In this document: positions 1-54,098 of the stretch, in pieces | Layout of the letters: the number at the start of each line of letters is the position of its first letter | How positions within the stretch are numbered: the stretch's first letter is position 1 | Source: Eubacteriales bacterium | GTDB lineage: Bacteria > Bacillota > Clostridia > Oscillospirales > CAG-272 | DNA: 54,098 nucleotides | Direction of reading: 5' to 3' | NCBI GenBank assembly: GCA_045600005.1 | Contig: JAZRXB010000330.1 | Coordinates: forward strand, 1-54,098 | Translations under genes and position numbers: made by a program | Notes under the pieces: generated by a model | The model's input: the letters and a program-made list of their open reading frames with translations, nothing else | What the model was told of the DNA's origin: nothing | Database searches by the model: none

Positions 1-2
1 TC

Positions 3-1088
3 ATGGGCGGTACGCAGTCCAAGCTGACTATCGCTTCCAAACCGCCGACAATAGTAATGATGTGCGGTCTTCAGGGTGCAGGTAAAACAACTCACTGCGG
101 AAAGCTTGCAGGAATGTACAAAAAGCAGGGCAAGCGTCCGCTGCTCGTCGCCTGCGACGTTTACCGTCCCGCGGCGATCAAACAGCTCGAAGTGGTCGGC
201 GGACAGCTCGAGATCCCCGTCTTCCAGATGGGCGACAAGGTAAGTCCGGTCGAGATCGCCCAAAAAGGCATCGAACACGCAAAGCAGCACGGTCACGACA
301 TGGTGTTCATCGACACTGCCGGCCGTCTGCACGTCGACGAGGTGCTGATGAAGGAGCTTTCCGACATCAGGGAAGCGGTCGGTCCGACCGAGATCCTGCT
401 GGTCGTCGACGCGATGACCGGTCAGGACGCCGTGAACGTCGCGGAGTCCTTCAATGATCTGCTCGATATCACCGGCGTGATCTTGACCAAGCTCGACGGC
501 GATACACGCGGCGGCGCGGCTCTTTCGGTCCGTCACGTGACCGGCAAGCCGATCAAGTTCGTCGGAACCGGCGAAAAGCTCGACATGATCGAGCCGTTCT
601 ATCCCGACCGCATGGCGTCCCGCATTCTCGGCATGGGCGACGTGCTGTCGCTGATCGAAAAGGCGGAGCAGAGCTTCGACCAGAAGCAGGCGGAGGAGCT
701 GGAGCGCAAAATGCGCGAGCAGACCTTTACGCTGACCGACTTCCTTGAACAGTTCAGACAGGTGCGCGGCATGGGCTCCATTGAACAGCTGGTCGGCATG
801 ATCCCCGGCGTCAATCAGGCGGCCCTGAAGGACGTTAAGATGGATGAACGCCAGTTCGACCGCATCGAGGCGATCATCCTCTCGATGACGCCGGAGGAGC
901 GCGAAAAGCCCGATATCATCAACGCTTCCCGCCGCCGCCGCATCGCAATGGGGAGCGGCATGAAGGTCGAGGACGTCAACCGTCTGCTCAAGCAGTACGA
1001 TCAGATGAAGCAGATGATGAAAAAGATGACGCAGATGACGGGCGGAAAGCATTTCGGCAGGAAGGGACGCATGAAGTTCCCGTTCTGA
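3..1088 (+). CDS. ffh: Signal recognition particle protein Ffh (5'-truncated by window edge)
   Basis: GLQGAGKTT, DTAGR and TKLDGDTRGG SRP-GTPase motifs; Met-rich C-terminal M domain; followed by rpsP. Confidence 0.97.
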   Translation: MGGTQSKLTIASKPPTIVMMCGLQGAGKTTHCGKLAGMYKKQGKRPLLVACDVYRPAAIKQLEVVGGQLEIPVFQMGDKVSPVEIAQKGIEHAKQHGHDMVFIDTAGRLHVDEVLMKELSDIREAVGPTEILLVVDAMTGQDAVNVAESFNDLLDITGVILTKLDGDTRGGAALSVRHVTGKPIKFVGTGEKLDMIEPFYPDRMASRILGMGDVLSLIEKAEQSFDQKQAEELERKMREQTFTLTDFLEQFRQVRGMGSIEQLVGMIPGVNQAALKDVKMDERQFDRIEAIILSMTPEEREKPDIINASRRRRIAMGSGMKVEDVNRLLKQYDQMKQMMKKMTQMTGGKHFGRKGRMKFPF

Positions 1089-1174
1089 CCGTATTCAGAC
1101 GATGAAAGCTCCGCCTGACGGCGGATTTCAATAAAAATTCAAAAACAAATCAATTTTTTTGGAGGAAACTTATC

Positions 1175-1420
1175 ATGGCAGTTAAAATCAGACTCACCAG
1201 AATCGGTGCGAAGAAGAACCCCTACTACCGCGTTGTCGTCGCTGACTCCCGTTATCCCCGCGACGGTCGTTTCATCGAGTCCATCGGCACCTACAACCCG
1301 ATGGTAGACCCCGTTGAAGTCAAGATCGACAACGAAAAGGCCCAGCAGTGGATCAAGAACGGCGCACAGCCGACCGAAACCGTAAAGGCTCTTCTGAAGA
1401 AGACCGGCGCGATCGACTGA
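1175..1420 (+). CDS. rpsP: 30S ribosomal protein S16
   Basis: [35 protein letters not shown] signature; GGAGG RBS. Confidence 0.98.
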
Positions 1421-1460
1421 GCTTTCCGCACGTCCATTCAGCAAGACCGGAGGCTTTGAT

Positions 1461-1697
1461 ATGGTTGAACTGAAAAAGGTTCTGACCGACATCGCAAAAG
1501 CGATCGTGGATGAACCGGATCAGGTTTCTGTCACCGAGACGGAGGACGAAGACGGCGTTCTGCTCGAGCTTCACGTCGCCGAGGATGATATGGGCAAAGT
1601 GATCGGCCGTCACGGCAAGATCGCCAAGTCTATTCGGCTTGTCATGAAAGCCGCCGCCAATATCGTCGATAAAAAGGTTACGGTGGAAATCCGATAA
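1461..1697 (+). CDS. khpA: KH-domain RNA-binding protein (KhpA/YlqC)
   Basis: DMGKVIGRHG GxxG KH motif; canonical position after rpsP. Confidence 0.92.
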   Translation: MVELKKVLTDIAKAIVDEPDQVSVTETEDEDGVLLELHVAEDDMGKVIGRHGKIAKSIRLVMKAAANIVDKKVTVEIR

Positions 1698-1721
1698 CCT
1701 GTCATACTGCGGTGAAAACCG

Positions 1722-1761
1722 AAATCCCGCTGCTTTTCATCCGAAAAGCAGCGGGATTTTT
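1722..1761. terminator. Bidirectional intrinsic terminator
   Basis: AAATCCCGCTGCTTTTC / GAAAAGCAGCGGGATTT inverted repeat followed by T run, between convergent genes. Confidence 0.85.
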
Positions 1762-1807
1762 CTGTTTCCGACACTTTTGATAATGCGGAGACCATCCGGC
1801 GGACGCC

Positions 1808-2227
1808 TCAGGTTTCCCGAAGCGCGGCGGCGATCTCCTCCGCCGCTTCCCGGATGAGCGCGGACAGAGCGGCGTCCTTTACGCCGACCACGATGTTCCG
1901 GCATTTATTGACCGGGATCAGAACGCGGAGCGCGTTCGACTGACCGACCGCTTTCGCCATTTTCGGCGTGACCTCGCCGGTCAGCGAGTCCGCAATGACG
2001 ATGCCGACCGGTCCGACGATCACGTCGGCGGTGCGGCAGGCGGCGATCACGGGATTTTCTCCGGTCGCGGCGGCGTCCGGACCGTATTTCAGCATATTGG
2101 CGGTCGCAATGCCGTTGGTGCCGACTGCGGTCAGCTCCGCGTCGGGACACGCGGTGCGCAGTGCGTCGATCAGCTGTCCGCCGATCCGTCCGCCCTGTCC
2201 GTCGATGATCAGGATCTGTCTGGTCAT
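1808..2227 (-). CDS. DUF3842-like protein
   Basis: IDGQGGRIG...AVGTN...ATGEN...GEVTPKMA...LIPVNKC pattern typical of this family; overlaps upstream stop. Confidence 0.8.
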   Translation of the reverse strand: MTRQILIIDGQGGRIGGQLIDALRTACPDAELTAVGTNGIATANMLKYGPDAAATGENPVIAACRTADVIVGPVGIVIADSLTGEVTPKMAKAVGQSNALRVLIPVNKCRNIVVGVKDAALSALIREAAEEIAAALRET

Positions 2228-3048
2228 GTCATAGACTCCTTTCCGCCGGTCGGCTTTTCGCCGAGCAGCGCGAGCGCGTTTTCACTGAAAATCTTCCGCC
2301 GAAGCGTTTCGGGGATGGAAAGCGCGTTCAGATAATCGCGCGTCACGTCGGGACGCGCCCACGGGAAATCGCTGCCGAACAGGATCTTATCCGGGTCGTG
2401 ACCGGTCAGCATCCGCTCTCCCTGTTTCGGGTCGAGGTGAAACATCACGGCAAGCGAGGTGTCGATCCAGAGGTCTTTCCCGATCAGAAGCCGCTCCGCG
2501 TCGTCCCAGAACCGGTTCGCACCCATATGGGCGGCGACGAAGCGCAGTCCCGGGAACCGTTTCAGCACTCGCAGGATCCGTTCGGGTGTGCAGTGCGGGC
2601 AGTCGGGCGACGCGAAATCCCATCCCGAATGACTGACGACGAACAGATCGTTTTCAAGCGCGGCGCGGTACACCGCGTCGAATTTTTCGTCGTCGACATA
2701 CGCTCCCATATAATCGGGATGGATCTTGACGCCGCGTATGCCCGCGTCGGCGAGACGGCGCGCTTCGGCAGAGATGCAGTCGCTGTCGGGGTTCAGCGAG
2801 CCGAGCGCACGAAGACGGGGGTGCGCGTTTGTTTCAATGGCGAAGCTATTGACGTTGTGCTGCTGGCGCGGATTGGTCGCAATGTTCAGCACGACCGAAA
2901 CGTCCGAGCCGCATTCGTCCATATGGCGGATCAGATCGGAGACCGTTCCGCCGCCTTCAGGACGGATGCCGCCGACGGCGGCGAGGCGCGGGATGGCTTT
3001 CCCGGCCAGCGCGTCGGGAAAAGCGTGTGTGTGGAAATCGATCAGCAC
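2224..3048 (-). CDS. Amidohydrolase-family metal-dependent hydrolase
   Basis: IDFHTH, GVKIHP, HSG, AAHMG, LFGSDFPW motifs; GTG start with GGAGG RBS. Confidence 0.88.
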   Translation of the reverse strand: MLIDFHTHAFPDALAGKAIPRLAAVGGIRPEGGGTVSDLIRHMDECGSDVSVVLNIATNPRQQHNVNSFAIETNAHPRLRALGSLNPDSDCISAEARRLADAGIRGVKIHPDYMGAYVDDEKFDAVYRAALENDLFVVSHSGWDFASPDCPHCTPERILRVLKRFPGLRFVAAHMGANRFWDDAERLLIGKDLWIDTSLAVMFHLDPKQGERMLTGHDPDKILFGSDFPWARPDVTRDYLNALSIPETLRRKIFSENALALLGEKPTGGKESMT

Positions 3049-3195
3049 GGGAAACCTCCATGAGAAGGTGATGATAATATTCTATTATACCTCCGAAAGG
3101 TGTCCATACTGTTGCGAAATTATGAACAATCTCATCATCGTCCAAATGAACGAAAAACGCCGGACCGCTTTGCGGCAGAAATGGCAGATTGCATA

Positions 3196-3224
3196 TTGAA
3201 AATTTCCGTTTCATGGTTTATAAT
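3196..3224 (+). promoter_or_regulatory. sigmaA-type promoter of decarboxylase operon
   Basis: TTGAAA-17bp-TATAAT. Confidence 0.7.
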
Positions 3225-3344
3225 ATAGTTATAATGGGGTAGAATAGTATTTATCCGTAAAAACCGACCGGATCCGACGGTTTTCGGGAAAAACATCTTG
3301 TTCTGCATCAAAAAAATCGCAAAATTTTTATTCGGAGGGAAAAC

Positions 3345-4829
3345 ATGGACAACAAAACGCAAAACAGTGCGCATGAGTTCAAGTCGGCGGCAGAGCTTCG
3401 CGCTCTCGCGGCAGGCGAGGCTTCCACTGCGAAGGAGCGCATCGCCGCTCTGTTCGACGAGGGGACCTTCGCTGAAACCGGCGCTTATGCACACAGAGTC
3501 GCCGCTGAATTCGGCGGCGCAAACGGAGAGCTTGAGGGAGTCGTCTGCGGATACGGTGCAGTCGACGGCAGACTCGTCTTCGCGTTCGCACAGGACTTTT
3601 CGAGAATGAAGGGCGCAGTCGGCGCCATGCAGGCAAAGAAGATCTGCGATCTGTATGATCTCGCCGTCAAGAACGGCTCTCCCATCATCGGTCTGTTCGA
3701 CAGCGCGGGCGCTTACGTGCTGGAAGGCGTCGAGGCGCTGGCAGGCTACGGCAGGATCATGAAGAAGGCCGCGGCGGCGTCCGGCGTGATCCCGCAGATC
3801 GCGGTGATCGACGGCATCTGCGGCGGCGCAATGGCAACGATCGCTTCGATGTTCGATTTCGTGATCGGCGCGGAAAAGACCGGCAGCTTCTACGTCAACC
3901 CGCCGTTCGTTCTCAACAATCTCGACAGGAAGGCTGACCTCGGTTCGATGAAGACCGGCGCGGCCAACGGTTCGATCGACGTCGTATGCGCTGACGACGC
4001 AGCGGCAGCCGCTTATGTGAGAAAGCTCCTTGCCTATATCCCGCAGAACAACGCGGACGGGACCGCCTATACGGCAACGAACGATGAGATCAACCGCCCG
4101 ACGCCCGACGCTGCGTCGATCATCGCGGCTGACGGCTATTCGATGACTGACGTGATCGCGGCGATCTCGGACGACGGCGCGTTCCTCGAGCTTGGCGAAA
4201 GCTGGGCGAAGTCGATGCTCACCGGCTTTGTGACGCTGAACGGCATGGTGATCGGCGTTGTCGCCAACCAGCCCTCCGTCAACGGCGGCAGACTGACCGG
4301 CTGCGCGGCAAAGAAGGCTGCCCGCTTCCTGTCCTTCTGCGACTGCTTCAAGGTCCCGGTCCTGACGCTGGTCGACACCGAAGGCTACGAAGTCTCGGTC
4401 GAAACCGAAAAGGCTCAGTACGGCGCGGCTCTTGCCAAACTCGCATCCGCCTACGCTTCGAGCGAAAACGCGAAGGTCACGGTGGTCCTCGGCAAGGCTT
4501 ACGGCTCCGCTTACACGCTGATGGGCTCGAAGTCTATCGGCGCGGACATCGCTCTTGCGGCAGATTCTGCAAAGATCTCCGCCATGCCGACCGCCAGCGC
4601 AGTCGCGTTCGCATGGAACGACAAGGTTACGGACAACGCAAAGCGCGGCGAAGTCGAAAAGGAATGGGATTCCGTGATGGCTTCCCCGGTCCTTGCCGCC
4701 AAAGCGGGCGAGATCGACGACATCATTTCGCTTGACGAGCTTCGCGTGCGCGTGTCCGCCGCTTTTGAAATGCTGGGCGCGAAGAACGCGCTCTGCCTTG
4801 CCAAGCGTCACGGCAATCTTCCTCTGTAA
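3345..4829 (+). CDS. Acyl-CoA carboxyltransferase subunit (MmdA/PccB-like, divergent)
   Basis: ERIAALFDEGTF, GVVCGYG, SGVIPQI, GVVANQP, KAARFLSFCDCF, KAYGSAY, KRHGNLPL. Confidence 0.88.
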   Translation: MDNKTQNSAHEFKSAAELRALAAGEASTAKERIAALFDEGTFAETGAYAHRVAAEFGGANGELEGVVCGYGAVDGRLVFAFAQDFSRMKGAVGAMQAKKICDLYDLAVKNGSPIIGLFDSAGAYVLEGVEALAGYGRIMKKAAAASGVIPQIAVIDGICGGAMATIASMFDFVIGAEKTGSFYVNPPFVLNNLDRKADLGSMKTGAANGSIDVVCADDAAAAAYVRKLLAYIPQNNADGTAYTATNDEINRPTPDAASIIAADGYSMTDVIAAISDDGAFLELGESWAKSMLTGFVTLNGMVIGVVANQPSVNGGRLTGCAAKKAARFLSFCDCFKVPVLTLVDTEGYEVSVETEKAQYGAALAKLASAYASSENAKVTVVLGKAYGSAYTLMGSKSIGADIALAADSAKISAMPTASAVAFAWNDKVTDNAKRGEVEKEWDSVMASPVLAAKAGEIDDIISLDELRVRVSAAFEMLGAKNALCLAKRHGNLPL

Positions 4830-4844
4830 GAAGGAGGATCCATC

Positions 4845-5252
4845 ATGAATTTCGGTTTTTTCGCAGTACCTTCGCTTCTGACCTCTGAGGCGGGCGGTCT
4901 GTTCGGCGCGGAGATGGGCAGCACGCTCACCTTCGGCGAACGGATCTCGACCGGTCTCACCGTCATGGGCGTCGGTATGCTGATCATTTTCTCGGTCCTC
5001 GCGCTGCTCTGGGGCATTCTGACGCTGTTCCGCATCGTGTTCTACGATATCCCGAACAAGAAGAAGGCCGCCGCTCCCGAAACGGAGCCGGAGCCCGCTG
5101 CCATTGAATCGCCCGAACCCGATTCCTCCGAAGAGGACGACGGCGAGCTGGTCGCCGCCATCACCGCCGCCATTACGCTGATGATGGAAGAAGAAGGCAA
5201 GCCGCAGACATCCTTCCGCGTCGTCTCGTTCAGACGCACGGCATCCAAATAA
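4845..5252 (+). CDS. oadG: OadG/MmdD-type membrane anchor subunit of Na+-translocating decarboxylase
   Basis: Single TM (GVGMLIIFSVLALL), Pro/Glu linker, ELVAAITAAI...FRVVSFRR. Confidence 0.85.
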   Translation: MNFGFFAVPSLLTSEAGGLFGAEMGSTLTFGERISTGLTVMGVGMLIIFSVLALLWGILTLFRIVFYDIPNKKKAAAPETEPEPAAIESPEPDSSEEDDGELVAAITAAITLMMEEEGKPQTSFRVVSFRRTASK

Positions 5253-5259
5253 CTGAGTA

Positions 5260-5443
5260 TAGCCGATTGTTTAATGCTTTAAGATGACAAACGTTATAAT
5301 AAAATCCGTTTTTATGTCGGCTTTGCCGACATAAAAACACCTCTAAGGCGAGCCCTCGCGCCGAGGGGAGCCGACAAAACAACGTTTTGTCGGCGGCGAT
5401 AAGCGCGAGTACCGATTGTAAAACGCAGTTTTACAATCGACTA
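5260..5443 (+). mobile_element. Miniature non-autonomous element (MITE-like), copy 1
   Basis: Terminal inverted repeats TAGCCGATTGT/ACAATCGACTA; flanked by direct repeat AATAACTGAGTA (5248-5259 and 5444-5455); homologous to three other copies. Confidence 0.88.
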
Positions 5444-5472
5444 AATAACTGAGTATATAAGGAGATCATATC

Positions 5473-5850
5473 ATGAGAAAATTCAATGTCACCGTAAACG
5501 GCAACGCATATGAAGTCGAAATCGAGGAAGTCGGCGCAGAAGCAGCCGCTCCCGCAGCCATCGCAGCTCCCGCGGCAGCTCCCGCAGCTCCCAAGGCAGC
5601 GGCTCCCAAGAAGGCGGCTCCCGCAGGCGCAGCCGGCGCAGTCAAGGTCAGCGCGCCGATGCCCGGCAACATCCTGAAGGTCAACGTTTCGGCCGGTCAG
5701 GTTATCAAGAGCGGCGAACTCCTCTGCATCCTCGAAGCCATGAAGATGGAAAACGAAATCCTCGCTCCGCAGGACGGCACGGTCGCATCGGTCAACGTTC
5801 AGAAGGGCGCATCGGTCAACTCCGGCGACGTACTCTTTACCCTCAACTGA
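5473..5850 (+). CDS. Biotin carboxyl carrier protein
   Basis: LEAMKMENE biotinylation motif; Ala/Pro linker. Confidence 0.95.
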   Translation: MRKFNVTVNGNAYEVEIEEVGAEAAAPAAIAAPAAAPAAPKAAAPKKAAPAGAAGAVKVSAPMPGNILKVNVSAGQVIKSGELLCILEAMKMENEILAPQDGTVASVNVQKGASVNSGDVLFTLN

Positions 5851-5881
5851 GAGCCGGCCGGTTCATAACTGAGGTGTTCAT

Positions 5882-7060
5882 ATGGGTGAAATGTTTTCAA
5901 ACCTGATCCAGTCGACGGGCTTCTATCAGCTCGCGCAGGATCCGGTCATGCTCGTCAAGACGCTGATCATGTACGGCTTCGTCATCGCCTTGATGTATCT
6001 TGCCATTGCAAAGGGCTTCGAGCCTCTGCTTCTTCTCCCGATCGCATTCGGTATGCTGCTTGCCAACCTGCCCGGCGCGAACCTGCTCCACATGGACCTG
6101 TTCCTCGGTGAGCATCTGGACGGCGGCAGGATCTTACAGGAAGGCAACCTGATCGACTTCCTGTATCTCGGCGTCAAGCTCGGCATCTATCCGTCCCTGA
6201 TTTTCATGGGCGTCGGCGCCATGTCCGACTTTACCGCTCTTATCGCCAACCCGAAGAGCCTTCTGATGGGCGCGGGCGCACAGCTCGGCGTTTTCGTCGC
6301 ATACTTCGGCGCACTGCTGATGGGCTTCGTTCCCGAAGCGGCCGCTTCCATCGGCATCATCGGCGGCGCGGACGGTCCTACCGCCATCCTCGTCACCAAG
6401 ACGCTCGCTCCGACGCTGCTCGGCGCGATCGCTATCGCCGCGTATTCGTACATGGCGCTGATTCCGATCATCCAGCCGCCTTTCATGAAGCTGCTCACGA
6501 CCAAGAAGGAACGTGAGATCGTCATGAAGGAGCTGCGTCCGGTCTCCCGCATTGAAAAGCTCATCTTCCCGGTCCTCGTCGCAGCGGTCGTTTCGATCAC
6601 GCTTCCCGACGCGGCTCCGCTGATCGGCTTCTTGATGTTCGGCAACCTTCTGAACGTCTGCGGCGTGACCGAGCGTCTGTCGAAGACCGCTCAGAACGAG
6701 CTGATGAATATCGTCACGATCTTCCTCGGCGTTTCGGTCGGCGCGACCGCGAACGCGGAGAACTTCCTCTCCTTCAAGACCATTGCCATTGTCGTTCTCG
6801 GTCTGATCGCCTTCTCGATCTCGACCTGCGGCGGTCTGCTGACCGGTAAGCTGATGTGCTTCTTAACGCACGGCAAGATCAATCCTCTGATCGGTTCCGC
6901 AGGCGTTTCCGCCGTTCCGATGGCGGCGCGCGTTTCGCAGGTTCAGGGGCAGAAGGTCAATCCCGCGAACTTCTTACTGATGCACGCAATGGGTCCGAAC
7001 GTGGCGGGCGTTATCGGTTCCGCCGTCGCGGCAGGCGTGTTCCTGTCTCTCTACAAATAA
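5882..7060 (+). CDS. oadB: Na+-translocating decarboxylase beta subunit
   Basis: FEPLLLLPI, IGIIGGADGPT, AYSYMAL, GVSAVPMAARV, MGPNVAGVIGS. Confidence 0.96.
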   Translation: MGEMFSNLIQSTGFYQLAQDPVMLVKTLIMYGFVIALMYLAIAKGFEPLLLLPIAFGMLLANLPGANLLHMDLFLGEHLDGGRILQEGNLIDFLYLGVKLGIYPSLIFMGVGAMSDFTALIANPKSLLMGAGAQLGVFVAYFGALLMGFVPEAAASIGIIGGADGPTAILVTKTLAPTLLGAIAIAAYSYMALIPIIQPPFMKLLTTKKEREIVMKELRPVSRIEKLIFPVLVAAVVSITLPDAAPLIGFLMFGNLLNVCGVTERLSKTAQNELMNIVTIFLGVSVGATANAENFLSFKTIAIVVLGLIAFSISTCGGLLTGKLMCFLTHGKINPLIGSAGVSAVPMAARVSQVQGQKVNPANFLLMHAMGPNVAGVIGSAVAAGVFLSLYK

Positions 7061-7087
7061 CCGTACAATCCGGAGGAATAACGATCT

Positions 7088-8485
7088 ATGGCTAAAGTAA
7101 AAATTACCGAAACCGTCTTACGTGACTCGCATCAGTCCCTGATCGCGACCCGTATGACGACCGATGAAATGCTTCCGATCCTCGCCGAAATGGATAAGGT
7201 CGGCTACTATTCCCTCGAAGCATGGGGCGGCGCTACCTTCGATTCCTGTATGCGTTTCCTCAACGAGGACCCGTGGGACAGACTGCGCAAGATCCGCGAG
7301 CAGGTCAAGAACACCAAGCTCCAGATGCTTTTCCGCGGTCAGAACAGCCTCGGCTACCGTCATTACGCCGACGACGTGGTGGAATACTTCGTACAGAAGT
7401 CCATCGCCAACGGCATTGACATTCTCCGTATCTTCGACGCTCTCAACGACCCGAGAAACCTGAAAACCGCGATCAACGCGACGAAGAAGGAAAAGGGTCA
7501 CGTTCAGGCGGCGGTCAGCTATACGACCGGTCCGGTCTACACGACCGAATACTACACCAAGTACGCGAAGCAGCTCGAGGAAATGGGCGCGGATTCGCTC
7601 TGCATCAAGGATATGGCAGGTCTCTTAAAGCCCTACGACGCTTACGAGCTGGTCAAGGCGCTCAAGGAAACCGTCAAGATCCCGATCCAGCTTCACACGC
7701 ACTACACCGCAGGTCTCGCTTCGATGACCGCTCTCAAGGCGATCGAAGCAGGCGTCGACGTGGTGGATACCGCGATCTCCCCGATGGCAATGGGTACGTC
7801 CCAGCCGCCTACGGAGCCGCTGGTCGCAACGCTCGCCGGCACACCCTACGATACGGGTCTCGACTTGAAGCAGCTCGACAAGATCTCCAAGTATTTCATG
7901 CCGCTTCGTGAGAAGTATCTCGCCAGCGGTCAGCTCGACCCGAAGGTCCTGAAGGTCGACGTCAACGCGCTGATGTATCAGGTCCCGGGCGGAATGCTGT
8001 CGAACCTCGTCTCCCAGCTCAAGCAGGCGGGCAAGTCCGACAAGCTGCTCGAGGTGCTGGAGGAAGTGCCGCGCGTCCGTGCGGACGCAGGCTATCCGCC
8101 GCTCGTCACCCCGTCCAGCCAGATCGTCGGTACGCAGGCTGTGTACAACGTCATCATGGGCGAACGCTATAAGACGGTCACGAAGGAATTCAAGGGCATC
8201 ATCCGCGGCGAATACGGCAAGACGCCGATGCCGATCAAGCCGGAATTCCAGAAGCAGATCATCGGCGACGCTACGCCGATCACCTATCGTCCGGCAGACG
8301 ATCTCAAGCCGGAGCTGGAAGCGCTCCGCGAAAAGGTCAAGCCGTGGGCAGTTCAGGACGAGGACGTTCTGTCCTACGCTCTGTTCGAGCAGGTTGCGAC
8401 CAAGTTCTTCGAGTGGAGAAAGAACCAGCAGTACGGTCTTGACGCCGATCACGCCGACGCTGAAAAGGGCATCCACACCGTCTGA
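7088..8485 (+). CDS. oadA: Oxaloacetate decarboxylase alpha / pyruvate carboxyltransferase subunit (no biotin domain)
   Basis: LRDSHQSL, WGGATFD, IKDMAG, HTH, QVPGGM, PPLVTPSSQIVG. Confidence 0.93.
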   Translation: MAKVKITETVLRDSHQSLIATRMTTDEMLPILAEMDKVGYYSLEAWGGATFDSCMRFLNEDPWDRLRKIREQVKNTKLQMLFRGQNSLGYRHYADDVVEYFVQKSIANGIDILRIFDALNDPRNLKTAINATKKEKGHVQAAVSYTTGPVYTTEYYTKYAKQLEEMGADSLCIKDMAGLLKPYDAYELVKALKETVKIPIQLHTHYTAGLASMTALKAIEAGVDVVDTAISPMAMGTSQPPTEPLVATLAGTPYDTGLDLKQLDKISKYFMPLREKYLASGQLDPKVLKVDVNALMYQVPGGMLSNLVSQLKQAGKSDKLLEVLEEVPRVRADAGYPPLVTPSSQIVGTQAVYNVIMGERYKTVTKEFKGIIRGEYGKTPMPIKPEFQKQIIGDATPITYRPADDLKPELEALREKVKPWAVQDEDVLSYALFEQVATKFFEWRKNQQYGLDADHADAEKGIHTV

Positions 8486-8506
8486 TCCTGATAGACGGTA
8501 ATAGTT

Positions 8507-8558
8507 GAAAGTCCCTGCGGGAACCGGTAAAAAACGGTTCCCGCAGGGACTTTCTTTT
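8507..8558. terminator. Bidirectional intrinsic terminator
   Basis: 20-bp stem GAAAGTCCCTGCGGGAACCG / CGGTTCCCGCAGGGACTTTC plus TTTT. Confidence 0.9.
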
Positions 8559-8575
8559 AGATCGACCGCGCAGAT

Positions 8576-9232
8576 TCAGGATAAAAGCGCTGCTTTCAGC
8601 TGTTCAGGCGTGTCGAGAAGGACCGATGCGCCGTGGTTTAACAGAAACTCCCTCGACCGGAAGCCCCATGTCACCGAAAGACAGGGAAGTCCGGCGTTTT
8701 TCGCGGTCTCGATGTCAACGTCTGAGTCGCCGACATAGACGGCGGCGGAGCGTTCGACCGCAAGATCGGTTAAAATGGCGTTGACCGAATCGGGCGCGGG
8801 CTTTTTGCGCACGCCCGCCGCTTCGTTTTCACCGACGGCGGCGTCGAATAATCCCGGAAAATACCGCTCGCAGAGGTCCTTTACCGCGAAATCCGCCTTG
8901 TTGGAGACGACGGCGGTGCGGCAGCCGGCGTCACGCAGCGCGGCGAGCAGTTCGGGAATGCCGTCGTAAGGGCGCGTTTTGTCGGCGCAGTGGGCTTTGT
9001 AGTGGGTCTTGAAGAACGCGAACACTTCGTCGGTCAGATCTTTTGACGTTCCGGCAGGGACCGAGCGCTCGATCAGCAGACGGATGCCGTTCCCGATAAA
9101 GCCGCAGATCACGTCGGTGGGAAGGGGCGGCAGAGAATGGGCGGAAAGAGCGGCGTTGACTGAGGCGGCAAGATCGTCGAGCGTGTCGAGGACGGTCCCG
9201 TCAAGGTCGAATATGACAAGCTGGATTTTCAT
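8576..9232 (-). CDS. HAD-family phosphatase (phosphoglycolate phosphatase-like)
   Basis: FDLDGT, VVSNK, KKPAPD, YVGDSDVD, VTWGF. Confidence 0.9.
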   Translation of the reverse strand: MKIQLVIFDLDGTVLDTLDDLAASVNAALSAHSLPPLPTDVICGFIGNGIRLLIERSVPAGTSKDLTDEVFAFFKTHYKAHCADKTRPYDGIPELLAALRDAGCRTAVVSNKADFAVKDLCERYFPGLFDAAVGENEAAGVRKKPAPDSVNAILTDLAVERSAAVYVGDSDVDIETAKNAGLPCLSVTWGFRSREFLLNHGASVLLDTPEQLKAALLS

Positions 9233-9259
9233 GATGCTTCTCCCATGATATGTTATGGT

Positions 9260-9457
9260 TAGCCGATTGTTTAATGCTTTAAGATGACAAGCGTTATAAT
9301 AAAATCCGTTTTTATGTCGGCTTTGCCGACATAAAAACTCCTCTAAAGCGAGCCATGGCGAGCCCTCGCGCCGAAATGGGGAGAGCTGACAAAATAAATT
9401 TTGTCAGCAGCGATAAGCGCGAGTACCGATTGTAAAACGCAGTTTTACAATCGACTA
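9260..9457 (+). mobile_element. MITE-like element, copy 2
   Basis: Same TIRs; flanked by TATGTTATGGT direct repeat (9249-9259 and 9458-9468). Confidence 0.88.
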
Positions 9458-9471
9458 TATGTTATGGTATC

Positions 9472-9500
9472 AGTATAGCACGCCGGACGCTTCGCCGCAA
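9472..9500 (-). promoter_or_regulatory. Probable promoter of HAD gene
   Basis: TTGCGG-17bp-TATACT with TG extended -10 on minus strand. Confidence 0.5.
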
Positions 9501-9598
9501 GCGGCAAAACTGTCGAGGTTTTCGGTGAAAACAGCATGAAATTTGTCGGAAACGTCAGTAAAGTTCCGGGAAAACAGTCTGTTTTTAGCGGCAGGGGC

Positions 9599-9627
9599 TT
9601 GATTTTTTGCGCTTCTCATGATATAAT
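9599..9627 (+). promoter_or_regulatory. sigmaA-type promoter
   Basis: TTGATT-17bp-TATAAT with TGn extension. Confidence 0.7.
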
Positions 9628-9689
9628 ACCGGTAAGGTGTCATAACAGGCGCGTCTTATCCCCAAATACATCAAGAGAGGTAAAAGATC

Positions 9690-10673
9690 ATGTTGAATGC
9701 AGCAATGCTGAGCAAATGGCACGTCCATGCGGGCGGTTACGCGAAGAAGTTACAGGAGACCGGCAAGGTCGACATCAGGGTCGTCTGGGACGACGACGCC
9801 GAGCGCGGCTCGAAATGGGCGGCAGAGCTTGGCTGCGCATTCGAGCCGGAGCTTGAAAAGGTCCTCGCGCGCGAAGACATCGAAGCCGTCTTCGTCGATA
9901 CGCCGACCACCGCGCACAAGGATATCATCATCGCCGCCGCCAAAGCCGGAAAAAACATCTTCACCGAAAAGGCGCTCTGCCCGACGGTCGCCGAATGTCT
10001 GGAAGTCAGGAAAGCCGTCGAGGAAGCCGGCGTCATCTTTACCATCTCCTTCCCGGAACGCTTCTCTCCGATCTTCAAGTTTGCGAAGAAGATGATCGAC
10101 GAGGGCGCGTTCGGCACGATCTCCACGATCCGCCGCAGAAAAGCGCATTCCGGCGTGTCCGACCACTGGCTGCCGGGATACTGGTTCGAGGAGAAGGACG
10201 CGGCGGGCGGAGCCATGATGGACCTCGGCTGTCACCCGATGTACGATCTCGCATACTTCGGCGGCAAGGTCAAACGCATCACCGCGCTGTTCAACGCGCC
10301 GCTCGGCAGCAGGGTCGACGAAAACGCCGTTTCGGTCATGGAATTTGAAAACGGCATCATCGGCATTTCCGAGACCGGCTTCATGTCCTACGCTTCCCCC
10401 GAAATTTTCGAGATCTACGGCACGGAGGGTTCGCTCATCCGTCACGGAAACGACGTGAAGTTCCGCTCGGCGAAGCTCGCGCCCTACACGAACGACTGGA
10501 TCACGCCCACTCTGCCGAACGCTGACCCGATCCCGCTCTTACAGTTTGTCGACGCCTGCATAAATAAGTCGGGTTCGCCGAAGCTCTGCGGCATCGACGA
10601 CGCCATCGACCTCACCAGACTGCTCGAAAACGCCTATATCGCAGATCGTACCAACACGATCGTGACCCTGTGA
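9690..10673 (+). CDS. Gfo/Idh/MocA-family oxidoreductase
   Basis: TPTTAH, GKNIFTEKAL, GGAMMDLGCH motifs. Confidence 0.9.
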   Translation: MLNAAMLSKWHVHAGGYAKKLQETGKVDIRVVWDDDAERGSKWAAELGCAFEPELEKVLAREDIEAVFVDTPTTAHKDIIIAAAKAGKNIFTEKALCPTVAECLEVRKAVEEAGVIFTISFPERFSPIFKFAKKMIDEGAFGTISTIRRRKAHSGVSDHWLPGYWFEEKDAAGGAMMDLGCHPMYDLAYFGGKVKRITALFNAPLGSRVDENAVSVMEFENGIIGISETGFMSYASPEIFEIYGTEGSLIRHGNDVKFRSAKLAPYTNDWITPTLPNADPIPLLQFVDACINKSGSPKLCGIDDAIDLTRLLENAYIADRTNTIVTL

Positions 10674-11257
10674 GCGCCATGAAGCTTGAAAAATATCACC
10701 GCGCCGCCGAAGCGGGCGACAATGAGTTCTCGATTTTTGTCAATTACGGCGTGAAAAAGAAAGCGGAAGGGAAGTATAAGCTCCACCGGATCCTGATGGT
10801 CTGCGCCTATGTCCTGTTTGCTCTGGCATTTTTCGCGTTCTTCGTTTCGATGCATATGCCCATGTTCATCGCCATTCTCCCGCTGCTCACGTGGATCCTG
10901 GTCTACTTTACGTGGTATCTTGTCTCCATTGAGTACGAATACACCATTGTCGGCGGCGTGATAAAGATGATGGAGGTGCATTCGATGCGGTATTTCCGCG
11001 AGCTTGCGGAGGTTCGGCTCAGCGGCGCGTCGAAGATCGCGCCCTATGACGGCGACCATAAGAAGGACGCGGACGACCCGTCCGTCGTCAATAAGATCTG
11101 GGGCGTTTCGTCTGCCGACGCGCAGGATATCTACTATATTCTGTACGAAAACGAAGCGGGCGAAAGATCCGCCGTCTTCTTTGAGGCGACCGAAAAAACG
11201 CTGAAGGTCATCAGGTATTACAACGATCAGGTCGTCATGACCAAGACGAGATATTGA
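10670..11257 (+). CDS. Two-TM membrane protein (DUF6106-like)
   Basis: Two hydrophobic segments followed by IEYEY; coupled to both neighbours by overlapping start/stop codons. Confidence 0.65.
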   Translation: MSAMKLEKYHRAAEAGDNEFSIFVNYGVKKKAEGKYKLHRILMVCAYVLFALAFFAFFVSMHMPMFIAILPLLTWILVYFTWYLVSIEYEYTIVGGVIKMMEVHSMRYFRELAEVRLSGASKIAPYDGDHKKDADDPSVVNKIWGVSSADAQDIYYILYENEAGERSAVFFEATEKTLKVIRYYNDQVVMTKTRY

Positions 11258-12024
11258 TGGCCGGGTCTTTTGAGGCGGGATTTTACCGTCTGGCGGACGA
11301 GCTGGCGGCGGGATATGAGACGATTCTGGGAAACCGGTTCGTCGGGTTTTACGTCCATGGTTCGCTGGCGTTCGGATGCTTTCATCCGGCGGTGAGCGAC
11401 CTCGATTTCATCGCCGTGGTCAGCGAGCCGCCGTCGCAGCGTCAGAAGGAGCGCCTTCTGGCGCTGCTTTTCGAGCGCGAACCGGACGCGCCCGCCAAGG
11501 GCTTTGAAATGAGCGTGGTCGAGGAGAAGTTCTGCCGGGATTTCGTCTATCCGACGCCGTATGAATTCCACTATTCGCCGACTCACCGTGCGCGGGCAAA
11601 GGCAGACCCGTCCGCCTTTGCCGCTTCCATGCACGGCGTGGACCGCGACCTTGCGGCGCATTTCACGGTGCTGATGAAGGTCGGGGCGACGATCCGTGGA
11701 AAAGCGCTGTCCGAAGTGTTCGGCGAGGTGCCGGAGGAAGCGTATGACGACAGTCTGATGAACGATCTTGCCGACGCGCGGGACGGGTTGTGTGAGGATA
11801 CGGTCTATTTTGCGCTGAATTTCTGCCGCGTACTGGCGTGGCGAAGCGAAAAGAAGGTCCTGTCCAAGAAAAGCGGCGGGGAATGGGGACTCAAAAATCT
11901 GCCCTCCGTTTATCATCCGGTCATCCGGTCGGCGCTGGACGCCTATGCGGGCGCGGACGTCACCCCCGATCGGGCGTCGGCGCTCCGGTTCCGGGCGTAT
12001 GTATTTGAAGCGCTCGGTCTCTGA
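11257..12024 (+). CDS. Nucleotidyltransferase, aminoglycoside adenylyltransferase-like (DUF4111)
   Basis: YVHGSLAFG...SDLDF Pol-beta motif; C-terminal LNFCRVLAW...LSKKSGGEWG. Confidence 0.8.
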   Translation: MAGSFEAGFYRLADELAAGYETILGNRFVGFYVHGSLAFGCFHPAVSDLDFIAVVSEPPSQRQKERLLALLFEREPDAPAKGFEMSVVEEKFCRDFVYPTPYEFHYSPTHRARAKADPSAFAASMHGVDRDLAAHFTVLMKVGATIRGKALSEVFGEVPEEAYDDSLMNDLADARDGLCEDTVYFALNFCRVLAWRSEKKVLSKKSGGEWGLKNLPSVYHPVIRSALDAYAGADVTPDRASALRFRAYVFEALGL

Positions 12025-12043
12025 CGCCGGACGACCGAAAATA

Positions 12044-12086
12044 CCCTGCTCCAAGGATAAAAATCCGAACGGAGCAGGGCATTTTT
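12044..12086. terminator. Bidirectional terminator
   Basis: CCCTGCTCC / GGAGCAGGG stem with T tract, between convergent genes. Confidence 0.7.
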
Positions 12087-12110
12087 CATGAAAGGGGACG
12101 CTTTTGACGA

Positions 12111-12830
12111 TCAGCCGCGGTAGGCTTCCTCATCGCAGAAGACGGTGACGTCCGGATGCAGTAGGAGAAGCGTTGCAGGAAGCGAGGTCGTGATCCTGCC
12201 GTTCAGCAGACCGGTGATCGCATCGCGCTTGTTCTGACCGCTGGCAAGCAGGATGATCCTGCGCGCGCGCATGATCGACTGGATGCCCATCGTCAGGGCG
12301 TGGCGCGGCACCTCGGCGGAGCTCTGGAAGAAGCGGGAGTTGGCTTCGATGGTGCTTTCGGCAAGAGCCGTCAGATGCGTTTCGCAGATCAGCCCTTCTG
12401 CCGGTTCGTTGAAGCCGATGTGACCGTTGCCTCCGATGCCGAGGACCTGAAGGTCGATGCCGCCGTCCGCTTCGATCGCGGCGTCATAGGCGGCGCATTC
12501 TGCGGCAGGGTCGGACGCTTCGCCGTTCAGAAGATGCGTGTTGTCAGGGTCGATCCCGATCTGTCCGAACAGATTATGATCCATAAAATAGCGGTAGCTC
12601 TGCGGATTGGTCGGCTTGATCGGATAGTATTCGTCGAGGTTGTAGGTCCGGACTTCCGAGAAATCCAGTCCGTTCCGGCTCATGTCGACGAGACAGCGGT
12701 ACATTCCGAGCGGCGTGGAGCCGGTGGCAAGTCCGAGGATGCAGTTCGGTTTTTCACGGACCACACGGGAGACCGTTTCGGCGGCGCGGCGGGACATTTC
12801 ATCATAGTTTTTGCAGACACAAAGTTTCAT
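12111..12830 (-). CDS. nagB: Glucosamine-6-phosphate deaminase
   Basis: LGLATGSTP, NLDEY, LGIGGNGHIGFNEP, ALTMGI; start set at MKLCV with AAAGGA RBS. Confidence 0.95.
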   Translation of the reverse strand: MKLCVCKNYDEMSRRAAETVSRVVREKPNCILGLATGSTPLGMYRCLVDMSRNGLDFSEVRTYNLDEYYPIKPTNPQSYRYFMDHNLFGQIGIDPDNTHLLNGEASDPAAECAAYDAAIEADGGIDLQVLGIGGNGHIGFNEPAEGLICETHLTALAESTIEANSRFFQSSAEVPRHALTMGIQSIMRARRIILLASGQNKRDAITGLLNGRITTSLPATLLLLHPDVTVFCDEEAYRG

Positions 12831-12864
12831 GGCGTTTCCGATTCCTTTCGGTTTGATCGGTTCT

Positions 12865-12893
12865 ATTATACACCGATCCGGTCGGTAATGCAA
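12865..12893 (-). promoter_or_regulatory. nagB promoter
   Basis: TTGCAT-17bp-TATAAT on minus strand. Confidence 0.7.
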
Positions 12894-12937
12894 GAGAAAA
12901 GCAAGAAAATGATACAAAAACGCAAGATCGTGCAGGA

Positions 12938-14923
12938 TCAGGTCGTCATATGGCGTTTCCGGTAAGCGTTGTAGACGTTTTCAAACCAGTTGTCGCGCTC
13001 CGGGATCGGACGGACCGGCTTCCATTCGGCGCGGACCTCCTGCCCGGCAAGCGTGACCTCGCAGACACGATCCCGGTGCGAAGCGTCGATCTCGACTGTC
13101 TCCTTTCCGGTCGGGAGCGGCGCGCCGCCGTCGGCGATGAGATAGGAGCCGCGGCTTTTTCCGCCGTCGGCGATGTAGGCGAGGATGGCGCTCATGTAGA
13201 CGTACTGCGTGATCAGTATGTCGCGGTTGATGCAAAGCTCGCCGAGCAGTGAAGCGTCGGCGATTCTGTATGACGCGAAGCCGTCAAGCTCGCGCCGGAC
13301 GCTTTGGACCGCATTTTCGAGCTTCTCCCGGTCGCGGATGAACGCGCCGCACGAGGTCATGACGGCGGCGTATTCCGCCCGCTTTGCGAGGATATCCGCA
13401 CGGGTGAGCGAGCCGTCCGCGCTGACGAGAGCGGTCAGATCGTCCGCTCTGACCGATGCTGTTTCGTCCGGCATACCGGCGTAGGACGCTTCCGACGTGA
13501 TGCGTTCGGCGGCACGGCGGCTGCCGACCTGCGTCGAGTTCAAAGCGCTTCCGCCGGGACGGTGGATGCCGAAGACGCCGTTCGCTTCGCCGACGATGAA
13601 GAAGTGACGCAGCGAAACGCTCTCGTACCAGACGTCGCCCGCGAAGCCGCCGTTGTTGTGCTGGGCGCACATATCGATCTCGAGCGGTTCGGCGGTAAGG
13701 TCGATGCCGTGCAAGCGGTAAAGCTCGACGGCGGGTGCGTTCATTTTCAGAAGACGGTCGATCGGCGCGGCAAGCAGAGCGCCGGAGTTGGCAAGATAGG
13801 CGCGCGGCTCGTCTTCGAGCAGAGAGAAGTCGAGCGAACCGTTCCTGTCGGCGGCGGAAGGGTTGCGGCGGAAGTCCATGAAGACCCGTCTGCCCTTCTG
13901 ACGCTCGGCAAAGACCGCGATGTCGACGAGCGACGAGCCGCCGCCCGAGAGCTTCGCGGGGTCGAACGGCCACTGATAGCCCTTCCTGAAAACCGCCGTG
14001 AGCATCTTCGTAAGATCGTCGAACCGGTCGTCAAGGAATTCGCGTTCGTCCGAGCCGTCCGGCGCGGTCGAGAAATAGCGCGGCAGGACCTGCTGATACG
14101 TGCCGGACAGGTTCCAGCGGAATTTCACCGACGCCAGTCCGTACTGGCTTTCGGTGACGTTGACGGCGGTAACGCCCGCTTCGAGCGCCGCGCCGTGCGC
14201 ACAGGTCTGGCTTTCGGGATAGACGGTCGCGGCGTAGATCGCCGACGGTCCGCCGGTCGCCCAGACGACGTTGACCGCTTCAAATAAGCAGAGCCCGTAT
14301 TCGTTGTAAACGCCGCATTCGTGCGCACAGAGCGCGAGAAGTCCGCGCGCTCTGCCGTCTTCGGTCAGGATCCGCACGACACGGTATCCGTCGAAGATCG
14401 GCAGACCCTTTTTCCGCACCGAACGCTCCAGCGCTTCGGTCATGTACTTCGAGGTGAGCGGTCCGCAGGAGGTGGCGCGGGTCCGCACGTCGTGGTCGGT
14501 CTGATAGCCCGCGAACTCTCCGAATTCGTTATAGGGAAAGGGAACGCCAAGCTCCGTCAGACGGAGAAAGGCGCGCGTACTGCCCGCCGCTTCGCAGAGC
14601 GCAAGATCGCCGTGCATCGCGCCGCCGTCAAAGAAGGATCTCGCCATGTCCTCGACCGAATCGGGCGCGGAGCCGGACAGTGTGAGCTTGTAGTAGGTCT
14701 GCTTGTCCGAGCCGGTGTTGCGGGAGGTCCCCATGTTGATCCCCTCGGTCACGACGGCGACGGACAGCCCGCTCGTCTGCGCGATGAGATCGGCGCAGTT
14801 GAGTCCCGCCGCGCCGCTTCCGACGACGACGGTGTTGAAGCGGTAAACGGGAACCGTCAGCGTTTCGTTCCCGACCGGAAGACGGCGGAGTTCCGGCGCG
14901 GGAAGAGCGGTATGGCCGGTCAT
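12938..14923 (-). CDS. FAD-binding oxidoreductase of SdhA/FrdA/NadB superfamily, substrate unknown
   Basis: VVGSGAAG, WATGG, HNNGG, GEANG...HRPGGSALN correspond to flavoprotein-family motifs. Confidence 0.8.
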   Translation of the reverse strand: MTGHTALPAPELRRLPVGNETLTVPVYRFNTVVVGSGAAGLNCADLIAQTSGLSVAVVTEGINMGTSRNTGSDKQTYYKLTLSGSAPDSVEDMARSFFDGGAMHGDLALCEAAGSTRAFLRLTELGVPFPYNEFGEFAGYQTDHDVRTRATSCGPLTSKYMTEALERSVRKKGLPIFDGYRVVRILTEDGRARGLLALCAHECGVYNEYGLCLFEAVNVVWATGGPSAIYAATVYPESQTCAHGAALEAGVTAVNVTESQYGLASVKFRWNLSGTYQQVLPRYFSTAPDGSDEREFLDDRFDDLTKMLTAVFRKGYQWPFDPAKLSGGGSSLVDIAVFAERQKGRRVFMDFRRNPSAADRNGSLDFSLLEDEPRAYLANSGALLAAPIDRLLKMNAPAVELYRLHGIDLTAEPLEIDMCAQHNNGGFAGDVWYESVSLRHFFIVGEANGVFGIHRPGGSALNSTQVGSRRAAERITSEASYAGMPDETASVRADDLTALVSADGSLTRADILAKRAEYAAVMTSCGAFIRDREKLENAVQSVRRELDGFASYRIADASLLGELCINRDILITQYVYMSAILAYIADGGKSRGSYLIADGGAPLPTGKETVEIDASHRDRVCEVTLAGQEVRAEWKPVRPIPERDNWFENVYNAYRKRHMTT

Positions 14924-15675
14924 AAGCGCGAAAGGGTGAAGCCGCCGTCGATGTTCATGACGCTTCCGGTGGTGTAGGAGAAATAGCCCTCGCAGAGCGC
15001 ATAGACGGCTTTGGCGATGTCTTCGGGCTGACCCATGCGCCTGATCGGGAGAAGTCCGCCGTCGATCAGATTCAGATATTTGTCCTTGACGCAGGCGGTC
15101 ATATCGGTCTCGATGATGCCGGGGCGAAGCTCGTAGACGTTGACGCCCTCTGCGGCGAGACGGTCGGCGAAGAGCTTCGTGACCATCGAAAGCCCTGCCT
15201 TGGAGATGCAGTATTCGCCGCGGCTCGTGCTGGAGGTGTCGGCGGAGATCGAGGTGATGTTGATGATCATCCGATGCGCGTCGGTCTTTCGTTCGATGAG
15301 CTTCTTGGCGGCGAGCTGAGAGAGGAAGAAGGTCCCCTTGAGGTTGATCGAAAGCAGACGGTCAAGGCTTTCCTCGGTCATGTTGAGGATGTCGTCGCGC
15401 ACGAGCGGAGCCGCGCCCGCGTTGTTGACGAGAATGTCGAAGCCGCCGGCTTTTTCGGCTTCCTCGATGATCTTTTCACGGCATTCCGCTTTGGAAATGT
15501 CGGCGGAGATATAGAAGGATCCGGGAGAGAGCGCTTTTAATTCGGCGATGTATTCCGAAACGGCTTCGGCGGGCTTGGTGGCGGCGGCGATGATCTTGTA
15601 GCCGTTCTTTGCGAGAAGGAGCGAGATGCCGCGTCCGATGCCGCGGGACGCGCCGGTGACGATTGCGGTCGGCAT
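14920..15675 (-). CDS. Short-chain dehydrogenase/reductase
   Basis: TGASRGIG, NNAG, YCISK (YxxxK), PGIIETDM; start at MPTAIV after GGAAAGGA. Confidence 0.9.
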   Translation of the reverse strand: MPTAIVTGASRGIGRGISLLLAKNGYKIIAAATKPAEAVSEYIAELKALSPGSFYISADISKAECREKIIEEAEKAGGFDILVNNAGAAPLVRDDILNMTEESLDRLLSINLKGTFFLSQLAAKKLIERKTDAHRMIINITSISADTSSTSRGEYCISKAGLSMVTKLFADRLAAEGVNVYELRPGIIETDMTACVKDKYLNLIDGGLLPIRRMGQPEDIAKAVYALCEGYFSYTTGSVMNIDGGFTLSRL

Positions 15676-15732
15676 GATGAATTCCTTTCCGGATCCGGAG
15701 GTCCGACTGCGGATCTCCGGATCCTGCATAGC

Positions 15733-17046
15733 TTATTTATTCAGGCAGGCTTCCTTATAGATCGGCGCGTAGACTCCGCCGTCGCGCATCGGACAGCCGG
15801 TGGTCGTGTAGGCGCGCATCAGCTCGGTGCATTTGCCGCAGGTGACGCAGCATTTGTTCGGCTGCATCGTTCCGGCGATCAGGTCCCTGGCAAAGCCGTC
15901 GTAGGCGAACGCCATGCGTCCGAAGCCCGCCATCGAGATCATGCCCGAGCCGACTGCTCCGGCGGCGAGACAGGGCGCGAACTGACGCAGGAAGGTGTAG
16001 CCCGTGCCGATGAACGTGATGTCCGGGAACTGCTTCTGTAAGATCGCCGCGCCGTTTATCATGCGGGAAACGCCGACCAGCGGATGCTCGGGAGCCTCGT
16101 AGCCGCCGTGACAGTAGGGACGGTTGACGTGCGGGTTGTAGTAGGGCGTGCCCATCGTGACGTTGACGAGATTGACGCCGAGTTTGCTGATGTCGCCGAT
16201 GAGACGGATCGCTTCGGTCGGGTCGAACTTCGTTAAGTCCTCTCTGTCGTCGCCGAAGCCGTAGGGGTAGCCGATGCCGTCGTGGACGTTCAGACGGGTG
16301 GCGACGGCGAGCTTTGAGCCGACGCGCTGCTTCACGCCCTCGATGACGTTCCGGTACAGCCGGGTGCGGTTTTCGTAGGAGCCGCCGTAGCGTCCCTCGC
16401 GGGTGTAGGCGGACAGAAGCTCGCTCATCAGGTAGCGGTGGCAGGCCTTGATGTCCACGCCGTCGAAGCCCGCCTGTTCGGCAAGCTCCGCCGCTTCGAC
16501 GAAGGTCTCGCACAGACGGTCGAGGTATTCGTCGGTGACGACCGGATGATCGGGCGAAATGTTGAACGGCTTGTTGAGGACCGGGTTGTGGTAGGCGATG
16601 ATCGGCGCGGGCAGGTTCTGCGGACGGGAGAATCGTCCCGAATGGGTCAGCTGGCAGATGACCGGCGCGCCGCCGTTCTTCTCGTGAAGCTCGTCGACGA
16701 AGCGCTTGTAGGCGTCGAGATTTTCCTTATGGAGCCAGAGCTGGCGGCTGTTGGAGCGCGCTTCCTCGCGCACGGCGACCGCTTCGAACCAGTAAAGACC
16801 GGCTTCGCTGTTCGCAAAGCGCAGATAGCGGCGGCGGGTCAGTTCGCCCGGCGCACCGTCCGGCAGGCTGTCGAAGCCCTCCATCGGATGGACGGCGACG
16901 GCGTTTTTGATATGGAGCTTTTCGTTCTTGACGTCGAAGGATTTTGCGAGCGGCGATAAGTCCTCGGAGAGAGGGAGCGAAAGACCGAGCGAATCGAGGT
17001 CGGCTTTCACATCGTCGAGCGTTTTGTAGCGAAATTCAAACGGCAT
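15733..17046 (-). CDS. NADH:flavin oxidoreductase (old yellow enzyme family) with C-terminal Cys cluster
   Basis: HPMEG, QLTHSGR, AGFDGVDIKACHRYL, YGGSYENRTR, CCVTCGKC...GC. Confidence 0.88.
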   Translation of the reverse strand: MPFEFRYKTLDDVKADLDSLGLSLPLSEDLSPLAKSFDVKNEKLHIKNAVAVHPMEGFDSLPDGAPGELTRRRYLRFANSEAGLYWFEAVAVREEARSNSRQLWLHKENLDAYKRFVDELHEKNGGAPVICQLTHSGRFSRPQNLPAPIIAYHNPVLNKPFNISPDHPVVTDEYLDRLCETFVEAAELAEQAGFDGVDIKACHRYLMSELLSAYTREGRYGGSYENRTRLYRNVIEGVKQRVGSKLAVATRLNVHDGIGYPYGFGDDREDLTKFDPTEAIRLIGDISKLGVNLVNVTMGTPYYNPHVNRPYCHGGYEAPEHPLVGVSRMINGAAILQKQFPDITFIGTGYTFLRQFAPCLAAGAVGSGMISMAGFGRMAFAYDGFARDLIAGTMQPNKCCVTCGKCTELMRAYTTTGCPMRDGGVYAPIYKEACLNK

Positions 17047-17815
17047 AGTGTTTTACCCATTCTTTCAGTGTTTCAGCGTCGGCGCGGAGCTGTTCGCCGG
17101 CGTCGTCTTTGACGAATTCGAGCAGTAATGTGCGTGCTTTATGGTCGGAGGCGAGAATGTCGAGATAGCGTTTCCACGCTTCGGCATGATCGGCGAGCGG
17201 ATAGCGGATGCATTTCCCGCTCCGCGCGTCCCACGCGAAGACGTGGACGTTCGATACCCATTTAAGGACGCTTTTCAGCGCTTCGGCGTTGAAATCGACG
17301 TCCTTTGCCTGATTCGGCTGCCAGTAGAGGAAAACGTTGTCCCGGTCGATCTCACGCATCAGGGAAGCGGCGGAGGGTGCGGTGTTCGTCAGCGTTCCGC
17401 CGTGGTATTCAAAGCTCATCGTAAGCCCGGCGCCGGCGGCAAGGCCGGCGCAGAGCTGCGCTTCCCTTACCAGTGCGCACCGTTCGTCCGGCGTGACGGC
17501 TTCGCTGTTTTTCGTACCCGCCCAGATGCGGATATTCGGCGCGCCGAGCGCTTTCGCGGCGGCGAGATAGGCGGAAAACTCGGCTTTCGCATCGGCGTAT
17601 TCGCCGAGCCGGTAATATGAACCGTAGGAGACGACCGACACCTGCTTTCCGGCCGCGTCCTGCGCGATGGATGCGCAGGCTTCGAGTCCTTCCTTCGGCG
17701 CGTGAACGTCCGAGCCGATCTCGATCCCGTCAAGCCCGGTCTCGCGGGCGAGCGTCAGGACCTCTCCGATCGTCTTTTTTCGGAACGTGACCGAAACGAT
17801 TCCGGTGGTGAACAT
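17036..17815 (-). CDS. Sugar phosphate isomerase/epimerase (xylose-isomerase-like TIM barrel)
   Basis: GIVSVTFR, GLDGIE, IRIWAG, FEYHGGTL, NVHVF, LLEFV. Confidence 0.82.
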   Translation of the reverse strand: MFTTGIVSVTFRKKTIGEVLTLARETGLDGIEIGSDVHAPKEGLEACASIAQDAAGKQVSVVSYGSYYRLGEYADAKAEFSAYLAAAKALGAPNIRIWAGTKNSEAVTPDERCALVREAQLCAGLAAGAGLTMSFEYHGGTLTNTAPSAASLMREIDRDNVFLYWQPNQAKDVDFNAEALKSVLKWVSNVHVFAWDARSGKCIRYPLADHAEAWKRYLDILASDHKARTLLLEFVKDDAGEQLRADAETLKEWVKHYAV

Positions 17816-17830
17816 GATATCATCCCCCGT

Positions 17831-18829
17831 TTATGCCATCGTTTCGAGCATTTTCAGAGAAACGCCCCATTTTGTCGGCTCGCCCTTCGACCAGCGTCCG
17901 AATTCCTCTGCCATGTATTCGCCCATACGTGCGACCTCGTCGCCGAGCGAACCGGCGATGTGCGGGGTCAGCATGACGTTCGGCAGCGTGTAGAATCTGC
18001 TGCCGGGAACCGGCGGCTCCGGCATGGTGACGTCGAGCAGAGCGAAACGGTTCGGCTCCGCTTCGAGCGCCGCGATGAGATCGTCCTCGACGACCTGTGC
18101 GCCGCGTCCGGTGTTGATGAAGACGGCGTTCGGCTTCATCAGAGCGAAGCAGGAGGCGTTCAGCATTCCGACGGTCTGCGGATTGTTCGCCAGATGGTTC
18201 GAGATGACGGTGCAGGACGAGAAGATTTCTTCGAGCGAAGCCTTCTTCACGCCGAGCGAAGCGGCTTTTTCATCCGAAAGGAAGGGGTCGAAGCCGAGGA
18301 CTTCGAGCTTGTAGCCTTTCAGACGCTCCGCGACCATCGAGCCGATCATGCCGATGCCGATCAGACCGACCCTGCTGCCGTAGTTGCCGGTGAAGGGATT
18401 GCCTGCACCGCGGTTGCTCCACGTCGGGTTCGAGGAGCGGTGGAAGCGCTGGAAATAGCCCTTGTTGGCGAGGATGATCTGCGCGACGGTGTATTCCGCG
18501 ACCGGAACGCCGTTGGCAGCCCACGCGCTGAACACTTCGACGCCCGCTTCAAGGAACGGACGGGCGAAGTACTGGACCGAACCGGCGGCATAGAAGACGG
18601 CTTTCAGGTTCGAGAAATACTGTGCTATCTGCTCTGCCGTCAGGGTGAACATTCCCCACGTGGTGAAGATCACGTCGACGGTGTTCAGCTCGGCGGCGCG
18701 GCTGTCAAGCTCGTCCGGGTTCCAGATCGGTTCGAGAAATTCGAGCTGTCCGGCGAGCGCTTCGCGGGTCTCCTTCGTGTAGACGCATAGGCATTTGTCG
18801 CGTCCTTTTGAAATGATAATGGCTTTCAT
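17831..18829 (-). CDS. D-2-hydroxyacid dehydrogenase family protein
   Basis: GLIGIGMIG, FINTGRG, LDVTMPEP, TPHIAGS. Confidence 0.9.
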   Translation of the reverse strand: MKAIIISKGRDKCLCVYTKETREALAGQLEFLEPIWNPDELDSRAAELNTVDVIFTTWGMFTLTAEQIAQYFSNLKAVFYAAGSVQYFARPFLEAGVEVFSAWAANGVPVAEYTVAQIILANKGYFQRFHRSSNPTWSNRGAGNPFTGNYGSRVGLIGIGMIGSMVAERLKGYKLEVLGFDPFLSDEKAASLGVKKASLEEIFSSCTVISNHLANNPQTVGMLNASCFALMKPNAVFINTGRGAQVVEDDLIAALEAEPNRFALLDVTMPEPPVPGSRFYTLPNVMLTPHIAGSLGDEVARMGEYMAEEFGRWSKGEPTKWGVSLKMLETMA

Positions 18830-18910
18830 GGGGATATCCTCCTGAATGATGAAAAAATAATGAATGATGAAAACGATTCCGTGCGTTCTGAATCTTTTCT
18901 GCCTTTCATC

Positions 18911-18939
18911 ATTATATCACGTTGCCGGGAGCGCGTCAA
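18911..18939 (-). promoter_or_regulatory. Promoter of redox operon
   Basis: TTGACG-17bp-TATAAT with TGn extension on minus strand. Confidence 0.75.
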
Positions 18940-19154
18940 GAGGGCGTGACGGGTGCCGGAAAACGAAAAAATCCGCCTTTCGCCCCGCTTTGGCGGACGC
19001 CGCGGCGGGACAGGGCGGATTTCTAAACGTTTTCCCGGAAAAGACGAATACTTTGACGGAAAAAAAGCTTGAAATGATTGAAAAACGATAAAATATCAAA
19101 AAATCGGTTGAAAATCTGACTGCTTATCCAAGATCGGACGGTCGAAAAACGACA

Positions 19155-20624
19155 TCAGTAAATCTTCATCGCGTTCAGTTCCTTCTGAGCCGCCGCCGCT
19201 TTCTGGTTGTAGATCACGTCGAGCGACGAGGTGGAGGTGACGGCGCGGCTGACCGCTTCGCAGGTCGCGGCGGCGAGATTCTGCGTCCCGGACGCGAACA
19301 GAAGCGAAAAATCGGTCGTCGCGCCCGCGAGGATCCTGTCCATCATGTGGATCGAGTCGCTGTCGCGCAGACAGCGGTTGATGCGCTCGTTGCGGTAGGT
19401 GTCGAGCACGTAGTCGAACGCGGCGGCGTTCATCGCCTCCAGGATCAGACCGGAGGTCTCGTAGTTCGGCGTGTTGGCGAGCGCGCAGAAGACCGGCGCT
19501 TCGGGAGCGAGCGGCGAATAATAGTCGGACTGGCTTTCGTCCGCCTTCGGCATGGGGAGGATCCCCCACTGACTGCGGTTGTTGATGAGCCAGGTCGTGA
19601 CATACATCCGGTCGGTCATGAACAGAAGATCGTCCGTGACGAACAGCGAACGGATCCCTTCCGACGTTTCGACGTATCCGCCGTCGAACAGCAGATGATA
19701 GAGCCGGTCGACGATCCCGGACGCGCGGAAATCGTCCATATAGGTGATGACCGGCACTTCGCCGAACTCATGCGAGACGTAGGACAGTCCCGACGAGGAG
19801 ACGAGCAGGTCGAGATAATCCGCGCGGTCCGCTTCGATGCCGTGTCCGTTGATGACGCCCGACGCATTCGACAGCTCGTAGAGCTTTTCCCATGTCCAGT
19901 TCCCGCTGTATACCAGCTCATAGGGATTTTCGAGACCGAGACTCCTTATCAGATCGGTGTTGACATAGACGCAGCTGAGGTATTCGGGATTGACGTTTGC
20001 CGAACCGAACACGCCGCAGAGCGTCGTGCCGTACAGGGCCTCGTTTGTCAGCGAAGGATAATAGTACCGGCTGTCGTAGTCGGTGAAGGGCAGACTGCGC
20101 ATATTGGCAAGCAGTCCGGCGGCGGCGAAGCTGCCGAGCGACGACTGCGGCACGGCGAGCAGATCGGAGAAGTACATATCCGACGCGATCGCTTCCTTTG
20201 CCCTCGTCAGCATTTCGGATACGTCGGAGACGCCGGGCAGGATGCGGACGTTATATTTTTCCTCGATCGAACGCTTGCAGTCGATCCGGCTGAGCACAAC
20301 GGGGTCGGCGCTTTCGGAAGGACAGATCGTTTCGGTGTCGGTGGTGGCGATGATGACGGCTGCGCCGTCGAGATCACGGCAGGGGAGCGCTTCGAGCCGC
20401 TTCTGTGATTCCTCGCGCGGGTCGGGAGCGGCGGTCGTTTCCGGCGGTTTCCGGGTCGCGGAGGTCTGCGTGACGGGGTCCGACGTTTCGGTTTCCTCCG
20501 TCTGTGTGACGGAAACCTCGCTGCCGGGACGGTTGATCACGATAAAACCGCAGGACGTGAGCGAAAGGGCGGAAGCGGCGGTCAGCGCAAGAAGCCGGAC
20601 GAGCCGGTTATAAGGCTTATTCAT
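19155..20624 (-). CDS. Extracellular solute-binding lipoprotein (orphan)
   Basis: Lipobox LSLTSC, Thr/Pro linker, NPYELVYSGNWTWE, WGILPMPK; start at MNKPY after AAGGA. Confidence 0.8.
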   Translation of the reverse strand: MNKPYNRLVRLLALTAASALSLTSCGFIVINRPGSEVSVTQTEETETSDPVTQTSATRKPPETTAAPDPREESQKRLEALPCRDLDGAAVIIATTDTETICPSESADPVVLSRIDCKRSIEEKYNVRILPGVSDVSEMLTRAKEAIASDMYFSDLLAVPQSSLGSFAAAGLLANMRSLPFTDYDSRYYYPSLTNEALYGTTLCGVFGSANVNPEYLSCVYVNTDLIRSLGLENPYELVYSGNWTWEKLYELSNASGVINGHGIEADRADYLDLLVSSSGLSYVSHEFGEVPVITYMDDFRASGIVDRLYHLLFDGGYVETSEGIRSLFVTDDLLFMTDRMYVTTWLINNRSQWGILPMPKADESQSDYYSPLAPEAPVFCALANTPNYETSGLILEAMNAAAFDYVLDTYRNERINRCLRDSDSIHMMDRILAGATTDFSLLFASGTQNLAAATCEAVSRAVTSTSSLDVIYNQKAAAAQKELNAMKIY

Positions 20625-20811
20625 GGCAGAATCCTTGTCAATCAATCGTTATTTCGATAAAAATTATACCCTTTGCGGGAACAAAAATCAAGCCGTTGCC
20701 GTCAAGATTTACAGTAAAGACACGTTTGCGTCACGAAAAGCCGTATCGGGACGGGAAAAACGCGGCTGCGAACGCCATATAATAGACCGGACGGACCGAA
20801 CGATCCGTCTT

Positions 20812-21474
20812 TCAGTTCAGCCATGCTTCGACCCGGTTGATCGGGTAGCCTTTTTCGGAAAACGCCTTTTCGTATTCGGTCATGATGTTGTCGGCGGCGT
20901 ATTCGGATGCGTGGAGATCGTAGGTCAGATTCTCGAGCCGGAAGCCGCAGGCGGCGAACTCTTCAAGCGAAAAATCGAACAGCCCGCGGTTGTCGGTCTT
21001 GAAGAAGACCGCTCCGCCGGGTTTCAGAATGCTTTTGTATTCTTCGAGGAACAGACGGTGGGTCAGGCGGCGCTTGGCGTGTCCCGCCTTCGGCCACGGG
21101 TCGGAGAAGTTCAGATAGAGCCGGTCGACCGAGCCTTCGGCAAAGACGTCCCGCAGTCCGGCGGCGTCTCCGATCAGGAAACGGATGTGAGACTGCGCGC
21201 CGGTCTCCTTTAAGCGCGCGGCGTATTTTTCCATGGCGAGCATGGCGACGTCGCTCACACGCTCCATGGCGATCAGATTCACGTCGGGATACCGTTCGGC
21301 GAGACCGCAGATAAAGGAGCCTTTTCCGCAGCCGATCTCAAGCCAGAGCGGGCGCGCGCCGCCGCAGGAGAAAAATTCCTCCGCATTTTCGGCGCTCACG
21401 ACGCCTTTTTTCAGCAGAAGCGAGGAACACGCTTCAATTCTTTCGGCTCCGTGCTTTTTTTTTCTCATTCTCAT
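20812..21474 (-). CDS. trmB: tRNA (guanine-N7)-methyltransferase
   Basis: MRMRKK, LEIGCGKG, LNFSDPWPK, RRLT, FKTDN, TEYE. Confidence 0.95.
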   Translation of the reverse strand: MRMRKKKHGAERIEACSSLLLKKGVVSAENAEEFFSCGGARPLWLEIGCGKGSFICGLAERYPDVNLIAMERVSDVAMLAMEKYAARLKETGAQSHIRFLIGDAAGLRDVFAEGSVDRLYLNFSDPWPKAGHAKRRLTHRLFLEEYKSILKPGGAVFFKTDNRGLFDFSLEEFAACGFRLENLTYDLHASEYAADNIMTEYEKAFSEKGYPINRVEAWLN

Positions 21475-21684
21475 CTTGCAATTTGCTCCTTTTTTTGATA
21501 GAATATATAATAGCGTCGAAATACGACGAAAAAAAGCGGGTAGGGGGAGACGACGGACGTACTTTCGGACGTCGGCGCGGCATATCCCTATCATTATATC
21601 ACATCCCTGCCCGGTTAGGGAAGGGGTTTGCGCGAATTTTTCGTAATTTTCGGCAAGGAAATACAGGAAGGTGATTAAATACCG

Positions 21685-22590
21685 ATGATAGATAAGAAAA
21701 GTTTTCTTGAACGGCTGGACGCCGCGCTCGTGCTGCGCTGCGTTCCGGACGACGATGCTGCCGTGTATATCGCACAGTTCGACCGCTTTTACGACCGTCT
21801 GATCAGCGACCCCGAAAAAATGGTGATACTTGAAGATGTGGACCTCATAGCCGACAACATCGTCGCCGCTCTGAGAAAGAAGCGTGCCGCAGAAACGGCG
21901 TATGCCGAAGGCGAGGAGGTCGTTTCCGAAGAAGAAGAAACGAAACCCGCTTCGGACAGCGGAGCCGCGCAGAGCGGCGGGATGGATGAACCGAACGGAA
22001 GCATATCTCCGAAGGCTGTATCCGACGCTTCCGTTCAGCATACGAGAACGGTGGCGGCGGTTCCCGAAAACGCCGTCGTTCCGAGCGGAGCCGCGTCGGA
22101 GGAGGATACGGACGACGACGGCGCGGAAGACGAGTACGAGGAAGGACAGCTCCCGGAATATATGGAAGACGAACCGGCTCCGAACAGTACGCTGTTCTGG
22201 GTCCTGTTTGGCGTTACTCTTCCGATCACGCTGCCGCTCGTGACCGCCGTGTTCCTGCTCTTTGTCGCCATGTGGGCGGTGCTGTTCGTTGTGATCGCGG
22301 CGTCGGTCGCGGCGCTGGTCGCGCTGGCGGCAGGCGGGACCGCGCTGGCGCTGGTCGGCATCGTTTACGGCATTACGCAGCTGTTCGACGTCATGCCGAT
22401 CGGACTGTTTGAGATCGGTCTGGGCGTTGTGATCGGCGGATGCGTGATCTTCTTCGGCATTCTTCTGTATAATTTTGCGATCCGTCTGATCCCGGTTCTT
22501 GTCCGGCTGGTTGCGCGGCTGTTTGTCTATACGTTCGGACAGCTGAAAAAACTGTTTAATTTTCTGAGAAGGGAGTGCGCCAAGCAGTGA
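21685..22590 (+). CDS. DUF1700-like membrane protein with long acidic linker
   Basis: N-terminal KKSFLERL helix, Asp/Glu-rich linker, long hydrophobic C-terminus; coupled to DUF4097-like gene. Confidence 0.6.
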   Translation: MIDKKSFLERLDAALVLRCVPDDDAAVYIAQFDRFYDRLISDPEKMVILEDVDLIADNIVAALRKKRAAETAYAEGEEVVSEEEETKPASDSGAAQSGGMDEPNGSISPKAVSDASVQHTRTVAAVPENAVVPSGAASEEDTDDDGAEDEYEEGQLPEYMEDEPAPNSTLFWVLFGVTLPITLPLVTAVFLLFVAMWAVLFVVIAASVAALVALAAGGTALALVGIVYGITQLFDVMPIGLFEIGLGVVIGGCVIFFGILLYNFAIRLIPVLVRLVARLFVYTFGQLKKLFNFLRRECAKQ

Positions 22591-23507
22591 AACCCACTTC
22601 GATTATATTTCTGATTATTTCGGTCCTGCTTGTCATCGGCGGGTTCACGACGATGGGCGTGGCGAAGAAGCTCGCGGCGGAGGAAGGCGTCGAGCTGGTC
22701 GCCGAGATCTCCGAGGGGAGCGAGGATTATATCTTCCAATATGAATATGCGGACGACAATGTAGGAAAGATCGCCGTCAGCGTGAAGAACGCGAAGGTGA
22801 ATGTATACGGCGGCGCGTCGAAGGCTTACATCGAGCTGATCAATTTCCCGGACGGAATGTACGATCTGAACGCGGGCAACCACGTGCTGAAGATCAGCGA
22901 TATCACGGGACTCGATTCGCTGGACAGCCTGACCGCGCTTGCGTCCAATTTCAAGGGACTTCGTTCGCTGGTCAATTTCTATAACATTCTCGGGCTGGAG
23001 CGGACGGTCAACATCTACCTCTGCGACGCGATCCCGGTGAAGGTGGTGGAATGCACGTCGGATAACGGCGATATGACGGTGAAGGACTGTTCCGCAACGA
23101 CCGATTACAATCTGAAAACCGGGAACGGCAGCCTGCGGCTTGACAACGTGAGCACCATGTCCGCTTTCCAGCTGGAGACCGGGACGGGCGATATCACGCT
23201 GAAAAACTGCTATGCGGGGCTGCTGTCCATAAAGATCGGCAGCGGCAGGGCTGAGCTTGGCGCGACCGACTTCCTGACGCTGAACGCGGAACTGGAAAAC
23301 GGAAATCTCCGCCTCGGCTACCGCTACGATTTCGATTACGTCAACCGCGACATTGATGCGTCGGGCGGCGTCACCATCGACGGCGAAGCGCTCCCGAACG
23401 AGGTCGAAGACCGGACCATCCCGACCAGCGCTCTCTGTGAGATCAGCGTGAAGCGCGGCTCCGTGACGATCGTCTCCAACGAACAGGATACGGACGCAGA
23501 GAGCTGA
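22587..23507 (+). CDS. DUF4097-like beta-repeat membrane-anchored protein
   Basis: N-terminal TM; repeated xxGxIxL beta motifs (DNGDMTV, GNGSLRL, GTGDITL); GTG overlaps upstream TGA. Confidence 0.65.
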   Translation: MKPTSIIFLIISVLLVIGGFTTMGVAKKLAAEEGVELVAEISEGSEDYIFQYEYADDNVGKIAVSVKNAKVNVYGGASKAYIELINFPDGMYDLNAGNHVLKISDITGLDSLDSLTALASNFKGLRSLVNFYNILGLERTVNIYLCDAIPVKVVECTSDNGDMTVKDCSATTDYNLKTGNGSLRLDNVSTMSAFQLETGTGDITLKNCYAGLLSIKIGSGRAELGATDFLTLNAELENGNLRLGYRYDFDYVNRDIDASGGVTIDGEALPNEVEDRTIPTSALCEISVKRGSVTIVSNEQDTDAES

Positions 23508-23543
23508 CGCTCTGACAACTTCTTTGAAAGGAACCATAAAACG

Positions 23544-26300
23544 ATGAGACAGGAATTTCTGCTTGACAAGGAATGGCGCTTCCACCTCGGCGACGTCGAT
23601 CTTTCCGCTTCCAAAACCCATACCGATTCCTATTCGTCCTCCAAAGCCGGACAGGAAAAGGGCGTGCCGAACATGAACTATGACGACGGCGGCTGGCGCG
23701 TCGTCGATCTGCCGCACGATTATCTGACCGAAACCGATTTCAGCGCCGACAACCTGATCTCCCACGGCTACAAGACCCGCTGCAACGCATGGTACCGCAA
23801 GGGCTTCAAGCTGCCTGCCGAGCTTGCGGGGAAGCATCTGATGCTTTCCTTTGAGGGGACCGCCGTCACCGCGCGCGTCTACCTCAACGGCTCGCTGATG
23901 GGACGCTCGTTCAGCGCCTATGCGCCGCTCGACATCGACGTCACCGACCGCGCGTTCTTCGGAGACCGCGTCAATACGCTCGCCGTCTATATCGACGGTC
24001 TGACCACCGAGGGCTGGTGGTATGAGGGCGCGGGCATTTACCGCCACGTGAAGCTCTATGCCAAGGAGCCGCTTCACATCGCGCACGACGGGCTGTTCAT
24101 CAAGCCGGTCTTTGTCGGGAACACCGCCAACGACTGGAAGGTCGTCTGCGAGACGACGGTCGAGAATTCCGCCTACGCTCCCGCCGAATTCACCGTGCGT
24201 ACCGGCATCTGGGACGGCGAAACGCTCGTCGCGTCGGGCGAGACCGGGCTTTCGGTCTGCGAGAGCGACGCAAAGAGCATCGTCACGCACACCCTTTCGA
24301 TCTCCAACCCGAAGAGATGGGATATCATCGACCCGAAGCTCTACACCGCAAAGGTCGAGCTGATCCGGAACGGCGAAGTGATCGACGCCGATTCGACGCG
24401 GATCGGTTTCCGCACCTTCACCGTCGACAAGGACAAGGGCTTCTTCCTTAATGAGCGTCCGGTCAAGCTGCTCGGGACCTGCAATCATCAGGATCACGCG
24501 GGCGTCGGCGTTGCCGTTCCCGATTCGATCCAGTATTACCGCATCCGCCGTCTGAAAGAGATGGGGACGAACGCTTACCGCTGCTCGCACAATATGCCGA
24601 CCAAGGCGGTGCTGGACGCCTGCGACGAGCTGGGTATGCTGGTCATGGACGAAAACCGCCGCTTCGAGTCCCGTCCGGAGGTGCTTTCGCACGTCGAGGC
24701 GATGGTGAGACGCGACCGCAACCATCCGTCGGTCGTCATGTATTCGCTCTTCAACGAGGAGCCGATGCAGGGCACGAAGGAGGGCGGCAACATTTACCGC
24801 CGCATGAAGAGCCATGTCCTGAAGCTCGACGACAGCCGTCTGCTGACCGGCGCGATGAACGGCGGCTACAACGACGCAGAGGGCGCGGCGTCCGAGATGA
24901 GCGTCACCGGCATCAACTACGCCGTTCCGAACGGCGTGCTGCAATACCGCAAAATGTATCCCGATCAGCCGATCGTCGGCTCGGAGAACAACAGCGCGAT
25001 CTCGACGCGCGGCTGCTATAAGACCGATAAGGACGCGCACGTGCTGTCCTGCTACGACGAGGAGGTCGTGCCGTGGGGTCAGCTGATCAGGACCACATGG
25101 AAGTTCACCCGCGAGAACGACTGGTTCGGCGGCATCTTCATCTGGACCGGATTCGATTACCGCGGCGAGCCGACGCCCTACGACTGGCCGTCCATCGGCT
25201 CGCAGTTCGGCATCATGGACACCTGCGGCTTCGCCAAGGACTCCTTCTGGCAGAACAAAGCCTGCTTCACGACGCTGCCGATGCTGCACCTGCTCCCGCA
25301 CTGGAACTGGACCGAGGGCGAGACCGTCCGCGTCATGACCGTCACCAACTGCGAGGAAGTCGAGCTGTTCTTAAACGGCGAATCGCTCGGACGCAGAAAA
25401 TCCGACGTCTGCGACCAGTGCATCTGGAACGTGACCTTCAAGCCCGGCACGCTGTCCGCGAAAGCGTACAACCGCGGCGTCCTCGTCGCGGAGGACAAAG
25501 TCGTTACGGCGGGCGCGCCGAAGCGCATCATCGCCGAGCCCGACCGCGGCTGGCTGTATGCCGACGGTCAGGATACCGTTCCGGTCAACTTCCGTGTCGT
25601 CGATGAGAACGGCAATCCCGTTGAAACGGCGGATGATCTGCTGCACTTCGAGCTGATCGGAGACGGTACGCTGCTCGGCGTGGGCAACGGCGATCCGAAC
25701 TGTACGGAGAGCGACCACGAGCCGCGCCGCAGCCTGTTCGCCGGTCACGCGCAGGCGCTGATCCAGGCAAAGGCGGACGGAAAGTCGCTGAAGCTCGTCG
25801 TCACCGGCGAAGGACTGGAGAGCGATGAGGTCGTCTTCGAGCTGCGCGCCGGAAAGCTCCCTGCCTATTTATATGCGTCGGTCAACCGCGCACTGAACGG
25901 CGTTACCGTCACGAGCGAGACCTTCGCCGAAGAGCCGGACACGCTGATGGAGATCGCCGACAACGATATGAACTCGCTCGAACCGGTTTCCTTCGACCAG
26001 TGGACCGCGCGCCCCGGCTTTAAGAACGGCTGGCGGTTCTACCGCGCGTTCTTCACGCCCGCGAAGCTCGCCAACCCTGATTCAAGGAACGAATGCCGCC
26101 TTGTCGTAAAGCGTCTGATCGGCGAATACGCCAAGCTGTACATCGGCTCCGAGCTGGTATTTGAAGGCGAGATCGGCGACCGTCCGCTTGAGGTCTCCTT
26201 CACGGGAAAACCGGGCGTAAAGACCGAGCTGCGGCTCTCGCTGCGCGCCGGAAGCCGTCCGGCGGGCATCATCGGCGGCATGGAGCTGACCGTAGGCTGA
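23544..26300 (+). CDS. Glycoside hydrolase family 2 (beta-galactosidase-like)
   Basis: VDLPHD, WWYEGAGIYRHV, GTCNHQDH, RDRNHPSV, FNEE, WTGFDYRGEP, GVGNGDP. Confidence 0.93.
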   Translation: MRQEFLLDKEWRFHLGDVDLSASKTHTDSYSSSKAGQEKGVPNMNYDDGGWRVVDLPHDYLTETDFSADNLISHGYKTRCNAWYRKGFKLPAELAGKHLMLSFEGTAVTARVYLNGSLMGRSFSAYAPLDIDVTDRAFFGDRVNTLAVYIDGLTTEGWWYEGAGIYRHVKLYAKEPLHIAHDGLFIKPVFVGNTANDWKVVCETTVENSAYAPAEFTVRTGIWDGETLVASGETGLSVCESDAKSIVTHTLSISNPKRWDIIDPKLYTAKVELIRNGEVIDADSTRIGFRTFTVDKDKGFFLNERPVKLLGTCNHQDHAGVGVAVPDSIQYYRIRRLKEMGTNAYRCSHNMPTKAVLDACDELGMLVMDENRRFESRPEVLSHVEAMVRRDRNHPSVVMYSLFNEEPMQGTKEGGNIYRRMKSHVLKLDDSRLLTGAMNGGYNDAEGAASEMSVTGINYAVPNGVLQYRKMYPDQPIVGSENNSAISTRGCYKTDKDAHVLSCYDEEVVPWGQLIRTTWKFTRENDWFGGIFIWTGFDYRGEPTPYDWPSIGSQFGIMDTCGFAKDSFWQNKACFTTLPMLHLLPHWNWTEGETVRVMTVTNCEEVELFLNGESLGRRKSDVCDQCIWNVTFKPGTLSAKAYNRGVLVAEDKVVTAGAPKRIIAEPDRGWLYADGQDTVPVNFRVVDENGNPVETADDLLHFELIGDGTLLGVGNGDPNCTESDHEPRRSLFAGHAQALIQAKADGKSLKLVVTGEGLESDEVVFELRAGKLPAYLYASVNRALNGVTVTSETFAEEPDTLMEIADNDMNSLEPVSFDQWTARPGFKNGWRFYRAFFTPAKLANPDSRNECRLVVKRLIGEYAKLYIGSELVFEGEIGDRPLEVSFTGKPGVKTELRLSLRAGSRPAGIIGGMELTVG

Positions 26301-26619
26301 AAAGTTCGTCATTTTCCCGAAAAAACGTCCTCCGGACGGATTTTTCTCCGGGCAGAGGGCAGGAAAGCAGAACTGCATTTTTAATAAATTAAAAAATACG
26401 GCTTTAAACACGGTTTTCACCCATTGACTTTTGTCGAAATGCTTGTGCATTGATGACAAATAAGATGTCAAATCTTTGGGGAAAAAAGCTCTATCTTTTT
26501 TGAAAAAAATCTGATACAATATTAGACGTTAAAGTCTCGTTATGTACGGGCTCAGACTGCGCTCAGCCGCGCGGGGAGCCGTTCATGATAACGATAATAC
26601 CAAGGAGGATTACAACCAA

Positions 26620-27735
26620 ATGGCAAGCTTATCTCTTAAGCACATTTACAAGAAGTATCCCGGCGGCGTTACGGCCGTTTCGGACTTCTGCCTTGAAATC
26701 AAGGATAAGGAATTCATTATCTTCGTCGGTCCGTCCGGCTGCGGCAAGTCCACCACTCTGCGTATGATCGCAGGTCTGGAAGAGATCACCGAAGGCGAGC
26801 TCTTCATCGGCGACAAGCTCGTCAACGACGTAGCGCCGAAGGACAGAGACATTGCGATGGTGTTCCAGAACTACGCTCTGTATCCGCATATGTCCGTCTT
26901 TGACAACATGGCATTCGGTCTGAAGCTCCGCAAGACCCCGAAGGAAGAGATCAAGAGAAAGGTCGAAGAGGCCGCTCGTATCCTCGACATCACCCACCTG
27001 CTCGACAGAAAGCCGAAGGCTCTGTCCGGCGGTCAGAAGCAGCGTGTCGCGCTCGGCCGTGCAATCGTCCGTGACCCGAAGGTCTTCCTTCTTGATGAGC
27101 CGCTGTCCAACCTGGACGCAAAGCTCCGTGCTGCCATGAGAACCGAGCTTACCAAGATCCACAAGAGACTCGGTACCACCTTCATTTACGTTACGCATGA
27201 CCAGGTCGAGGCTATGACCATGGCAACCCGTATCGTCGTCATGAAGGACGGTCTGATCCAGCAGGTTGATTCTCCTCAGAACCTTTACGACTATCCGTGC
27301 AACATCTTCGTTGCAGGCTTCATCGGAACTCCTCAGATGAACTTCATCAATGCGAAGCTCACCAAGAAGGGCGAAGATATGTACATCAACTTCGCAGGCA
27401 ACTCCATCAAGCTCCCGAGCGAAAAGGCAAACAACCCTGCGCTCAAGGACTACGTAGACAAGGACGTCATCGCCGGTCTGCGTCCGGAGTGCATCCACGA
27501 CGAGCCGATGTATCTGTCCGCTATGGCTGACAGCGTTATCACCACCAACGTCGACGTCACCGAGCTTATGGGTAATGAAATCTTCCTGTACCTCGCTGCT
27601 GACGAAGAGCAGTCTCTTACCGCGCGCGTTTCCTCGCGTTCGACCGCAAGAGCCGGCGACACCATCAAGGTCGCTCTCGACGTTACGAGACTCCACATCT
27701 TCGACAAGGATACCGAAAAGTGCATCTGCCACTGA
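26620..27735 (+). CDS. Carbohydrate ABC transporter ATPase (MsmK/MsmX/UgpC type)
   Basis: GPSGCGKST, LSGGQKQR, LDEPLSNLD, YVTHDQ, TOBE C-terminus; AAGGAGG RBS. Confidence 0.95.
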   Translation: MASLSLKHIYKKYPGGVTAVSDFCLEIKDKEFIIFVGPSGCGKSTTLRMIAGLEEITEGELFIGDKLVNDVAPKDRDIAMVFQNYALYPHMSVFDNMAFGLKLRKTPKEEIKRKVEEAARILDITHLLDRKPKALSGGQKQRVALGRAIVRDPKVFLLDEPLSNLDAKLRAAMRTELTKIHKRLGTTFIYVTHDQVEAMTMATRIVVMKDGLIQQVDSPQNLYDYPCNIFVAGFIGTPQMNFINAKLTKKGEDMYINFAGNSIKLPSEKANNPALKDYVDKDVIAGLRPECIHDEPMYLSAMADSVITTNVDVTELMGNEIFLYLAADEEQSLTARVSSRSTARAGDTIKVALDVTRLHIFDKDTEKCICH

Positions 27736-27738
27736 TTT

Positions 27739-27873
27739 CCTGAAACGGAAAACCGTGTGTTTCAGGCTTAACAGAGATAGGGGACTGAACGAACCTGTTT
27801 CTGTGAGCTGACGGTTTCGGGTGTATCAAGAAGAAAAGCCGTTGCTTTCTGACCGGAAAGTGACGGCTTTTCC
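27739..27873 (+). other. Cluster of hairpins with G-U pairs (terminator and/or leader RNA)
   Basis: CCTGAAAC/GTTTCAGG; ACAGAGATAGG/CCTGTTTCTGT; AAAAGCCGTTGCTTTC/GAAAGTGACGGCTTTT. Confidence 0.55.
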
Positions 27874-27905
27874 ATCCATTTGAATGAACATAAAGGATCA
27901 CAGAC

Positions 27906-28151
27906 ATGAAAAAACTTATTTCCTGTGAATTCAATATCGACACCGCCTGTGTCGAATTGAAGTATGATAATGGATCCATGATTTCCATCGACTGCACTGC
28001 GGTTGAAAACGAACTGGATGCATCAATGCTCCGGCGAAGTGAACTTGACTGGCTGATATATAATAAGCCGTTGGAATACGCCGATCTTGTCCTGAATGGC
28101 GGTATTGAAGATTACATGAAAGGGACGGCAGAGCATCGGTTAACAGATTAA
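27906..28151 (+). CDS. Small acidic protein, DUF6061-like
   Basis: CEFNIDTACVEL...ISIDC...ELDWLIYNKPLEYADLVLNG; AAAGGA RBS; family assignment from memory. Confidence 0.7.
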   Translation: MKKLISCEFNIDTACVELKYDNGSMISIDCTAVENELDASMLRRSELDWLIYNKPLEYADLVLNGGIEDYMKGTAEHRLTD

Positions 28152-28166
28152 ATATATATGAGCGCG

Positions 28167-28200
28167 GGGAGCAGTTTTCGATGACTGCTCCCTGATTTTT
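28167..28200 (+). terminator. Intrinsic terminator
   Basis: GGGAGCAGT / ACTGCTCCC followed by T run. Confidence 0.75.
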
Positions 28201-28293
28201 ATTTAGGACGGCTTTGACCGCTTAAAGCGGGGGTGAGGAAAACGACCCGCCCCGCATGGGGTATTCCTATTTGTAAACAATCGTCCTGCCATC

Positions 28294-28322
28294 TTGCAAA
28301 TGACCGTATATTCGGATATAAT
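28294..28322 (+). promoter_or_regulatory. sigmaA-type promoter
   Basis: TTGCAA-17bp-TATAAT. Confidence 0.7.
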
Positions 28323-28329
28323 GTAACTT

Positions 28330-28465
28330 AAAGCAATGCGTTTGCGTCAGGCGCGCCCACGAAGGGGATATGTCAGCCGGAGAAGCGTCCCGCAAACGGG
28401 ACGTATCGGAAAGCCGTGCGCATAAGCTCCGGCAGGCGGGACGCATCCCCGGTGAAACGCTTTGG
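28330..28465 (+). ncRNA. Candidate structured RNA (unidentified)
   Basis: Begins just after a promoter; nested stems 28338-43/28455-60, 28364-74/28440-50, 28376-82/28427-33, 28385-92/28397-404; no ORF in the supplied track. Confidence 0.4.
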
Positions 28466-28515
28466 CAGATCGCGGGTCATGACTGCGGAAAATCGAAAGA
28501 TCAGAATTTTTATAT

Positions 28516-28564
28516 CGGATTAATTGGTTTCAGTGATGCGTAGATGAAAAAATACAGGTATACT
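28516..28564 (+). promoter_or_regulatory. Activator box plus -10 (copy A)
   Basis: CGGATTAATTGGTTTCAGTGATGCG-18bp-TATACT; matches 32450-32498. Confidence 0.75.
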
Positions 28565-28607
28565 GTAAAACAGAGTTCGGATTTTTGATCGGGAGGAGGT
28601 CTGCGAT

Positions 28608-30245
28608 ATGTGGCGGGATAAAGAAGCGCGGCGATATATGATCGGCTTTGTCAGCGCCTTTCTGCTGTTCACGGGGCTTCGCATCGCTGCGAATAGTATC
28701 GACTTCACGCCGGAACGTCCCTTCTTCCTTTATATGATCTCGCAGATCGGCTGCGTCCTGATCATAAGCTGCTGGATGCTCACCGTGCAGAGCAGGATCA
28801 TCCATCGGAAAGTCAGACGGCTGATGCTCGGAATAGGCGGTCTGTTCCTTCTTTACTTTTTTATGCAGATGATAAAATACTGCCTGTTTTCCGAAGATGT
28901 GACGATCTGCCGGTATATGTGGTACGGCTATTATACCCCCATGACGCTGATCCCGCTTCTGGCCTTCTATATCCTGCAATACCTGTCCGTCCCGGAAGAA
29001 AGTATAAACACGCATTGGAGACTGCTGGCCTTTCCTGCCGTGCTGATCTGCCTTGCTTTTCTGACCAACGATTTTCATCAGCTTGTCTTTGGGCTGCCGT
29101 ATGGATATGAAGCCGTAGATAAGGGACGGACATTAGGGACGTTCTACTTTTTCTTTATTGGTTATATTGCGCTGCTTTTTATTCTCGGAATGCGCAGCAT
29201 GATCCTCATGTATCGGAACCGGAAAGGAAAAAAGAAACTGATCTACCCGGCTGTCCCGCCTGTGATCGGCACTCTGTATTATATCATGTATGCCGTCAAG
29301 CCGGAATGGATCATGGCAAACGGAGTCAAGCTGTTCGAGATACCGGAGACTTTCGCCTTTATCATGATCGGTTTTCTGGAGGTCTGTATCCAGATCGAAT
29401 TGATCCCGTCCAATATGGGCTACGACAAGCTGTTTTCTCTTACCGGGATCCCTGCCCGCATAGAAGATCTCAGCGGGAATACGGTATATGCCACAAAGGG
29501 CGCGGATAACCTCCTGGAAGAATCGGAAAATCACCACGTCATGCAGACGGCGGTCACGGGCGGCAGCTTCTATTACGACGTGGATCTGAGCGTATTGAAC
29601 CGTCTGAACAGGGAGCTGGATGAAACGACGGCAAATCTGGAGGCGAGAAACGAGCTGCTGCGCCACGAGAACGAGATCGCCGAGGAACGCGAAAAGTCCG
29701 AAGCGGCCATCCGCATTTATGACCGCATTTCGGAGCTTGTCCGTCCGCAGATACTGGAAATTCAGAAACTGCTGTCGGAGGATCCTGCCGATGAAGAACG
29801 GTTTCGCAAGAACCTTGTACGGAGCGCCGTGCTGAACGCCTATGTCAAGCGCCGGAGCAACATGGAGCTGGAAGCGCAGAAGGACGGTACGCTTCCGTTC
29901 AAAGAGCTGGTCACGGCGACTGCGGAAACGCTGGAATACCTGAAGCTGTCCGGCGCGGAAGCCTTCCTTTCCTCCTCCGGCGAAGGAAGCTGTCCCGCCG
30001 GGCAGATCTGCCGCTCCTACCACGCTTTTGAAGGCGTTGCGGAAGCGATCGTCGGCGTCGTGGATTATGTGACGGTACGCCTTACTCTGGGGGATGCTGT
30101 TCGTATCCGCTTCCTTCTGAGCGGAAAAACCGAACTGCCGGATCTTTCCGGGCTTCCGCTTTCCGGCTGTGAAATGGAATACCAGAAGGAAGAAAGCGAC
30201 ACGGAGCTTCTGCTCTGTATTTCAGAAGGCGGTGACGGACAGTGA
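28608..30245 (+). CDS. Multi-TM sensor protein, degenerate histidine kinase (probable pseudokinase)
   Basis: About 7 hydrophobic segments, PAS-like stretch, coiled coil, RIYDRI in place of an H-box, no recognisable N or G boxes. Confidence 0.7.
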   Translation: MWRDKEARRYMIGFVSAFLLFTGLRIAANSIDFTPERPFFLYMISQIGCVLIISCWMLTVQSRIIHRKVRRLMLGIGGLFLLYFFMQMIKYCLFSEDVTICRYMWYGYYTPMTLIPLLAFYILQYLSVPEESINTHWRLLAFPAVLICLAFLTNDFHQLVFGLPYGYEAVDKGRTLGTFYFFFIGYIALLFILGMRSMILMYRNRKGKKKLIYPAVPPVIGTLYYIMYAVKPEWIMANGVKLFEIPETFAFIMIGFLEVCIQIELIPSNMGYDKLFSLTGIPARIEDLSGNTVYATKGADNLLEESENHHVMQTAVTGGSFYYDVDLSVLNRLNRELDETTANLEARNELLRHENEIAEEREKSEAAIRIYDRISELVRPQILEIQKLLSEDPADEERFRKNLVRSAVLNAYVKRRSNMELEAQKDGTLPFKELVTATAETLEYLKLSGAEAFLSSSGEGSCPAGQICRSYHAFEGVAEAIVGVVDYVTVRLTLGDAVRIRFLLSGKTELPDLSGLPLSGCEMEYQKEESDTELLLCISEGGDGQ

Positions 30246-31498
30246 CCGTATATATGGAATTGCCGGTATATGCAAGAGGCGTTATTTCACTGTGGTTTGT
30301 CCTGCTGCTGCTGTTCTCCTGCGTGGCGGTATTTCGCCTGTTTTCTCAAAAGAATTATCTTCTGGCGATCCCCGCCGTCTGCATTCCGGCTGTGAGCTAC
30401 GTTGGGGTGCAGTATTGCGTGCATGTCAACAAATGCCATGAATACGGTTTCACATCGCCGCGCCTGCCGTCCCTCTTTGGCGGGATGAGCTTTATATGGC
30501 TGATCCTCCTTGGGCTGCTTTTGACAGCGCTGGCTGCGTGGCTGTTCCTTTACTCGGAACGGTGGCGTAAAATACACGTAAATGCCGCATCCCTGAAAGA
30601 AGGCATGGACGATCTTCCCTCCGGGCTGTGCTGGTACTTTGAGGACGGGACCGTTGCGCTCAGAAACCGCGTCATGGAGCGTCTCTGCTATGCGGTCACA
30701 GACCATGAACTGTACGACGGCGCTTTGCTGGAAGCGGAGCTGCGCCGCCGGATGGACGGAAACAACGTCATGACGCTCCCGGACGGTACGGCGTGGAGTA
30801 TCAATCTGAACACCGTGGAAAAGGACGGCGCGGCGCTTCGTGAGATCTGTGCCAACGACATTACGGAGGAATACAAAACGACCCTGCTTCTGACGGATAA
30901 GCAGAGAGAAGCGCGGCTTGCCAATGAGAAGCTGACGGCATACAGCCGGGAGCTGGCGCAGATGATCACGGCGGGAGAGATCCTTGCCGCAAAGGTACGC
31001 ATCCATGACGAGCTGGGGCAGGGGCTTCTGCTCACGAGAAAATACCTGCTTCGCGGCGGTACGGCAGAGGATAAGGAAAAGCTGCTGTATGTGCTTCGCA
31101 GGAACAGCTTGCTTCTGGAAAGCAGCCGCGGCGAGAGCGGACGGTCTTATCTGGACATGATCCTGGAAGCGGCTTCCGATATGGGCGTCCGCCTTGTCAT
31201 AGACGGCAGAATGCCGGAAAAGCGTTCGGTCAGCGATGTTATTACGACTGCCATTCACGAAAACCTCACCAACACCATCCGCCACGCTCAGGGCGACGAA
31301 ATGAGGGTGGAGCTTGTAAACGAACGCGGGCTGCTCACGGCGGTATTCACCAACAACGGCATGACCCCCTCTGCACCCGTGGAGGAACGGGGCGGACTTG
31401 CCATGCTCCGCTCATTGGTTGAAGCCGCGGGCGGAGAAATGACAATCGAGCATACGCCGGAATACAAAATGACGCTCCGGTTTGAGATCGAAGAATGA
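30242..31498 (+). CDS. Membrane histidine kinase, HisKA_3 (NarX/DesK-like)
   Basis: H-box KVRIHDELGQ, N-box ENLTNTIRHA, NNG, GGL; GTG overlaps upstream TGA. Confidence 0.85.
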   Translation: MTVYMELPVYARGVISLWFVLLLLFSCVAVFRLFSQKNYLLAIPAVCIPAVSYVGVQYCVHVNKCHEYGFTSPRLPSLFGGMSFIWLILLGLLLTALAAWLFLYSERWRKIHVNAASLKEGMDDLPSGLCWYFEDGTVALRNRVMERLCYAVTDHELYDGALLEAELRRRMDGNNVMTLPDGTAWSINLNTVEKDGAALREICANDITEEYKTTLLLTDKQREARLANEKLTAYSRELAQMITAGEILAAKVRIHDELGQGLLLTRKYLLRGGTAEDKEKLLYVLRRNSLLLESSRGESGRSYLDMILEAASDMGVRLVIDGRMPEKRSVSDVITTAIHENLTNTIRHAQGDEMRVELVNERGLLTAVFTNNGMTPSAPVEERGGLAMLRSLVEAAGGEMTIEHTPEYKMTLRFEIEE

Positions 31499-31502
31499 AC
31501 GA

Positions 31503-31724
31503 TAGCGGATTGTTTAATGCTTTAAGATGACAAACGTTATAATATAATCCGTTTTTTATGTCGGCTTTGCCGACATAAAAACACCTCTAAGGCGAGCCGG
31601 GGCGAGCCCTCGCGCCGATATGGGGAGAGCCGACAAAACAAATTTTGTCGGCTGACAAAACTTTGTTTTGTCGGCGGCGATAAGCGCGAGTATCGATTGT
31701 AAAACGCAGTTTTACAATCGCCTA
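31503..31724 (+). mobile_element. MITE-like element, copy 3 (extra internal hairpin)
   Basis: TAGCGGATTGT...ACAATCGCCTA ends; AGAATGAACGA direct repeat at 31492-31502 and 31725-31735. Confidence 0.88.
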
Positions 31725-31750
31725 AGAATGAACGACGTAAGGAGGACACT

Positions 31751-32367
31751 ATGGTACGGGTTCTGATATGCGACGATCAGGTCATATCCAGACAGCTTTT
31801 GAAATGATCGTAAACGGTTCTGAAAACTATAAGCTGGTAAAATCTCTGGGATCCGCAAAGGTGGCGGATATCTACTGCTCAGGCGGCAGCGTCGACCTGA
31901 TCCTGATGGACATCGTAATGAACGACATGAACGGGCTGGACGCGGCGGAAATGATCAAAAGGAAATACCCCAAGATCAAGATCATCATCGTGACCTCCAT
32001 GCCGGACGCGGCGTTCATCGAACGGGCAAGGCAGATCGGCGTGGATTCCTTCTGGTATAAGGAGGTGCAGGACGCGCCCATGCTGGACGTGATGGACAGG
32101 ACGATGGCGGGCGAACACATCTACCCGGACAGCGCGCCCGTGACGAAGCTGGGGCTTGCCGAAAGCACGGAGTTTACGGAACGGGAGCTTGATACGCTCC
32201 GAAAGCTGGTCAGCGGTCTTTCCGACAAAGAGATCGCTGAGCAGCTTGGGATCAGCTACAACACGGTGCGGGTGTATATCTCAAGTATGCTGCAGAAAAC
32301 AGGCTTCCAGTCCCGGACGGAGCTTGCCTTAAAAGCCGCAAAGAGCGGTATCGTGGTCCCCGAATAA
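31751..32367 (+). pseudogene. NarL/LuxR-type response regulator with 1-nt frameshift
   Basis: AAGGAGG-ATG reads MVRVLICDDQVISRQL then stops; remainder (FEMIV...LMDIVM...GLD...VTS...FTERE...HTH) is in another frame; junction at T4 run 31797-31800. Confidence 0.85.
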
Positions 32368-32378
32368 AGCCGGGGGAC

Positions 32379-32425
32379 AAAAACTGCCGACAGTGCGCGG
32401 GATGCGCAGACTGCCGGCAGTTTTT
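32379..32425 (+). terminator. Intrinsic terminator
   Basis: AAAACTGCCG / CGGCAGTTTT stem followed by T-rich tract. Confidence 0.75.
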
Positions 32426-32449
32426 CTGCTTTTTTTGAAATTTTTCTGC

Positions 32450-32498
32450 CGGACTAATCGGTTTCAGTGATGCGCGGCAGAAAAAAACAGTCTATAAT
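32450..32498 (+). promoter_or_regulatory. Activator box plus -10 (copy B)
   Basis: CGGACTAATCGGTTTCAGTGATGCG-18bp-TATAAT. Confidence 0.75.
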
Positions 32499-32640
32499 AT
32501 GGTAAACAGGCGCGGAAAGGACGGCGACGCCGCCGTGAGGGGGCTTTCCTGTCATATCCGCGGCGAGCCGCAGGTCCCGTACCGCCTGTAAATACGGCAA
32601 CACACATGATTCAATTTTATTTTTTCAGGAGGAATCCAAT

Positions 32641-35547
32641 ATGAAGAAGATAGTCCTTAGTTTCATGTTCTGTCTCTTGATGTGCCTGCTGCTGATGCCG
32701 ACGACGGTCTTCGCGGCGGACATCGCCAGCGGCGCCGGCTGGAACCTGAGCGACGACGGCGTTCTGCACATCACCGGCGCTGTGTCCGGAGGATTCGGAT
32801 TAACGTATGCGCAGAAGCTGCAGGTCACATCCGCAGTTACAACGCCGGGTGCTTCGATCTCCAGCGGCAATCAGTTGTTCTATGGATTTGAAAATATGAC
32901 TTCCGCTGATTTAAGTGATCTCGATACCGGCAGCGTGATCAGCATGTACGGTATGTTCGCCGGCTGCAGCAGTCTTACTGCTCTTGACTTAAGCGGCTTT
33001 GACACCGGCAGCGTGACTAGTATGGAGTATATGTTCTTACAATGCAACAGTCTTACCTCTCTTGATGTAAGCGGCTTTGATACCGGCAGCGTGATCGATA
33101 TGGGTCGCATGTTCTATAACTGCAACAGTCTTACCACTCTTGACGTCAGCGGTTTTGATACCGGCAAAGTGACCAACATGACCGGCATGTTCGATAACTG
33201 CAGCGGTCTTACCTCTCTTGACTTAAGCGGCTTTGACACCGGCAGCGTGATCAGCATGGACAGTATGTTCGCCGGCTGCAGCAGTCTTACTGCTCTTGAC
33301 TTAAGCGGCTTTGACACCGGCAGCGTGATCAGCATGGACAGTATGTTCGCCGGCTGCTTCAGTCTTACTGCTCTTGACTTAAGCGGCTTTGACACCGGCA
33401 GCGTGATCAGCATGGACAGTATGTTCTCCAGCTGCATCGGTCTTACTGCTCTTGACTTAAGCGGCTTTGACACCGGCAAAGTGACCGACATGGACATGAT
33501 GTTCGTTAGCTGCCACAGTCTTACTGCTCTTGACTTAAGCGGCTTTGACACCGGCAGCGTGATCAGTATGGGGCATATGTTCTATGGCTGCAACAGTCTT
33601 ACCTCTCTTGATGTAAGCGGTTTTGACACCGGCAGCGTGACTAATATGGAGTATATGTTCTATAACTGCAGCAGCCTTACCTCGCTTGGAATAAGGCCTG
33701 ATATTCTGACCAAAAATGTATTCGATATTATTGCCATTCGTTCACCCTGGCAGAAGCAGGGAACCACAGACTTATATTATACTACGGCTGATCTTCAGGC
33801 GGTGACCAATAATCTGGTCCTGTGCGTTCCTACCAGCTACACCGTCACCGTTCAGAACGACGGGAACGGTACGGCGTCGGCAGACAAAACGTCCGCAATT
33901 TTTAATGAGACTGTCACTCTGTCCGCAGCGCCGAACACGGGCTATCATTTCAAGGAATGGCAGTCCTCCGACGTGACGGTCGCCGGCGATACCTTTGCCA
34001 TGCCGGCGAAGAACGTTACCGTAAAGGCGGTTTTTGAAGTCGATCCTCTGACCGGTACCGTCACGATCACCGGTACCGCAAAGTACAATGAAACACTGAC
34101 GGCGAGCGTTACCGATACGAACAACACCGGAATCCTGTCCTATCAGTGGGAACGCGACGGCTCCGCCATTACCGGCGCAACAGCCGATACCTATACGCTG
34201 ACCGCCGACGACGTCGGCAGGATCATCACGGTTTCGGTTTCCAGCAGCGTGGAGAGCGGCACGATCACCAGCGCGGCTTCCCCCGCGGTTGAAAAGGCAG
34301 ACGGTCCCGCCGCGCCCGCCGGTCTGACCGCCATGGACTGCACGACCATAGCAAACGATGACGGCAGGATCACCGGTACCACAAGCGCAATGGAATACAG
34401 CACGGACAGCGCCTTTTCATCCGGTGTGTCCTGCTCCGGAACCGAGATCACCGGTCTTTCCTTTGGAACCTACTATGTCCGCATTGCGGAGACCGCGACC
34501 CATAAGGCGGGCGAGGCGGCTGCTCTGATCGTCAAGGAGTTTTTCCCTACGATCACCTTTGACGCAAACGGCGGCAGCGTAACTCCCGCCAGCGATATTG
34601 TCGGCGCAGATCACAGACTCGCTTCTCTGCCTGTGCCTGTCCACAGCGACGACAGTTACAGCTTCAACGGCTGGTACACGGAGGCAGTCAACGGCTCCCT
34701 GGTCACGGCCGGCAAGGTATTCACCGAAGACGCCACGATCTATGCGCATTGGAAATATATCGGCGGCAGTCATATCTTCGTTACCTATACGCTGTCCTTC
34801 AACACCAACGGCGGCTCTGAGATCGGCGGTATTCTGGATATCTACGGTACGGTCGTTGATCTTGGCGGATACGTTCCCGAAAAGAGCGGCTATGACTTCG
34901 GCGGCTGGTACGCCGATCCGGCGCTGACCAGACCTGTTGACGAGATCAGGCTCACCGACAACGCGACCGTTTACGCAAAGTGGATCGACAGGATCCCGTT
35001 CGGCGACATCCGCAAATCCGATCCGTTCTATGACGATGCTGTCTATATGTACAATAAGGGTCTGATGGTCGGCGTGTCCGACACGGAATTCGCACCGTAC
35101 ACCACCCTGAGCCGCGGCATGATCGTGACGATCCTGTACCGTCTCGAAGGTGAACCCGCGTTCACGAACGACAACATCTTCACCGACGTGGAAGATGGCA
35201 GCTGGTACGAGAAGGCTGTCGTCTGGGCAAACGGCAGCGGCATCGTCCTCGGTTACGGCGACGGCATATTCGGACCGGACGATCCCGTGACCCGCGAACA
35301 GATGGCGGCGATCCTGTACCGCTACGCGCAGTACAGGGGTTATGATGTGACCATCGACGAGAACACGAAATTCACGAGCTTTGACGATGTGTCCGATATC
35401 TCCGAATACGCGCAGGCTCCGATGTTCTGGGCGCTGGATAACGGACTGATCGACGACGAGAACGGCCGGCTGTATCCTGCCGATAACGCCACCCGCGCGG
35501 TCGTCGCGGCATTCTTCCATCGCTTCTGCGAAGCGTTCGCAAAGTAA
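32641..35547 (+). CDS. BspA/DUF285-type LRR surface protein with InlB-B-like repeats and three SLH domains
   Basis: Signal peptide ending VFA; ten 26-aa repeats; ITFDANGG and LSFNTNGG repeats; SLH motifs (FAP...LSRG, FGPDDPVTREQMA, PADNATRA). Confidence 0.9.
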   Translation: MKKIVLSFMFCLLMCLLLMPTTVFAADIASGAGWNLSDDGVLHITGAVSGGFGLTYAQKLQVTSAVTTPGASISSGNQLFYGFENMTSADLSDLDTGSVISMYGMFAGCSSLTALDLSGFDTGSVTSMEYMFLQCNSLTSLDVSGFDTGSVIDMGRMFYNCNSLTTLDVSGFDTGKVTNMTGMFDNCSGLTSLDLSGFDTGSVISMDSMFAGCSSLTALDLSGFDTGSVISMDSMFAGCFSLTALDLSGFDTGSVISMDSMFSSCIGLTALDLSGFDTGKVTDMDMMFVSCHSLTALDLSGFDTGSVISMGHMFYGCNSLTSLDVSGFDTGSVTNMEYMFYNCSSLTSLGIRPDILTKNVFDIIAIRSPWQKQGTTDLYYTTADLQAVTNNLVLCVPTSYTVTVQNDGNGTASADKTSAIFNETVTLSAAPNTGYHFKEWQSSDVTVAGDTFAMPAKNVTVKAVFEVDPLTGTVTITGTAKYNETLTASVTDTNNTGILSYQWERDGSAITGATADTYTLTADDVGRIITVSVSSSVESGTITSAASPAVEKADGPAAPAGLTAMDCTTIANDDGRITGTTSAMEYSTDSAFSSGVSCSGTEITGLSFGTYYVRIAETATHKAGEAAALIVKEFFPTITFDANGGSVTPASDIVGADHRLASLPVPVHSDDSYSFNGWYTEAVNGSLVTAGKVFTEDATIYAHWKYIGGSHIFVTYTLSFNTNGGSEIGGILDIYGTVVDLGGYVPEKSGYDFGGWYADPALTRPVDEIRLTDNATVYAKWIDRIPFGDIRKSDPFYDDAVYMYNKGLMVGVSDTEFAPYTTLSRGMIVTILYRLEGEPAFTNDNIFTDVEDGSWYEKAVVWANGSGIVLGYGDGIFGPDDPVTREQMAAILYRYAQYRGYDVTIDENTKFTSFDDVSDISEYAQAPMFWALDNGLIDDENGRLYPADNATRAVVAAFFHRFCEAFAK
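32896..33675 (+). repeat. Ten tandem 78-bp coding repeats
   Basis: Consensus LTxLDLSGFDTGSVxxMxxMFxxCxS. Confidence 0.95.
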
Positions 35548-35566
35548 TATCAGTCATATCAAATGA

Positions 35567-35594
35567 AAAGCGGCTGCCTTCGGGCAGCCGCTTT
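35567..35594. terminator. Bidirectional terminator
   Basis: AAAGCGGCTGCC-TTCG-GGCAGCCGCTTT. Confidence 0.88.
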
Positions 35595-35632
35595 GCCTTC
35601 TGTCAGAAGCCCGTATGGGGTGAAGAAGGTCG

Positions 35633-36562
35633 TTATTCGGCGAACATCGGGGTGGAGAGATACCGGTCGCCGGTGTCGGGAAGAAGCGCGACGATCATTT
35701 TGCCGCGGTTCTCCGGGCGCTTTGCGAGGATTGAAGCCGCGTGAAGCGCCGCGCCGGACGTAATGCCGACGAGAACGCCTTCAAGCCGTGCGGCGGCTCT
35801 TCCTGCCGCGAACGCATCCCCGTCCGTGACCGGAAGGATCTCGTCGTAAACCGTGCGGTCGAGAATTTCGGGGACGAAGTTCGCGCCGATGCCCTGGAGC
35901 ATATGCGCGCCCGCTTCGCCCTTCGTCAGAAGCGGCGAGGAAGCCGGTTCGACGCCGACGATCTTCACGTTCGGATTCCGCTCTTTCAGATACCGTCCGA
36001 TGCCGGTCAGCGTGCCGCCCGTGCCGACGCCTGCGACGAACAGGTCGATCTTCCCGTCGGTGTCGTTCCAGATCTCGGGACCGGTCGTGTCGTAGTGCGC
36101 TTTCGGATTGGCGGGATTGACGAACTGACCGGGAATGAAGCTGCCGGGGATGGATTTTGCCAGCTCGTCCGCCTTTTCGACCGCGCCGGTCATGCCCTTC
36201 GAGCCGCCGGTCAGAACGATCTCGGCGCCGTAGGCTTTTAAGAGACTGCGGCGTTCGACGCTCATCGTTTCGGGCATGGTGAGGATGACATGATAACCGC
36301 GCACGGCGGCGACCATCGCGAGTCCGATGCCGGTGTTGCCGCTGGTCGGCTCGATGATCGTCGCGCCGGGCGCGAGCAGCCCCTTTGCTTCGGCGTCGTC
36401 GAGCATGGCTTTTGCGGCGCGGTCCTTGACGCTTCCGGCGGGATTGAGGTATTCGAGCTTGGCAAGCACGCGCGCGTCGAGGTCGTACTGCTTTTCAAAA
36501 TTCTTCATCTCAAGAAGCGGCGTGCCGCCGATGAGATCGGTGATCTGTTCATGGATTTTCAT
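35633..36562 (-). CDS. cysK: Cysteine synthase A
   Basis: NPAGSVKDR PLP lysine, EPTSGNTG, GVGTGGT, LQGIG, PDTGDRYLST. Confidence 0.96.
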   Translation of the reverse strand: MKIHEQITDLIGGTPLLEMKNFEKQYDLDARVLAKLEYLNPAGSVKDRAAKAMLDDAEAKGLLAPGATIIEPTSGNTGIGLAMVAAVRGYHVILTMPETMSVERRSLLKAYGAEIVLTGGSKGMTGAVEKADELAKSIPGSFIPGQFVNPANPKAHYDTTGPEIWNDTDGKIDLFVAGVGTGGTLTGIGRYLKERNPNVKIVGVEPASSPLLTKGEAGAHMLQGIGANFVPEILDRTVYDEILPVTDGDAFAAGRAAARLEGVLVGITSGAALHAASILAKRPENRGKMIVALLPDTGDRYLSTPMFAE

Positions 36563-36598
36563 AGAAAGTTCCTTTCCGTTTCGGTATATTCCGTTTTC

Positions 36599-36627
36599 AT
36601 TATAACGCGGCGTGTCGCCGGTGTCAA
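36599..36627 (-). promoter_or_regulatory. cysK promoter
   Basis: Perfect TTGACA-17bp-TATAAT on minus strand. Confidence 0.85.
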
Positions 36628-36688
36628 GACCCCTTCCGGCGCAAAGAGGGAAAAATCGCAAATTTCGCACCGAAACCCGGACAGAGAC

Positions 36689-36717
36689 TTGACAAATCGC
36701 CCCCTTCGTGCTAAACT
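36689..36717 (+). promoter_or_regulatory. Promoter of glycyl-radical enzyme operon
   Basis: TTGACA-17bp-TAAACT with TGn extension. Confidence 0.75.
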
Positions 36718-36751
36718 TAAAATAGCCGTTTTGCCGCGACAAAACGAAAAG

Positions 36752-36916
36752 GTGTCGATTGTTAAATGCCTTGAGATGACGAGCGTTATAATAAAAACAC
36801 CTCTAAGGCGAGCAAAGCGAGCCTTCGCGCCGATATGGGGAGAGCCGACAAAACAAATTTTGTCAGCGGCGATAAGCGCGAGTTCCGATTGTAAAACGTA
36901 GTTTTACAATCGTTTT
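36752..36916 (+). mobile_element. MITE-like element, copy 4 (degenerate, first hairpin deleted)
   Basis: Shares GATTGT..AATGC..AGATGAC..GTTATAAT, CACCTCTAAGGCGAGC, GATAAGCGCGAG and the terminal palindrome; eroded flanking repeat AAACGAAAAG / AAACGAATAG. Confidence 0.8.
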
Positions 36917-36943
36917 AAACGAATAGACAAGGAGATATGCCGG

Positions 36944-39478
36944 ATGAGCAGAACCTATTCCGTTGAAACGCCTGAAAAGACTGCCCGCATCGACCGACTG
37001 AAAGCGGCTCTTTATGAAAAAATGCCGCAGATCGAAGCCGACCGCGCCGTGCTTCTGACCGAATCCTATCGGGAAACCGAGGGCGAACCGATCATCACGC
37101 GCCGCGCAAGGGCGTTTGCTCATATACTCGAAAACATCCCGATCACCATCCGAAAGGACGAGCTGATCGTCGGCAGCGCGACGGTTTCGCCGCGCAGCTG
37201 TCAGGTCTTCCCCGAATTTTCCTTTGAATGGCTCGAATCGGAATTTGATACCATCGCCAAGCGCACCGCAGACCCGTTTGAGATCTCGGATGAAACGAAA
37301 AAAACGCTGCACGAGGTCTATCGGTACTGGAAGGGAAAAACGACCAGCGAGCTTGCGGCGTCCTATCTCGCGCCCGAAACGAAGGCCGCGCTTGCCCATA
37401 ATATGTTCACGGTCGGCAACTATTATTACAACGGCGTCGGACACGTCACGGTCGCCTACGACAAGGTGCTGAAGATCGGCTACCGCGGCATCATCGAAGA
37501 AGCGAAGGCGGCGCGCGCAAAGCTCTCCTTCGGCGACCCCGATTACGCTTCCCGGACCGCGTTCCTTGACGCGGTGATCTTAAGCTGCAAGGCGGCGGTC
37601 GGCTACGCGAAGCGCTATGCAAAGCTCGCGCTGGAGCTCTGCGAAAAGGAAACCGACCCGCAGAGAAAGAAAGAGCTTGCCCTGATCGCGCGCAACTGCT
37701 CCCGCGTGCCGGAAAACGGCGCGGAGAGCTTCTGGGAAGCCTGCCAGTCCTTCTGGTTCGTCCAGATGTTATTGCAGACGGAATCGAGCGGTCACTCGAT
37801 CTCGCCCGGACGCTTCGACCAGTATATGTTCCCGTATTATCAGGCAGACCTTGACGCTGGAACGCTCGACCGGTCGTTCGCGCAGGAGCTGATGGACTGC
37901 ATCTGGATCAAGCTCAACGACCTCAACAAGGCGCGCGACGCTTCGTCCGCCGAGGGCTTCGCCGGATACAGCCTGTTCCAGAACCTCATCGCGGGCGGTC
38001 AGACGAAGGACGGCGAGGACGCGACGAACGATCTGTCGTTCATGTGCATCGCCGCGACCGCTCACGTCATGCTGCCGCAGCCGTCGCTGTCGGTGCGTGT
38101 CTGGAACAAATCGCCGCACGAATTTCTCGTCAAGGCGGCGGAGCTGACCCGCACGGGCGTGGGACTGCCCGCTTATTACAACGACGAAGTGATCATCCCG
38201 TCGCTTCTCAGCCGCGGTCTGACGATGGAGGACGCGCGGGACTACAATATCATCGGCTGCGTCGAACCGCAGAAGGCGGCGAAGACGTGGGGCTGGCACG
38301 ACGCGGCGTTCTTCAATATGTGCCGCGTGATGGAGCTGGTCTTCTCGTCCGGCATGGACAAGGGCGAGCAGATCGGCGTGAGGACGCCCGACGTCGCCGG
38401 AATGAAGAGCTTTGACGAGTTCTTCGACGCTTATAAGGCGCAGATGGACTGCATGATCTCGCTGCTGGTCAACGCCGATAACGCGGTCGACCGTGCGCAC
38501 GCCGAGCGCTGTCCGCTGCCCTATCTGTCCTCAATGGTCGAGGACTGCATCGGACGCGGCAAAACGCCGGAGCAGGGCGGCGCGGTCTACAATTTCACCG
38601 GTCCGCAGGGCTTCGGCATCGCCAACGTCGCCGACGCGCTTTACGCCGTCAGAACGCTGGTCTTTGAGGAAAAGAAATTCACGCTCGCCGAGCTGCGGGA
38701 CGCGCTGGCGGCAAACTACGGAAAGAACGCGCTGACCGCAGACACGGCGGCGTCGGTCGCGGTCGAGACGGCAAAAGCGCTCGCGGACGCCGGACAGAAG
38801 GTCGACGGGGAGACGATCGCCTCCATCGTGCGCACCCTCACCGAAACCGGTCTGAGCGATGAGAAACAGAAGCGCTATGCCGGGATCCGCGAGATGATCC
38901 TTGACGTTTCCAAGTACGGCAACGATATCGCCGAGGTCGACGCGCTGGCGCGTGAAGCGGCTTATACCTACACTAAGCCGCTCGAAACCTACCGCAATCC
39001 GCGCGGCGGACAGTTCCAGGCGGGACTTTATCCGGTTTCGGCGAACGTGCCGCTGGGTGCGCAGACCGGCGCGACGCCCGACGGACGCTATGCGTACACT
39101 CCGGTCGCCGACGGCGTTTCGCCGAGCGCCGGACGCGACACGCACGGTCCGACTGCTTCCTGCAATTCGGTCTCGAAGCTCGACCACGGCATCGCGTCGA
39201 ACGGCACGCTGTTCAATATGAAATTCCATCCGTCGGCTCTGGCGGGAACGTCCGGCATCGAATGCTTCGTCGCGCTCGTGCGCGCCTACTTCGATCAGAA
39301 GGGAAGCCACATCCAGTTCAACGTCGTCAGCCGTGAAACGCTCCGCGACGCGCAGGCTCATCCCGAAAAGTATCAGAGCCTTGTCGTCCGTGTGGCAGGG
39401 TACAGCGCACTGTTCGTCACGCTGTCGAAATCCCTCCAGGACGATATCATCAACCGCACCGAACAGTCGAAGTTCTGA
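36944..39478 (+). CDS. Glycyl radical enzyme, probable B12-independent 1,2-propanediol dehydratase
   Basis: GCVEP cysteine loop, RVAGYSA glycyl motif, internal helical insertion; BMC and fuculose-aldolase context. Confidence 0.85.
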   Translation: MSRTYSVETPEKTARIDRLKAALYEKMPQIEADRAVLLTESYRETEGEPIITRRARAFAHILENIPITIRKDELIVGSATVSPRSCQVFPEFSFEWLESEFDTIAKRTADPFEISDETKKTLHEVYRYWKGKTTSELAASYLAPETKAALAHNMFTVGNYYYNGVGHVTVAYDKVLKIGYRGIIEEAKAARAKLSFGDPDYASRTAFLDAVILSCKAAVGYAKRYAKLALELCEKETDPQRKKELALIARNCSRVPENGAESFWEACQSFWFVQMLLQTESSGHSISPGRFDQYMFPYYQADLDAGTLDRSFAQELMDCIWIKLNDLNKARDASSAEGFAGYSLFQNLIAGGQTKDGEDATNDLSFMCIAATAHVMLPQPSLSVRVWNKSPHEFLVKAAELTRTGVGLPAYYNDEVIIPSLLSRGLTMEDARDYNIIGCVEPQKAAKTWGWHDAAFFNMCRVMELVFSSGMDKGEQIGVRTPDVAGMKSFDEFFDAYKAQMDCMISLLVNADNAVDRAHAERCPLPYLSSMVEDCIGRGKTPEQGGAVYNFTGPQGFGIANVADALYAVRTLVFEEKKFTLAELRDALAANYGKNALTADTAASVAVETAKALADAGQKVDGETIASIVRTLTETGLSDEKQKRYAGIREMILDVSKYGNDIAEVDALAREAAYTYTKPLETYRNPRGGQFQAGLYPVSANVPLGAQTGATPDGRYAYTPVADGVSPSAGRDTHGPTASCNSVSKLDHGIASNGTLFNMKFHPSALAGTSGIECFVALVRAYFDQKGSHIQFNVVSRETLRDAQAHPEKYQSLVVRVAGYSALFVTLSKSLQDDIINRTEQSKF

Positions 39479-39482
39479 CGCC

Positions 39483-40286
39483 ATGGAAATGAATCGGACA
39501 GAACAGGACCTTGCGGTCAAGGGGAGGATTTTCGACATCCAGAAATTCTCCATCCACGACGGACCGGGCATCCGGACGATCGTGTTTCTGAAGGGCTGCG
39601 TGCTGCGCTGCCGCTGGTGCTGCAACCCCGAATCGCAGCATTACGCCGTCGAAACCATGATCCAGAACGGCAGACCGAAGACGGTCGGCTATGATACGAC
39701 GGTCGGCGAGGTCATGGAGGAAGTCGTCAAGGATATGCCCTATTACCGGAGAAGCGGCGGCGGCGTCACGCTTTCGGGCGGCGAATCGCTCTGTCAGCCG
39801 GATTTTGCGGCGGCGCTTCTGCGGACCTGCCGGGAATACGGCATCAATACCGCCATCGAGACGACGGCGTGTATGCCGTATGAGATCATCGAACGGTTCC
39901 TGCCGCTCATCGACGTCTTTCTGATGGACATCAAGCACACCGACAGCGAAAAGCACGAGCGCTTCACGACCCTGCGCAACGAGCTGATCCTCGACAACGC
40001 ACGGAAGCTGGCGCGCGACGCGAAGGAGCTGGTCATCCGTGTGCCGACCATCCCGACCTTCAACGATACGGAGGAGGAGATCGCTTCCATCGCCCGCTTT
40101 GCGAAGTCGCTCGGCACGGTGAAGCAGATGCACCTTCTGCCCTATCACCGGCTGGGCTACGACAAGTACGTCGGGCTGGGACGCGAGTACGGCATGGGCG
40201 ACCTGCCGTCGCCGACGCCGGCCAAGATGGAGATCCTCAAACGCGCCGCCGAACGGGAAGGCATGACCGTCGTTTTAGGCGGATGA
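39483..40286 (+). CDS. Glycyl-radical activating enzyme (radical SAM, no ferredoxin insert)
   Basis: HDGPGIRT, CxxxCxxC (CVLRCRWC), GGVTLSGGE, LLPYH. Confidence 0.93.
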   Translation: MEMNRTEQDLAVKGRIFDIQKFSIHDGPGIRTIVFLKGCVLRCRWCCNPESQHYAVETMIQNGRPKTVGYDTTVGEVMEEVVKDMPYYRRSGGGVTLSGGESLCQPDFAAALLRTCREYGINTAIETTACMPYEIIERFLPLIDVFLMDIKHTDSEKHERFTTLRNELILDNARKLARDAKELVIRVPTIPTFNDTEEEIASIARFAKSLGTVKQMHLLPYHRLGYDKYVGLGREYGMGDLPSPTPAKMEILKRAAEREGMTVVLGG

Positions 40287-40321
40287 AAAAGCAGAGCAAT
40301 CAACCGATAAGAGGCACATAA

Positions 40322-40693
40322 ATGTACGGGATAGAAGACAACGAAAACAAACAGCGCATCATACAGGAGATCGTCCCCGGCAAGCAGATCACGCTTGCGC
40401 ACATCATCGCCGCGCCCGACCCGATCCTCTACCGCAAGCTCGGACTGAATCCGGAGGTCGACTACGCGCGCGCCGCCATCGGCGTCGTCACGATGTCGCC
40501 CGCTGAATACGCGATCATCGCCGCCGATCTTGCGCTCAAGAATTCCGGCTCGGAGCTTGGCTTCGTCGACCGGTTCAGCGGGACGCTGATCCTCACCGGT
40601 CCGCTGTCCGACGTGGAGGCGGCGGTCCGCGCGGTCATGGATTACGCGGTCGGAACGCTCGGCTTCACGGTCTGCGACATTACGAAGACCTGA
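40322..40693 (+). CDS. Permuted BMC shell protein (EutS/PduU type)
   Basis: RIIQEIVPGKQITLAHII...GFVDRFSGTL...CDITKT. Confidence 0.92.
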   Translation: MYGIEDNENKQRIIQEIVPGKQITLAHIIAAPDPILYRKLGLNPEVDYARAAIGVVTMSPAEYAIIAADLALKNSGSELGFVDRFSGTLILTGPLSDVEAAVRAVMDYAVGTLGFTVCDITKT

Positions 40694-41118
40694 TGAAGCG
40701 CCTGATTCTGATCGGTCGGAGCGAAGCGGGCAAAAGCACGCTGATTCAGGCGCTCCGGCACGAGGAGCTGCGGTACGTCAAGACGCAGGCGGTGGATTTT
40801 ACCTCCTCGATCATCGACACACCCGGCGAGTACGCCGAAACGAAGCGGCTGGGCGGCGCGCTCGGCGTGTATTCCTACGAATCCGACGTCGTGGGACTGC
40901 TCGTTTCGGCGACCGAGCCGTACTGTCTGTTTCCGCCGAACATCGTCGGTATGGCGACCCGCCCGGTCATCGGCATCGTCACCAAATGCGACAGTCCGCA
41001 CGCTGACCGTAAGCTCGCGGCGCGCTGGCTCGAAAACTGCGGCTGCGAGAGGATCTTCTTCACCAGCAGCGTTTCGGGAGAGGGCGTCGACGCGCTGATT
41101 TCTTATCTGAATCGCTGA
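40693..41118 (+). CDS. EutP/PduV-family P-loop protein
   Basis: GRSEAGKST, KTQAV, DTPGEY, VTKCD. Confidence 0.92.
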   Translation: MKRLILIGRSEAGKSTLIQALRHEELRYVKTQAVDFTSSIIDTPGEYAETKRLGGALGVYSYESDVVGLLVSATEPYCLFPPNIVGMATRPVIGIVTKCDSPHADRKLAARWLENCGCERIFFTSSVSGEGVDALISYLNR

Positions 41119-41176
41119 AAACAACATCACAGACGAATCAAATCAAAATAAAACAACATATTTTTGTGGTTTTCTA

Positions 41177-41205
41177 TTGACATTTGACGGGAGTTGTGAT
41201 AGAAT
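41177..41205 (+). promoter_or_regulatory. Internal promoter of BMC locus
   Basis: TTGACA-17bp-TAGAAT with TGn extension. Confidence 0.78.
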
Positions 41206-41289
41206 GATAACAGGGAAAGTCTCGGTCGAAAAGACCGGAGCATCATATAAGTCCATCAATTCTGCAAACACATAAAGGAGAAAACTGTC

Positions 41290-42087
41290 ATGTCTGAGTA
41301 TGAGATCAAAAAACAGATCTGCGAGATCGGCAAGCGCATCTACAACAAGGGAATGGTCGCCTCCAACGACGGCAACATCTCGGTCAAGCTGAACGACAAC
41401 GAATTCCTCTGCACCCCGACCGGCGTCAGCAAGGGCTTCATGACCCCTGAATTCATCTGCAAGGTCGACGCACAGGGCAAGGTCCTTCAGGCTTACGAAG
41501 GCTTCAAGCCGTCCTCCGAGATCAAGATGCATATGCGCGTTTACAAGGAAAGACCCGACGTCAACGCGGTCGTTCACGCTCATCCGATGTATGCGACCAG
41601 CTTCGCCATCGCAGGCATCCCGCTGACCGAGCCGATCATGCCGGAAGCCGTCATCGCACTGGGCTGCGTTCCGATCGCCGAGTACGGCACGCCCTCGACC
41701 GAGGAAATCCCGGACGCCGTTTCCAAGTATCTCCAGCACTTCGACGCCGTTCTGCTCGCAAACCACGGCGCGCTTTCGTTCTCCGACTCGCTTCTGAACG
41801 CTTATCATAAGATGGAATCGGTCGAATTCTACGCACAGCTGCTCTATCAGGCAAAGATGCTCGGCGGCCCGAAGCAGCTCTCCGAAGAGCAGGTCCAGCG
41901 CCTGTACGAGATCAGAAGACAGTTCGGTCTCAAGGGCAAGCATCCGGCAGACCTCTGCCAGAACCTCAAGGACGGCAAGCCCTCCTGCCATAACTGCGGC
42001 GGCTGCGGCAAGACCGAATCCTGCGGCGACGCGAACGCCGACCTGATCGCCGAGATCACCAGGAAGGTTCTCGCAAACCTGAAATAA
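41290..42087 (+). CDS. Class II aldolase (L-fuculose/rhamnulose-phosphate aldolase-like) with C-terminal encapsulation peptide
   Basis: DGNIS, PSSEIKMH, VVHAHP, LANHG; tail DLIAEITRKVLANL. Confidence 0.88.
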   Translation: MSEYEIKKQICEIGKRIYNKGMVASNDGNISVKLNDNEFLCTPTGVSKGFMTPEFICKVDAQGKVLQAYEGFKPSSEIKMHMRVYKERPDVNAVVHAHPMYATSFAIAGIPLTEPIMPEAVIALGCVPIAEYGTPSTEEIPDAVSKYLQHFDAVLLANHGALSFSDSLLNAYHKMESVEFYAQLLYQAKMLGGPKQLSEEQVQRLYEIRRQFGLKGKHPADLCQNLKDGKPSCHNCGGCGKTESCGDANADLIAEITRKVLANLK

Positions 42088-42105
42088 TCCGAACGGAGAA
42101 GCATC

Positions 42106-42690
42106 GTGAGCTTTGATTTTGACCGGCTGATCGGACAGGTCGCCGCCGCTGCCGCGGCAGAACAGCCGAAAGCCGAAGCTCCCAAAGGCTCTGTCCCGCC
42201 CGACGGGTCTCCCCGGAAACCCGAAGCGTCTGCCGGTGAGAAAGCCGCGCCGCGCACCGGTTTTGCCGGAGCGGACCGCATGACGTTAAAGCTCGCGCAT
42301 CTTCTGATGGCGGCGGTCGAACGTCAGGCGGCGGACATGGGCGTGAACGCGGTCGTCGCGGTCGCGGACGCCGGGGGAAACACGCTCTCGGTCGACTGCA
42401 TGGACGACGCATTTCTCGCAAGCTACGACATCGCGGTCAACAAGGCGTACACATCGGTCGCGCTGAAAATGCCGACCGCCGATCTTGCACAGCTTGCCGC
42501 GCCGGGCGGCTCGCTCTACGGCATCCAGAACACCAACGGCGGACGCATCGTGATCTTCGGCGGCGGACAGCCTCTGAGATCGAAGGGCGTCATCATCGGC
42601 GGCGTGGGCGTGAGCGGCGGAACGGCGGCGGAGGACACCTTCCTCGGCGAGTTTGCCAGACGGGTGTTCGAGGAGCTTGTGAAAGCGTAA
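42106..42690 (+). CDS. GlcG/HbpS/PduO-C-terminal-like heme-binding protein with N-terminal extension
   Basis: VAVADAGG, IAVNKAYTS, IFGGGQPL, GGVGVSGG...ED. Confidence 0.85.
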   Translation: MSFDFDRLIGQVAAAAAAEQPKAEAPKGSVPPDGSPRKPEASAGEKAAPRTGFAGADRMTLKLAHLLMAAVERQAADMGVNAVVAVADAGGNTLSVDCMDDAFLASYDIAVNKAYTSVALKMPTADLAQLAAPGGSLYGIQNTNGGRIVIFGGGQPLRSKGVIIGGVGVSGGTAAEDTFLGEFARRVFEELVKA

Positions 42691-42723
42691 GGACTATTAC
42701 CTCAACAGAAAAGAGAGAAAACA

Positions 42724-43929
42724 ATGGATATCAAATCCGCACAGATCGAAGAGATCGTCAAGCAGGTTTTAGCGAACATGAACGGTTCCGCTTCCGCGCC
42801 CGCAAAGAGCGCAGGCGGAAGCATCCCGAAGACCGCCCGTGTCGCCGTGCTGACGAAGCTCGAAAATTTTGAACTGAAAGAATACCCGATCCCGGAGCTG
42901 GGCGACGACGACATTCTCGTCAAGGTCGAGGGCTGCGGCGTCTGCGGCACCGACGCGCACGAATTCAAGCGCGACCCCTTCGGTCTCATCCCCGTCGCTC
43001 TCGGTCACGAGGGGACAGGCGAGATCGTCAAGATGGGCAAGAACGTCAAGAAGGACAGCGCGGGCAAGGACCTCAAGGTCGGCGACAAGGTCGTCACCTG
43101 CATGATCTTCAAGGACAACCCCGACATCACGATGTTCGACCTGAACAAGCAGAACGTCGGCGGCGCGGACGTTTACGGTCTGCTTCCCGACGACGACGTA
43201 CATCTGAACGGCTGGTTCTCGGATTATCTGTTTGTCCGCGGCGGCTCGACGATCTTCAACGTCAGCGACCTCGACCTCGACAGCCGGATCCTGATCGAAC
43301 CGTGCGCCGTTCTGATCCACGCGGTCGAACGCGCGAAGACCACCGGCATTCTCCGCTTCAACAGCCGTGTCGTCGTACAGGGCTGCGGACCGATCGGTCT
43401 GATCTGCATCGCCGTTCTGCGCACGATGGGCGTCGAGAACATCGTCGCCGTCGACGGCAACGAAAAGCGTCTTGACTTCGCAAAGAAGATGGGCGCGGGC
43501 CACACCGTCAACTTCAAGGATTTCCCCGGCGGCATCGAAGCGCTCACGAACGGCGTGAAGGATGCGTTCGGCGGCTACTTCGCTGATTTCGCGTTCCAGT
43601 GCACCGGCTCTCCCGCTGCGCATTCCAACATCTACAAGTTCATCCGCAACGGCGGCGGACTCTGCGAGCTTGGCTTTTTCATCAACGGCGGCGACGCATC
43701 GATCAACCCCCATTTCGACATCTGCTCGAAGGAGATCACGGTCGTCGGCTCGTGGGTCTACACGCTGCGCGACTACGCAACGACGTTTGACTTCCTCAAG
43801 AGAGCGCAGGCCATCGGTCTGCCGATGAAGGAGCTCATCACGCACAAGTTCCCGCTCGAAGAGATCAACGAGGCGCTCAAGACCAACCTCAGCCAGGCAG
43901 GTCTCAAGATCGCCGTCGTCAACAGATAA
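42724..43929 (+). CDS. Zn-dependent alcohol dehydrogenase with N-terminal encapsulation peptide
   Basis: CGVCGTD, GHEGTG, GCGPIG; N-terminal QIEEIVKQVLANM. Confidence 0.9.
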   Translation: MDIKSAQIEEIVKQVLANMNGSASAPAKSAGGSIPKTARVAVLTKLENFELKEYPIPELGDDDILVKVEGCGVCGTDAHEFKRDPFGLIPVALGHEGTGEIVKMGKNVKKDSAGKDLKVGDKVVTCMIFKDNPDITMFDLNKQNVGGADVYGLLPDDDVHLNGWFSDYLFVRGGSTIFNVSDLDLDSRILIEPCAVLIHAVERAKTTGILRFNSRVVVQGCGPIGLICIAVLRTMGVENIVAVDGNEKRLDFAKKMGAGHTVNFKDFPGGIEALTNGVKDAFGGYFADFAFQCTGSPAAHSNIYKFIRNGGGLCELGFFINGGDASINPHFDICSKEITVVGSWVYTLRDYATTFDFLKRAQAIGLPMKELITHKFPLEEINEALKTNLSQAGLKIAVVNR

Positions 43930-43941
43930 CGGCAGGGCGTC

Positions 43942-44256
43942 ATGGCACAGGCAATCGGAATGATCTCGGTCTACGGACTGGCGGCGGCGTTCGCAGCGCT
44001 TGACGCGGGCTGCAAGGCTGCCGCTGTGACCGCCGAACCGTTCGACAAGAACAAGCCTGCTCACGCGGATTCGCTCCCCGTCCCGCTGATCGTGCTGATC
44101 AAATTCCGCGGCACGGTCGAGGACGTGAAGGCTGCGGTCGAAGCGGCTGCCGAAGCGGCAGGGCGCGTGACCAGCGTGATCACGCAGAGCATTATCGCAA
44201 ATCCCAGCGAGGGCGCTGAAAAAATGATGAAGATCAGCGCGCTTGACAAAAACTGA
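43942..44256 (+). CDS. BMC-H shell protein (divergent)
   Basis: AIGMI...ALDAGCKAA...[11 protein letters not shown]...IANP. Confidence 0.85.
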
Positions 44257-44279
44257 TAATATTACGGAGGATAGAACTC

Positions 44280-44558
44280 ATGGCACAGGAAGCACTCGGT
44301 ATGATCGAAACCCGCGGCATTACCGCCGCAATCGAAGCGGCTGACACGATGGTCAAGTCCGCAGAAGTCACTCTTATCGGCACCGAAAAGATCGGTTCCG
44401 GTCTCGTATCCGTCATGGTGCGCGGCGACGTCGGCGCAGTCAAGGCAGCCGTCGAAGCAGGCAGCGCAGCAGCAGCCAAGCTCGGCGAGGTCATCGCTTC
44501 TCATGTAATCCCGCGTCCGCACGCTGACGTGGAGAAGATCCTGCCGAAGCTCAAATAA
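44280..44558 (+). CDS. BMC-H shell protein (PduA/EutM type)
   Basis: ALGMIETRG...GDVGAVKAA...HVIPRPH. Confidence 0.96.
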
Positions 44559-44572
44559 ACCGGTGAGCCGAT

Positions 44573-44956
44573 ATGAAAGCACTCGGTTTTGTTGAGGTGG
44601 TCGGCGTTGTCGCGGCGGTCGACTGCATCGACATCATGTGCAAGAGCGCAGCGGTGTCTCTTGTCACATGGGAACGCAAGCTCGGCGGACGGCTGGTCAC
44701 GGTCATCGTGCAGGGCAGCGTTTCGGACGTCACCGAAGCGGTCGAATGCGCGAAGCGTTCGTGCATTAAAACGCCGGCGGCGGCAGTCGTCATCGCCAAT
44801 CCGCACGAGGAAGTGTGGAAGATGCTCGAAGGCAGCGTCCTTCGTCATCACATCGAGCTGACCGGAGACGAAGCGCTCCCCGGTACGGCGGAAGAAAAAG
44901 CGGCGGAGGCTCCGGTACCGGAAAAGCCCCGCGCAAGAACGAAAAAATCAAAATAA
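44573..44956 (+). CDS. BMC-H shell protein with C-terminal tail
   Basis: ALGFVE...DIMCKSA...GSVSDV...IANPH plus basic tail. Confidence 0.88.
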   Translation: MKALGFVEVVGVVAAVDCIDIMCKSAAVSLVTWERKLGGRLVTVIVQGSVSDVTEAVECAKRSCIKTPAAAVVIANPHEEVWKMLEGSVLRHHIELTGDEALPGTAEEKAAEAPVPEKPRARTKKSK

Positions 44957-44986
44957 TACGACTCGATTGACAGGAGGAACACTACT

Positions 44987-45265
44987 ATGGCACAGGAAGC
45001 TCTCGGCATGATTGAAACCCGCGGTCTCGTCGCAGCGATCGAAGCGGCAGACGCTATGTTAAAGGCAGCAAACGTTGAACTCGTCGGCACCGAAAAGATC
45101 GGTTCCGGACTCGTATCCGTTATGGTACGCGGCGACGTCGGCGCAGTCAAGGCAGCCGTCGAAGCAGGCAGATCGGCAGCGCAGAACCTCGGCGAAGTCA
45201 TCGCAACGCACGTCATTCCGCGTCCGCATACCGACGTGGAAAAGATCCTTCCGCAGCTCAACTGA
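44987..45265 (+). CDS. BMC-H shell protein (PduA/EutM type)
   Basis: Paralog of 44280-44558. Confidence 0.96.
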
Positions 45266-45416
45266 CAGCCCGGCTGATCGGAGGTCCGTTTCCGGGAACC
45301 GTCCCATGCCGTGTCCGGCGTAAGCCGAACGGCCGGTCATGTCCCGGTCCCCGGAAACAGCCGTCCTGACCGGACGGCGGATTTCACGTGTCTGCATGGC
45401 AGGGAAAGGAATCAGA

Positions 45417-45683
45417 TTGATTATCGGAAGAGTGGTGGGCAGCGTTATCGCTACCCGTAAAAACAGTCAGTTGGTCGGTCAGAAGCTGATGATCGTAAGA
45501 CCGCTCGACGGAGGGGATCACAGCGCCGTCGTTGCCATCGACAATGTGGGAGCCGGAATCGGCGAGGTCGTGCTGGTCGCCACGGGCAGCGCGGCGCGGG
45601 TCGGCTGCGGGCTGGAAAAAGCCCCGGTAGACGCCGCCATCGTCGGTATCGTGGACAACGAAAGCGGATTGGAGTGTATATAA
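45417..45683 (+). CDS. BMC-P vertex protein (EutN/CcmL)
   Basis: TTG start after AAAGGA; IIGRVVG...ATRK...DNVGAGIGE...GSAAR...DAAIVGIVD. Confidence 0.92.
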   Translation: MIIGRVVGSVIATRKNSQLVGQKLMIVRPLDGGDHSAVVAIDNVGAGIGEVVLVATGSAARVGCGLEKAPVDAAIVGIVDNESGLECI

Positions 45684-45686
45684 CAG

Positions 45687-47015
45687 ATGGAACTTTCTCA
45701 GCTGGTTGAAGCGATGAGGAACGGCGGCGTCGCCGGAGCAGGCGGCGCGGGTTTCCCGTCCTATGCCAAGCTCGATAAGAGAGCGGATACCATTATCCTG
45801 AACTGCGCGGAATGCGAGCCGTTATTGAAGCTCCATCGTCAGGTTCTGGAAACCTACGCGGTCGAGATCATGACCGCTTTGAAGGTGATCGCCGAGGCGG
45901 TCGAAGCGAAGGACGTCATCATTGCCGTCAAGCCCTCCTACACCGGAGCGGTCAAGGCAGTGAAGGCGCATCTCGCCGACTTTCCGATGATGAAGATCGG
46001 TCTTCTGCCGGAGATCTATCCGGCGGGCGACGAAGTGATCACGATCTACGAAACGACGGGACGTGTCGTCGCACCCGGCGCGCTCCCGATCACACAGGGC
46101 GTCACCGTCTTCAACGTCGAGACGGCGCTGAACGTCTACAAGGCTCTGAACGGTCTCGGACCGGTCACGAGCAAGTATATCACCATTGCCGGTGAGGTGA
46201 AGCATCCAATCACGCTGAGGGCTCCGCTCGGCATCACCTACGGTGAGCTGATCGAGCTGGCGGGCGGCGCAACGGTCGCCGATCCGGTGCTGGTCGGCGG
46301 CGGTCCGATGACCGGCCGCATCGTCACCGCGTCCGACGTTGTGACCAAGACCTCCAACGCGGTCCTGGTCATGCCGAAGAACGCCTACATCATTCAGAAA
46401 AAGACCACCCCCATCCGCATCAACATGAACCGCGCGATGGCGGCGTGCTGCCAGTGCCGGATGTGCACCGACCTCTGCTCCCGCAATCTGCTGGGACATC
46501 CGATCGAGCCGCATAAGTTCATGCGCGCGATCTCCAACGGTCAGACCGCCGACACCATGGCGTATCTCAATACCTTCTTCTGCTCCTCCTGCGGACTGTG
46601 CGAGATGTATTCCTGCGGACAGGGACTTTCCCCCGCTTCGCTCATCGCGCAGACCAAGGGCGCGCTCCGCAAAAACGGCGTGACGCCTCCGAAGGACGCC
46701 GTCCTGAAGCCGGTCGATCCCGGACGCGATTATCGCCGCGTTCCGATGGAGCGCCTGACCGCGCGTCTCGGACTGACGAAGTACAACGTTCCCGCGCCTC
46801 TGAAGGACGAGCTTGTCGACGCGGACAGCGTGAAGATCATGCTGTCTCAGTGCATCGGCGCACCTTCCGCGGCAGCCGTAAAGGTCGGCGATACCGTTCG
46901 GATCGGTGACGTGATCGGCGCGGCGCCCGAAGGCAAGCTCGGCACGCCGGTTCATGCTTCGCTGAACGGCACGGTCGCGGAAGTGACCGACAGGTATGTC
47001 GTCATCCGCAAATAA
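45687..47015 (+). CDS. pduS: PduS/RnfC-like flavin Fe-S oxidoreductase
   Basis: GAGGAGFP, NCAECEP, YPAGDE, GGPMTG, CCQCRMCTDLC, CSSCGLC. Confidence 0.9.
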   Translation: MELSQLVEAMRNGGVAGAGGAGFPSYAKLDKRADTIILNCAECEPLLKLHRQVLETYAVEIMTALKVIAEAVEAKDVIIAVKPSYTGAVKAVKAHLADFPMMKIGLLPEIYPAGDEVITIYETTGRVVAPGALPITQGVTVFNVETALNVYKALNGLGPVTSKYITIAGEVKHPITLRAPLGITYGELIELAGGATVADPVLVGGGPMTGRIVTASDVVTKTSNAVLVMPKNAYIIQKKTTPIRINMNRAMAACCQCRMCTDLCSRNLLGHPIEPHKFMRAISNGQTADTMAYLNTFFCSSCGLCEMYSCGQGLSPASLIAQTKGALRKNGVTPPKDAVLKPVDPGRDYRRVPMERLTARLGLTKYNVPAPLKDELVDADSVKIMLSQCIGAPSAAAVKVGDTVRIGDVIGAAPEGKLGTPVHASLNGTVAEVTDRYVVIRK

Positions 47016-47036
47016 TGGAGAAAGGGTTGAAGAATC

Positions 47037-47585
47037 GTGAATAAAGCAATCGGTATGGTCGAATTCAAGACGGTCTCCAGCGGCGTCCGCGCGGCAGACC
47101 TGATGATCAAGACCTCCAGCGTGGAAATCATGCAGGCGTCGGTCGTCTGTCCCGGCAAGTACATCGTGCTGATCACCGGCGACCTCAGCGCCGTACAGGC
47201 TTCGGTCGAAGCGGCAAAGCTCCAGAACGGCGAACAGTGCATCGACAGCTACGTGCTGGGCAATCCGGCAGAGGACCTGTTCCCCGCCATTTACGGAAGC
47301 GTTCCGGTCGAGAACGCGAAATCGCTCGGCGTCCTCGAGACCTTCTCGGTTCCGTCCTGCATCGCAGCGGCGGATACGGCGGCGAAGACTTCCGACGTCA
47401 CGCTCATCGAGCTCCGTCTGGCAAGAGGTATGTGCGGCAAATCCTACGTGTTCCTCACCGGCGACGTGGCGGCTGTCACGGCGGCGATCGATCACGCGAA
47501 GGAAATGATCGGCGGCGACGGGATGTTTCTTGACAGCACCGTCATCCCCAGCCCCGACAAGAGCCTCTGGGCAAGCATCCTTTAA
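47037..47585 (+). CDS. pduT: Tandem BMC-T shell protein (PduT type)
   Basis: Two BMC domains; CPGKY with Fe-S-ligating Cys; follows pduS. Confidence 0.88.
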   Translation: MNKAIGMVEFKTVSSGVRAADLMIKTSSVEIMQASVVCPGKYIVLITGDLSAVQASVEAAKLQNGEQCIDSYVLGNPAEDLFPAIYGSVPVENAKSLGVLETFSVPSCIAAADTAAKTSDVTLIELRLARGMCGKSYVFLTGDVAAVTAAIDHAKEMIGGDGMFLDSTVIPSPDKSLWASIL

Positions 47586-47654
47586 TCAAATGAGACCGGC
47601 AGCTCTGTACGCAGGGCTGCCGGTCAGAATGAATCTCGGAGGGAGAAGCTCGCT

Positions 47655-48413
47655 ATGCTCCCAATGGAACGGAAAAACGAGATCCTGTCGAGACTGATGC
47701 TCGACGGCAAGGTCGTCGTCAGCGACCTTGCGGAAGCGTTTCAGGTGACGGAGGAGACCATCCGCCGCGACCTTGACAAGCTCGAAAAGGAAGGTCTCGC
47801 GAAAAAAACCTACGGCGGCGCGACCCGCAGCGACAACATCAACGTCGAGCTGCCTTATACCGTGCGCAAGCAGGAAAACGTCGAATCGAAGAAAGCCATC
47901 GCCGCAAAGATCAGCGACATGATCTCGGACGGCGACTGCATCCTGCTCGACGCAAGCACGACCGCGCTCTTTACACTGCGCGGGCTGTACAGCAAAAACA
48001 ATCTCACGCTGATCACCAATTCCATCGAAATGCTGCTCGACATCCCGCCGAAAAGCGGCTGGCGGGTGATCTCGACGGGCGGAGAGATCGCGCAGAGCAG
48101 TCTGTCCTTTGTCGGACCGCAGGCGCAGCGGACGGTCTCGACCTACTGCGTCGACCTCGCGGTGATCTCCTGCAAGGGACTGGACCGCGAAAAAGGGCTG
48201 ACCGATACCAGCGAAGCGACGGCGGAGATCAAGCGGACCTTTCTGCGCTCCGCGAAAAAGATCGTGGTCGGCGCGGACAGCTCGAAGTTCGACCGGGTGT
48301 CCTTTGTCCGGTTTGCGGACTTTTCGGATATTCACGCCGTCGTGACCGACCGGGAGCCGGACGCGGCGTGGAGGACGTTTCTTGACGAGCGCGGCGTAGC
48401 GCTCTACTATTGA
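47655..48413 (+). CDS. DeoR/GlpR-family transcriptional regulator
   Basis: VTEETIRRDL, YGGA, LDASTT, ITNS, ADSSKF. Confidence 0.93.
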   Translation: MLPMERKNEILSRLMLDGKVVVSDLAEAFQVTEETIRRDLDKLEKEGLAKKTYGGATRSDNINVELPYTVRKQENVESKKAIAAKISDMISDGDCILLDASTTALFTLRGLYSKNNLTLITNSIEMLLDIPPKSGWRVISTGGEIAQSSLSFVGPQAQRTVSTYCVDLAVISCKGLDREKGLTDTSEATAEIKRTFLRSAKKIVVGADSSKFDRVSFVRFADFSDIHAVVTDREPDAAWRTFLDERGVALYY

Positions 48414-48432
48414 TTTGTGAGGAACCTGCATC

Positions 48433-49560
48433 ATGCAGAAATTCAAAATGAAAACCGAGGTCTGCTTCGGTGACAACGCGCTGTCGGCTCTGGGAGAGAT
48501 CCGGGCGAAAAGCGCGGCGATTTTCACCGATGCGTTCCTTGCGAAAAACGGAACGGCCGACCGGGTGGCTAAGCTCCTGACCGGCTGTGCCGAGGTCAGC
48601 ATCTATTCGGGCATCCGTCCCGATCCGCCGGTCGAGCTGATCGCGGACGCACTGCGTTTCCTGCTTGACGCGGATGCAGAGGTCGTTGTCGCGGTCGGCG
48701 GCGGTTCGTCGATCGACGCGGCGAAGTCCACCACGCTCATCGCGCGTCAGAAGACCGGGAAGGAGCTGCCGCTCATCGCCGTCCCGACGACCAGCGGAAC
48801 CGGCTCCGAGGTCACGAAGTTCGCGGTCATCACCGATTCCGAAGCGGGCGTGAAGTATCCGCTCGTGTCGGACGAGCTTCTGCCGGTCAAGGCGATCTTA
48901 GATGGAGAACTCGTGAAGAGCGTTCCGCCGCAGATCACCAGCGATACCGGCTTTGACGTCATCACACACGCGCTCGAAGCGTACATCTCGACGGCGGCGA
49001 ACGATTTCTCGGACGCGCTGGCGGAGAAGGCGCTGGAGCTTGCGTTCCGGTGGCTGCCGGTCGCGTATGCGGACGGAAACAATGCCGAAGCGCGCGAAAA
49101 AATGCACAATGCGTCCTGTCTTGCCGGTATGGCGTTCAGCGAGGTCAGTCTCGGCGTGAACCACGGCATCGCGCACGCACTGGGCGCGCACTTCCACATC
49201 CCGCACGGACGTGCGAACGCGATGGTCCTGCCTTATGTCATGGCGTTCAACGCCGAGCTTGACCGTGACGGCGACTGCAAAGCCGCGCGCCGGATGGCGG
49301 TCATTGCCGGACGGCTGGGACTTCCCGCCGACACGCCGAAGATGGGTGCAACCGCTCTGGTGGCGCTCATCAGCGAGATGGGCAAGCAGCTCAGCGTTCC
49401 GCAGAGCTTTGCCGCCTGCAAGGTCAGCCGCGCCGATTATGAGGCGGCGAAGGCGCATATCATGGCGTGTGCCTGCCGTGACGCCTGCACGGCGACCAAT
49501 CCGCGTCCCGTCACGGAAGCGGACGTTGCCGGAATCCTTCGGAATCTGGAACAGTTCTGA
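48433..49560 (+). CDS. Iron-containing alcohol dehydrogenase (PduQ/FucO-like)
   Basis: GGGSSIDAAK, PTTSGTGSE, DVITHALE, HGIAH, PHG. Confidence 0.9.
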   Translation: MQKFKMKTEVCFGDNALSALGEIRAKSAAIFTDAFLAKNGTADRVAKLLTGCAEVSIYSGIRPDPPVELIADALRFLLDADAEVVVAVGGGSSIDAAKSTTLIARQKTGKELPLIAVPTTSGTGSEVTKFAVITDSEAGVKYPLVSDELLPVKAILDGELVKSVPPQITSDTGFDVITHALEAYISTAANDFSDALAEKALELAFRWLPVAYADGNNAEAREKMHNASCLAGMAFSEVSLGVNHGIAHALGAHFHIPHGRANAMVLPYVMAFNAELDRDGDCKAARRMAVIAGRLGLPADTPKMGATALVALISEMGKQLSVPQSFAACKVSRADYEAAKAHIMACACRDACTATNPRPVTEADVAGILRNLEQF

Positions 49561-49566
49561 ATAAGC

Positions 49567-49612
49567 AAAATGACCTCGTGTGCGGTGTCGTACCGCCCGC
49601 GAGGTCATTTTT
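49567..49612 (+). terminator. Terminator of BMC operon
   Basis: AAAATGACCTCG / CGAGGTCATTTT plus T run. Confidence 0.85.
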
Positions 49613-49630
49613 ATTGTGCCAAAAGCGAAG

Positions 49631-49666
49631 GAACGCCGACCGAAACGGTAATTTCGGTCGGCGTTC
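49631..49666 (-). terminator. Terminator of infB operon
   Basis: GAACGCCGACCGAAA / TTTCGGTCGGCGTTC 15-bp stem. Confidence 0.75.
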
Positions 49667-49694
49667 TCCGATTATTGCGTGTTCAGGCGCGGGT

Positions 49695-52652
49695 TCAATC
49701 CTTTTTGACTTCTTCCATCACGAAGGCTTCGAGAATATCGCCTTCCTTGATGTCGTTGAAGCGTTCCAGACCGATACCGCATTCAAAGCCCTGCATGACT
49801 TCCTTCGCGTCGTCCTTGAAGCGCTTGAGCGAGGAGATCTTGTCTTCAAAGATGACCACGCCGTCGCGGACCACGCGGATCTGCGCGTTTCTCGAGACCT
49901 TGCCGTCCTGCACGTAGGAACCGGCGATGGTGCCGACGTTCGGAACGTGAATGGTCTGACGAACCTCGGCGTGACCGAGCAGGTTCTCGACGAAGGTCGG
50001 CGACAGCATACCCTTCATAGCCGCTTCGATCTCTTCGATGCACTCGTAAATGATGCGGTAGGTACGGATATCAACGCCCTGCTTTTCGGCGGTGTCAAGC
50101 GCGTTCTTGTCAGGACGCACGTTGAAGCCGACGATCAGCGCGTTGGAGGCGGCCGCGAAGGTGACGTCGCCCTCGGTGATGCCGCCGACTGCGGAATGGA
50201 TGATGTTGACGCGGACTTCTTCGTTCGACAGCTTTTCGAGCGAAGCCTTGACCGCTTCGACGGAACCGCCGACGTCTGCCTTGACGATGATGTTCAGGTC
50301 CTTGATACCGCCTGCGATCTGGTTGAACAGATCGTTCAGGTTGACCTTTGCGCTTGCCTTGAACTGTTCTTCCTTCGTCTCGCTGCGGCGCTTTTCGGCA
50401 AGCTCGCGTGCCATGCGCTCGTCCTCGACTGCCGCGAATTCATCGCCTGCTTCGGGGACCTCGGCAAGACCGATGATCTCGACCGGGACCGAAGGACCGG
50501 CGGACTTGACCAGACGTCCCTTATCGTCTGTCATCGCACGGACACGGCCGACTGCCGTACCGGCAATGACGATATCGCCGTTGTTCAGCGTACCGTTCTG
50601 GACCAGAACGGTTGCGACCGGTCCGCGTCCCTTGTCGAGCTTTGCTTCGATGATCAGACCCTTCGCGCGGCGGTTCGGGTTGGCTTTCAGCTCCTTCATG
50701 TCGGCGACGAGCAGGAGGTTTTCGAGCAGGTCGTCCAGACCGAAGCCGGTCAGTGCGGAAACGGGGACGCATACGACGTCGCCGCCCCATTCTTCGGGAA
50801 CGAGGTTGTACTTGGCCAGCCCCTGCTTGACGGCTTCGGGGTTGGCGCTCGGCTTATCCATCTTGTTGATGGCGACCACGATGTCGATGCCGGCAGCCTT
50901 GGCGTGGTTGATCGCCTCAACGGTCTGCGGCATGATGCCGTCGTCCGCTGCGACGACGAGGATCGCGATATCGGTCGACTTCGCGCCGCGCGCACGCATG
51001 GCGGTGAACGCCTCGTGACCGGGCGTGTCGAGGAAGGTGATCTCACGGTCGCGGACCTTGACGCGGTAAGCGCCGATGGCCTGCGTGATGCCGCCTGCTT
51101 CGCCGGAGGTGACGTTGGTGTGGCGGATCGCGTCAAGAAGGGAGGTCTTGCCGTGGTCGACGTGACCCATGACGCAGACGACGGGGCTTCTCGGAACGAG
51201 ATTTTCCTCGGCGTCTTCGGATTCGTCGAACAGCTTTTCTTCGATGGTGACGACGACCTCGCGCGTGACCTTCGCGCCCAGCTCGTCGGCGACGAGATAA
51301 GCGGTATCGTAGTCGATCGTTTCGTTGACCGACGCCATGACGCCCATGACCATCAGCTTCTTGATGACCTCGCCAGCCGTCATCTTAAGACGGGACGCAA
51401 GCTCGCCGACCGTGATCTCGTCCGGAACGGTGATCTGGAGCGGCTGCTTCTTTGCCTTTTCGACGCCCTGCTTGCGCATTTTTTCCATTGCCATGCGCTC
51501 TTTTTCACGCTGACCGGAATAATCGCGGGTGTTCTGCTTTTTCAGCTTCTGCTTTTCGCCGCGCGCATCCTTGGAGGATTCGGGGACGAAGTTTTCAAGA
51601 CGCTCGTCGTACTTTTCAAGATCGACGGTCGTGGTGCGGGTATCGACGACGCGGCTCTCGCCGGGATTCTTCGGCGCGTTCTGACCGCGGGTGTAGGTGT
51701 GGACGGGAGCGGGCTTCGGCGTGCTGGAACGTCCGGAACCGCCGCTGTCCTTGTCGCGGAAGCCGCCGTTCTGCGGACGGGACTGACCGTTATTATCGCG
51801 GAAGCCGCCGTTGTTCTGCGGACGGGGCTGACCGTTGTTGTCGCGGAAGCCGCCGTTATTCTGAGGACGGGGCTGACCGTTGTTGTCACGGAAGCCGCCG
51901 TTGTTCTGCGGACGTGGCTGACCGTTATTATCGCGGAAACCGCCGCCATTCTGGGAACGGGACTGACCGTTGTTATCGCGGAAGCCGCCGCCATTCTGCG
52001 GACGGGACTGAGCGGGCGCACCGGTACCGTTCTGCGGACGGGACTGACCGCTGCCATCGCGGAAACTGCCGCCATTCTGCGGACGGTTCTGTGCGCCGTT
52101 GTTCTGCGGACGGACAGACGTCTGCGCGGCAGCCTTGGGCGCATCCGTGGTCTTTGCGGGTTCGGTCTTGGGCGCTTCGGCGGTCTTAGCGGGTTCAGCC
52201 TTGGGCGCATCCGCGGTCTTTGCGGGTTCAGTCTTGGGTGCTTCGGCAGTCTTTGCGGGTTCAGCCTTGGGTGCATCTGTGGTCTTGGCGGGTTCAGCCT
52301 TGGGCGCTTCGGCAGTCTTGGCAGACTCAGCCTTGGGCGGCTGCTTGACCGGCTCGGATTTTACAGGCGCGGACTTCGCAGGCTCTTCCGCCTTCGGCGC
52401 TTCGGGCTTGGGAGCGGCGGGTTTTACCGCGATCTTCGTTTTGCCGTCGAGGTAATCGCCGATGTTTTCGATCTGATGGCGTTCGGTGATGCGGCTCATG
52501 ACGAGGTTGAATTCGTCGGGCGTCAGAGCGCCGGAATGGGTTTTGCCGGTGATGCCGACTTCAACGACGACGTCGAGAACGTCTTTATTCTTTAAGCCAA
52601 GCTCCTTGGCAAGAGTGGAAATGCGGACCTGATTTTTCTGGTTTGCTGCCAT
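49695..52652 (-). CDS. infB: Translation initiation factor IF-2
   Basis: [28 protein letters not shown]; long low-complexity N-terminus. Confidence 0.98.
51754..52110 (-). repeat. About 45-bp coding tandem repeats in infB
   Basis: (N)[14 protein letters not shown] units. Confidence 0.85.
52131..52328 (-). repeat. Six 33-bp coding tandem repeats in infB
   Basis: [11 protein letters not shown]-type 11-aa units. Confidence 0.88.
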
Positions 52653-52681
52653 GTTGTATCAATCATCCTTTCAGAGAGGCG

Positions 52682-53098
52682 TTATTCTTTATCGGACGGA
52701 GTTCTGGTAACGGAGGGCTGTACGGGCGTTTCAGGCGACGGCTTTTCCTCGAAAAGCGCACGGATGCCGCGGGCAAAGCTGGCGTCGCAGACGCCGATCA
52801 CCGCGATCTGCCCGGTTTTGCCGATCTGCTTCGACAGCGCCGCGCTGTCAAGTCCGGCAAGACAAAGTTCGGTTTCGTAATATTTGCAGGCGTCGGAGAT
52901 CCGCTTGAGCGTGTTCGCAGAGGCGTCCGAAGACACCAGAACGAGGTCCGCGATGCCGCGCCGCACCGCGTCGCGGCAGAGATCCGCTCCGCAGATCAGT
53001 CTGCGTGCTCTTGCGGCAAAGCCGAGCAGTCCGAGCAGCCGTTTTTCGGCTCCGGGCTTCAGACGGCGGGGTTCAACGCTGATTTCTTCTTCACACAT
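52682..53098 (-). CDS. ylxQ: L7Ae/L30e-family protein (YlxQ)
   Basis: LLGLLGFAARARRLICG, SSDAS, IGK; upstream of infB. Confidence 0.88.
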   Translation of the reverse strand: MCEEEISVEPRRLKPGAEKRLLGLLGFAARARRLICGADLCRDAVRRGIADLVLVSSDASANTLKRISDACKYYETELCLAGLDSAALSKQIGKTGQIAVIGVCDASFARGIRALFEEKPSPETPVQPSVTRTPSDKE

Positions 53099-53381
53099 GG
53101 CCGGCAAGCTCCTTTTCTATCGCATCCCAGACCTCATCCGGAATGGATACTTCAAGACTGCGTTCGATCCGTCTGGCGCGGCGGCATTTTTTTAAGCACT
53201 CCGCGCTTTTGCATACATACGCGCCGCGCCCCGATTTCTTTCCGATGAGATCGAGGGAGACGCTGCCGTCCGGCGCGCGCACGACCCGCGCGAGCTGCGG
53301 CTTCGGAAAAGACTGACCGCATCCCAGACATCTGCGTTCCGGGATCTTTTTCTGAGGTCTTGCCTGATTGTTTTCCTGCAA
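53091..53381 (-). CDS. ylxR: YlxR/RnpM-family RNA-binding protein
   Basis: PERRCLGC, GRGAYVC; TTG start after GGAGG. Confidence 0.92.
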   Translation of the reverse strand: MQENNQARPQKKIPERRCLGCGQSFPKPQLARVVRAPDGSVSLDLIGKKSGRGAYVCKSAECLKKCRRARRIERSLEVSIPDEVWDAIEKELAGHV

Positions 53382-53522
53382 AATTCGATTTCCTCCAGAT
53401 TTTGTGTTCTGTCCGACCCGGAATCACACCATGAAAGCCGGTCGGGACGGGAAAATACCGCTTCCCGCCGGAATTAGTCGGACAATCAGTAGAATTGTGA
53501 GGCGGAATGACGTTTTTTCATG

Positions 53523-54098
53523 TCAGTTCTGCTCATCGGAAGCGGGTTCTTCGGCGGCTTCAATGAAGGCCTTCTTGGCTGCTTCCTCTTCTTCGAGAGC
53601 GGCGCGGGTCTTGATATCGATCTTGAAGCCGGTAAGCCTTGCGGCGAGACGGGCGTTCTGTCCCTCCTTGCCGATGGCGAGCGACAGCTGGTTCGGGTCG
53701 ACGATGACGCGGCAGGATTTTTCGCTGTCGAGAATAACTTCTTCGATCTTGGCTGGCGAGAGGGCGGCGCTGATATATTCGACCGGGTTTTCGCTGAATT
53801 TGATGATGTCGATCTTTTCACCGCGCAGTTCGTTGATGATGCCCTGGATACGCATACCCTTGTTGCCGATGCAGGCGCCGATCGGGTCGACGTTGGGATC
53901 GCGGCTCATGACCGCCATTTTCGTGCGGGAGCCGGCTTCACGGGTGATGCTCTGAATGACGACCACACCGTCCTGGATCTCGGGGATCTCAAGCTCAAAG
54001 AGGCGCTTGACGAGACCCGCGTTGGTTCTGGAAACGAACACCTGCGGTCCTTTGCCCGCGCGTGCCACTTCCAGCACGTAGACCTTGATGCGGTCGTT
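53523..54098 (-). CDS. nusA: Transcription factor NusA (5' part outside window)
   Basis: LVKRLFELEIPEI, REAGSRTK, LSLAIGKEGQNARLAARLTG. Confidence 0.97.
   Translation of the reverse strand, partial: NDRIKVYVLEVARAGKGPQVFVSRTNAGLVKRLFELEIPEIQDGVVVIQSITREAGSRTKMAVMSRDPNVDPIGACIGNKGMRIQGIINELRGEKIDIIKFSENPVEYISAALSPAKIEEVILDSEKSCRVIVDPNQLSLAIGKEGQNARLAARLTGFKIDIKTRAALEEEEAAKKAFIEAAEEPASDEQN

Follow-up and report, generated by a model that had tools for sequence, protein, structure and literature searches.

MITEs are defined by short terminal inverted repeats and a target-site duplication around a sequence without an open reading frame (ORF). Bacterial MITEs derive from IS4- and IS5-type elements, as with MIC231 and IS231 in the Bacillus cereus group. 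Target duplications of 10–13 bp are typical of IS4-family DDE transposases; Tn5, of the same family, shows little target specificity. Other transposons select their targets: Tn7 inserts at glmS with TnsD, and IS1397 and ISKpn1 insert in REP units. The Correia elements of Neisseria, ERIC/IRU and pneumococcal RUP/BOX are small, gene-proximal, co-transcribed repeats; they have TA or no duplications, and to our knowledge no fixed distance to a ribosome-binding site has been reported for them.

Here we describe a family of elements that is unannotated in gut and rumen Clostridia. Like MIC231, these elements are short, have no ORF, end as an autonomous DDE insertion sequence (IS) does, carry duplications of the partner's length (∼10–12 bp), and would be moved in trans. 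Unlike MIC231, they have an interior unrelated to the IS, with a conserved core of several hairpins that occurs in at least 13 genera, and their insertion is tied to Shine-Dalgarno (SD) boxes. With Correia elements, ERIC/IRU and RUP/BOX, none of which was matched by Rfam here, they share their abundance, the formation of hairpins, an intergenic position that is often within transcription units, and the use of either orientation. The likeness to Tn7 and IS1397/ISKpn1 lies in a DDE-type element whose insertions keep a constant distance to an identifiable host sequence and in the single orientation of the full IS; the mark here, however, would be a 6-nt motif, and no separate targeting protein is encoded. 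Because this motif precedes most genes, it would provide thousands of possible sites instead of one site or a repeat family. Judging from sequence comparisons, the family is very probably a non-autonomous MITE with a 198-bp consensus, mobilised by an IS with the same ends and landing upstream of SD boxes. The SD-proximal targeting and the conserved structured core of the MITE interior are new; our literature search, outside which lay subscription journals and ISfinder/TnPedia, turned up neither a published IS or MITE with SD sites as its target nor the family itself.

Four copies, c1 to c4, were identified in the window, by which we mean the whole stretch of 54,098 nt analysed and whose numbering is used for all coordinates (Table 1). 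A sequence-only reading of the window had described four homologous elements with imperfect 11-bp terminal inverted repeats and a different flanking direct repeat at each copy, and had seen no transposase; all of this was borne out. It had noted neither the SD-proximal insertion sites nor the conserved structured core. The copies can be aligned along their entire length, the terminal repeats TAGCCGATTGT and ACAATCGACTA are complementary at 10 of 11 positions, the flanking repeats measure 10–12 bp with one mismatch in the c4 pair, and the window contains no transposase. The left duplication of c1 includes the TAA stop codon of the upstream gene (5250–5252), and the right one is followed by TATAAGGAG and then by an ATG at 5473. 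There is no long ORF in the MITE; in the ORF listing, one ORF of 70 aa overlaps c3. The 12-mer of the terminal hairpin occurs eight times in the window against 0.30 expected, a count reached in none of 100 shuffles.

Table 1. Features of the four MITE copies, in window coordinates
Feature	Position	Strand	Remarks
MITE copy c1	5260..5443	+	184 bp; decarboxylase operon, in the spacer of 20-odd nt that separates an OAD_gamma from a biotinyl-carrier gene (Pfam context)
c1 target-site duplication AATAACTGAGTA	left 5248-5259, right 5444-5455	.	perfect
MITE copy c2	9260..9457	+	198 bp; upstream of a minus-strand HAD-hydrolase gene (start 9232)
c2 duplication TATGTTATGGT	9249-9259 and 9458-9468		
c2 left terminal inverted repeat TAGCCGATTGT	9260..9270	+	same sequence as the initial 11 nt at each end of the partner IS
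c2 hairpin 1	9308..9338	.	14-bp stem; on the minus strand a T-rich tail follows, terminator-like
c2 conserved core	9365..9423	.	long-range helix of CTCGCGC (9365-9371) with GCGCGAG (9417-9423), encloses hairpin 3
c2 hairpin 3	9385-9408		inside the long-range helix of the core
c2 terminal hairpin and right end	9427..9457	+	inverted inner terminus copy CGATTGTAAAAC, 3 nt, right terminal repeat GTTTTACAATCGACTA
MITE copy c3	31503..31724	+	222 bp; hairpin 3 duplicated internally; flanked by an ORF of 418 aa and a gene for a LuxR-type response regulator
c3 duplication AGAATGAACGA	31492-31502 and 31725-31735		left copy contains a TGA stop (31496-31498)
MITE copy c4	36752..36916	+	165 bp; without hairpin 1; eroded ends; upstream of a PFL-like glycyl-radical enzyme gene
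c4 duplication AAACGAAAAG / AAACGAATAG	36742-36751 and 36917-36926		one mismatch

The window's genome is a draft assembly of 3.76 Mb, 92.8% complete. The sequence-only reading had predicted many copies genome-wide, and blastn located the family at 166 places, with 93 end-to-end copies of 130–260 bp (consensus 198 nt), many of them with their own duplications. MITE subfamilies carry the 16-nt TAGNCGATTGTAAAAC at both ends. Duplications were scored in the 90 copies with full flanks as direct repeats of 9–14 bp exactly at the element boundaries: the duplication is perfect in 38 copies and has no more than one mismatch in 57, and by this rule none is recognisable in 33. Against the 10–13 bp given earlier, the usual length is 10–11 bp and the range 9–14 bp.

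Unoccupied loci in which the duplicated sequence stands once, which the earlier reading had named as a check, were found for c2 and c1. The c2 element is absent from a 654-nt contig of a related strain (sequencing run X1), which covers 9005–9245 and 9457–9867 with two letters between, and contigs of run X2 show the identical joint. The sequencing runs that yielded this joint covered a small fraction of the window (0.05–0.17) and yielded no usable contig for c1. At the species level, c1 is absent from the orthologous spacer in all eight congeneric loci aligned. No empty site was recovered for c3, whose locus has no counterpart in the 31 congeners searched, or for c4, whose flanks fall on separate contigs in the relatives searched. 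The duplications and empty sites establish the mobility of the family. Its members are MITEs: they are short and without a transposase ORF, have terminal inverted repeats, copy-specific duplications and empty sites, and share their ends with an autonomous element.

The earlier reading had proposed a search for a transposase gene bounded by TAGYCGATTGT ends; an autonomous, transposase-bearing element with the same TAGCCGATTGT ends was recovered. Its termini occur at eight contig ends of the window's genome, as four End-A and four End-B junctions, which pair into four insertions by duplications of 10, 11, 10 and 11 bp; 98–140 nt are visible per IS end. Since these ends alone are visible and a protein search of the 92.8% complete genome returned no match to the transposase gene, we infer, rather than observe, an intact partner IS in this genome. 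A full copy of 1738 bp with the 11-bp duplication AATAATGTAGT is present in a metagenome (L017:731-2468), and its single long ORF (L017:868-2295) encodes the 475-aa transposase. Among 59 long-ORF loci examined, 12 have perfect repeats, and their duplications are 10–13 bp long. In three named genomes checked, the IS occurs once or in few copies. The MITE and the IS are alike in sequence at the termini only; they share ends, duplication length and site preference.

The transposase passes the Pfam cutoffs for DUF772 (53 bits) and DDE_Tnp_1 (29.4 bits; PF01609 cutoff 23). Residues D148, D285 and E417, together with Y410, R413 and K424, are invariant across 19 homologues, and Y410, R413, E417 and K424 make up the motif Y-2-R-3-E-6-K. 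No PDB chain has a sequence match to the protein, and the best solved fold for its predicted model is Tn5 transposase (4dm0_A; E 5.2e-4, probability 1.00). Likeness to Tn5/IS50 of the IS4 family thus extends to the predicted fold, DDE_Tnp_1, the Y-2-R-3-E-6-K motif and a putative staggered cut of the 9-bp class; however, the TM-score is 0.35 and the identity 10%, and the present transposase has an extra conserved Cys cluster (C330, C356, C370, C372 and C376). The best NCBIfam match is the IS1182 model NF033551, which scores 70.6 bits (cutoff 270), mainly over residues 27–129; IS1182 membership was rejected on this score. IS5 membership was rejected as well, the NCBIfam IS5 models giving at most 23.1 bits against cutoffs of 110–275. 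The suggested link to the IS4 family is not established in the narrow sense: DDE_Tnp_1, the Y-2-R-3-E-6-K motif and the 9–13-bp duplication speak for it, but there is no curated IS4 model among the five NCBIfam matches at E up to 0.01. Going by these models, the transposase is predicted to have a Tn5-like fold and is closest to the IS1182 model, yet under its cutoff.

The IS1182 family (ISPse1, IS1272) resembles the present IS in the N-terminal DUF772 region and in a protein of ∼475–490 aa. According to a table in PMC3281130, ISPse1 makes 4-bp repeats, and PMC5678879 describes IS1272 as replacing target inverted repeats with no duplication; compared with these accounts of two members, the present IS differs in duplicating 10–13 bp at an SD-proximal target. 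No name for the transposase was found among 120 homologues listed (three are 'hypothetical protein') or in seven clusters, and plasmid records of homologues are labelled just 'transposase' or unlabelled.

The insertion sites follow a common rule. In 67 of 79 MITE copies, one end is within 45 nt of a start codon preceded by an SD, and the distances cluster at 25–31 nt. At 60 of 85 MITE sites (71%), GGAG starts 13–20 nt away from one of the ends; for random positions the count is 1153 of 20000, and for AT-rich 11-mers it is 12066 of 203166 (5.9%). The strict motif is missing from this interval at 25 of the 85 sites, and any SD-like motif within 6–30 nt is missing at six. For the IS in other genomes, from many Clostridia, GGAG is found at 12–22 nt (mode 17) in 41 of 46 distinct left-end flanks, the remaining five having SD variants in the same interval; right-end flanks have it in 0 of 22 cases. 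Related MITEs from other genera have a duplication in 11 of 15 cases, and 10 of those 11 are SD-adjacent. The rule is valid across many species. The MITE is inserted both ways, with the left end beside the SD in 38 copies and the right end in 34, whereas the IS is inserted one way.

We propose that a 1.74-kb IS in the same genome, with TAGCCGATTGTAAAA termini, mobilises the MITE in trans, as their shared properties suggest. Its 475-aa DDE transposase would cut the target with a stagger of 10–12 bp, giving rise to the duplication, and the cut would fall in an A/T-rich stretch ending 4–7 bp upstream of the SD box. Cutting at this position would lead copies to accumulate in 5′ leaders and intercistronic operon spacers. 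The site is probably read by the transposase itself and not produced by selection sorting the insertions afterwards. The opposite case, in which the transposase of the IS that moves the MITE prefers A/T-rich DNA only and leader insertions alone survive selection, appears improbable. It would fit the A/T-rich duplicated sequence in a genome of 58.5% G+C. Every insertion site seen is that of a survivor, so selection could contribute to the rule, and some selection is already needed for an IS in one orientation beside a MITE in both. However, the 5.9% of AT-rich 11-mers with GGAG at the right distance falls short of the 71% of insertions, and the offset is narrow (mode 16–17 nt). The rule is kept in low-G+C hosts (L017 flanks are 34% G+C; 41 of 46 sites, many species), and other neutral intergenic DNA, for instance between convergent genes, is unused.

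The fixed orientation of the full IS may arise from selection: in the IS a terminator-like hairpin follows the transposase gene, the left end alone has an outward −35-like hexamer, and the transposase gene is always divergent from the neighbouring gene. Outward hybrid promoters at the element ends were rejected: they are consensus matches only, and we do not rely on them because the predicted start lies at or within the SD.

The interior of the MITE has a conserved hairpin architecture with compensatory changes. Hairpin 1 is present in ∼88% of copies. The core, in which the unpaired stretches CGA..GGGGAG and GCGATAA are conserved, is found in at least 13 genera, and the left part of the element diverges. 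Single copies fold much better than shuffles on both strands (z ∼ −6). In an alignment fitted to the model, pairing reaches 94.0% of cells (79.0% in shuffles) and both sides have changed in 20 of 32 pairs (10.8 in shuffles); these values were reached in 0 of 500 shuffles of that alignment, and slid controls were far lower. RNAalifold on the 93 copies from this genome gave no information because the copies are too similar and the alignment is gappy. Comparison with Rfam, also proposed earlier, returned no gathering-threshold match in the window (best sub-threshold 24.4 bits against 80), and the e-value mode gave chance-level matches only.

These properties raise the question of whether the main role of the repeat is that of a cis-acting RNA module, host or domesticated, as a 5′-leader or intercistronic regulator for which transposition is merely the means of spread. 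Its core would bind a protein or small molecule, or control the stability of the mRNA and the translation of the following gene. The long-range helix, the conserved unpaired stretches and the compensatory changes over 13 genera, against a diverging left part, speak for such a module, as do the folding of single copies and the position of copies directly before ribosome-binding sites, operon-internal in 20 of 76 cases. We nevertheless consider this reading unlikely: the copies face the neighbouring gene either way without preference, no Rfam family is matched at threshold, and the genes adjoining c1–c4 in the window have no common function in their Pfam context. The core shows no strand asymmetry either (18 G-U pairs against 14 A-C pairs); these counts neither select a strand nor establish a role as RNA. 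Under the preferred reading of a MITE mobilised by the IS, the self-folding core could have been retained because transcripts pass through it without trapping the adjoining ribosome-binding site. A simple 'harmless read-through' story of this kind fits badly with the terminator-like minus strand of hairpin 1, which is transcribed in 13 of the 20 operon-internal copies and is not avoided in operons.

A further reading, which we offer tentatively as a possibility, is that the lineage specialises in translation-initiation regions. The transposase would read the SD in duplex DNA, perhaps through its Cys-rich insertion, and insert 4–7 bp upstream, and the core would have evolved into a portable leader module by which the downstream gene stays expressed or comes under common post-transcriptional control. 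Scores of genes per genome would then share an element-borne 5′ leader, and the core raises the question of whether leader MITEs rewire expression across many genes simultaneously. If the targeting is true, a DDE IS whose landing mark is a short host motif of near-universal occurrence would represent a new kind of target choice. It would explain how ∼170 places were reached in a 3.8-Mb genome without gene destruction, and would offer a natural means of inserting DNA directly upstream of coding sequences. How a Tn5-like enzyme can read a target would become a directly testable question.

That the repeats are REP/BIME-like palindromic units or recombination products, spread by other means and not transposons, is suggested by their richness in hairpins and by solo hairpins of ∼33 bp (seven elsewhere in the genome and one truncated at a contig start), but it is highly improbable, since copies carry their own 10–12 bp duplication, that sequence stands only once at empty sites, a transposase-bearing IS has identical ends and an equal duplication length, and a deletion running from the left end to the direct inner terminus copy accounts for the solo hairpins. 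Many contigs of the genome end inside the MITE/IS family, which breaks assemblies.

The four repeats on which the sequence-only reading was built are all present in the window at their places and can be aligned end to end, each enclosed by a direct repeat of its own (see the table); in the first and third copies (c1 and c3) an upstream stop codon falls inside this duplication. The left terminus reads TAGCCGATTGT in c1 and c2 and TAGCGGATTGT in c3, and is eroded in c4; the right terminus is ACAATCGACTA. At the right end the terminus recurs in inverted form further in, so that a 12-bp hairpin forms; the window holds 8 occurrences of the hairpin's 12-mer, where 0.30 would be expected. Copy c3 is 24-38 bp longer because of a tandem second hairpin 3, a structure of the element's interior. 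No fifth copy was found within the window.

The source genome is a 3.76-Mb draft in 377 contigs, of which C330 is the window. Blastn with the four copies as queries recovered 166 places in it, many of them at contig ends; 93 copies have both ends. Their identity to a 198-nt consensus is 87-99% (median 94%), and they differ by the presence of hairpin 1, a 10-nt GGCGAGCAGG unit and the second hairpin 3. Full flanks are available for 90 copies, and in 38 of them a perfect duplication of 9-14 bp exactly abuts the boundaries (10 bp in 17, 11 bp in 10, 12 bp in 6); allowing up to one mismatch gives 57, leaving 33 without a duplication by this rule. The genome also holds seven hairpins, about 33 bp long, that stand alone, plus one truncated by a contig start; all adjoin a Shine-Dalgarno (SD) box and are the remnant expected from a deletion between the left end and the directly oriented inner terminus copy. 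One 50-bp left end stands alone directly upstream of GAAAGGAG and looks like an internal deletion with the duplication retained.

Empty sites bear out the reading of these repeats as mobile. We aligned contigs from public sequencing runs to window positions 3500-11500. In a strain about 5% diverged, the element is absent from the c2 locus and a single TATGTTATGGT is left: one 654-nt contig spans 9005-9245 and 9457-9867 with two letters in between, and a second run, from the same study, has the same joint. The decarboxylase genes flanking c1 are matched in 27 of 31 congeneric genomes, and all eight aligned loci lack the element; their spacer consists of the gamma-subunit stop codon, 8-14 nt and AAGGAG. 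For c3 and c4 no comparable locus was found among the relatives searched.

A transposase gene between MITE-like ends was found, identifying an autonomous partner. Some TAGCCGATTGT ends in the source genome lead into two non-MITE sequences (four contig ends apiece), each running 98-140 nt up to the contig end; one of them, End A, contains a promoter-like TGGTATACT, a ribosome-binding site and an ATG. Their flanks pair into four insertions, each with a 10-11 bp duplication, of a longer element. The body of this element was not found in the source assembly, and a 33-nt piece of End A used as query retrieved three metagenome contigs. The complete insertion sequence (IS), on contig L017, is 1738 bp long, has TAGCCGATTGTAAAA at both ends and an 11-bp duplication, and holds a single 475-aa ORF. 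It resembles the MITE only over the terminal 11-16 nt. A strict script found perfect 10-13 bp duplications at 12 of 59 IS loci holding a long ORF. On another contig, L018, two IS copies are arranged nearly head to tail, with 10 nt between the right end of the first (..CAATCGACTA) and the left end of the second.

Essentially every insertion seen, both of the Tn5-like IS lineage and of its MITE, lies a few bases upstream of a ribosome-binding site. An AAGGAG-like sequence stands immediately past the duplication, on one side, in nearly all MITE copies, and for 67 of 79 copies the start codon of a long ORF, itself preceded by an SD box, is no more than 45 nt away from one end, mostly at 25-31 nt (the same loose test gave 408/3000 at random positions). 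GGAG begins 13-20 nt from an end, with a mode of 16-17, at 60 of 85 MITE sites, the control rates being 5.8% for random positions and 5.9% for AT-rich 11-mers; an SD-like motif is absent 6-30 nt from either end at only 6/85 sites. The end facing the gene is the left in 38 copies, the right in 34 and both in 7, and 20 of 76 copies occupy intercistronic spacers. At the four IS copies of the source genome a CTCCTT-like sequence adjoins End A. In other genomes GGAG is found 12-22 nt (mode 17) from the IS left end in 41 of 46 distinct flanks, the remaining five having AAGGGGG, AAGGTGG or AAGGATG at that place, or GGAG at 8 nt. On the right-end side, 0 of 22 flanks show GGAG at 12-22 nt. In the position logo of the left flanks, positions 1-13 are A-rich and 14-20 read AAAGGAG. 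The site rule belongs to the IS lineage. That AT-richness or survival of harmless insertions alone lies behind it is unlikely, since the offset stays narrow among transposases with 40-86% identity to the L017 protein and hosts of about 34% to 58% G+C. The mechanism of site choice is one that we infer.

In every full IS the transposase gene diverges from the neighbouring gene; the MITE has no orientation preference relative to its neighbour. The IS carries a terminator-like hairpin 3' of the transposase gene on its sense strand and an outward-facing, -35-like TTGACT 14 nt from its left end, so that the opposite orientation would cut the neighbour off; the single orientation would then arise by selection. 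A segment of the IS leader, TTTTTCTCCGT, complements the ribosome-binding site of the transposase gene itself, ACGGAGAAAAA, which lies about 60 nt further downstream; in transcripts entering from outside, the resulting stem could mask that site.

The transposase has DUF772 and DDE_Tnp_1 domains. No NCBIfam model passes its cutoff, the best, IS1182, scoring far below. All 19 homologues compared retain D148, D285, E417, a Y-2-R-3-E-6-K motif and five cysteines. The fold nearest to the predicted structure (pLDDT 77, pTM 0.76) is that of Tn5 transposase, followed by piggyBac; by sequence, no relative was found in the PDB. Among the candidates scored, 3514 proteins are homologous at E <= 0.001. Hosts at 79 loci include Oscillospiraceae, Lachnospiraceae, Ruminococcus and other Clostridia, and homologues with 38-46% identity are plasmid-borne in Butyrivibrio, Roseburia and Clostridium. 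Of the suggested IS4-type origin, the 10-11 bp duplications agree, whereas the models at hand cannot place the transposase in IS4, IS5 or IS1182. Within IS1182, the available text describes 4-bp repeats for ISPse1 (PMC3281130) and, for IS1272, replacement of target inverted repeats with no duplication (PMC5678879), in contrast to the 10-13 bp duplications of the partner IS.

The identification of the element as a MITE is supported; the site rule and a conserved structured core go beyond it. Available portions of a survey of IS-gene distances by family report no SD-proximal rule (PMC9208149), and the full-text literature, ISfinder and subscription journals aside, yielded no account of SD-directed insertion by an IS or a MITE, so an earlier description may exist.

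Single MITE copies fold at -70.9 and -68.8 kcal/mol on the two strands (z about -6 against shuffles). The MITE is not restricted to the source species. It is absent from 24 congeners searched, apart from one weak 34-nt match, but of 200 further genomes from the family 11 have a blastn match to its interior (positions about 39-198; 67-79% identity). With a covariance model, the core was detected in 14 of 150 other genomes (several copies in each) and in 13 of 97 genera, the window's own included. The MITE bears a structured core conserved across genera. Pairing is retained despite sequence change in the stems of hairpins 1 and 3 and in a 7-bp long-range helix, with compensatory changes at 12 of 46 pairs (9 sequences). 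In an alignment of 21 distinct sequences fitted to the model, pairing holds in 94.0% of cells (shuffles, 79.0%), both sides are changed in 20 of 32 pairs (shuffles, 10.8) and covariation scores 0.343 (shuffles, 0.104); these values are reached in 0 of 500 shuffles, and slid controls are far lower. G-U cells (18) and A-C cells (14) are balanced, so no strand is favoured. The helices are separated by conserved unpaired stretches, AAAAACACCT, CCGAGGGGAG and GGCGATAAG. Copies in other genera have a 9-12 bp duplication in 11 of 15 cases, 10 of these 11 SD-adjacent. A role for the core is something we infer.

Coordinates of elements and neighbouring features (C, contigs of the source genome; L, metagenome contigs)
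Feature	Location	Duplication or flanking repeat
MITE copy c1	window 5260-5443	AATAACTGAGTA
MITE copy c2	window 9260-9457	TATGTTATGGT
MITE copy c3	window 31503-31724	AGAATGAACGA
MITE copy c4	window 36752-36916	AAACGA(A/T)AG
Second hairpin 3 of c3 (GCCGACAAAAC..GTTTTGTCGGC)	window 31629-31675	
MITE left end alone	C21:10881-10930	CCAAACTTG (9 bp)
IS insertion, paired contig-end flanks	C217/C60	TGTTTTGTGG
IS insertion, paired contig-end flanks	C95/C168	AAAAAACTTAA
IS insertion, paired contig-end flanks	C87/C189	ATTATTTCAT
IS insertion, paired contig-end flanks	C142/C248	TCGCTTTATTA
Complete IS	L017:731-2468	AATAATGTAGT
Adjacent IS copies	L018:2285-2296	
Leader/ribosome-binding-site complementarity	L017:780-870; End A, C217:1-140 (minus strand)	
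Second MITE family, examples (none in window)	C21:15718-15816, C228:2000-2098, C312:178-276	4 bp
Third repeat	C21:15517, C34:2259, C117:1960, C226, C247:24981, C324:1535, C355, C363	TTAA
Response-regulator gene start after c3	window 31751-31800	
Palindrome	window 8507-8554	

Two other repeat families of the source genome are absent from the window. The second MITE family, 99 bp long with ends GGCAACCTCTAAAAAT.., has 35 near-full copies; it is flanked by 4-bp repeats and is several times nested in the first MITE at TTATAA/ATAA. The third repeat, with ends GGCATTACCGCACAGT, is inserted at TTAA within the left end of the MITE, and C34 has a 58-bp palindromic mini-version of it bounded by two TTAA. 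After c3, an ATG at 31751, 5 nt past AAGGAGG, opens MVRVLICDDQVIS followed by a stop, and the long ORF that encodes the receiver and GerE domains begins in a different frame, at 31768, without the usual N-terminal acidic pocket; this response-regulator gene looks frameshifted, which may be an assembly error. Past an ORF end at 8485, a 20-bp perfect palindrome with T tails faces the end of a minus-strand HAD gene and is likely a bidirectional terminator.

Follow-up and report, generated by a model that had tools for sequence, protein, structure and literature searches.

Positions 36944-49560 of the window (the 54,098-bp stretch analysed here, which is an entire contig) are an intact microcompartment operon of the GRM5 type (glycyl-radical, for fucose and rhamnose) that encodes neither an acylating aldehyde dehydrogenase (AldDH) nor the phosphotransacylase PduL. 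We favour, with a probability of about 0.6, a functional compartment in which the oxidative, CoA-dependent half, formed by an acylating propionaldehyde dehydrogenase and PduL, is replaced by a PduQ-like Fe-dependent alcohol dehydrogenase (Fe-ADH). Its function is most likely a reductive-only route from lactaldehyde through 1,2-propanediol and propanal to 1-propanol, and with the oxidative enzymes lost and a second alcohol dehydrogenase in place the organism probably makes propanol only. In the literature searched we found no description of a GRM5 variant lacking AldDH and PduL and carrying an Fe-ADH.

Gene content and boundaries of the operon

The locus belongs to a gut bacterium whose genome assembly (G000) comprises 377 contigs and is 92.8% complete; because the window is a whole contig, the locus is not truncated at a contig boundary. 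Every gene named in the original prediction was recovered on the + strand from open reading frames and Pfam and NCBIfam matches (Table 1). The flanks said to close the locus, a divergent cysteine-synthase-like PALP family gene on the left and convergent infB on the right, are also present, both on the - strand and outside the system. The two promoter-like sites are pattern matches only, from a consensus scan, and the hairpin probably terminates transcription from both sides and marks where the operon ends on the right. The prediction that the missing genes would not fit is also borne out: DeoR and Fe-ADH are 20 bp apart and the 135-bp gap from Fe-ADH to infB is filled by the hairpin, leaving no space for an AldDH or PduL gene, and a Pfam search with PF00171 and PF06130 matched no ORF of the locus.

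Table 1. Features of the microcompartment locus and its flanks, in window positions
Feature	Position	Strand	Evidence
PLP-dependent PALP family gene, cysteine-synthase-like	35633..36742	-	PF00291, E 2.4e-80
Promoter-like site 5' of GRE gene	36689..36717	+	10/12 consensus matches, extended -10 TG
GRE, B12-independent 1,2-propanediol dehydratase type	36944..39478	+	PF02901 (PFL-like) + PF01228 (Gly_radical)
GRE-activating radical-SAM enzyme	39483..40286	+	PF04055 + PF13353; TIGR02494, 301 bits
EutS/PduU-like BMC shell protein	40322..40693	+	PF00936; NF012012 EutS, E 6.9e-29
EutP/PduV-family small GTPase	40693..41118	+	PF10662, E 1.9e-46
Internal promoter-like site between eutP and aldolase gene	41177..41205	+	11/12 consensus matches
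Class II aldolase (fuculose/rhamnulose-1-phosphate type)	41290..42087	+	PF00596 over residues 9-185 of 265
HbpS-like/DUF336 protein	42106..42690	+	PF03928 over residues 59-178 of 194
Zn-dependent medium-chain alcohol dehydrogenase (Zn-ADH)	42724..43929	+	PF08240 + PF00107
BMC-H shell protein	43942..44256	+	PF00936
BMC-H shell protein, major hexamer type	44280..44558	+	PF00936, E 1.8e-30
BMC-H shell protein	44573..44956	+	PF00936 over residues 3-77 of 127
BMC-H shell protein, major hexamer type	44987..45265	+	PF00936, E 7.7e-32
BMC-P pentamer (EutN/CcmL)	45339..45683	+	PF03319 over residues 28-106
PduS-type flavo-FeS protein	45687..47015	+	PF01512, PF10531, PF13534, PF13375
PduT-type tandem-BMC shell protein	47037..47585	+	PF00936 x2, E 1.2e-46
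DeoR-family regulator	47655..48413	+	PF08220 + PF00455
Fe-ADH, PduQ/EutG-like	48433..49560	+	PF00465 + PF25137, residues 8-371 of 375
16-bp-stem hairpin between convergent Fe-ADH and infB	49631..49666		Terminator scan
infB (translation initiation factor IF-2)	49695..52652	-	PF11987, PF00009, PF04760

The glycyl-radical enzyme (GRE) matches the Roseburia inulinivorans diol dehydratase of PDB 5I2A end to end (phmmer, 1278 bits), shares with it the insertion absent from glycerol dehydratase, and retains the catalytic motifs GCVEP and RVAGYSA. The activase ORF opens at 39333, and its start is likely the Met at 39483, right after the GRE stop, judging from the translation and the lengths of relatives (261-269 aa); BMC-P may start at an internal Met, its relatives being 87-100 aa. 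Encapsulation-peptide-like helices are present in three proteins: at the end of an ~80-residue C-terminal extension in the aldolase, with an Ala/Pro/Lys-rich linker in the ~58-residue N-terminal extension of the DUF336 protein, and with a linker at about residues 1-40 of the Zn-ADH, whose domain begins near residue 41-60 and which shares 78-86% identity with its counterparts in related GRM5 loci. FucA-type NCBIfam matches of the aldolase stay below cut-off; nothing else in the genome is of the FucA/RhaD type, the second PF00596 gene being AraD-like. The BMC-H protein at 44573..44956 has a C-terminal extension of ~40 residues, PduS has Nuo51 FMN/NADH, SLBB, 2x[4Fe-4S] and RnfC_N domains with a Gly-rich motif and two Cys clusters, and the pore cysteine motif of PduT is CPGKY, read by comparison with the motif given in the available text of PMC6325248.

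The Fe-ADH lies where related loci carry AldDH-PduL and is the sole gene of its type in the genome. Its best seven homologues in a sample of 400 genomes of the order are all at GRM5 tails (7/7), one homologue carries the NCBI name PduQ, and outside GRM5 its nearest relatives (~50% identity) are alcohol dehydrogenases in Eut or other BMC loci. It has no terminal extension, encapsulation-peptide-like or otherwise, so it may be cytosolic. Within the Salmonella Pdu shell, PduQ supplies PduP with regenerated NAD+, and it is said to enter via PduP. The window's Fe-ADH is PduQ-like and similarly lacks an encapsulation peptide, but there is no PduP here for it to bind or recycle with.

Canonical GRM5 loci (Roseburia inulinivorans, Clostridium phytofermentans), as presented in the parts of Axen 2014, Petit 2013 and Ferlez 2019 available to us, have the same gene order up to DUF336 and share with the window the GRE with insertion, activase, EutS/PduU-like protein, EutP, class II aldolase, DUF336 protein, Zn-ADH, four BMC-H, BMC-P, PduS, PduT and DeoR. 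Only the canonical loci have a PduP-like AldDH between DUF336 and Zn-ADH and a PduL before BMC-P, a placement seen in 27 of the 80 related loci typed. The gene inventory of the original prediction stands, with a shift of emphasis: the DUF336 ('heme-binding') protein and Zn-ADH both appear as standard GRM5 components in that text of Axen 2014 (PMC4207490), and the only unusual features are the missing AldDH and PduL and the Fe-ADH added after DeoR.

Oxidative enzymes in the genome and in related loci

No aldehyde oxidiser of the PduP/EutE, DmpF or AOR type was found in the assembled genome (92.8% complete). PF00171 matches five times, within roughly four genes, namely those of two MdlD-like ALDHs that are not acylating and a ProA-like one hit as two fragments. 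One MdlD-like ALDH (480 aa, contig C247) is in a sugar-acid cluster with SDR, LacI, DHDPS-like and IlvD/Edd-like neighbours; the other is split as halves at the ends of contigs C28 and C143. A PduP-type query matched only the ProA-like gene (E 1.9e-11), two more PduP-type tblastn queries had zero matches in the genome, and neither PF09290 nor PF02730 was found there. The genome has a single PduL, on contig C102, for which an N-terminal extension is impossible; this type is 72-82% identical across genomes, and BMC and satellite PduLs are just 51-56% identical to it and have 21-29 additional N-terminal residues. Because it occurs in 28 of 32 genus members, with a GRE in only 6 of 31 genus genomes (G000 plus five out of 30 further ones searched) and classical Pta (PF01515) in 0 of 32, we take the C102 PduL to be the untagged housekeeping phosphotransacetylase of the genus, not satellite cargo. 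The predicted absence extends to the assembled genome as a whole, for the acylating AldDH and for any tagged PduL. Two observations named in advance as counter-evidence were not made: the G000 assembly has no satellite with tagged AldDH and PduL, and close relatives do not all retain these enzymes, the same-genus genomes with the locus lacking both.

Related loci were typed by their tails, as D-type (PduT-[DeoR]-Fe-ADH) or B-type (PduT-DeoR-[Ack]-AldDH-PduL). B-type loci of related Clostridia have all genes from GRE to DeoR in the order of the window, followed by AldDH and PduL, sometimes with acetate kinase and with no Fe-ADH, whereas the window has only the Fe-ADH. The D-type tail is shared by 12 genomes from three or more families (G000, G002, G011, G012, G061, G062, G337, G210, G143, G411, G257 and G284), which retain the 15-16-gene architecture at 51-91% protein identity; the absence of AldDH and PduL is not strain-specific decay, and with the gene set recurring in other families the predicted label of an atypical BMC subtype is justified. 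A PduP-type AldDH is absent genome-wide from nine of the 12 (93-97% complete in at least four of the nine): besides G000, there is no PduP-type match in G002 (91% complete), G012 (95%), G337 (96%), G257 (97%), G284 (93%), G062 or G011, and G210 (97%) has an AdhE-like gene only. The other three carry AldDH and PduL on satellite contigs, in G061 a 5,056-bp contig with BMC-H, DeoR, AldDH and PduL, and in G143 and G411 with AldDH, BMC-T and PduL located away from the main locus; the satellite AldDH and PduL both bear N-terminal extensions, and the AldDH is EP-tagged. All 12 D-type tails have Fe-ADH, the B-type tails read past PduL (G063, G064, G036) have AldDH-PduL and no Fe-ADH, and G262 alone has both, such that the two modules are near-exclusive of each other.

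D-type loci are scattered on the GRE tree (34 rows), requiring at least six changes of state, a count that tail-module recombination could inflate, and a single D-type clade is rejected (AU p 8e-102, the test group having been chosen after viewing a first tree). The GRE of the window is sister to a B-type group (L022, L023, L049/G052; SH-aLRT 95). The trees of Fe-ADH and GRE agree in rough outline, a pattern that fits recurrent loss of AldDH-PduL, starting from an ancestor with both modules, and not repeated gain of Fe-ADH; the G262 tail may resemble the ancestral one.

Proposed pathway, redox balance and alternatives

In the reaction order that we infer, ketose-1-phosphates would be formed in the cytosol by RhaA/RhaB and FucI and cleaved within the shell by the encapsulated aldolase to DHAP and L-lactaldehyde. 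One alcohol dehydrogenase would reduce lactaldehyde to 1,2-propanediol, the GRE would dehydrate this to propanal, and the other dehydrogenase would yield 1-propanol, which would exit the shell; this scheme presumes a lumenal Fe-ADH, and no propionyl-CoA, propionyl-phosphate or propionate would be produced. Two NADH would be spent in the lumen per C3 unit and none regenerated, so that reducing power would have to enter from outside, either by NADH/NAD+ exchange across the shell or as electrons via PduT/PduS, the supply suggested in the original prediction. The only measured PduT potential quoted in the literature consulted is a midpoint of +99 mV, for PduT from a PDU system (Ferlez 2019, PMC6325248), which would make NAD+ reduction via PduT/PduS unfavourable. 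For the whole cell, fucose would be converted to acetate, CO2 (or formate) and 1-propanol, with glycolysis supplying one NADH and the oxidation of pyruvate, through ferredoxin and Rnf, a further equivalent; the genome encodes RhaA with an FGGY kinase, FucI, RnfD, acetate kinases and a PFL. Canonical GRM5 is also a net NADH consumer, provided that lactaldehyde reduction occurs inside, so the variant takes a known imbalance to its extreme and does not pose an entirely new problem.

It is unlikely that the lumen is reductive only but that escaped propanal or lactaldehyde is oxidised by cytosolic non-acylating ALDHs, a route that would still yield propionate or lactate, though no substrate-level ATP, and would supply part of the NADH. 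The two MdlD-like genes are candidates, and the Fe-ADH without an encapsulation peptide hints at some cytosolic C3 chemistry, but the sugar-acid cluster around the C247 gene suggests a different role for it, aldehyde escape is contrary to the accepted purpose of the shell, and the nearest non-GRM5 relatives of the Fe-ADH themselves lie in BMC loci. We give little chance to a normal GRM5 system with AldDH and PduL on an unassembled or unbinned satellite: three relatives with the same main locus have such satellites, on short contigs, and G000 is incomplete and fragmented, but three queries and a Pfam model gave no PduP-type match in it, and a chance miss in all the other genomes with the same blank as well is very unlikely.

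Very improbable, too, is that the missing NAD+ reduction or aldehyde oxidation is performed by the DUF336 protein or by PduS, the latter as a direct C3 oxidoreductase. The DUF336 protein has an encapsulation-peptide-like extension and no assigned role, but we know of no chemistry connecting it to aldehyde oxidation. PduS was proposed to be a 'propanediol oxidoreductase' in the part of Petit 2013 at hand (PMC3557285), but both proteins are equally present in loci retaining AldDH and PduL and are thus not specific replacements. The two absent core genes might suggest a decaying or silent GRM5 operon, a reading that is hardly credible given that 16/16 genes are intact and closely spaced, that the GRE, PduS and PduT motifs and the extensions are retained, that the architecture is conserved across families, and that the encapsulated aldolase is the only one of its type beside RhaA, RhaB and FucI.

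Under the preferred reading, a reductive-only compartment, the organism is predicted to make propanol only, in contrast to the propanol and propionate given for canonical GRM5 strains in Petit 2013 (PMC3557285). A physiological precedent is Clostridium perfringens, which lacks PduP and, in the available portion of PMC11992839, converts 1,2-propanediol to 1-propanol with propionate not detected, which its authors interpret as a sink for NADH linked to the fermentation of sugar. Both systems have a diol dehydratase and an alcohol dehydrogenase and no acylating AldDH, although C. perfringens uses B12-dependent PduCDE and external propanediol, and the window's system a GRE and, by the proposed route, a sugar phosphate inside the shell.

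Composition of the microcompartment locus

The operon consists of 16 genes in a single plus-strand run, flanked by a divergent PALP-family gene and a convergent infB gene. The order is glycyl radical enzyme (GRE), activase, EutS/PduU-like shell protein, EutP/PduV GTPase, class II aldolase, HbpS-like/DUF336 protein, Zn-ADH, four BMC-H genes, BMC-P, PduS, PduT, a DeoR regulator and Fe-ADH. A Pfam search of the locus gave no match to PF00171 (acylating aldehyde dehydrogenase, AldDH) or PF06130 (phosphotransacylase, PduL) among the operon genes. DeoR and Fe-ADH are separated by 20 bp, and the 135-bp interval from Fe-ADH to infB contains a hairpin with a 16-bp stem. The gene list of the original prediction, with AldDH and PduL absent, is thus correct, and needs only the minor amendments that the activase probably starts at 39483, directly past the GRE stop codon, and that DUF336 and Zn-ADH are ordinary components of fucose/rhamnose glycyl-radical microcompartments (GRM5). 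As the window is the whole of contig C330 (54,098 bp), no part of the locus is hidden by a contig end. Only three sequencing runs contained small shares (0.09-0.19) of the window, with no RNA run among those listed, and on comparison with 36000-53000 they yielded related-strain contigs of 150-640 bases, none of which extends across the Fe-ADH/infB junction.

Coordinates of the locus, its flanking genes and other features in the same genome
Feature	Contig and positions	Strand	Remarks
Microcompartment operon	window, 36944-49560	+	16 genes
PALP-family (cysteine-synthase-like) gene, left flank	window, 35633-36742	-	divergent from operon
infB, right flank	window, 49695-52652	-	convergent with operon
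Na+-translocating biotin decarboxylase genes	window, 4845-8485	+	OAD gamma, biotin carrier, OAD beta, carboxyltransferase
968-aa surface protein	window, 32641-35547	+	DUF285 repeats, BspA-type LRRs, Listeria-Bacteroides repeats, SLH domain
Second GRE (PFL-like, 673 aa) with its own activase	C247, 110245-113000 (extracted locus L160, 13246-16001)		a few kb from L-fucose isomerase gene
Lone PduB-like tandem-BMC shell gene	C21, 8264-9187 (extracted locus L020)	-	TIGR04501, 308 bits against a cut-off of 310

AldDH and PduL, both core enzymes, are the only GRM5 features tested that are missing. The GRE gives one end-to-end alignment (1278 bits) with the Roseburia inulinivorans diol dehydratase (PDB 5I2A), spanning the internal insertion of ~60 residues that marks the 1,2-propanediol dehydratase clade and GRM5 GREs, and retains the GCVEP and RVAGYSA motifs; glycerol dehydratase aligns with it in two stretches only, without that insertion. 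The adjoining activase has PF04055 and PF13353 domains and scores 301 bits against TIGR02494 (cut-off 174), and the class II aldolase (PF00596, E 1.4e-51) carries a C-terminal extension of ~80 residues; an enzyme of either kind is expected in a GRM5 locus. The DUF336 protein and Zn-ADH have ~58 and ~40 extra N-terminal residues respectively, and judging from inspection of the sequences and Pfam domain limits all three extensions look like encapsulation peptides, with a short amphipathic helix and a low-complexity linker. Fe-ADH has no such tag, since its domain occupies nearly the whole protein (residues 8-371 of 375). Six genes, including the tandem PduT, match PF00936 and one matches PF03319, so that BMC-H, BMC-P and BMC-T shell proteins are all represented.

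PduS and PduT, which occur together in 57/57 GRM5 loci in the available part of Ferlez 2019 (PMC6325248), are both encoded; PduT retains the pore cysteine motif given there, and PduS retains a glycine-rich motif and two cysteine clusters. Zn-ADH, DUF336 and DeoR, all in the locus, are among the GRM5 accessory genes listed in Axen 2014 (PMC4207490, as available), and the first two also appear as GRM5 components in Table 1 of Petit 2013 (PMC3557285). A PduP-like AldDH with an encapsulation peptide is missing from the locus and no PduP type occurs in the assembled genome, while the sole genomic PduL is untagged; of the enzymes with which canonical metabolosomes recycle NAD+/NADH and CoA (AldDH, ADH and phosphotransacylase), only the ADHs are encoded here, together with the signature enzymes. 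Relative to a canonical GRM5, the locus resembles one reduced to its reductive half. The naming rule in Sutter 2021 (PMC8217296, as available) files shell loci without AldDH, such as this one, as 'BUF', for unknown function, a label that hardly fits since the pathway is legible from the locus genes; that catalogue also contains a type 'GRM5like' in Halanaerobium, of which the accessible part gives the name and not the definition.

AldDH and PduL elsewhere in the genomes

The assembly of the window's own genome (3.76 Mb, 377 contigs, 92.8% complete) contains five PF00171 matches: an ALDH of 480 aa on contig C247 within a sugar-acid cluster (SDR, LacI, DHDPS-like, IlvD/Edd-like), two matches that make up a gene split between the ends of contigs C28 and C143, and two that are fragments of a ProA-like gene on C296. 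The C247 and C28/C143 proteins are MdlD-like and non-acylating by NCBIfam, and no PduP/EutE-type model is among the matches listed. A PduP-type AldDH from a GRM5 locus of the same family (genome G036) finds only the ProA-like gene (E 1.9e-11), two further PduP-type queries gave no tblastn match, and neither a DmpF-type acylating dehydrogenase (PF09290) nor an aldehyde:ferredoxin oxidoreductase (PF02730) was found in this genome. The single PF06130 gene (contig C102, 192 aa) adjoins Clp-protease-like and GGGtGRT genes, and with its domain beginning at residue 7 and no in-frame start codon upstream it cannot have an N-terminal extension. PduL of this class is present once per genome in 28/32 members of the genus, GRE was found in the window's genome and five of 30 other members searched, and classical Pta (PF01515) is absent from all 32; together with the lack of an extension, this identifies the C102 protein as the housekeeping phosphotransacetylase. 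PduL in BMC tails and satellites belongs to a separate class, 51-56% identical to it and with 21-29 extra N-terminal residues.

Satellites, i.e. separate contigs of the same genome carrying AldDH and PduL, were one of the objections anticipated in the original prediction, and they do exist. Three of the 12 genomes whose loci have the window's type of tail (type D, see below) encode both enzymes on another contig, each with an N-terminal extension: in G061 on a 5-kb contig with AraC, BMC-H and DeoR, in G143 with a tandem-BMC protein amid unrelated genes, and in G411 with the two genes ~1 kb apart. Most type D genomes (9/12) show none, however, with no PduP-type AldDH anywhere in the genome searched. 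Only ProA-like or weaker matches, or none, were obtained in the window's genome, G002 (91% complete), G012 (95%), G062, G337 (96%), G257 (97%) and G284 (93%), and in G210 (97%) the sole match is an AdhE-like gene with 31% identity. A partial AldDH-like gene in G011 (79% complete), 33-36% identical to PduP types, was rejected as cargo, as it is untagged and adjoins a CoA-transferase. We consider it improbable that a satellite was missed in the window's genome. The other objection, strain-specific decay among relatives that all retain AldDH and PduL, is contradicted by the recurrence of the tail in these 12 genomes.

A PduB-like shell gene on contig C21, remote from the GRM locus, is flanked by GH39-like and WbsX-like genes and has no enzyme of interest beside it; the protein has an N-terminal extension of ~80 residues. 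Homologues are present in 4/14 other GRM5-bearing genomes searched (G062, G257, G284 and G061, all type D) and in none of the four type B genomes among those 14. Contig C42 of G062 (locus L142, 1853 bp) carries a PduT-FeADH pair almost the same as the one in G061 (Fe-ADH branch lengths 0 and 0.003) beside G062's own, different type D locus, and this bin may be mixed or contain two strains.

Tail types and their history

The 80 loci that surround the closest GRE relatives (66-76% identity) were classified by blastp comparison with the window proteins and with reference AldDH, PduL and acetate kinase (Ack) from relatives. Of these, 45 extend far enough for their type to be read; the remaining 35 stop short of that or consist of a GRE and an activase with no shell genes. 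In 27/45, mostly from Lachnospiraceae, AldDH follows DUF336 and PduL precedes BMC-P, the canonical order (type A). The other types are named by the region from PduT onwards, here called the tail. Nine are type B (PduT-DeoR-AldDH, with or without Ack before AldDH; the contig ends after Ack in three), seven are type C (PduT-AldDH-BMC-PduL) and two are type D (PduT-FeADH). Within the window's genus the D tail occurs in three further species (G002, G011 and G012), and in G002 AldDH and PduL are absent from the 14 kb past Fe-ADH; the contig with the G019 locus ends after the aldolase, before any tail.

A search with the window Fe-ADH across 400 evenly sampled genomes of the order returned seven strong homologues, all at GRM5 tails. 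Four (G337, G210, G143 and G411) have the exact arrangement of the window, PduT-DeoR-FeADH, two (G257 and G284) have PduT-FeADH, and G262 has DeoR-Ack-AldDH-PduL-FeADH; a complete type D locus from GRE through Fe-ADH was confirmed in G337, G210, G257, G284 and G143. Fe-ADH is present in all 12 D tails and absent from the type B tails legible past PduL (G063, G064 and G036), and G262 alone carries both modules. A metagenome scan with Fe-ADH revealed one type D locus (L197) among the best 21 annotated of 80 loci returned, its Fe-ADH 58% identical to the window's and with the same identities as G284; the others of these 21 are mostly ADHs of Eut-like or other BMC loci (42-54% identity).

Trees were built with FastTree (85 GREs) and with IQ-TREE under LG+G4 for 34 rows comprising all loci of known tail state plus six type A and five type C representatives, with truncated loci excluded. 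On the 34-row tree the D state requires at least six changes, and a tree uniting all type D loci is rejected (lnL difference 324, AU p 8e-102), although the group tested was chosen after inspection of the FastTree tree and tail modules may recombine. The window GRE is sister to type B loci of other families (support 95), the type D loci of its own genus lie in another GRE clade with locus L045 and G257, and the Fe-ADH tree contains the same two major groups. These patterns fit an old tail that combined AldDH, PduL and Fe-ADH and from which one or other module was then lost repeatedly, and the G262 tail (contig C70, locus L192; genome 69% complete) may resemble that ancestral state. Whichever history of the tail is correct, the main locus has lost its oxidative module several times and the loss has persisted, which favours function rather than decay.

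The surroundings of the locus were compared in 31 congeners. Neither infB nor GRE lies within 1.5 kb of cysK in any of 29 cysK loci, so that cysK-infB synteny is not conserved in the genus; given that CysK identity across this deep genus is 63-76%, the GRE identity of 73-74% to congeners does not by itself imply transfer. GRE-activase pairs 67-69% identical to the window's (L053, L061, L069, L071, L073, L082 and L085), for example in Blautia, have no match to a window shell or cargo gene in the 7-9 kb downstream, suggesting that propanediol dehydratase may also occur unencapsulated or with shell genes elsewhere.

Proposed pathway and electron supply

The window's genome encodes FucI as well as RhaA, whose gene lies next to that of an FGGY kinase. 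The locus aldolase is its only FucA/RhaD-type enzyme, the second PF00596 gene being AraD-like, and as this sole copy is predicted to be encapsulated, lactaldehyde should arise inside the shell. A propanediol dehydratase GRE, two ADHs and nothing that oxidises aldehydes point to a reductive C3 branch, in which lactaldehyde would be converted to 1,2-propanediol, propanal and finally 1-propanol at a cost of 2 NADH per C3 unit. Either ADH could take the lactaldehyde or the propanal step; the available part of Petit 2013 (PMC3557285) treats Zn-ADH as propanol dehydrogenase and gives no clear lactaldehyde reductase. Clostridium perfringens, which has no PduP, is described as converting propanediol to propanol only (PMC11992839, as available). 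At the level of the cell, NADH could come from GAPDH and from pyruvate oxidation via ferredoxin and Rnf; the genome contains genes for RnfD, PFL and two acetate kinases, and two hydrogenase-like genes. Conversion of fucose to acetate, CO2 and propanol would balance without H2, and compared with a canonical GRM5 would forgo the ATP gained from propionyl-phosphate in exchange for a larger electron sink. The second GRE of this genome, on C247, is probably pyruvate formate-lyase.

In the accepted model of catabolic BMCs, AldDH, ADH and phosphotransacylase recycle private pools of NAD(H) and CoA within the shell. Here, in several lineages, a well-understood pathway is retained in a shell that lacks AldDH and phosphotransacylase. 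If every lumenal redox step is reductive, the organelle would be workable only if reducing power crosses the protein shell, either by exchange of NAD(H) through it or by import of electrons via PduT and PduS. Electron import is put forward purely as a hypothesis in the accessible text of Ferlez 2019 (PMC6325248), and the +99 mV quoted there for PduT of the PDU system argues against it, unless the window's PduT differs. We give a probability of only about one in five to the full reading, a naturally CoA-free and AldDH-free metabolosome in which all lumenal redox is reductive, a state apparently reached repeatedly by loss of AldDH-PduL with the PduQ-like Fe-ADH kept, and which may be wired to cytosolic ferredoxin through PduT and PduS. 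If the PduT pore cluster and PduS operated in the direction of NAD+ reduction, the organelle would be the first electron-sink microcompartment wired to the cytosolic ferredoxin pool.

Such loci would allow the cofactor-recycling model to be tested in a natural system, together with whether NAD(H) or electrons can cross a BMC shell fast enough for flux. They also bear on the purpose of PduS and PduT in B12-independent microcompartments, an open question according to Ferlez 2019 (PMC6325248, as available). The reductive branch predicts that some gut Clostridia convert fucose and rhamnose to 1-propanol instead of propionate, which would affect estimates of propionate from mucin and plant glycans, and it could provide a minimal natural design for engineered alcohol-producing compartments. 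The portions of the literature available to us, including Axen 2014, Ferlez 2019, Sutter 2021, Ravcheev 2019, Asija 2021 and a 2026 GRE review, yielded no description of an AldDH-less GRM5, and one may still exist in print.

Two further features of the window are included in the table. The biotin decarboxylase is of the oxaloacetate or the methylmalonyl-CoA decarboxylase type, and besides the SLH-domain surface protein the genome encodes a second SLH protein (1111 aa) on contig C247.
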